From: a virus
Lineage: Duplodnaviria; Heunggongvirae; Uroviricota; Caudoviricetes
Reading direction: 5' to 3' (one strand)
Virus record (IMG/VR): IMGVR_UViG_3300048924_000203
Location: 86,232-108,881 of that record
Length of the DNA: 22,650 nucleotides
Shown here: positions 1 to 22,650 of the stretch, piece after piece
Layout: each line of letters begins with the position of its first letter
How positions within the stretch are numbered: position 1 is the first letter of the stretch
Program-made: the position numbers and the translations under genes
Notes under the pieces: model-generated
What the model was told of the DNA's origin: nothing
The model's input: only the letters and a program-made list of their open reading frames with translations
The model's database searches: none

Positions 1-3
1 GTC

Positions 4-453
4 ATGCACGTGAAAGCCATCGGCGCCGCGACCCTGGCAACCATCGCTATCGGTTCAGGGTGTGTCGGCTGTGGCACCTCGACACCACAATCGGTGACCA
101 CGACTACGACGACGTCACCGGCGGCCAACGAGTCCGCAGCCATACTGTCCGCCGTTGTCGATTGCGGCCAGGACGGTGCCGCTCAGGTACGCGTCGCCTA
201 CGGAAAATTCACCAAGACAACGCTGGTCAGCAGGGCACTCGCCGGGCACCGGCCTGATGCGTCCGCAGTGTTCTCCGAGAACTTCGGCGGCATCAATCCA
301 GCCACCAAGCCTTTCGATTTCATCATCACGACGATGCCGACCAGTGGCGTCTGCAAGACCACGCTGACGAACTACGTGAGTGGCAACGTCATTGGGCAAC
401 GGGAAACGGCAGGCGCCGCGACGCTTCGTGCCACTGTGATCGGGCAGGCATGA
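4..453 (+). CDS. Putative lipoprotein / exported protein (149 aa; alternative GTG start at 10)
   Basis: Basic N-terminus, hydrophobic stretch AIGAATLATIAIG, lipobox-like GSGC/CVGC, then Thr-rich linker STPQSVTTTTTTSPAA. Upstream context is cut off by the window edge. Confidence 0.65.
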   Translation: MHVKAIGAATLATIAIGSGCVGCGTSTPQSVTTTTTTSPAANESAAILSAVVDCGQDGAAQVRVAYGKFTKTTLVSRALAGHRPDASAVFSENFGGINPATKPFDFIITTMPTSGVCKTTLTNYVSGNVIGQRETAGAATLRATVIGQA

Positions 454-470
454 CTGTTTGACAGGTTGAT

Positions 471-490
471 GCAGGCCAGAAGCGGTCTGC
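471..490 (+). terminator. Possible hairpin after the lipoprotein gene
   Basis: GCAGGCC-agaagc-GGTCTGC stem (one G-T pair); no clear U tract. Confidence 0.25.
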
Positions 491-508
491 ACGTGTGGTT
501 TGCATGAT
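487..508 (+). promoter_or_regulatory. Candidate promoter element, copy 1 (CTGCAC-N10-CATGAT)
   Basis: CTGCAC 487-492, CATGAT 503-508, then 7 nt to ATG 516; no Shine-Dalgarno. The -10 begins with C rather than T. Confidence 0.45.
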
Positions 509-515
509 GCCCGGT

Positions 516-992
516 ATGACTGACAGCGCCTTGGACACCACTGCACCCTCCGCCGCCGATCCTGTAGCGGCCCCGGCCCCGGTAGACGCCGCTACCACCC
601 TTCCCAGCGATGCCCCGACTGCAGAACAGCCGGCCGAGGATCCCGTGGAGGCTGCTAAGCGGAAGACCACCGAAAAGTGGCTGGCGGCCGAGACGGCATG
701 GAAGACCGCGTTCGACAAGGACTGGAAGTACGAACGCTACGAGTTCCACGGCGACCTCCTTGCCGTCCGCATCCCCAAGCAGGGCGCCCTGCTGGCCGTC
801 TCGATGGGCGGCGCCAAGTACGGGTCCACGGACGGCGGGCTCGGTGCCATGAACCAGTTCTGCAATCTGCACCTCGGCCCGGAATCCCGGCAGCGAGTGC
901 TGGACCGGATGATGAACCCCGACGAGACCGCCTACGGCGACTCGCCGATGGGTGATCTGTTCACGGCTCTGGGCAAGCTCTCCCCGGAGTAG
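516..992 (+). CDS. Tail assembly chaperone-like protein (158 aa; ORF track start 495, alternatives 504/507)
   Basis: Lies immediately before the tape measure gene; acidic Pro/Ala-rich N-terminus; 15/55 ungapped identities to the 16021 protein. Confidence 0.75.
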   Translation: MTDSALDTTAPSAADPVAAPAPVDAATTLPSDAPTAEQPAEDPVEAAKRKTTEKWLAAETAWKTAFDKDWKYERYEFHGDLLAVRIPKQGALLAVSMGGAKYGSTDGGLGAMNQFCNLHLGPESRQRVLDRMMNPDETAYGDSPMGDLFTALGKLSPE

Positions 993-999
993 CCGGAGC

Positions 1000-1021
1000 C
1001 TGCACGGGCGGTTCATAGCCT
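1000..1021 (+). promoter_or_regulatory. Candidate promoter element, copy 2 (CTGCAC-N10-TAGCCT)
   Basis: CTGCAC 1000-1005, TAGCCT 1016-1021, then 6 nt to GTG 1028; no usable Shine-Dalgarno. Confidence 0.55.
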
Positions 1022-1027
1022 CACGGA

Positions 1028-4000
1028 GTGACGACCGCCGGGGCCATCAGAGTCGGCGTCGATATCGACGCAACCGGTCTCGGCGCCCGGCTCCACAGCG
1101 CCATCAGCTCCCAGCTCGCGCCCGTCATGGCGCAGCTGCGGTCACAGACCCAGGCCACCGGCAACGACTTCGGCAACCTCGCGCGCCGCACTGAGCTGTC
1201 CGCAACGCGCCAGGTCGTCGCGCTCCGCCGAGTCGAGCAGCAACTGCACAGTGTGCGCGACGCCGCGCTGCAGGCCCATGCCGCGCTGAACAGCCTGCAC
1301 GGCCCCGGGAACAACAGCGTCGGGCCGCTTGGCAACGGCGGCAACCTCACCATCAACCGGAACACCTACAACTACGACTACCGGAACTACTCGGTAACGA
1401 ACAACACCGTCAACAACTCGACCACCACGATCCACAACAACAGCGGCGGCGGTGGGGGCGGCGGCGGTGGTGGTGGAGGTGGCGGCGGGAACAACGGCAA
1501 CAACCGCCGCGGACTCTTCGGCGGCGGAGGCGTTGGCGGATTCCTCACTTCGCCAGGCGGCCTCGGTGTCCTCGGCCTCGGCGCCAATGCGCTCCCGGCC
1601 GCCACCCTCGCCGTCACCAACCTGCTCGGCGCCGTCCAGCAGCTCGTGCAAACCGGCTTCCTGCTGCCCGCAGCGTTCGGCGCTGCCGCCTCCTCGATAG
1701 GCACCGCGGTCATCGGCTTCAAGGGCATGGGCGAGGCCATCACGGCCATCAACAAGGGCATGGAGGAAGGCGCCAGCAAGGCCGACCTCAAGAAGATGGC
1801 CGCCGCGCTCAAGGACATGAACGGCAACGCGAAAGAGGTTGCCCTCACCGTCGCCACCGACGTGCTGCCCGCGTTCAAGAAGATCCAGCAGGACGTCGTC
1901 CAGCAGAACATGTTCGACGGCATCGCCGCCAGCATCACCACGCTGAAGGACAAGGCGATGCCGACGTTCGAGCGTGGGCTCGGCGGCATCGCCACGGCGT
2001 GGAACGACACCCTCAAGAAGGGCATGTCGGCCCTCGGCGATGACCAGAACCTGAGCCTGCTGGACCGGCTCTTCGGGAACACCGCGGAAGGCCAGAAGCG
2101 GGCCAACGCCGCCATCGCCCCGATCACGCACGCCATGGCTCAGCTAGCAGCCACCGGCAGCGAGTTCCTGCCACGGCTCGGCGACGCCATCGCGAAGGTG
2201 ATGACGCGGTTCGACAACTTCATCTCGAAGAACGCCGCGAACGGCAACCTCTGGCGCTGGATCGACGAGGGCCTCAACGGGATGCGTGCCCTCGGCAACA
2301 GCATCCTGAACATCGGGAAGATCTTCGCCGGCATCACGAAGGCCGCTGGCGGACTCACTGGCAGCCTGTCCGGGGACGGCGGATTCCTCGGCGGTATGGA
2401 GAAGCTCACCGGGCAGTGGGCTGACTTCATCAACAGCGCCGAAGGCCAGGAGAAGCTCGGCAACTTCTTCAAGGATGCGAAAGAGCGTCTCGGAGAATGG
2501 ATTCCGATTCTCGGCAACGTCGCCAAGGTGATCGGCGATGTCTTCGTAGGCCTGCAGCAGTGGGGCGATGTGCTGCTGCCGATCCTGTCGAAGGTGACGA
2601 GCGCGCTGTCGTCGATGCCGGGTCTGATCACGGCCGCGGTCACGGCGTTCGCCGGGTTCAAGACGCTGGGATGGCTCGCAGGATTACTCGGTGTGGGCGG
2701 CGGCGCGGGCGCTGGCGCTGGTGCTGGCGCTGCAGGTGGGCTGCTCGGCCTCCTCAGAGGACCACTGGGTGTAGGACTGGCCGGTGCTGGTCTCTTCACT
2801 GGCGGTGTCATGTCGTCGGCAGGTCCGGATGGTCCGGGCTGGGGATCGAGCCTGTCGACGATCGGCGGCGGCGCGCTGTTGGGCGGAGCGATCGGATCCG
2901 TAATCCCGGTGGTCGGTACCGCACTGGGCGCCGCGATCGGCGCCGGCGCCGGCGCCATCACTGTCGGCGTCCAGGCGCTCGTCGCGTCGATGGGCAATGT
3001 CGACAAGCCGCTGAACGACCTCACCGACAGCATCAGGGCCGCTGCCGCTGAGAACTGGAAGAACATCAAGAACCAGACCGGTCTGCAGGATGACCCGACT
3101 CCTGGCGTGAATCCTGGCCAGTCGTTCACCGGGCCGCGTCCGGTCGATGCGTTCGTGGTGACCGATCCCAACACGGGTCTTCCGGTTCCGATTGACCCCA
3201 ACAAGCCGAACGACCTCGGACGGTTGGGCCTGGGAGTCATCGACAACCCGCTGTCACGAACGGGTATCCCTGGGTGGGATTCGGGTTTCCCTGTCGACAA
3301 GGACGGGCGGCCCCTTGTCCGCACCGACAACACGGGACGGCCCCAGCCGAACGGCGGCCAAGACTTCACTGGCGGATTCGCGCCTGTCCCGACACCGTCG
3401 AACCCGTGGCCCGTGGCGGTCGTCAACGACCCGATGTCCGGCATCAACACTCCCGGATTGCCCGGGAACACGCTGGCGCCGAAGGACCTGGGCTCGCTGC
3501 TCGGCGGCGAAGCTCCGCCGACGCTGACCCCGAATCCAGCTGGCCCGGGACCGGCGTATCAGGCGACCCCGGCGACACCACCGCTGGCGCAGGGTCCGGG
3601 GTTGCCGAACAACTGGCCAGGTGGGGGAGGACCGCAGGCGCCGCTGCCTCCGGTCAAGGCCGACACCACGGCCGCGCAGGGCGATATCGACAAGCTCGCC
3701 ACGTCGATTCAGGGGCTCCCCAAGGGCGAGGTGGCGATCAAGTCTGACGACATCCCCAGGGTTAAGACGGACCTCGACAAGCTGAACACGCAGATCACGG
3801 ACGTCTCGAAGAACCAGATCATCGTCAAGGCCAACGATGACCAGGCCAAGACGGTGCTCGACAACCTGATCCAGTCGTATCAGGGCCGGTCGATCACGCT
3901 GAACGTCAACGCCGGTGGTGCCCCGGGCGTCCCCGCGGCACCAGGGCACGCCAACGGCGGAATCGTTCGTCGTGGATTCGACCAGGGTGGCTGGTACAGC

Positions 4001-7000
4001 GACGAGTGGCGGCGACGTCACGGGCTCGCCGGCGGAAACTTCAACCCCGGCGTGGCCATCGACACGTCTGGCACGATCGCTACAAATCAGCTGGTCGGCG
4101 GACTGATCGGCGATATGGGCGCCCCAGCGATCGACTACAACGACTACCTGGGCCTGGTCCAGGACAGCTACGGGCCGAACCCGTCGCAGTGGCGGATCAA
4201 CCAACCACACGGGGTACTACCCGGCTACTCGCCTGGCGTGGACAACCTGATGGTGCCGATGAGCGGCGGCGAAGGCGTCATCATCCCCGAGGCCATGAGG
4301 GCTCTGGGGCCGGACTGGTTGTACCGGCTGAACAGCCGCTTCCGCCCGGGTATCAGCCGATCTGGCTACGCGACCGGTGGCGTGGTCGGCGCCGACGGTG
4401 TACTCGGCGCACCCGACGACAGTGTGATCGGGCTGCTGACCCAGATCCGTGACTCCATCCAGGGCAAGGGCGGCGGCGCTTTGGCGACGACCGCGGACAA
4501 CACCACGACAATGGCGCAGGCGTTGGGCCCGAAGGCGAAGCCGTTCGGCGGGGACATCGGGAAGGGCGCGCTGGCCGGCGCCATCAAGGCACTCGGCGGG
4601 GACCCGAACCAGATGGACTGGGGAGGCTTCAACGGCGACGGCCAGCTCCTTGTCCCGAAGGGCATGACCGCTGGTGCTGGCGGCCAGCTGCTCGGCGGAG
4701 GCGGCAACCTGCCCATGCTGGCGCAGGTGCTGTCAGCGTTCGCCCGCTCCGGCAACGTCGGCGACCTCACCGGCTCCGGTCTGAACGTCAACAGCCCGGT
4801 CGTCACGGCGATCACGTCGGCCCGCAACAAGAAGACGGGCTTGGGCGACGACGCAATCGCCGGACTGGTACAGCAGGTGCTCACCGGTGGCGGCTACACC
4901 GGCGTGCTGGACTCGACGAACACCCCGCTGGTGAAGTCGTTGACACGGTTCCAACAGCAGCAGCTCACCGGCAAGGGTGGCGCGGTCGCCATGCCCGCAG
5001 GCGGGTTCGACGCTGCGCTGCTGTCTCAGGTACGGCCCGGCCAGTACTCCCAGACCGGCGCCGCCGACCTCACGAAGGGCCTCGCCGACTGCTCGTCCTC
5101 GGTTGAGGACCTCGTCAACCTCATGGACGGGATGCCCACCGGCGGCCGGGAGATGTCGACGGGCAACGCCTCCCAGTGGCTCACCAGCCGCGGCTTCGTG
5201 CCAACTGACGGTGTCGTTCCCGGCGCGATGAACGTCGCCTTCAACAGCGGCCATATGCAGGCCACCCTGCCCGACGGGACGCCGTTCAACTGGGGATCGG
5301 ACGCCGCGGCGGCACGGGGCGGCGTCGGCGGCAGCGGCGCCTTCGACCCAGCCTTGAACCAGCGGTTCTACCGGCCTGTCACCGGGATGCCGCTCGGTGC
5401 CGGACTCAGCGCTGGCATGGGAGCCAGCCCGCTGGGCTACTCCGGTGGTGGCCCGGTCCCGGTGTATATCGTCGACGGCCCGGGCGCCGGCGGGTTCGGG
5501 CAGCAGCTCGGCGGCCAACTGCTCGGCGACGCGCTCTCCGCGGCCGCACCGGCGGTCTCGGATGCTGCGGGCTCGATCATCACCGGCATCGACCAGGGCA
5601 CCCAGCTCGCACGCGACAGCACGAAGGACCGCCCTGCCGTGCGGACCGGCACGCTGATGAAGGAAGGCAACCCGCTCTCCGTCGCGGCGCTTGCCGGGTA
5701 CACGGTGCCGGACTTCACCCGCCAAGGCTGGAACGGGCAGGTGATGACCAACAGCGGTCCGGGCTTCAACGCCGGCGGGCAGATGATGTCCGACACCGCG
5801 TCGCTGATCATGCGAACCTTCACCGACACTCAGGCCGCGGCCGACGCCCGCCAGCAGCAGATGCTGTCCGTCCTGGACCAGATCAAGACGCAGCTGTCGG
5901 AGTCGGTGCTGAAGCCGATCATCCAATCGGCGGTCCAGTCGGCGATGGCGGCAGCCGGGCAGGCCGCACAGCAGGGCACCTCCGGCGGTGGGGGAGCGAT
6001 CCCCGGCCTCGCTGACGGCGGCGCGATCTGGGGCGGCACCCCGGGCGTCGACTCGGTGCCTCTGATGGGCATGCCCGGCGAGCACATGCTGACCACGAGG
6101 GATGTGTCGGCGATGGGCGGCCAGCGCGGCGTGTACGCCTTCCGGCAGGCGCTGCACCGCAACGGCGGGCTGCGGGGCTTCGCCGGTGGCGGCGGCATCG
6201 GCAACGACACTGTCGGCGCCGACTTCTTCGGTGTCTCTCAGGTGCCGGTCATCGGCGACATCATCAACCTGATCATGAAGATCCTGCTCAAGGTCATCGG
6301 CGTCGAGATCCAGGTGCGGGACACGATGAACCGGATGTCGGATGACTTCCGCCAGTTCCGCGGCGACTTCAAGGCATTCGACGCCAGCGGCCGGTTGATG
6401 AACGACACCAGCGGCCTGGTCGACCGGTCCGGGTCCAGCGAGGAAACCGTTGTGGCGGAGCGGGTCCGCATCTTCAAGCAGGTGCTCGAAGGTTTGGTCA
6501 AGTTCATCATTCAGAAGATCGTCATCCCCATCACGCAGGCGATCGCGTCGTCGCTGCTGCAGGCCGGCGCATCGGCGGCGGGCGGCGCGGCCGCCGGCGG
6601 CATCAACACGGTCGCCCCGGGAGCCGGTGGCATCGCGGGAAGCCTGATCACCAGCCTGATTTCGTCGGGCGGGCAGGCAGGCATCAACATCGGCGGCGAG
6701 ATCGCACAGATGATCGCCGGCGCCGCGACGGGACCGATCGTCGGCCTGCTGACAGACGGGTTCATGGGCATCTTCGGCAAGCTGCTGAACCCGATCCTGA
6801 CCGGCGGCATCGGCGGCCTGCTCAGCGCGTTCTTCCCGTTCCTTGCGTTCGATGACGGCGGCATGGCCAACGGCGTGGGCCTGTTGCCGAAGGCCACCGT
6901 CGAGCCGGAGCGGGTGCTGTCACCCCGGCAGACGAGCCTGTTCGAGGAGATGGTGCGCGCGAACTTCGGCGCCAGCGCCGCCAGCAGCAAGTCGGTCAGC

Positions 7001-7078
7001 GTCGGCAAGATCGTCATGCAGGGGACACAGGCCACTCCGGAGGCTGTGCGCCAAAGCATTCTGGACCTTCTGGAATGA
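1028..7078 (+). CDS. Tape measure protein (2016 aa)
   Basis: Longest ORF, Ala/Gly-rich, located between chaperone and minor tail genes; repeated G-[FYHL]-A-x-G-G motifs; DCSS...GH peptidase-like segment; C-terminal PERVLSPRQT motif typical of actinophage TMPs. Confidence 0.95.
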   Translation: MTTAGAIRVGVDIDATGLGARLHSAISSQLAPVMAQLRSQTQATGNDFGNLARRTELSATRQVVALRRVEQQLHSVRDAALQAHAALNSLHGPGNNSVGPLGNGGNLTINRNTYNYDYRNYSVTNNTVNNSTTTIHNNSGGGGGGGGGGGGGGGNNGNNRRGLFGGGGVGGFLTSPGGLGVLGLGANALPAATLAVTNLLGAVQQLVQTGFLLPAAFGAAASSIGTAVIGFKGMGEAITAINKGMEEGASKADLKKMAAALKDMNGNAKEVALTVATDVLPAFKKIQQDVVQQNMFDGIAASITTLKDKAMPTFERGLGGIATAWNDTLKKGMSALGDDQNLSLLDRLFGNTAEGQKRANAAIAPITHAMAQLAATGSEFLPRLGDAIAKVMTRFDNFISKNAANGNLWRWIDEGLNGMRALGNSILNIGKIFAGITKAAGGLTGSLSGDGGFLGGMEKLTGQWADFINSAEGQEKLGNFFKDAKERLGEWIPILGNVAKVIGDVFVGLQQWGDVLLPILSKVTSALSSMPGLITAAVTAFAGFKTLGWLAGLLGVGGGAGAGAGAGAAGGLLGLLRGPLGVGLAGAGLFTGGVMSSAGPDGPGWGSSLSTIGGGALLGGAIGSVIPVVGTALGAAIGAGAGAITVGVQALVASMGNVDKPLNDLTDSIRAAAAENWKNIKNQTGLQDDPTPGVNPGQSFTGPRPVDAFVVTDPNTGLPVPIDPNKPNDLGRLGLGVIDNPLSRTGIPGWDSGFPVDKDGRPLVRTDNTGRPQPNGGQDFTGGFAPVPTPSNPWPVAVVNDPMSGINTPGLPGNTLAPKDLGSLLGGEAPPTLTPNPAGPGPAYQATPATPPLAQGPGLPNNWPGGGGPQAPLPPVKADTTAAQGDIDKLATSIQGLPKGEVAIKSDDIPRVKTDLDKLNTQITDVSKNQIIVKANDDQAKTVLDNLIQSYQGRSITLNVNAGGAPGVPAAPGHANGGIVRRGFDQGGWYSDEWRRRHGLAGGNFNPGVAIDTSGTIATNQLVGGLIGDMGAPAIDYNDYLGLVQDSYGPNPSQWRINQPHGVLPGYSPGVDNLMVPMSGGEGVIIPEAMRALGPDWLYRLNSRFRPGISRSGYATGGVVGADGVLGAPDDSVIGLLTQIRDSIQGKGGGALATTADNTTTMAQALGPKAKPFGGDIGKGALAGAIKALGGDPNQMDWGGFNGDGQLLVPKGMTAGAGGQLLGGGGNLPMLAQVLSAFARSGNVGDLTGSGLNVNSPVVTAITSARNKKTGLGDDAIAGLVQQVLTGGGYTGVLDSTNTPLVKSLTRFQQQQLTGKGGAVAMPAGGFDAALLSQVRPGQYSQTGAADLTKGLADCSSSVEDLVNLMDGMPTGGREMSTGNASQWLTSRGFVPTDGVVPGAMNVAFNSGHMQATLPDGTPFNWGSDAAAARGGVGGSGAFDPALNQRFYRPVTGMPLGAGLSAGMGASPLGYSGGGPVPVYIVDGPGAGGFGQQLGGQLLGDALSAAAPAVSDAAGSIITGIDQGTQLARDSTKDRPAVRTGTLMKEGNPLSVAALAGYTVPDFTRQGWNGQVMTNSGPGFNAGGQMMSDTASLIMRTFTDTQAAADARQQQMLSVLDQIKTQLSESVLKPIIQSAVQSAMAAAGQAAQQGTSGGGGAIPGLADGGAIWGGTPGVDSVPLMGMPGEHMLTTRDVSAMGGQRGVYAFRQALHRNGGLRGFAGGGGIGNDTVGADFFGVSQVPVIGDIINLIMKILLKVIGVEIQVRDTMNRMSDDFRQFRGDFKAFDASGRLMNDTSGLVDRSGSSEETVVAERVRIFKQVLEGLVKFIIQKIVIPITQAIASSLLQAGASAAGGAAAGGINTVAPGAGGIAGSLITSLISSGGQAGINIGGEIAQMIAGAATGPIVGLLTDGFMGIFGKLLNPILTGGIGGLLSAFFPFLAFDDGGMANGVGLLPKATVEPERVLSPRQTSLFEEMVRANFGASAASSKSVSVGKIVMQGTQATPEAVRQSILDLLE

Positions 7079-7094
7079 AAGGGGGCTCGACACA

Positions 7095-8750
7095 ATGACT
7101 TTCAGAGGCTACTTCGCGCTGAACGGCACCGAACTCGTCAACAGCAGCCGCGTCGTCGGGCACCTCGGCCACGACATACCCACCAACGACCTCGGCATCA
7201 TCACCGGAATCCCGCCTGAGCCGCTGCTCATCGAGTCGCCCCCCGGCAGCGGCTTGTACCTGCCGGGCAACGGGCACCCCGAAGACCCGCCCGGCTCCGG
7301 CCTGTTCGACCCCGGAGTACTCGAGGAATGGATCAGCCCCGGCCTCTACCCGGGTGGCGACACATATCCCGGTTCGGGTACCTACCCGGGCGTCGGTGAC
7401 AGCGGTTTGTACCTCGTGGTGCCCTCGGGTGCATTCGAGTGTCAGCTTGTGCCGGCCGCCGGGCACGGCCCCGGCCTGTTCGAGATGCCGTCGACAGCGG
7501 AACCCATTGCGCCCGGTCTGTATTGGCCGCCCGACGGCTCCCGCCGCTGGGGCAACGCCATGCTCCTCGTCGGCGACATGTGCTGGCAGGAAGCCGAGCA
7601 ATGCAACGGCTGCTCTCGCGCCGTCGAGTACGACGACTCATGGACCGGGCTACACGACTTCCTCGGTGACACCATCTACCGCACCGAGCTGGCCCCCTGG
7701 TACTCGACGCGGCAGCCGGAATCCACTGAGTTCACGGGTATTTGGGTCACCAAGGTCGACGGGCTCGACACCGTGAAGGTGGACCGGCCCATCACACAGA
7801 TGATCGGGTCCGGCGGCTCCGCGGGTCCGCATCGTGACGCGACCCGCACCGTCAAGTTCGAGGCATACCTGCTGGCATGCTCCAACGCCGGCCTGGCGTA
7901 CGGACTGAAGTGGCTGACGTGCCGCCTGCGGGAGACGAACGACAACACCGACAGCGTGTTGCGGTTCCTCACCGCGCACCCCGACAACACGGCGCAGACC
8001 GCCGACACCATGGTCCGTGAAGCCCACGGAGTCGTGCTGACGAGCGGTCCGGACGTCACGAACCAGTGGGCGCCGTCGACCAAGTCGAACCAGCAGGCGA
8101 CCATCTACGAGGTCTCGTGGGAGATGGCGGTTACGAGCCCATACGTGTACCTGCCTCCGATCAATCTTCCGGTCGAATGGGATGTCATCGAGTCGAAGCC
8201 GATCAACTGGGTGCACGGCGCCGACTGTGCGGAGCCGGAGAACTGCGACCCGATGCCGGTCTTGTTCTCCGCCGACTGTGTCCCCGAAGTCATCGAGGTC
8301 ATCTCGTCGCCTCCGCCTGTGTGCGGTGGCTGTATGCCGGTGTGCGCCATCGAGAAGTACACATACCGGGTACCGACGATGGACTTCCCGCTGGCGTGCC
8401 ACGAGACCGCGGTGAACATGAAGATCACCAACCACGGCCTCGATCCGCTGACCGTGCAGGCGTACTGGCGTGTGTGCCAGACCGACATCCGGTGCGAGGA
8501 CAATCGGTGGCCGGTGCAGATCGCGGCGCTGCCGCATAACGCGACGATCGAGCTTGACGCCGTATCGGGCCGGTACTGGGGATGGTTCAAGGGCCGCAAG
8601 CACATTGCGCGCGGCATCGTCAGAACTCCGACCGGCGCGCCATGGCAGCCGACCATCCTCGACCGGGCGCAATGCTGGGAGTTCGTGGTCATCGCCCCGG
8701 GTGACGCCGATTTCTCAGTGGCGATGCAGCTGGTGGACCGCGAGCCATGA
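7095..8750 (+). CDS. Minor tail protein (distal tail-like), Cys-rich, 551 aa
   Basis: First gene after the TMP; SD AAAGGGGG before ATG 7095 (track start 6843 overlaps the TMP); 16 Cys. Confidence 0.8.
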   Translation: MTFRGYFALNGTELVNSSRVVGHLGHDIPTNDLGIITGIPPEPLLIESPPGSGLYLPGNGHPEDPPGSGLFDPGVLEEWISPGLYPGGDTYPGSGTYPGVGDSGLYLVVPSGAFECQLVPAAGHGPGLFEMPSTAEPIAPGLYWPPDGSRRWGNAMLLVGDMCWQEAEQCNGCSRAVEYDDSWTGLHDFLGDTIYRTELAPWYSTRQPESTEFTGIWVTKVDGLDTVKVDRPITQMIGSGGSAGPHRDATRTVKFEAYLLACSNAGLAYGLKWLTCRLRETNDNTDSVLRFLTAHPDNTAQTADTMVREAHGVVLTSGPDVTNQWAPSTKSNQQATIYEVSWEMAVTSPYVYLPPINLPVEWDVIESKPINWVHGADCAEPENCDPMPVLFSADCVPEVIEVISSPPPVCGGCMPVCAIEKYTYRVPTMDFPLACHETAVNMKITNHGLDPLTVQAYWRVCQTDIRCEDNRWPVQIAALPHNATIELDAVSGRYWGWFKGRKHIARGIVRTPTGAPWQPTILDRAQCWEFVVIAPGDADFSVAMQLVDREP

Positions 8751-9796
8751 CGATTGCTCCTGAGCGGCAAGCCATTTCGATTCACACCCAGAAGGGTGTG
8801 CAGCTGTATCAGTACCTGCCGGCGCGCACGATGGGCATCGAGTGGGGTCGCATCCTGCGGGACGTGTCCCGGGCGACCGTGACGCTGCCTCCGGACGATC
8901 ATCTCGCCGAGCTCGACATCGTGCCGTGGCTTCACTGGGTCAGCATCTGGGACGTCAACGACAGCAGGATGCCGCTGTGGACGGGCCCGCTCATGCGTCC
9001 GAGGATCAACCGCAACTCGCTCACATTGGAGGTTTGGGACTGCGCCGCGTTCATGATGAAAACGCGGGTTCCGTTCACCAAGGCGTGGGAAGCCACCGAC
9101 CCCGCCTATATCGCCGCCGAGCTGTGGGAGGCGATGACGGATAACCACGGGCTCAACGTCACGCCTATCGTGCGGCCGGACCCAGAAGGCCAGCCGTTCG
9201 ACTTCCAGGTGAAGGCCGACACCAACACGATGGACACCGTTATCCGCCAGCTCGTCGACCTGGGTCTGCGCTGGACGGTGGTGAAGGGAGTGCCGATCCT
9301 TGGGCCGGCCTCGAAGAAACACATCCAGGACCTTGGAGCGCAGGACTTCCTTGGCGACGGGTTGGAGCTGTCCCGTGACGGGTCGCAGTCGGCCAACGAC
9401 ATCCTGCTGCGTAACTCCGACGCCATCGCCCGCGCGCGGGTGCCGATGGCTGGTCTGAACTTGCAGTCGATCGTGACGATCGACAAGCAGGAGGGCGCGT
9501 CGAACGCCGAGCGCGCCGTGTACGAGCAGGCGAAGTACTTCTCGCAGATCCACGACTCAGTGACTGTCCCGCAAGGCAGCGAGCTACACCCCGAAGCACC
9601 CGTCGTGCTCGACGATCTGATCCCGTCGACCCGGTTCACAGTCACGGCCTACGGGCTGCGCACGCTGGTGGAGCTGGAGGACATGAAGGTCGCGGCGACG
9701 TCCGGTGCAGTGACAACGACCGTCAGCATGGAGTCCGTCGTGGAGCTGCCGGAACTCTCGACTGTCACAGGCAGCGGTCAGGCGGGTGCATCGTGA
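8747..9796 (+). CDS. Minor tail protein (baseplate hub/Tal-like), 349 aa
   Basis: ATGA overlap with the previous gene; position and size match siphovirus hub proteins; W-x-R...S-x-A-x-V-T-L-P pattern near the N-terminus. Confidence 0.75.
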   Translation: MTIAPERQAISIHTQKGVQLYQYLPARTMGIEWGRILRDVSRATVTLPPDDHLAELDIVPWLHWVSIWDVNDSRMPLWTGPLMRPRINRNSLTLEVWDCAAFMMKTRVPFTKAWEATDPAYIAAELWEAMTDNHGLNVTPIVRPDPEGQPFDFQVKADTNTMDTVIRQLVDLGLRWTVVKGVPILGPASKKHIQDLGAQDFLGDGLELSRDGSQSANDILLRNSDAIARARVPMAGLNLQSIVTIDKQEGASNAERAVYEQAKYFSQIHDSVTVPQGSELHPEAPVVLDDLIPSTRFTVTAYGLRTLVELEDMKVAATSGAVTTTVSMESVVELPELSTVTGSGQAGAS

Positions 9797-10284
9797 GCGG
9801 CAGCCACGTCGGCCGGCGACCCCGCACGGAGGCACAGTGGGCGCGGGACCAGCAGCAGCAGATCAAGGAACTCCAGAAACGGGACACGTTGCGTCTGGGG
9901 GAGTGGGTGCTGTCTGAGCGTGACGGCGAGATCGTCGCTACCAAGCCCGGCCGCAAACCGGTGGTGCTGACCAAGGCGCTGGACGAGGCAGACACCAGCG
10001 GTCTGCGGCGTGTTCAGCGGATCATCACCCTGTCGGGCGTAACGGGCGGCAACCTCGGACTGATCTACCGCGGCGACCCACTTACCGTGTCGTGGAACGC
10101 CTCGCAAGCAACGCTGCTGAGCGCGTTCCTCGTGCTCCGGACCTCCTACACGGCGTTGGATTTCAACGTCACCGGCCCCAATGGCGGACCCTGGATTGTC
10201 ACCCACCCGGGCGGCACACTCGATGCGGACCTGACTGGGCTGACCGGTCCTTCGCCGGCCGTCGACATCACCGTCCCGTCCTAG
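9793..10284 (+). CDS. Minor tail protein, 163 aa, with a C-terminal beta-rich accessory module
   Basis: GTGA overlap; N-terminal coiled segment (ARDQQQQIKELQKR); C-terminal TLSGVTGG...WNAS...VTGPNGGPW...DLTGLTG module. Confidence 0.75.
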   Translation: MSGSHVGRRPRTEAQWARDQQQQIKELQKRDTLRLGEWVLSERDGEIVATKPGRKPVVLTKALDEADTSGLRRVQRIITLSGVTGGNLGLIYRGDPLTVSWNASQATLLSAFLVLRTSYTALDFNVTGPNGGPWIVTHPGGTLDADLTGLTGPSPAVDITVPS

Positions 10285-10285
10285 T

Positions 10286-10933
10286 GTGACCGCCGTGGCG
10301 AGGGACTGGGTAGAGCCGAACGTCTGCACAGACGAGAACCTTGCCGTGTCGGTCGACGGCCTGCTGAAGCTCGCGCCGTGGTCGGTGCCGCGCAATGTCG
10401 TTGATGTGATGGCGAAGTCGACCGGCGACGGCAAGGTGACGCCGTACACCGCGCTGCCAGGGAAGTTGCTGATCGACCAGCAGGTGAACTGGATCAACGC
10501 CTCACCGCTCGACGCCATGGTGTTGATCCGGGTCACGCGATCGACCCGCTACTGGCAGACGTCGACGCCGAACGCGATCCAGCTGCGTGACCGGTGGACC
10601 CGTGACGTAGACCGTCAACCCGACGTGCCGACCGTGACTGGGCCCCACAACTCTGAGTGCGGTAGCGCGATCGACGTCGGCACGAACAGCGTTGCCGAGC
10701 CGAAACCTGGTCAGCACTGGCTGTGGCAGGGCGCCGGCACCAGCGACGAGTGGTACCCGTTTCCGATCAGGCCTGGTGAGAACCTGCGGCTTTGGTACCG
10801 CTGCTACCTGTGGACGCCGCCGCCGTGGTCGGACAACGCGAACAAGAACTCGCCGCGGCACCAGGCGTACGCCCGATGGACGCGTATTCAGATGATCGCG
10901 TTCCCGACGCAGGGAAAGCTGGTGTCTGGCTGA
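10286..10933 (+). CDS. Minor tail protein, paralogue A (215 aa)
   Basis: Starts 1 nt after the previous stop; shares motif order with the next two genes. Confidence 0.75.
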   Translation: MTAVARDWVEPNVCTDENLAVSVDGLLKLAPWSVPRNVVDVMAKSTGDGKVTPYTALPGKLLIDQQVNWINASPLDAMVLIRVTRSTRYWQTSTPNAIQLRDRWTRDVDRQPDVPTVTGPHNSECGSAIDVGTNSVAEPKPGQHWLWQGAGTSDEWYPFPIRPGENLRLWYRCYLWTPPPWSDNANKNSPRHQAYARWTRIQMIAFPTQGKLVSG

Positions 10934-11532
10934 TGGCGATGAAAGTCTGCACATCCGAGCTGATGATCTCCGACGTCAACGGCGTCGGCATGGCCCGCGC
11001 CTACTTCCCTCAGATCGTGAAAGAGGCCTTCCTCACCTCAGGCAAGGACGGGGAGATCAAGCGATCGCCGGACCCGGTCACGATGATCGACGGTGACCTG
11101 ACGTTCTTCAACAACAACGACGCTGACCTGCAGATGTGGGTGATGGTGCATCGCGCACCGCGCAGCATCGTCAGTACGAGCCCGGTGACCGTGATCATCC
11201 ACGACGCCTGGTCCTTCGACGTCGGCACTAACCCACAGGCGGAGTACCCGTCGGTGTTTCAGGACTCGTTCGGCGGCAAGCTGCAGCTCGACAAAGCCAG
11301 CGTGTCGGGGGAGGACCTCAAGTTCGGGCGGTTCTTCCTCAACTTCGACGACTCCCAGGCGTGGGAGCCCATCGGCATCGTGAAGTCCCAGCAGGCCCTG
11401 CACTTCCGCTACCTCTGCGCTGTCCAGACTCCCGGCGTGTGGACCGAGCCGACCGAGAAAGCGCCCCGCTACGAAGCGAAGGCGAACTGGTGCCGGCTGC
11501 AAGCGTTCGCTGTCCCGGTCGGAGGTGCTTGA
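10933..11532 (+). CDS. Minor tail protein, paralogue B (199 aa)
   Basis: TGATG 1-nt overlap with the previous stop gives start 10933 rather than track start 10792; paralogous motifs. Confidence 0.75.
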   Translation: MAMKVCTSELMISDVNGVGMARAYFPQIVKEAFLTSGKDGEIKRSPDPVTMIDGDLTFFNNNDADLQMWVMVHRAPRSIVSTSPVTVIIHDAWSFDVGTNPQAEYPSVFQDSFGGKLQLDKASVSGEDLKFGRFFLNFDDSQAWEPIGIVKSQQALHFRYLCAVQTPGVWTEPTEKAPRYEAKANWCRLQAFAVPVGGA

Positions 11533-11534
11533 GC

Positions 11535-12152
11535 GTGACCTGCGTTGACCCGAACCACTTCTACGTCCTTAACGGTGCGATCGTGCCGCAGCCATGGATG
11601 CAGATGCGGCAGGTCGACTCGAAGACCGTCGTGGCCAAGTCCGGCACGTACGGCCATTCCGGCGGCGCGACGAAGAACGACCTGCTGCAGACGGTGACCG
11701 CGAAGTTCGTGAACGACACTCCAGTGCCGCAGTGGGTGTACGGGCTCGTGACTCGCGGCGGCAGCAAGGTCACGCTGCAGGCCCGGTCCCGCGCCGGTAT
11801 CAGCCTGCTGACCGGCCAGCTGCTCGGCGAAGGCGCGATCCCGATGGTCGAGGCCAGCCTGCTGGGCTGCGGCCTCGACATCGGCCGGGGTGGCTTCCTG
11901 ACCGCCGGCACCGAGTACGCGATCACCGAGGTCCGGCAGAACACCAGCACCATCCCGCTGTGCCCCGAGCAGACCGGCTGGAAGCGCGTCGACCCCAACG
12001 CCACGCTGTACGCCCGGGCCGACACCCGGTTCGTGTCCACCTACTGGGAGGGCACTGACCCGAACAACGGCAACGGCTCCGCGGACTCCGAAACCACCTA
12101 CGTGGCCGGTGACCTGCGCATCGACCTGTACGCCATCCCGATATTCGAGTGA
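11535..12152 (+). CDS. Minor tail protein, paralogue C (205 aa)
   Basis: SD GGAGG 11521-11525, 9 nt before GTG 11535; paralogous motifs. Confidence 0.75.
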   Translation: MTCVDPNHFYVLNGAIVPQPWMQMRQVDSKTVVAKSGTYGHSGGATKNDLLQTVTAKFVNDTPVPQWVYGLVTRGGSKVTLQARSRAGISLLTGQLLGEGAIPMVEASLLGCGLDIGRGGFLTAGTEYAITEVRQNTSTIPLCPEQTGWKRVDPNATLYARADTRFVSTYWEGTDPNNGNGSADSETTYVAGDLRIDLYAIPIFE

Positions 12153-12160
12153 CCTGGGGT

Positions 12161-12182
12161 TAGCACCCCCGACGTCTACTTT
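12161..12182 (+). promoter_or_regulatory. Candidate promoter element, copy 3 (TAGCAC-N10-TACTTT)
   Basis: GCAC 12163-12166, TACTTT 12177-12182, then 8 nt to ATG 12191; no Shine-Dalgarno. Confidence 0.45.
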
Positions 12183-12190
12183 TCGGGGCT

Positions 12191-12604
12191 ATGGCGGACC
12201 TTGTCATTGGTTACAACCCCTCGCAGCCGATCGGCCAACGGCTGTCGGAGGAGGTACGCGCCGAGATCAACGTCATCGCGCCGTCCACGGTCAACAACGG
12301 CGACATCACCGACGCGAAGCTCGCCGACAACGCAGTGACGACCCGATCGATCAAGCCTGGCGCCGTGACCAGCGAGAAGATCGCTAACGGCGGCGTCCAG
12401 GCCATCAACATCGGCGACGGCCAAGTGACGGCCGGGAAGCTCGCCCCAGGAGCCGTCACACCCGACGTCGTGGCACCGGGTGTGGTCACCGCAGTCGACG
12501 CCGCTGGCAACGCGATCACCGTCAAGATCGCCCACGTCACCGCCGCCGAATACGCGGCCCTGACGAACCCTGACCCGAACACCGACTACTTCATCAGCTC
12601 CTAA
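12191..12604 (+). CDS. Short tail fibre stalk protein (137 aa)
   Basis: Six 10-residue VTxxK(L/I)AxG(A)-type repeats; C-terminal VTAAEYAALTNPDPNTDYFI motif typical of phage fibre proteins. Confidence 0.8.
   Translation: MADLVIGYNPSQPIGQRLSEEVRAEINVIAPSTVNNGDITDAKLADNAVTTRSIKPGAVTSEKIANGGVQAINIGDGQVTAGKLAPGAVTPDVVAPGVVTAVDAAGNAITVKIAHVTAAEYAALTNPDPNTDYFISS
12305..12484 (+). repeat. Six tandem 10-aa fibre repeats
   Basis: ITDAKLADNA / VTTRSIKPGA / VTSEKIANGG / VQAINIGDGQ / VTAGKLAPGA / VTPDVVAPGV. Confidence 0.8.
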
Positions 12605-13983
12605 TGCCGCAGATCATCCGTGGCGCGGGCAGCACGATCACCGCGATCAAGCACGGCAACACCGACATCAATGAGATCCGGCGTGGTTCGACGCTGATCT
12701 GGTCGAAGGCCGCGCTGCGCATCGACTTCCGGGTCCTGGACGATCAGGTCGGTCTCGGATCCAGCTGGACTGACTACGGCCCTGCGGTGTCCCCGTACTT
12801 GGCGTCGGTCGACGGCGGGGTATGTCGAATCAACCTGCCCGACAACGTCACCAACATCTCGGCGCAGCGATCGCAGATGCGGTACAACGCCACCACAACC
12901 ACCACGGCCGACGGCTACCTCGAAGTCGGTGTCGGTTCCTGGGGGCATTGGGATCCGGCGTTCCGGACCATCGTCTACGACCACATGTCGAACTCGTCGT
13001 TTGACGACGGCATCGGCATCGGCTTCTGGGGTCAGGCACTGCGCATTGTGCGCCGCGTCGCCGGTACTGAGACCACGATGGCCACCGGTGGCGGCTTCCA
13101 GACCGGCGACATCATTCGCATGGTCCACCTGAACAACGGCAAGCTGCACCAGCTCTACCGCAACGGGCGCCTGTCCTGCTGGTGGGATGACTCAGCCGGT
13201 ACAGCGAACGTCGACATTAACCACCGCTCGGTCGGCATCAGCACGTACGGCCGCAAAGACAACTTCCTTGTGCCGCGCTGCTACTCCACCGGCATCTCCT
13301 ACATCGAAGCCGGCGGCGGGGACCGCCGCATCCTGCCGATGGCGACGTCGGTCGCCGACACGTGGAACAACCGGCACATCGTCATGTCGTTCGACGACTA
13401 CGTTCCGGTGGCCGGGGACTTCATCCTGGTGTCGGCCTGCTACCGGGACGTCCCCAACTTCGCCACCACCAGCCCACCGGCAGGCTGGGTAGAGCTGACG
13501 AGCGTCAAATCCTCAGTGGGAGTGCAGTACTGCATTCATCACGTCGTTACGCAGGCAGAAGCTGACGCTGCACAGACGGCGTGGACGCTCCGGAACTACT
13601 GGAACAGCGCCCACTACACCGGCATCGTCGCGACCGTGTTCCGCGGCGTGAAGACGTCTGCGCCTATCGACGCCTTCGCCACCGGCTTCAACTCCGCCAA
13701 CAGCTCCCCGCACGTCCTGCCAGCTCTGCCGACCGTGTCGAACCGATCGCTCGTCGTCGGCATGCCGTGCGCCGCGTACGCGCAGCTCTATCCCGGCACC
13801 CCGCCAAACGGATGGCAGACGCTGGTCAACGCCCGAAAAGCGTCCGCACAGCCGCGAATGATGCTGCAGCGCACCGCCCTTACCCAGTCAGGTGTGCCGG
13901 TTCCGGCGGCGAACGTCACCCCCGGCGAACCCAGTCGCTACACCGCGATCACCGTCGCGCTGGCCGAAGCACCGTCGAGCTAG
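12604..13983 (+). CDS. Minor tail / putative receptor-binding protein (459 aa)
   Basis: TAATG coupling; N-terminal IKHGNTDINEIRRGSTLIW fibre-partner motif; two aromatic-rich beta domains (lectin-like by appearance). Confidence 0.75.
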   Translation: MPQIIRGAGSTITAIKHGNTDINEIRRGSTLIWSKAALRIDFRVLDDQVGLGSSWTDYGPAVSPYLASVDGGVCRINLPDNVTNISAQRSQMRYNATTTTTADGYLEVGVGSWGHWDPAFRTIVYDHMSNSSFDDGIGIGFWGQALRIVRRVAGTETTMATGGGFQTGDIIRMVHLNNGKLHQLYRNGRLSCWWDDSAGTANVDINHRSVGISTYGRKDNFLVPRCYSTGISYIEAGGGDRRILPMATSVADTWNNRHIVMSFDDYVPVAGDFILVSACYRDVPNFATTSPPAGWVELTSVKSSVGVQYCIHHVVTQAEADAAQTAWTLRNYWNSAHYTGIVATVFRGVKTSAPIDAFATGFNSANSSPHVLPALPTVSNRSLVVGMPCAAYAQLYPGTPPNGWQTLVNARKASAQPRMMLQRTALTQSGVPVPAANVTPGEPSRYTAITVALAEAPSS

Positions 13984-13994
13984 GAGCATCCGAG

Positions 13995-15341
13995 ATGACG
14001 AAGAAGCTGATCTCGATCAACGATGAGCAGCCACCCGGCGCGCAGCTGCCGATCGTCGTGCGTTCTGAGCTCGACGAGGTGTGGCGGCAAGCACGCGACG
14101 ACCTGCAGGTGCACAAGGCCGGCGCCGAAACCATCACCGGTGCGAAGACCCTGACGGCGAAGCTGACAGCCCGTGACATCGAGGTGTCGCCGCTGACCGT
14201 CGGCGGCAACGCGGTGCTGAAGATGACCAACGGGTCGCAGTCGTGGGCATTCACAGTCAGCGCCGACGGGAAACTGTCGGTGCTGGATGTGACTGCCGGT
14301 TCGGCGCCGGTGGTGCTGGCCCCGGGTGCCGCGGCCTTGGCCCTGCAGGTGCTGGCGACCAAGCTGCTTGCCGGCGCCGACCTCGACCTGGGTGGACACA
14401 ACCTGTCCGGTGTCGGTAACGCCAACCTGCCGAACGGGCCGGTGTTCACTACCGGTGCTGGCGTGCTGCCGGTGGCGCTGTTGCCGGCATCGGCGATGAC
14501 GTTCCTCGGCATGTGGGACGCGTCGACGAACACGCCGACCGTGGCGCCTGGCGCCGGTATCTCGGGCCAGACGTACCGAGTTTCAGTGGCGGGAAACCGT
14601 GACATCGGCGAAGGCGTCACGGAGTTCCAGCCGGGCGACTCGATCATCTACGACGGGGCGGTGTGGCGGAAGCAGGACAACACCGAGCACGTCGCGTCCG
14701 TCGCCGGTCTGATCGGCGCCATCACCCCGGCCGCCCTGCGCTCGGCACTCTCGCTGGTGGTGGGCACCGACGTCCAGGCGCAGAACGCCAACCTGCAGGC
14801 GCTCGCCGGCGTGACGTCGGCGAGCGACACCCTCGCCTACTTCACCGGCAGCGGAGCCGCCGCAGCCACGACGCTGACCAGCTTCATCCGCACCCTGTTG
14901 GACGACGTCGACGCGGTCGCTGCGCGGAACACGTTGGGGCTCGGTGCGGTGGCTACGAAGGCCGGCAACGTCGCGGTACCGGTGTGGATAGAGATTCACG
15001 CCGGGTACGGCGTCCGCTCGGTCGGCTACATGGACAACGCCATGGGTTTCACGGTGCCCGCCAACTTCATCCTCGGCCAGGTCATCTACCGCGGCACCAC
15101 CGCCGACGCCAGCGGGTCCACCACGGTCGAGCTGCGCCAGAACGGTGTCCAAATCGCCAGCAGCGTCAAGGCCATCACCGCGGCCAATCAGTGGGCGCAG
15201 AGCACCAACACCACAGCAACCATCGGCAACACCGTCAATGCGGGCGACATCCTGCGCCCCTACATCAGCAGTCTGGGCACCACACCCGGCAACGGGTTCG
15301 GGTGCACGCTCGTCGGTACCGTCAGCGTGGCGGTGACGTAA
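13995..15341 (+). CDS. Long tail fibre protein (448 aa)
   Basis: SD AGGAG before ATG 13995; recognisable fibre modules VHKAGAETITGAKT, WDASTNTP...YDGAVWRK and YFTG...TLLDD...AARNTLGLG. Confidence 0.8.
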   Translation: MTKKLISINDEQPPGAQLPIVVRSELDEVWRQARDDLQVHKAGAETITGAKTLTAKLTARDIEVSPLTVGGNAVLKMTNGSQSWAFTVSADGKLSVLDVTAGSAPVVLAPGAAALALQVLATKLLAGADLDLGGHNLSGVGNANLPNGPVFTTGAGVLPVALLPASAMTFLGMWDASTNTPTVAPGAGISGQTYRVSVAGNRDIGEGVTEFQPGDSIIYDGAVWRKQDNTEHVASVAGLIGAITPAALRSALSLVVGTDVQAQNANLQALAGVTSASDTLAYFTGSGAAAATTLTSFIRTLLDDVDAVAARNTLGLGAVATKAGNVAVPVWIEIHAGYGVRSVGYMDNAMGFTVPANFILGQVIYRGTTADASGSTTVELRQNGVQIASSVKAITAANQWAQSTNTTATIGNTVNAGDILRPYISSLGTTPGNGFGCTLVGTVSVAVT

Positions 15342-16009
15342 TGCCTACCTGCCTGATCGGTATTCCGAAGACCAGCGCGGCGCCGCTGTTCCTCGCATCG
15401 GGGTCTGGGTTCACCACCACGGGCGGCTCGAACATGAGCCCGCAGTGCACGGTGAACGTGGCCCAAGCCGGCGGCTGCATCGTCGCGCTAACCTGCCGAC
15501 ACACCAACTGGAACAACACGCTGACCGCCAAGACCGTGGTCAGCGACCAAGGGTCGGTATTCACCGAAATTCCGGGGTCCGACACGGTGCGCGGTGTCAG
15601 CGGTCAGCGTCTCGGTCACGTGGTGCTGTTCTACTGCCAGAATCCGGCGATAGGACTGCACACGCTCACCGGCAACGTACAAGCCGCCCAGTCGTTCACC
15701 CGCGCGAACATCCTGGGGGCGTTCTACGGCAACGTGATCGGGTACCAGAACTTGGCGACGCAGAGCACCACAGGCAGCCAGGCTGTGGCGCTGTCGGTGA
15801 CATCGACAGCGGGCAACATCCCGTTCATCGGCGTGACAACAGGAGCCGCCATGACCGGATGGAACTGGACCAACCGCGAGACCCAGGACGGCGATCTAAG
15901 CCTGATCGGTGACCGCGGCATCACCGCCGTCACGGGAGCGGTCAACTTCAGCACGAGCAGCACTGGACACAACGTCGCCGCAGCCGGTGTCGATCTCATC
16001 GCAGCATAG
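15341..16009 (+). CDS. Minor tail / fibre-tip partner protein (222 aa)
   Basis: TAATG overlap gives start 15341 (track start 14663 is a shadow of the fibre gene); Thr/Gly/Ala-rich beta protein. Confidence 0.7.
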   Translation: MPTCLIGIPKTSAAPLFLASGSGFTTTGGSNMSPQCTVNVAQAGGCIVALTCRHTNWNNTLTAKTVVSDQGSVFTEIPGSDTVRGVSGQRLGHVVLFYCQNPAIGLHTLTGNVQAAQSFTRANILGAFYGNVIGYQNLATQSTTGSQAVALSVTSTAGNIPFIGVTTGAAMTGWNWTNRETQDGDLSLIGDRGITAVTGAVNFSTSSTGHNVAAAGVDLIAA

Positions 16010-16020
16010 GAGGCCTCGGC

Positions 16021-16383
16021 ATGTATGACCCGCCCGCCGGCTATCAAGACTTCCTCGCCGACGCCGAAAACAACGACCGTGGCGACGGCCCGATGTACCC
16101 GCTCCACGTGGAGGGTGTGGGCACGATCCAGGCGCGCAAACCCATCCCCGGCAGTGCCGCGCCGTTGGGCGCGGCGGGCCGATCGAAGATCCCCGACCGG
16201 GAGAAGCTCGGCTATCTGAACCTGTTCGTGCGCAACCACATCGGCGCCGACCAGTACGAGCAGCTGCTGGAGCGGATGATGACCGATGACGCCCCGGCTG
16301 ACACGATGCCCCGGATCGTCGAGGCCATCACGACAAGGGGCACGGCCCGCCCTACCAAGCGGTCATCACACTCTGTGTGCTGA
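16021..16383 (+). CDS. Tail assembly chaperone-like protein, G-type (120 aa)
   Basis: Strong SD AGGAGG; paralogous to 516-992; ends GTARPT followed by a Ser-rich tail, as recalled for actinophage chaperones. Confidence 0.7.
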   Translation: MYDPPAGYQDFLADAENNDRGDGPMYPLHVEGVGTIQARKPIPGSAAPLGAAGRSKIPDREKLGYLNLFVRNHIGADQYEQLLERMMTDDAPADTMPRIVEAITTRGTARPTKRSSHSVC

Positions 16384-16679
16384 CCGCTCACCACTGGCGA
16401 CCGCTGCGGTCGAAGCTGCTGCTGGCCGGGATCGGTGACCCGATGGGCCTGCCGTCCATGCACTCTCTTTTGGACCTGACCGAGTCGGCGCTGACTGAGT
16501 CGATGTCCGCGGACCCTGAGGAAGGCAGCAAGAAGGTCTCGGAGTTCATCGACCAGCTGTACGCCCCGCCGGTTGAACCCGCCAAGGCCAAAGCCGGCTA
16601 CAAGGCTCCGCCGTCGTGGTGGACCGAAGGCAATTCGGACGACGAGTTTGACGCCGCGCAGCGCGCCGCTCCGCGCTGA
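16377..16679 (+). CDS. Tail assembly chaperone T-type ORF (probable -1 frameshift extension of 16021; frame open from 16302)
   Basis: Overlaps the upstream gene in the -1 frame, has no SD, and its GTG is buried in a 13-bp hairpin. Confidence 0.65.
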   Translation: MLTAHHWRPLRSKLLLAGIGDPMGLPSMHSLLDLTESALTESMSADPEEGSKKVSEFIDQLYAPPVEPAKAKAGYKAPPSWWTEGNSDDEFDAAQRAAPR

Positions 16680-16685
16680 TATCCG

Positions 16686-16707
16686 CTGCACCCAAGGCTC
16701 ATACCGT
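16686..16707 (+). promoter_or_regulatory. Candidate promoter element, copy 4 (CTGCAC-N10-TACCGT)
   Basis: CTGCAC 16686-16691, TACCGT 16702-16707, then 8 nt to ATG 16716; no Shine-Dalgarno. Confidence 0.55.
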
Positions 16708-16715
16708 CGCGAACT

Positions 16716-16841
16716 ATGCGCCAGACGATAACCGCCATAGCCGCCGGGACGGTCCTCGGCCTGGTGCTGTTCGCAGGCATGGGACTGGTGTTCATGAAGT
16801 GGGGCGCCGACCCCGCCAAAGACCCGCTGGTGCCGTGGTGA
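16716..16841 (+). CDS. Small single-pass membrane protein (41 aa; below the ORF track cutoff)
   Basis: MRQTITAIAAGTVLGLVLFAGMGLVFMKWGADPAKDPLVPW; its stop overlaps the next GTG (GTGA). Confidence 0.7.
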   Translation: MRQTITAIAAGTVLGLVLFAGMGLVFMKWGADPAKDPLVPW

Positions 16842-17140
16842 GCCGCATGTACGTCCTGATGTCCGGCAACACGCCGCTGTCGGTGGCGGAGCGCCGCGAA
16901 CGGCTGTGTGAGCGGATGGCGGACTTCAAGGCAGAGGTCCAGTCGCACATGGAAATCGTGGAAGTCGAGGTACTTGGAATGTACGTGCCGAAGATCATGG
17001 ACCGGCTGATCGACCGAATCGCTGAGCGCGTCGCGCAGGAAGTCGCCAAGACGCTACCCGAGATCGGCGAGCACGTGGCCCAGGCCATCGTCGCGGAAGT
17101 ACTCGGCCGGCTGCCGTTCGGATCGGCGTTCAAGCGATGA
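16838..17140 (+). CDS. Pre-lysin protein, possible Ms6 Gp1-like lysin chaperone (100 aa)
   Basis: GTGA overlap upstream and ATGA overlap with lysin A; amphipathic helix LIDRIAERVAQEVAKTLPEI. Confidence 0.65.
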   Translation: MSRMYVLMSGNTPLSVAERRERLCERMADFKAEVQSHMEIVEVEVLGMYVPKIMDRLIDRIAERVAQEVAKTLPEIGEHVAQAIVAEVLGRLPFGSAFKR

Positions 17141-18702
17141 CCGAGAAGCTGTTGCCCTACGACCGTGCCGTGGTTGCGCAGGAGACGGGGTACTGGTGCG
17201 GGCCCGCCGCGACGCAGGTGGTGCTGAACTCCCGCGGCATCGTTCTCAGTGAGGCCGAGTTGGCCCGTCAGATCGGCACGACTGTCAACGGCACTGACTA
17301 CGTCGGCTTGATCGAACGGGTGCTGGACAACATCACCCCAGACGCCCGGTACACCTCGGTGTATATCGAGAACGACCCGCCGAGCCAGGCACAGAAAGAT
17401 GTGCTCTGGCGCAACATTGTTCGTTCAATCGACGCTGGCTACGGCGTGGTGATGAACTGGGTGGCGCCTCCGTCGAACTACCCGCGCGGCGTGAAGGGGA
17501 GTACCAGCCCGGCGTACGGCGGCGGCACGGTCTTCCACTACGTCGCCTGCATGGGCTACGACGACGAGGCACGTGCGCTGTGGATCGCCGACAGTGGATT
17601 CCGGCCGTTCGGCTACTGGATCAGCTTCGACCAGGCAGCGTCGCTGATCCCACCGAAGGGCTACTGCTACGCCGACATGATCGGCGTCGAACCGCCCACC
17701 GCCGACCTGCAGGCGGTGCAGGTGTTCGCGCAGTTGATGTCGCCGACGGCGCTGACCACCGATCGGCTCGTCGAACTGCTACCGGCTTACAGCCAGTGCC
17801 TGGCCGAGTGCGACTGCACCACCGCACCGCGGATCGCGATGCACGGCGCGCAGATTGGCCACGAATCGGTCGGCCTGCGGTACATGTTCGAGTTGTGGGG
17901 CCCGACTGCTGATCAGGCCGGCTACGAAGGCCGGATCGACCTCGGGAACACCCAGCCGGGCGACGGGTACCGCTTCCGTGGCCGCGGCCCGATACAGGTG
18001 ACCGGCCGGAGCAACTACACCGACCTTTCCGGGTGGGCCTACAGCGAGGGCCTCGTGCCGTCGCCAACGTTCTTCGTTGACGACCCCGACCAGTTAGCCA
18101 GCGACACATACGGATTCATCGGCGTCACCTGGTACTGGACCACTCAGCGACCGATGAACGACGCCGCCGATGCCCGCGACATCGTCCGAGCAACCCAGTA
18201 CATCAACGGCGGCCAGAACGGCATCGACGACCGCCGAAACCGATACAACCACGCCCTCTCGTTGGGCGACCAACTGCTGCAACTACTCGATCAGGGAGAC
18301 GAACTCATGGGCGTGAACGTGGAGCGGCTCAACCAGGCCGTCGACAAGATTCTCGGCGGCGGCACGATGCCCGCGCAGTGGCCATCGCGCGGAATGTTCG
18401 GCCCCGCAGCCGAACCCGCCAGCGGAGTCGACGACACCATCGGGATGCTGCTCAACACCGACGGCAACACGTGGAACATCGTGATGATCGTCGGCGCGCT
18501 TCTCGGCGTGGAACGCGACGTGCAGGCCATCAAGGACAACGCCGCCGGAAAGTTCCCAGCGGGGAGCTACGTCGCCGGCAACGAGTGGCTGCGGAAGCGA
18601 GCACAGGAGTTCGCGCAGAAGCTGCTGCCGCTGTGCGGGCTGCTGACCGCCGACGCGCTGAAGCCGAGCCAGGACATCACCGTCCACAACACGGGCGCAT
18701 AA
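17137..18702 (+). CDS. lysA: Lysin A: N-terminal C39-like peptidase + GH19 glycoside hydrolase + C-terminal putative wall-binding domain
   Basis: QETGYWCGPA...HYVA Cys/His peptidase pattern; AQIGHES...YRFRGRGPIQVTGRSNY...INGG GH19 pattern; C-terminal WPSR...MLLNTDGN segment. Confidence 0.92.
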   Translation: MTEKLLPYDRAVVAQETGYWCGPAATQVVLNSRGIVLSEAELARQIGTTVNGTDYVGLIERVLDNITPDARYTSVYIENDPPSQAQKDVLWRNIVRSIDAGYGVVMNWVAPPSNYPRGVKGSTSPAYGGGTVFHYVACMGYDDEARALWIADSGFRPFGYWISFDQAASLIPPKGYCYADMIGVEPPTADLQAVQVFAQLMSPTALTTDRLVELLPAYSQCLAECDCTTAPRIAMHGAQIGHESVGLRYMFELWGPTADQAGYEGRIDLGNTQPGDGYRFRGRGPIQVTGRSNYTDLSGWAYSEGLVPSPTFFVDDPDQLASDTYGFIGVTWYWTTQRPMNDAADARDIVRATQYINGGQNGIDDRRNRYNHALSLGDQLLQLLDQGDELMGVNVERLNQAVDKILGGGTMPAQWPSRGMFGPAAEPASGVDDTIGMLLNTDGNTWNIVMIVGALLGVERDVQAIKDNAAGKFPAGSYVAGNEWLRKRAQEFAQKLLPLCGLLTADALKPSQDITVHNTGA

Positions 18703-18705
18703 CCG

Positions 18706-19512
18706 ATGTCGCGCCACCTCGCCGTGGTGTTCCGCGGCACCGGCGGCATCGTCGGCCAGGACTACGTCAGCCGCGTCTGCCAAGGCGCGGGCGATCTCGT
18801 CGAAGAGTTCAACCCGCGCTGGCCCGCGACGATGGGTGGACTCCCAGTCGGCGCGGCCGGGAGCATCAGCGACAAGTCGATGCAGCATTCTGTCGCAATC
18901 GCTTTCGCTGACGCGCAGCAGTTGATCGATGCGAAGCTCGCGCTCGAACCGGACCGCGGCATCGTCGTCGGCGGCTACTCCGCTGGCGCCGTCGTGGCCT
19001 CGAAGGTGCGCGAGTGGGTGCTTCAGAAGTACCCGCGGAACTACGTGTGTTCGTTCAGTCTGGGTGATCCGACCCGGCCCGCCGGCGGCGCGTTCTACGC
19101 CGGCACCCCAGCCCCGGGCCGCGGCATCAGCTCGTGGCGGTTCGGCAACGTCTACGACTGGCGGCACTGCTGGCTGGCCAACCCGGGCGACATGTACACC
19201 TCGGTGCCGGACAACCACACCGGCGACATCATGCAGGACGTCTACGACATGGTCACGCGGTTCGAGCTCACCGATCCGATCGGCACCGCGAAGGCGATCG
19301 CGCAGAAGGTTCCCGAGATGGTGACCGGTGCCCTCACCGACCCGATCGCGGCGTTCCAGGCGATCAGCATCGCGACCGGATTCGTCGCGACCAACCCGCC
19401 GACGCTGCCGCACATCACCTACGAGTTCGCCGAAGTGTGGCCCGGCCAGACGTACCTAGGCCTGGCGACCCAACATGTCCGTGATTGGTCCAGCCGCGCT
19501 ATGGCGGCCTAG
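18706..19512 (+). CDS. lysB: Lysin B, cutinase-like mycolyl-arabinogalactan esterase
   Basis: G-Y-S-A-G nucleophile elbow, GDP motif, late H (PHITY); directly after lysin A. Confidence 0.88.
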   Translation: MSRHLAVVFRGTGGIVGQDYVSRVCQGAGDLVEEFNPRWPATMGGLPVGAAGSISDKSMQHSVAIAFADAQQLIDAKLALEPDRGIVVGGYSAGAVVASKVREWVLQKYPRNYVCSFSLGDPTRPAGGAFYAGTPAPGRGISSWRFGNVYDWRHCWLANPGDMYTSVPDNHTGDIMQDVYDMVTRFELTDPIGTAKAIAQKVPEMVTGALTDPIAAFQAISIATGFVATNPPTLPHITYEFAEVWPGQTYLGLATQHVRDWSSRAMAA

Positions 19513-19525
19513 GGAAAGGCACCTG

Positions 19526-19759
19526 ATGTTCACTCGTAAATGGTTCAAGGATGCCGCCGACCGCGTCGGATCCACCGCGCTGTTCGCGTTCCTAGGATAT
19601 CTGCTGTCGCTCGACCACTTCGACTTGTGGGCCGTCAACTGGAAGGCTGCCATCAACGCGACCGTCATCGCTGCCGTCGGCTCGCTGCTCAAGGCACTCG
19701 TTGTCGGTAAGGCCCCGATCGGAACGCCTGACTCTGCGACACCGGTCGATCTTCGATGA
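19526..19759 (+). CDS. Holin (r1t-like), 77 aa
   Basis: SD GAAAGG; MFTRKWFKDAADR N-terminus followed by two hydrophobic segments; located after the lysins. Confidence 0.8.
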   Translation: MFTRKWFKDAADRVGSTALFAFLGYLLSLDHFDLWAVNWKAAINATVIAAVGSLLKALVVGKAPIGTPDSATPVDLR

Positions 19760-20166
19760 TCGCCCGCCGCCGCGACTGGACCCCACGACTCGGCCACCGG
19801 TACCGACGCATCATCTCAATCCTGCTGGCTGCAACGCCTTTCGTCGCCGGTGCTGACTTCCTGATGGGAGAGCACGCAGAAACGTTGACCATCGTCGAAC
19901 GCACCCTCCCGACGGAGGTCTGGGGCGGTCTGCTGGTCCTAGCCGGCACGCTGGCCGCGCTCGGGTATTGGCTGCGCCTGCCTTGGGTATGCATCTTGGG
20001 ACTGCACCTGTCCGGGACACTGTTCGCCGCCCTGTCCGCCGGCATCGCGTGGGCCAGCATCGACGTTGAGGGTGGTTTCCGTGGCCCGTGGCTGTATCTG
20101 ATTGTGTCGCTAATGTCGTGGTTCGCAGCGTTGGGGTACGCAGACCAAGTTCAGGGGAAGTCGTGA
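19756..20166 (+). CDS. Membrane protein with about 4 TM segments (136 aa)
   Basis: ATGA overlap with the holin; four hydrophobic stretches after a basic N-terminus. Confidence 0.8.
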   Translation: MIARRRDWTPRLGHRYRRIISILLAATPFVAGADFLMGEHAETLTIVERTLPTEVWGGLLVLAGTLAALGYWLRLPWVCILGLHLSGTLFAALSAGIAWASIDVEGGFRGPWLYLIVSLMSWFAALGYADQVQGKS

Positions 20167-20600
20167 ATCAGCAAGCGCCCGATGGTATTCCGCCGCTGCT
20201 GTGGCTGGTGCTATTCCTCCTCGTAGGCCCTCCGGCACTGATGTCGAAAGCTGGTGCGAAGCTGCCAGGCTTTCTCGGCTGGGTCGGCCGTAAGTGGCAG
20301 GCCCGCAAAGATCTCACGCCAGAGGAACGGAAATCGTCAGCGTCGTACCGCGTTAGCCAGGCTGAAATCGCCCGTATGGCAGCCGATTACGCGCGAATCA
20401 GCGAGGACTACGAGGAAATGGTCGCTGCGAACGAGAAACGCGACAAGAAGATCGCGGTGCTCGAAGGCGAGATGACGAAGGAGAAGCGGATCCGTTGGGC
20501 CGCGATCGGCTATCTGCGGCAGGTGATCGATTCGCATCGGAAGCACGCACCGGAGTCCGCGATCCCCGACCCGCCTGAGCTGCTTGCTGACATTCTCTGA
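20163..20600 (+). CDS. Membrane-anchored coiled-coil protein (145 aa)
   Basis: GTGA overlap gives start 20163; one N-terminal TM (LLWLVLFLLVGPPALM), then a charged heptad region. Confidence 0.75.
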   Translation: MNQQAPDGIPPLLWLVLFLLVGPPALMSKAGAKLPGFLGWVGRKWQARKDLTPEERKSSASYRVSQAEIARMAADYARISEDYEEMVAANEKRDKKIAVLEGEMTKEKRIRWAAIGYLRQVIDSHRKHAPESAIPDPPELLADIL

Positions 20601-20665
20601 TCTGTCACCCCGTCGGCGCCCGGGTCGACTCTCCCGGCCGGGGCGATCGCCTACAGTGGCACCCC

Positions 20666-20833
20666 GTGACGGAACCTCATCGGCAGCAACGGCCGCGGAC
20701 TCGACCGCTAGCGGAGACGACGATGATTGTCCGGCCACACTGGTCGCTGATCCGCACCTTCGGTGACGACCAGCTCGCCGAAGCTGAGGCCTACGCCTCC
20801 GAGCATGGCTGCACCGTCGAAAAGCTGGGCTAG
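20666..20833 (+). CDS. Small hypothetical protein (55 aa; alternative ATG 20723, 36 aa)
   Basis: Open frame MTEPHRQQRPRTRPLAETTMIVRPHWSLIRTFGDDQLAEAEAYASEHGCTVEKLG; TACAGT 8 nt before the GTG; GGAG before ATG 20723; converges on the next gene without overlap. Confidence 0.55.
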   Translation: MTEPHRQQRPRTRPLAETTMIVRPHWSLIRTFGDDQLAEAEAYASEHGCTVEKLG

Positions 20834-20857
20834 CAGAGAGCCGCTTCTCCGCGAGAA

Positions 20858-21154
20858 CTATGGGTAGATGTGGTACTGGGGTTGTCCGATCGGAACAACA
20901 GGCCACGGTTCCGCCGGGTTGACTGGCCAGCACTTGCCATAGGCGGGGGTGACGCCCGCGATCTGCCCGTACTGACCGAAGTACGGCTGCTGGTTGACGC
21001 TCACGCACCGGTCCCACGTTCCATCAGGGCGGGGCTGGCTGTCGCAGTACATCGCGCCTAGGGCGTTCGTTTCGCACCCGGCCGATGCCGGCGCCGCAGT
21101 GACGCCACCGAGAAGTCCCAACGCCACCGCGATAGCCGCCCCCATTCGCATCAT
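20858..21154 (-). CDS. Secreted protein, CDGP-domain-like (98 aa)
   Basis: Signal peptide MMRMGAAIAVALGLLGGVTAAPASA; YCDSQPRPDGTWDRC resembles the mycobacterial CDGP(I)xPDGSWxRC motif; 4 Cys; TATGCT 7 nt before the ATG. Confidence 0.75.
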   Translation of the reverse strand: MMRMGAAIAVALGLLGGVTAAPASAGCETNALGAMYCDSQPRPDGTWDRCVSVNQQPYFGQYGQIAGVTPAYGKCWPVNPAEPWPVVPIGQPQYHIYP

Positions 21155-21267
21155 GGACGGGAGCATACGACCACGCTCAGGGACCCGGCAGGAGAACTGC
21201 CAGTAAGTGCCCAGGAATGACGGATTCGTCTGGCCGCAAGCAAGACGGTTCGGATACGGTGCGATTC
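21155..21267. promoter_or_regulatory. Divergent promoter region (secreted protein / integrase)
   Basis: - strand TATGCT (21167-21162), 7 nt from ATG 21154; + strand TACGGT (21255-21260), 7 nt from GTG 21268; neither gene has an SD. Confidence 0.5.
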
Positions 21268-22437
21268 GTGCCACGACAGCGGATGAAGCCTGGCGAGTAC
21301 GGGAAGATCACCACGAAGACCCTCAGCCCGAATCTCGTCGAGGCCCGGACGTACGTCCGGGACGATGACGGGCGGCGCCGCCAGGTCCGTCGCACGGGTC
21401 GTTCAGCTGAGGCCGCCGAGCGGACCCTCAAGCAGCACTTGAAGGCCCGGACGACGCCCGTCGAAGGCCAGTTGGTCACCGAGGTGACGACGCTCTCGGA
21501 GCTGTTCGAGATCTGGATCAAGGTCAAGGTTGCCGAGGATGACCTGAAAGCGCAGTCCGTCGGCACCTACACGCAGGCTTGGACCGCGTACGGGGACCGT
21601 CAGCTCGGGCAGTTGCGGATCAACGAGCTGCAGACCGCGAAAGCCGACCGGTATCTGAAGTCCATGACTGCGCGGTCGGGCGCCCTGACGTTGCGCAAGG
21701 TGCTCAAGGGCATGTACGCGCTGGCTGTCCGGTACGGGGTCGTCCAGATCAACCCGATCGAGGGTGCGCGGCCGGCCTCGGCCAAGAAGAAGCCTCCGGT
21801 CCCGATGGTGACGCCTGAGATTTATACGGAGGTCGTGGCGCACATCAAGGCGTACACGGCCGCGACGAAATCGGGGCCGCCCCGCGGCCGTTACCTACTG
21901 CCGTTCGTCGAGCTGCTCGCCGCCACCGGTGGTCGAACCAACGAGGTGCTGGCCGCGTTGTGGGAAGAGGTCGATCTGCTCGCTGATGCCAAGTCCCTGA
22001 CGATCTCCGGCACGTTGCTGGACTACGGGGCGGTGAAGGGGGAGGCGCCGACCCGGCAGGAGGAGCGGAAGAGTGGCGGCGCGGATCTCACGGTGCTGCT
22101 TCCGCCGACGGCAGTGGAATCGTTGGCGACCCTGTTCGGCATCACCGGCCCGACAGGCTTGGTGTTCAAGAACCGGGCCGGCGGTCAGATGTCCGCACAC
22201 AACATGCGGCGGGCGTTGCGCGCCGCGCTACCGGAACACCTGAAGTGGGTGCAGCCGAAGTCTTTTCGGAAGGCCACGGGCACGGTGGTGCGCGACGAGT
22301 TGGGCATCGAGGCGGCGCAGCAGCAGCTCGGGCATGCCCGGTTGTCGACGACGGAGAACAACTACGTGAAGCCGAAGACGGTCGGTCCGGATGCGCGCGC
22401 GGCGTTGGAGCAGTTCATGGGTGCTAAGCGAAAGTGA
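21268..22437 (+). CDS. int: Tyrosine integrase (389 aa; ORF track start 21217)
   Basis: MPRQRMKPGEYGKI N-terminus; catalytic pattern TGGR..E, K, K-S-F-R, LGH, Y near the C-terminus; adjacent to a tRNA 3' end. Confidence 0.93.
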   Translation: MPRQRMKPGEYGKITTKTLSPNLVEARTYVRDDDGRRRQVRRTGRSAEAAERTLKQHLKARTTPVEGQLVTEVTTLSELFEIWIKVKVAEDDLKAQSVGTYTQAWTAYGDRQLGQLRINELQTAKADRYLKSMTARSGALTLRKVLKGMYALAVRYGVVQINPIEGARPASAKKKPPVPMVTPEIYTEVVAHIKAYTAATKSGPPRGRYLLPFVELLAATGGRTNEVLAALWEEVDLLADAKSLTISGTLLDYGAVKGEAPTRQEERKSGGADLTVLLPPTAVESLATLFGITGPTGLVFKNRAGGQMSAHNMRRALRAALPEHLKWVQPKSFRKATGTVVRDELGIEAAQQQLGHARLSTTENNYVKPKTVGPDARAALEQFMGAKRK

Positions 22438-22493
22438 CCGGCGAAAGTAACCGGAAAGTAGTCGAAAATACCCTCGGCGGGTATCACTTTCGC
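22428..22493. repeat. Three direct GAAAGTNNNCG repeats plus one inverted copy (candidate integrase arm-type sites)
   Basis: GAAAGTGACCG 22430, GAAAGTAACCG 22443, GAAAGTAGTCG 22454; GCGAAAGTGA 22428-22437 is the exact reverse complement of TCACTTTCGC 22484-22493. Confidence 0.7.
22464..22484 (-). terminator. Possible intrinsic terminator downstream of the tRNA
   Basis: On the - strand ATACCC-GCCGA-GGGTAT followed by TTTC, about 40 nt after the CCA end. Confidence 0.4.
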
Positions 22494-22523
22494 GAGTTAC
22501 GCCGATGTGCTTCGGCTGGTAGA

Positions 22524-22568
22524 TGGTGCCCTCGGTGAGATTCGAACTCACACTGCACGGGTTTTGAA
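22524..22568. other. Predicted attachment (att) common core: 3' half of tRNA-Leu
   Basis: Integrase next to a tRNA 3' end is the standard tyrosine-integrase arrangement. The duplicate copy at the far prophage end is not in the window, so the limits are inferred. Confidence 0.55.
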
Positions 22569-22600
22569 TCCGTTTCCTCTGCCAGTTGGGATACGAGGGC
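22524..22600 (-). tRNA. tRNA-Leu (anticodon CAA), 77 nt, CCA encoded
   Basis: GCCCTCG/CGAGGGC acceptor stem, TTCAAAA anticodon loop, GTGAG-TTCGAAT-CTCAC T arm, ACCA end. Confidence 0.96.
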
Positions 22601-22650
22601 GTCGCACCGGTTGTTTGGGTGGCGGTGTACCACCATAGTTGATGTGATTC

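What the first reader, a model, noticed from the sequence alone, without database searches (positions are those of the whole stretch)
487..16718. Recurring GCAC-N10-TANNNT element at every SD-less gap: candidate phage-specific leaderless late promoter
Seen: the morphogenesis region has four intergenic gaps of 35-62 nt and all four carry the same layout. CTGCAC gtgtggtttg CATGAT N7 ATG516; CTGCAC gggcggttca TAGCCT N6 GTG1028; TAGCAC ccccgacgtc TACTTT N8 ATG12191; CTGCAC ccaaggctca TACCGT N8 ATG16716. GCAC lies exactly 10 nt before the hexamer each time, and three copies also share GGYT in the spacer. None has an SD or a conserved -35, whereas gaps of 11-16 nt carry SD sequences. The -10-like hexamers before int, the secreted protein and ORF 20666 lack GCAC at this spacing. 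Established: TANNNT is the mycobacterial SigA -10, and leaderless mRNAs are common in mycobacteria. Inference: GCAC at about -26 to -23 is a site for a phage activator or alternative sigma that separately switches on the chaperone, TMP, fibre and lysis modules. At an assumed 68% GC, GCAC has about a 0.6% chance per fixed position, but I chose the hexamers by eye and copy 1 starts with C.
Basis: partly seen in the sequence, partly recalled or inferred. Interest (0 to 1): 0.85.

Follow-up and report, generated by a model that had tools for sequence, protein, structure and literature searches.

The report
Conserved late-gene promoter motif of phage
A short two-part DNA signal (TGCAC, ten bases, then TAnnnT) sits in front of almost every virion and lysis gene block of this 109-kb mycobacteriophage-like virus and of the large Cluster B group of mycobacteriophages. 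It is most likely their undescribed late promoter, which often starts the mRNA right at the start codon.

Summary
All four sites are exactly where stated, and the pattern extends well beyond them. The window is the right end of a complete 108.9-kb phage record. GCAC-N10-TANNNT occurs 8 times on its + strand, out of only 71 TANNNT hexamers. With two one-base variants that makes ten copies, all between 66.8 and 103 kb. They precede the portal, capsid, tail tube, adaptor, chaperone, tape measure, fibre and lysis genes.

A scan of every 4-mer at every spacer 0-40 placed GCAC at spacer 10 third of about 10,500 combinations (p 3.7e-7). The two above it, CACC at 9 and ACCC at 8, are the same box shifted by one and two bases.

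Diverged relatives keep TGCAC(CC), the hexamer and the spacing while spacer and flanks change. The same motif stands at matching genes in Cluster B phages Cooper, Pipefish and Fang, in Gordonia phage NHagos and in M. abscessus prophiT48-1. It is absent from three more distant phages.

Two copies (capsid, tail tube) have 33- and 43-nt gaps before the start codon, the latter with a clear SD. So the element is a promoter, not a translation signal.

No sigma factor gene was found, and WhiB is not shared by all carriers. One DNA-binding protein family (phrog_928) co-occurs with the motif but may serve packaging instead. No RNA data exist, so transcription starts remain unproven. I found no published description.

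The parts
487..508 (+). Late-promoter copy before the tail assembly chaperone gene: CTGCAC box 487-492, 10-nt spacer, -10-like CATGAT 503-508, then 7 nt to ATG516. Weakest copy, with C for T at hexamer position 1.
   Evidence: Orthologs in L002, L007 and L010 keep TGCAC-N..-GGTTTGCATGAT. L004/L018 has GCAC-N10-TACCGT-N8-ATG.
470..491 (+). Terminator-like hairpin (8-bp stem, then GGTTT) after the lipoprotein-like ORF 4-453. Its 3' arm overlaps the CTGCAC box of copy 1.
516..992 (+). Tail assembly chaperone gene (Phage_TAC_16). ATG516 is the start conserved in relatives.
1000..1021 (+). Late-promoter copy before the tape measure gene: CTGCAC 1000-1005, spacer GGGCGGTTCA, TAGCCT 1016-1021, then 6 nt to GTG1028.
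   Evidence: 23.6 bits. It is 22-23 of 23 identical in four relatives whose four-fold sites are only 49-72% identical. TAGCCT-N6-GTG is also kept in Cooper, Fang and Pipefish.
1028..7078 (+). Tape measure protein gene (2016 aa).
12161..12182 (+). Late-promoter copy before the 137-aa tail fibre/tip gene: TAGCAC(CCC) 12161-12169, TACTTT 12177-12182, then 8 nt to ATG12191.
   Evidence: The ortholog in L018/L019 keeps TAGCACCCC, CGTCTACTTT and the spacing.
12191..12604 (+). Tail fibre/tip protein gene (phrog_892, Phage_tail_C).
16686..16707 (+). Late-promoter copy heading the lysis cassette: CTGCAC(CC) 16686-16693, CATACCGT 16700-16707, then 8 nt to ATG16716.
   Evidence: 26.8 bits. The ortholog in L018/L019 keeps TGCACCC and CATACCGT, while the six spacer bases and the eight bases before ATG differ.
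16716..16841 (+). 41-aa hydrophobic ORF, first gene of the lysis block. It is followed by a 97-aa ORF, LysA at 17137, LysB at 18706 and the holin at 19526.

Best explanation
The element is a late-gene promoter class of a phage lineage. The lineage comprises the Cluster B mycobacteriophages (Bclasvirinae), a few Gordonia and M. abscessus phages, and this 109-kb temperate phage.

The consensus is T-G-C-A-C-(C-C), six variable bases, (T/C)(T)CA, then TAnnnT(C). The TAnnnT hexamer is the -10 element, most likely read by the host primary sigma factor (SigA type). There is no -35 element. Instead the TGCAC(CC) box, ending 10 bp upstream of the hexamer at roughly -27 to -21, is read by something specific.

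This would keep the ten promoters, including the one heading the lysis cassette, silent in the lysogen.

Transcription would start 6-8 nt after the hexamer. At eight of the ten sites that position is the A or G of the start codon, giving leaderless mRNAs. At the capsid and tail-tube genes it would give leaders of roughly 26 and 36 nt, the tail-tube one with a clear SD.

Shown here: the motif, its statistics, its placement and its conservation. Inferred: promoter activity, the start points and dependence on a phage factor.

The candidate factor is only a lead, at about 0.25. It is the phrog_928 protein, made of an HTH, a 57-residue helix and a zinc-ribbon-like end.
For: 1. Non-random occurrence. 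There are 8 exact copies on the + strand of the 108.9-kb genome and 1 on the - strand. All 8 are intergenic and lie in the 66.8-103 kb virion/lysis region. GCAC at spacer 10 ranks third among all 4-mers at all spacers (p 3.7e-7), behind its own shifted readings CACC at 9 and ACCC at 8. A PWM gives members 17-28 bits (copy 1: 10.2) and nothing else above 13.3 on either strand.

2. Targets. The ten copies precede a 134-aa phrog_781 gene, portal, a 59-aa gene, major capsid, major tail, head-tail adaptor, chaperone, tape measure, fibre and the lysis block.

3. Geometry. The box-to-hexamer distance is fixed at 10. The hexamer-to-start distance is 6-8 nt at eight sites but 33 and 43 nt at capsid and tail tube, the latter with GAGGAG before the ATG. 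So the element is tied to a transcription start, not to a start codon.

4. Selection. In the most diverged relatives, copy 4 keeps TGCACCC and CATACCGT while spacer and flanks change. Copy 3 behaves likewise. Copy 2 is 22-23 of 23 identical against 49-72% identity at four-fold sites.

5. Independent lineages. The motif stands at matching genes in Cooper (portal, capsid, tail, adaptor; TCAC variant at lysin A; GCAC at spacer 10, p 2e-5), Pipefish (capsid, tail, fibre, lysin; p 5.5e-5), Fang (portal, capsid, tail), NHagos (4 forward, 1 reverse) and prophiT48-1 (6 forward, 0 reverse). It is absent, 0 forward, in Zipp, TP1604 and Scumberland.

6. Natural experiments. In relatives L002 and L004 a gene inserted after codon 8 of the adaptor gene is followed by a second GCAC-N10-TANNNT-N7/8-GTG. 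That second copy differs from the first everywhere except at the motif positions.

7. No competing signal. The sigma-70 -35/-10 scan found 0 hits in window 1-17200. No SD is present. No RNA fold is better than shuffles (z 0.34, 0.17, -1.16, -0.24). Rfam gave no family in the gaps.

8. Reader of the -10. No sigma-70 region 2 was found in any carrier genome. This fits a host sigma reading TANNNT.

9. Factor lead. phrog_928 is present in all 6 motif-carrying genomes and in none of the 3 without the motif.
Against: - No transcript 5' ends are available.
- Copy 1 has CATGAT, and several Cluster B sites have one-base variants of the box (ACAC, TCAC, GCGC, GCAG). Some leaderless-layout sites lack the box altogether, so it is not obligatory.
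- No known reader for a -25 element exists in mycobacterial RNA polymerase.
- The motif-carrying genomes are relatives that share a whole structural module. Co-occurrence with phrog_928 therefore has little independent weight.
- phrog_928 lies next to the large terminase. Its HTH, coiled coil and HNH-like zinc-ribbon end fit a packaging role equally well.
- Cluster B phages are generally regarded as lytic, so the argument that the promoters must be silent in a lysogen applies only to the temperate carriers.
Confidence: 0.58

Rival explanations
1. These are ordinary host-only promoters. SigA holoenzyme, with RbpA and CarD, uses the TANNNT hexamers as it does at most mycobacterial promoters. The TGCAC box would be read by the host polymerase or by a conserved host factor (for example a WhiA-type protein, whose GACAC motif I recall from memory), with no phage protein involved.
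For: TANNNT with a start 6-8 nt downstream and no -35 is the standard mycobacterial layout (established knowledge: Cortes 2013; Shell 2015, PMC4633059). No phage sigma was found. The motif works across phages of Mycobacterium and Gordonia hosts, as a conserved host factor would allow. The portal copies read ACAC, and GACAC in Pipefish.
Against: Ten constitutive promoters, one of them heading holin and lysin genes, would be harmful in a lysogen of this temperate phage (inference). The box carries about 8-9 bits at a position where no sequence readout by mycobacterial polymerase is known. The motif is confined to the late region of the genome, whereas two other promoter-like repeat families serve the early and middle region.
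Confidence: 0.22
2. The box is an operator of stoperator type. A phage repressor would bind TGCAC(CC) at many intergenic sites, in one orientation, to keep late genes off in the prophage, as Cluster A repressors do.
For: [quoted passage not shown] This resembles the L5 and Bxb1 stoperators as described in PMC3029335.
Against: The box always keeps an exact 10-bp distance to a TANNNT hexamer, which a roadblock site does not need. It is restricted to the late region. It is conserved in Cluster B phages, which are generally regarded as lytic (the lifestyle is from my own knowledge).
Confidence: 0.05
3. The element acts in RNA. It would be a processing or ribosome-loading signal inside a long late transcript that lets SD-less internal genes be translated.
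For: The four window copies lie in short gaps between co-oriented genes without SD.
Against: No fold is better than shuffled sequence and no shared structure exists. Rfam gave no match. Two copies lie 33-43 nt from start codons, one of which has its own clear SD. The conserved letters are those of a -10 hexamer (T1, A2, T6).
Confidence: 0.05

Closest known systems
Mycobacterial -10-only (SigA-type) promoters giving leaderless mRNAs (Cortes et al. 2013; Shell et al. 2015, PMC4633059; Nguyen et al. 2020, PMC7148126)
   Same: A TANNNT hexamer, no conserved -35, no SD, and a start codon 6-8 nt after the hexamer so that the mRNA would begin with AUG or GUG.
   Different: Host promoters of this kind have no conserved element at about -25. 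Here TGCAC(CC) at a fixed 10-bp distance carries as much information as the hexamer. The motif also serves two leadered genes.
Phage T4 middle promoters (sigma appropriation by AsiA and MotA)
   Same: A host-sigma -10 element (TAnnnT) is kept. The -35 element is replaced by a phage-specific box at a fixed short distance upstream of the -10 (the MotA box, about 12 bp away; from my own knowledge). There are many copies across one temporal class.
   Different: The box sequence differs and lies slightly closer (10 bp, centre about -25 rather than -30). MotA and AsiA homologs were not searched for. Hosts and phages are unrelated. This is a resemblance in how it would work, not family membership.
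-35-less phage late promoters (T4 late TATAAATA with gp55/gp33; Thermus phage P23-45 extended -10 class)
   Same: Late virion genes are driven by promoters that dispense with -35 recognition.
   Different: Those classes rely on an extended or unusual -10 alone. Here a separate upstream box is conserved. No phage sigma was detected.
Cluster K start-associated sequences and Cluster A stoperators of mycobacteriophages (PMC3203893, PMC3029335)
   Same: Short asymmetric repeats in intergenic gaps, in one orientation, in many copies per genome.
   Different: Start-associated sequences contain the SD and sit 3-8 bp from the start codon. Stoperators are repressor sites spread over the whole genome. 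This motif has no SD, keeps its distance to a -10 hexamer rather than to the start codon, and is confined to late genes.
Late transcriptional activators of Gram-positive temperate phages (RinA, ArpU and Ltr families; PMC3152322)
   Same: A small phage DNA-binding protein, encoded next to the packaging genes, switches on virion and lysis genes. The phrog_928 gene lies in the same kind of place.
   Different: Those systems act at a single promoter upstream of terS. Here about ten promoters are spread through the late region. No sequence relation was shown.

Membership tests
Mycobacterial -10-only leaderless promoters | TANNNT hexamer | tested here: met
   Met in 3 of 4 window copies and 9 of 10 genome copies. 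Copy 1 has CATGAT, which keeps A2 and T6.
Mycobacterial -10-only leaderless promoters | Start codon (A or G) 6-8 nt after the hexamer, with no SD | tested here: met
   Spacing is 7, 6, 8 and 8 nt in the window, and 6-8 nt at 8 of 10 sites genome-wide. No SD is present.
Mycobacterial -10-only leaderless promoters | Primary transcript 5' end at the start codon | not testable with these tools
   No RNA run was listed for this DNA.
T4-type sigma appropriation (middle promoters) | Host -10 element plus an activator box replacing the -35 at a fixed short distance | tested here: met
   The layout is GCAC-N10-TANNNT with no conservation at the -35 position. This is a test of layout only.
T4-type sigma appropriation (middle promoters) | MotA-like activator and AsiA-like sigma-region-4 binder encoded by the phage | not tested
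   No search for MotA or AsiA families was run. WhiB, a known SigA region 4 binder, is present in this genome but absent from Cooper, Pipefish, Fang and NHagos.
Sigma-54 promoters (TGGCAC-N5-TTGCW) | GG at -24 and GC at -12 with 5-nt spacing | tested here: not met
   The box is TGCAC with a single G. The downstream element is TANNNT at 10 nt. That Actinobacteria lack RpoN is from my own knowledge.
ECF sigma promoters (GGAAC-N16-17-CGT) | AAC-type -35 and CGT -10 separated by 16-17 nt | tested here: not met
   The distance from GCAC to the CGT inside the hexamer is 13 nt. CGT is present in only 6 of 10 copies, whereas T6 is invariant.
Cluster K start-associated sequences | Conserved 13-mer containing the SD, 3-8 bp before the start codon | tested here: not met
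   The motif has no SD. Two copies lie 33 and 43 nt from the start codon.
Cluster A stoperators | Repressor-binding sites spread over the genome of a temperate phage, independent of promoter elements | tested here: not met
   The copies are confined to the late region and locked to a -10 hexamer. They also occur in Cluster B phages. Binding could not be tested.
Canonical sigma-70 -35/-10 promoters | TTGACA-like hexamer 16-18 nt upstream of the -10 | tested here: not met
   The scan found 0 hits in window 1-17200. The alignment of ten copies shows no conservation at that position.

The most novel reading that the evidence does not exclude
An actinophage counterpart of sigma appropriation. A protein that travels with the Cluster B-type virion module binds the TGCAC(CC) box at about -25. 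It then recruits host SigA polymerase to -35-less promoters and fires about ten late transcription units at once, most of them leaderless. The candidate is phrog_928, made of an HTH, a long helix and a zinc-ribbon-like end. Its own gene sits behind a middle-class promoter next to the terminase gene. This would be a new type of late activator and the first defined late switch for about 500 sequenced mycobacteriophages.
Probability: 0.2. Interest if true: 0.8.

Novelty: new variant of a known kind. Interest (0 to 1): 0.62.

Why it matters
Late-gene control is poorly understood in mycobacteriophages. For Cluster B, one of the largest groups (about 500 genomes), I found no described late promoter.

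If this motif is that promoter, four things follow:
- It gives a testable map of about ten late transcription units per genome.
- It explains how SD-less genes after 35-60 nt gaps are expressed, namely as leaderless mRNAs.
- It corrects start-codon calls, for example the adaptor genes of Fang and prophiT48-1 and gp8 of Cooper.
- It points to an unknown reader of a -25 element in mycobacterial transcription.

It would also supply infection-dependent promoters for phage engineering and reporter phages. Every step can be tested in M. smegmatis with phages that are already in collections.

Tried and rejected
- RNA evidence: no RNA holder was listed for the window. The five holders listed are DNA runs of root metagenomes.
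- Close relatives: a single-protein search of viral and genome contigs found none. Relatives came from the protein database instead.
- De novo motif search: my Gibbs sampler on 'non-coding' segments failed. My crude gene calls left coding sequence in the set, and it converged on codon periodicity. I replaced it with the all-4-mer, all-spacer scan.
- Frameshift idea: I considered that copy 1 lies inside a G-T frameshift product of ORF 1-453. This is rejected because the -1 frame has a TGA at 459-461.
- RNA structure and Rfam: nothing was found.
- Sigma-54 and ECF readings: rejected on spacing and invariant bases.
- WhiB as the common factor: rejected, because it is absent from four carrier genomes.
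- Other shared genes as the common factor: the XRE-type HTH phrog_955 is missing from prophiT48-1, and DUF932 phrog_1221 is missing from prophiT48-1 and Fang.
- Fold searches with the phrog_928 model gave only weak, generic HTH matches. LiaR, DosR and GerE scored E 0.3-2 and KorB scored Z 6.3 over 52 residues. All other hits were to the long helix. No function can be read from them.
- Literature: six full-text searches and two papers read found no description of this motif. The library lacks most subscription journals, so this is not proof of absence.

Full report
WHAT THE WINDOW IS. The window is the last 22.65 kb of a single 108,881-bp virus record, rated complete. A 30-nt-plus direct repeat bounds it at genome position 86 and window 22524, the latter inside a tRNA-Leu gene. 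It is therefore a whole temperate phage genome with its integrase at the right end. It comes from root metagenomes and has no close relative among deposited phages. Independent gene calls and family searches identify:
- the tail assembly chaperone (516-992);
- the tape measure protein (1028-7078);
- minor tail proteins;
- a 137-aa fibre/tip protein (12191-12604);
- a second chaperone pair (16021-16679);
- a 41-aa membrane ORF (16716-16841) that opens the lysis block of LysA, LysB and holin.

THE OBSERVATION. The four gaps lack an SD, while the 11-16 nt gaps carry one. A pattern search of the window gave 3 exact GCAC-N10-TANNNT matches against 0.81 expected from dinucleotide shuffles, which looks weak. 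That null is too generous, because TANNNT itself is strongly depleted. There are only 71 on the + strand of the whole genome and 16 in the window. Given those hexamers, three with GCAC at one fixed offset has p of about 4e-4 (my arithmetic).

EXTENSION TO THE WHOLE PHAGE. In the 108.9-kb genome the exact pattern occurs 8 times on the + strand and once on the - strand. All eight are intergenic and lie between 66.8 and 103 kb. GCAC at spacer 10 (8 observed, 0.63 expected, p 3.7e-7) and its shifted readings CACC at 9 and ACCC at 8 are the top three signals on the + strand. Nothing comparable appears on the - strand.

Adding copy 1 (CATGAT) and the portal copy (ACAC) gives ten sites. Their consensus is TGCAC(CC), six variable bases, (T/C)TCA, then TAnCGT-C, with no conservation where a -35 would lie. 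A weight matrix scores most members at 17-28 bits (copy 1: 10.2) and nothing else in either strand above 13.3.

The ten sites precede a 134-aa phrog_781 gene, portal, a 59-aa gene, major capsid, major tail, head-tail adaptor, chaperone, tape measure, fibre and the lysis block. At eight sites ATG or GTG follows the hexamer after 6-8 nt. At the capsid and tail-tube genes the start codon lies 33 and 43 nt after the hexamer, and the tail-tube start is preceded by GAGGAG. The fixed distance is thus box to hexamer, not motif to start codon. That is what a promoter predicts and what a translation signal does not.

CONSERVATION. Chaperone homologs at 57-77% identity led to related contigs.
- The chaperone-to-tape-measure gap keeps CTGCACGGGCGGTTCATAGCCT at 22-23 of 23 positions in four lineages. 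Four-fold degenerate sites in the flanking genes are only 49-72% identical in those lineages.
- In the most diverged lineage (L018/L019), copy 4 keeps TGCACCC and CATACCGT. The six spacer bases, the eight bases before the ATG and the upstream flank all differ. Copy 3 behaves the same way.
- Copy 1, the weak one here, is GCAC-N10-TACCGT-N8-ATG in that lineage.
- In relatives L002 and L004, a gene inserted after codon 8 of the adaptor gene is followed by a second GCAC-N10-TANNNT-N7/8-GTG in front of the displaced gene. In L002 the insert is an HNH endonuclease. The second copy matches the first only at the motif positions.

THE SAME MOTIF IN KNOWN PHAGES. The virion proteins are distantly related (35-55% identity) to those of Cluster B mycobacteriophages.
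- In Cooper (B4) the unbiased scan again picks GCAC at spacer 10 (5 of 46 hexamers, p 2e-5). The sites precede portal (7 nt to ATG), capsid and tail tube (leadered) and adaptor (6 nt to GTG), with a TCAC variant before lysin A.
- Pipefish (B3) has it before capsid, tail tube, fibre and lysin (p 5.5e-5; CACC at 9, p 1.2e-5).
- Fang (B1) has it before portal, capsid and tail tube.
- Gordonia phage NHagos has 4 forward and 1 reverse copies. M. abscessus prophiT48-1 has 6 forward and 0 reverse, including leaderless adaptor and tape-measure copies.
- Gordonia phage Zipp, Streptomyces phage TP1604 and Microbacterium phage Scumberland, which have more distant adaptor homologs, have none on the forward strand.
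- Several Cluster B sites carry one-base variants (ACAC, TCAC, GCGC, GCAG) or only the hexamer, as expected of a promoter family with graded strengths.

WHAT READS IT. The invariant T1, A2 and T6 of the hexamer point to a sigma-70-family region 2, that is the host primary sigma. No sigma-70 region 2 is encoded by this phage or by five other carriers. No canonical -35/-10 promoter is present in window 1-17200. The box at about -27 to -21 has no known reader in mycobacterial polymerase (my knowledge).

This phage is temperate and one copy heads the holin-lysin block. Constitutive activity would therefore be harmful, so I infer dependence on a phage product made earlier.

WhiB is encoded here but is missing from Cooper, Pipefish, Fang and NHagos. 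Of the few non-structural genes shared with Cooper, three families were tested across the other genomes, and only phrog_928 is present in all six motif-carrying genomes and in none of the three without it. The XRE-type HTH phrog_955 and DUF932 fail this test.

phrog_928 occurs in 524 phage records, with the same host spread as the B-type chaperone, which occurs in 508. Here its gene lies just after the large terminase gene, behind one of the phage's other promoter-like repeats. Its confident model (pLDDT 92.7) has three parts:
- an N-terminal helix-turn-helix bundle;
- a 57-residue helix;
- a beta-beta-alpha zinc-ribbon-like end.

Structural matches are weak and generic. This architecture, and a position next to the terminase, also fit a packaging protein. 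The co-occurrence is confounded by shared ancestry. I therefore treat phrog_928 as a lead only.

RIVALS. A host-only promoter reading cannot be excluded (about 0.22). A stoperator-like repressor site is unlikely, because the box is locked to a -10 hexamer, is confined to late genes, and occurs in Cluster B phages. An RNA-level signal is unlikely, because no fold beats shuffled sequence, no Rfam family matches, and two copies lie well upstream of their start codons.

CONTEXT AND NOVELTY. The same genome carries two other promoter-like repeat families in its early and middle region. Earlier notes of this scan had already described both, so the late motif completes a three-class picture. Six literature searches and two papers read gave no description of this motif. 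The closest known systems are mycobacterial leaderless -10-only promoters, which share the hexamer and start geometry, and T4 middle promoters, which pair a host -10 with a phage-specific upstream box. I rate it a new variant of a known kind. It is well supported by comparison, unproven by experiment, and directly testable in M. smegmatis.

Noticed in passing
Same genome, outside the window: hexamers at genome positions 4702, 23882, 42636, 48848, 53581 and 54957: Six copies of a roughly 70-nt repeat, gaaaTACATTGCA...GTTTCATCATAGGAT...gcaagcggaaa.gagtccgc. It looks like a canonical -35/-10 promoter with a conserved leader.
   Followed up: partly
Same genome, outside the window: hexamers at 20798, 35573, 40216, 53015, 54849 and 64320: A second promoter-like family, GTCGC(A/G)CCCCTTGCA directly abutting TANNNT, in the early and middle region. 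One copy precedes the phrog_928 gene with a leaderless layout (GTG at 53028).
   Followed up: partly
L002:6695-7380 and L004:7214-7925: In two relatives a gene is inserted after codon 8 of the head-tail adaptor gene. In L002 it is a NUMOD4/HNH endonuclease and in L004 a 94-aa reverse-strand gene. This leaves an 8-codon stub. A fresh promoter-plus-start copy then precedes the displaced gene, which looks like homing-endonuclease traffic that carries its own late promoter.
   Followed up: partly
L024 (Fang) about 17070-17127; L022 (Cooper) about 5240-5288; L039 (prophiT48-1): Deposited start codons look wrong at three genes. Fang gp22 (adaptor) is annotated from a TTG. A GTG 6 nt after TAGCCT would add a conserved W-P-I-(N/D)-R N-terminus. 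Cooper gp8 and prophiT48-1 gp63 likewise have better leaderless starts.
   Followed up: partly
window 16021-16679: A second Phage_TAC_16 chaperone (16021-16383) is followed by a DUF7240 ORF (16377 or 16443 to 16679). One PHROG profile (phrog_941, 233 positions) covers both. They are therefore probably a G/G-T pair joined by a programmed frameshift, 15 kb from the chaperone that precedes the tape measure gene.
   Followed up: partly
window 4-453 and 470-491: A lipoprotein-like ORF (signal peptide with an IGSGC lipobox, lower GC3, no family match) lies between the head-tail genes and the chaperone. It has its own TAAGCT-N8-ATG layout without the GCAC box and a terminator-like hairpin after it, so it looks like a moron.
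   Followed up: partly
Whole genome, both strands: TANNNT is rare: 71 on the + strand and 95 on the - strand, against roughly 250 expected from the TA and T frequencies. Codon bias may explain this. Either way, shuffle-based nulls overstate chance for any motif that contains TANNNT.
   Followed up: partly
L022 (Cooper) 8412 and L023 (Pipefish) 9859: A GCAC-N10-TAAGTT match is conserved inside the MuF/protease fusion gene of both Cluster B phages. It could be an internal promoter or only a coding constraint.
   Followed up: no
L022, L023 and L024, upstream of the adaptor and lysin A genes (in Fang also the tape-measure gene): Cluster B phages share another element, acccgcc(t)tagtcgg..ttgtcaa, a few bases upstream of the GCAC box wherever the forward late genes resume after a reverse-strand block. 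It may be an operator for the neighbouring HTH genes.
   Followed up: no

Follow-up and report, generated by a model that had tools for sequence, protein, structure and literature searches.

The window analysed here makes up the last 22.6 kb of an IMG/VR virus record of 108.9 kb and covers the region for tail, lysis and integrase in a temperate actinophage (Table 1). Past the minor tail genes, about 9 kb from where the tape-measure gene ends, lies a tail assembly chaperone gene with a strong SD upstream (called G-prime for simplicity), identified by its Pfam family and by fold matches to annotated chaperones. It is overlapped in the -1 frame by an open reading frame encoding a domain of unknown function, DUF7240 (called T domain), which forms the C-terminal part of a 219-aa G-prime-T fusion if the two frames are joined. 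Both halves matched phrog_941 (233 positions) in the order in which they occur. The score of this match rose from 102 to 129 bits once the frame upstream of GTG 16377 was added, indicating that this stretch of the -1 frame is coding. In the structural model of the T domain (pLDDT 86) helix 1 comprises residues 2-13; a product started at GTG 16377 would miss the first 8 residues of this helix. Homologues of the genes occur in about 505-519 GenBank phage records, mainly of Mycobacterium phages of the Bclasvirinae (cluster B), but also of Gordonia, Tsukamurella, Nocardia and Rhodococcus phages and in one M. abscessus prophage. In all inspected records both genes were annotated as hypothetical, and split genes were never joined.

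Further downstream, positions 17137-22437 hold an ordinary temperate-phage cassette of lysin A, lysin B, holin and integrase. At the other end, the ORF at 4-453 (G000 86193-86684), placed between the tail-completion genes and the first chaperone gene, encodes a lipoprotein-like product with a hydrophobic N-terminus and cysteines and had no Pfam or PHROG match.

Table 1. Features of the window and the evidence for their assignment.
Feature	Position	Strand	Evidence or remark
Stand-alone G paralogue (Phage_TAC_16), without T partner	495..992	+	PF23781, E 1.9e-19; phrog_1118 tail assembly chaperone
Tape-measure protein gene, presumed client	1028..7078	+	2016 aa; tblastn match with Dori gp24, which is annotated as tape measure protein
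G-prime gene, tail assembly chaperone	16021..16383	+	120 aa, ends ...GTARPTKRSSHSVC; Pfam Phage_TAC_16 PF23781, E 1.9e-28
Slip site CGC CCU	16348..16353	+	Z_ZZN tetramer C_CCU at 16350-16353; invariant in 54/54 + 8/8 split junctions
T domain, -1 frame, DUF7240	16353..16679	+	108 aa from Tyr; PF23888, E 4.6e-26
Spacer, slip codon to stem	16354..16358	+	5 nt, ungapped, constant length in 52 aligned junctions
Conserved RNA hairpin of about 12 bp, putative 3' frameshift stimulator	16359..16387	+	covariation
GTG within the stem, possible non-conserved internal start	16377..16379	+	homologues often without a nearby start
Lysin A (C39 peptidase + GH19)	17137
Cutinase-type lysin B	18706
r1t-type holin	19475
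Tyrosine integrase	21217

Proposed slip site and hairpin at the junction

Every coordinate of the sequence-only reading of this locus was confirmed: positions 16345-16356 read GCC CGC CCT ACC, the -1 frame has no stop from 16302 onward, and the -1 fusion has a length of 219 aa. We also agree that an X_XXY_YYZ heptamer is absent: only CGC CCU is invariant, and the base 5' of CGC is C, G or T. CGC CCU was kept in 62/62 distinct split junctions, 41 of which were recovered by protein search alone. Within this set, CGC CCT AC was found in 54/54 distinct junctions, 33 of them protein-selected; the 21 found by motif scan are circular for site invariance and were counted apart. All eight distant loci chosen solely by T-domain homology showed the -1 offset together with CGC CCT, followed by AC, TT or AT, i.e. 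by Tyr or Phe in the new frame. Since only CGC CCT is constant while the next bases vary, the invariant core is C_CCU behind an Arg codon. CCT is a rare codon in the phage (19/257 Pro codons), and CGCCCT sites occur 85 times in the 108.9-kb genome. A motif scan of genome contigs yielded mainly chance matches, and single-protein or alignment searches of genome contigs found no related loci.

Conservation changes frame at the slip site. The 0-frame tail past the site is variable and 3-23 aa long, and the -1 frame, whose offset is present in all split loci, is conserved from the Tyr on; several loci lack a start codon of its own near the junction. The stop of the split loci ranges from +9 to +69, and the stem stays fixed relative to CCU. 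In four Acadianvirus-like loci (L007, L026, L031 and L053) the 0-frame stop follows the site almost directly (CGC CCT ACC TAG), which could cause an extra pause. Anti-SD duplexes 5' of the site were mostly -5 to -6 kcal/mol (-6.6 in the window, AAGGGG), values that are partly set by Gly/Trp codons.

The hairpin has the arms previously described: AGCGGTCA (16358-16365) pairs with TGACCGCT (16381-16388) and CACAC (16367-16371) with GTGTG (16375-16379), with a single T-C mismatch and a TCT loop, and both the TGA of ORF 16021 (16381-16383) and GTG 16377 are located within the stem. Its outer A-U pair is not conserved. The spacer had been given as 1-4 nt and regarded as too short; counted from CCU (16351-16353) to the conserved stem (16359-16370 paired with 16376-16387) it is 5 nt, and the concern is removed by reading the site as a Z_ZZN tetramer. 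The hairpin was more stable than dinucleotide shuffles (z = -4.17; 0/200 as stable), and 2% of synonymous-codon shuffles folded as well. None of the other 85 CGCCCT sites in the genome is followed by a hairpin as strong (-19.0 kcal/mol here, next -14.4), and it is among the top 1.7% of the 40-nt windows of the whole stretch, the most stable local hairpin being located elsewhere, at 16141-16190 within the chaperone ORF (-28.5 kcal/mol per 40 nt).

The sequence-only reading had suggested following slip-site conservation and stem covariation through homologues; the site was invariant and the stem covaried. In the ungapped alignment of 52 junctions, 86% of the cells were paired over 18 tested pairs and nine pairs had changed on both sides. 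The covariation score of 0.246 was above 500/500 shuffles (0.119) and compares with at most 0.073 in slid registers. Pair 16361-16385 was C-G in 32, G-C in 19 and unpaired in one of the 52 junctions, the exchange being synonymous in the -1 frame. On a protein tree built without the junction residues each side of this pair changes 10-11 times and both change jointly 11 times, so that the changes are concerted and repeated. Another stem pair is U-G or U-A (31 versus 21), which fits an RNA helix of the sense strand. In locus L252 a 13-bp stem of unrelated sequence is found at the same 5-nt offset. Two observations count against a frameshift: the stems are weak in the split loci L130, L191 and L254, and the stem is kept in the fused genes of Dori and L109, where it is useless for a shift and where a recent fusion is a possible reason for its retention. 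In the fused L001 the stem is lost.

A second helix between CGCC of the slip site (16348-16351) and GGCG (16396-16399), about 45 nt downstream, would enclose the hairpin and is pairable in nearly all homologues. It was not counted, as its columns are near-invariant and largely forced by Trp-Arg codons. A terminator role for the hairpin was rejected, the stem being inside coding sequence with no U-tract after it.

Fused relatives and gene order

Dori gp35 and Mask gp34 are single genes of 232 aa with the junction GTARPY encoded by CGC CCC TAC, one C longer than in the split form. This in-frame reading supports the junction GTARPYQAVITL proposed from the sequence. L001 (CGG CCC TAC) and L109 (AGG CCC TAC) are independent fusions; altogether the fusions occupy three separate branches and parsimony placed three changes on the tree. 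Two further fused genes use the Pro codon CCG. As fused genes use CGG, AGG and CCG, the codons are fixed only in split genes, and the Arg before the junction is conserved in the fused proteins. A search for longer homologues found none, which reflects a limit of sensitivity, since a full-profile search of 1.84 billion representatives gave many: among the 150 matches listed, 73 were long, 60 had an in-frame chaperone half, and the junctions of the long matches included 37 RPY and 11 RPF. The joined protein is thus a normal form. In Dori (L002:1170-1215) another frame still contains the old short ending P-T-S-R, stop, stop, which hints that a single base was inserted recently.

The structural model of a natural fusion shows two helical-rich domains connected by a short GTARP linker; it was used for a coarse fold search only, its alignment being misaligned at the junction. 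In BFVD the model matched a 219-aa protein of Phendrix annotated as tail assembly chaperone (E 4.4e-4) and, more weakly, proteins of SilentRX and Lilbeanie and Mu FS-gp41. Searches of the PDB gave nothing clear (best Z 4.6, none with E <= 0.001). For the split gene of the window the predicted tryptic junction peptide is GTARPYQAVITLCVLTAHHWRPLR (GSARPYTAVINLALMAAHNWR in B1 phages), with GTARPTK as its 0-frame counterpart.

Two TAC_16 paralogues, strongly diverged from each other, are present in the window and in all five other genomes tested, whether split or fused. The first paralogue is found immediately ahead of the tape-measure gene and lacks T in the window, in Dori and in MiniBoss, and no second DUF7240-type partner was seen beside it; the second, with T, follows the minor tail genes. 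The same arrangement of a displaced pair and a stand-alone upstream paralogue was found in cluster B and in other genomes checked. The position between the major tail gene and the tape-measure gene, in which the pair is not located in the window, is taken by it in L252 and L255: in L252/L253 and L255 the split pair directly precedes the tape-measure gene, which is the G-T-H order of lambda. Because some relatives have the pair in this place, we regard DUF7240 as the T part of a lambda G/GT-type system; the sequence-only reading had not recognised the two genes as such a pair. L257 (2521-3516) represents a third architecture, with a stand-alone G and, behind it, a fused form; both lie upstream of the tape-measure gene, and several small opposite-strand genes separate the fused form from it. 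Bulk G may come from the upstream copy and GT from the displaced one; the short product of the latter would then not be needed, and fusion could occur repeatedly. By analogy with lambda, T would link the tape-measure protein, coated with chaperone, to the major tail protein.

Proposed mechanism and alternative explanations

The overlap geometry, the invariant site, the covarying stem, the fusions with the same junction and the G-T-tape-measure order of some relatives are read directly from the sequences. The interpretation that we set beside them, with a probability of roughly 0.88, is that a programmed -1 ribosomal frameshift yields the long (GT-type) form of the tail assembly chaperone. Most ribosomes would terminate at TGA 16381 and release the 120-aa G-prime. 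A minority would pause when the 12-bp hairpin, 5 nt past CCU, meets the mRNA entry channel, where a stem that begins 5 nt beyond the A-site codon is located, the hairpin thus acting as putative stimulator. tRNAPro(GGG) decodes CCU by wobble and CCC fully, so that a slip would improve its pairing: the tRNA would exchange its G-U wobble on CCU for full Watson-Crick pairing with the overlapping CCC, and the 219-aa fusion with the junction GTARP-YQAVITL would result. By analogy the efficiency would be low, under a few percent. That the shift takes place on the ribosome, which tRNA slips and when are parts of the mechanism that we infer. The CCT-to-CCC slip itself, already put forward in the sequence-only reading, is supported by the invariance of the site in split homologues together with the covarying stem and the natural fusions.

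Translational coupling would account for the locus differently: the hairpin would mask the second start, terminating ribosomes would melt the stem and reinitiate, and G and T would be separate proteins. Stop and start are indeed together in the stem of the window, GTG 4 nt before TGA, and TGATG, GTGA or TTGA overlaps occur in many relatives. The TGATG stop-start overlap within the stem of many cluster B members is the usual signature of coupling and counts against a frameshift; it leaves room for a minor separate T product. However, the junctions of TPA2, GodPhather, L023, L070, L077, L130, L191 and L207 have no nearby start, and the stem is locked to CCU while the stop shifts. In TPA2, L070 and L191 the first 40 codons contain no start at all, and in L014, L023, L077, L130 and L207 the first one comes at codon 23-36. 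In addition, the Y-x-A-V...L stretch before the start hardly varies and makes up helix 1, and the invariant rare CCT codon would be left unexplained. We therefore consider coupling very unlikely. Reinitiation at GTG 16377, which had been offered as the alternative to a frameshift, does not hold as a general mechanism, because eight loci have no start close to the junction and the position of the stop varies, but may serve as a side route. Transcriptional slippage, in which RNA polymerase inserts one C in the CCC run, would agree with the natural fusions examined, whose difference is a single additional base within or next to the C run. Yet the conserved hairpin is 3' of the site and untranscribed as the polymerase passes, the 5-nt distance is a ribosomal spacing, and a run of three C is far below the length of known polymerase slippage tracts; this explanation is hardly credible.

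Another ribosomal route could lead to the same product, with a Pro-tRNA pairing out of frame on CCC after CGC or with a slip of CCU in the P-site. The junction peptide would be identical, and the 5' Arg codon is normally read by a wobble (inosine) tRNA, similar to CGA_AAG hexamers (PMC5009743). On the other hand, the 5-nt spacer fits the tetramer geometry, and CGC is the sole Arg codon ending in C. The conserved Arg and the needed C explain the invariance of CGC and no tRNA-specific role is required, which makes such a route rather improbable. A real frameshift might also serve another function, the displaced pair chaperoning the tail tip or the fibres instead of tube polymerisation on the tape-measure protein. 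This would be in line with the location of the pair among minor-tail and DUF7172 genes in the window and in most relatives examined and with the separate, very diverged chaperone in the canonical slot. The possibility appears small to us given that L252 and L255 have the pair immediately in front of the tape-measure gene and L257 ahead of it, that the upstream paralogue was seen without a second DUF7240-type partner and that the fold matches are annotated tail assembly chaperones.

A natural -1 shift at C_CCU, driven by the hairpin, is probably the G/GT frameshift that had seemed to be missing from cluster B and many related actinophages; gene duplication would have hidden it after the minor tail genes, and the family would have switched repeatedly between frameshifted and hard-wired forms.

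Relation to known recoding systems

The chaperone frameshift of lambda gpG/gpGT was reportedly described by Levin in 1993 and by Xu, Hendrix and Duda in 2004, along with its conservation in long-tailed phages. The locus resembles this system in that a chaperone gene is overlapped by a -1 ORF, the predicted short and long products share a common N-terminus, and the pair is located directly before the tape-measure gene in some relatives. In contrast to lambda, the site is a C_CCU tetramer instead of a heptamer, a strongly covarying hairpin is present 3' of it, and the pair follows the minor tail genes with a stand-alone second G in the canonical slot. The lambda frameshift is conserved in long-tailed phages (review PMC5009743). 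Two genome announcements of B1 phages stated that no programmed frameshift was found (PMC10793310, PMC12352053); in Jiraiya, a phage of the second announcement (PMC12352053), the slip site and the 5' arm of the stem are present between genes 38 and 39, which contradicts these statements. The site is not included in the listed backward motifs of PRFect. It would represent a natural slip motif outside both these motifs and heptamer-based finders, and other chaperone frameshifts may be overlooked likewise. The proposed role would provide a function for two 'hypothetical' genes (e.g. B1 gp39/gp40) in about 500 sequenced phage records and for Pfam DUF7240.

Tetramers of the Z_ZZN type are known from IS3-family elements, B. 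subtilis cdd and IS1222 (A_AAG, U_UUC), where a single tRNA moves from ZZN to ZZZ (PMC4066793, PMC5009743). At the present locus cognate re-pairing is available at C_CCU (16350-16353) and the covarying 12-bp hairpin provides the 3' structure 5 nt downstream, as at those sites. The slipping codon follows an Arg codon, like that of CGA_AAG hexamers, where the 5' codon matters (PMC5009743); the difference is that a proline codon would slip here. Sharma et al. (PMC4066793) assayed all 16 tetramers in E. coli, placing the IS3 pseudoknot 5 nt downstream, and C_CC.U was one of six that shifted at least 4x above background with the 3' structure at this distance. In the same study tetramers shifted only weakly, at 0.26-5.6% even when followed by the IS3 pseudoknot, and C_CCU was near the low end, values obtained in E. 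coli and not in mycobacteria. The common tetramers of an IS survey include A_AAG, U_UUC, U_UUU and A_AAA. In the literature searched, which comprised few subscription papers and no community forums, C_CCU was found only in synthetic constructs, and neither this site nor a natural -1 shift at C_CCU was found to be described. The Listeria phages PSA, A118 and A500 have +1 shifts at CCC_UGA / CCC_U (PMC5009743). There tRNAPro slips on CCCU in phage structural genes, as proposed here, but with CCC in frame and in the +1 direction, whereas here CCU is in frame, the proposed shift is -1 and a stem follows.

The PRFect paper (PMC10885494) mentions phages in which a frameshift is replaced by separate short and fused chaperone genes. 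Dori, Mask, L001, L109 and L257 correspond to them in combining a stand-alone G with a hard-wired G-T fusion. The family forms a natural series (frameshifted, fused, tandem and displaced) that bears on why the G:GT ratio matters and when recoding is dispensable. It differs from the phages with separate and fused genes in that frameshifted and hard-wired members alternate within a single family, with at least three interconversions on the tree.
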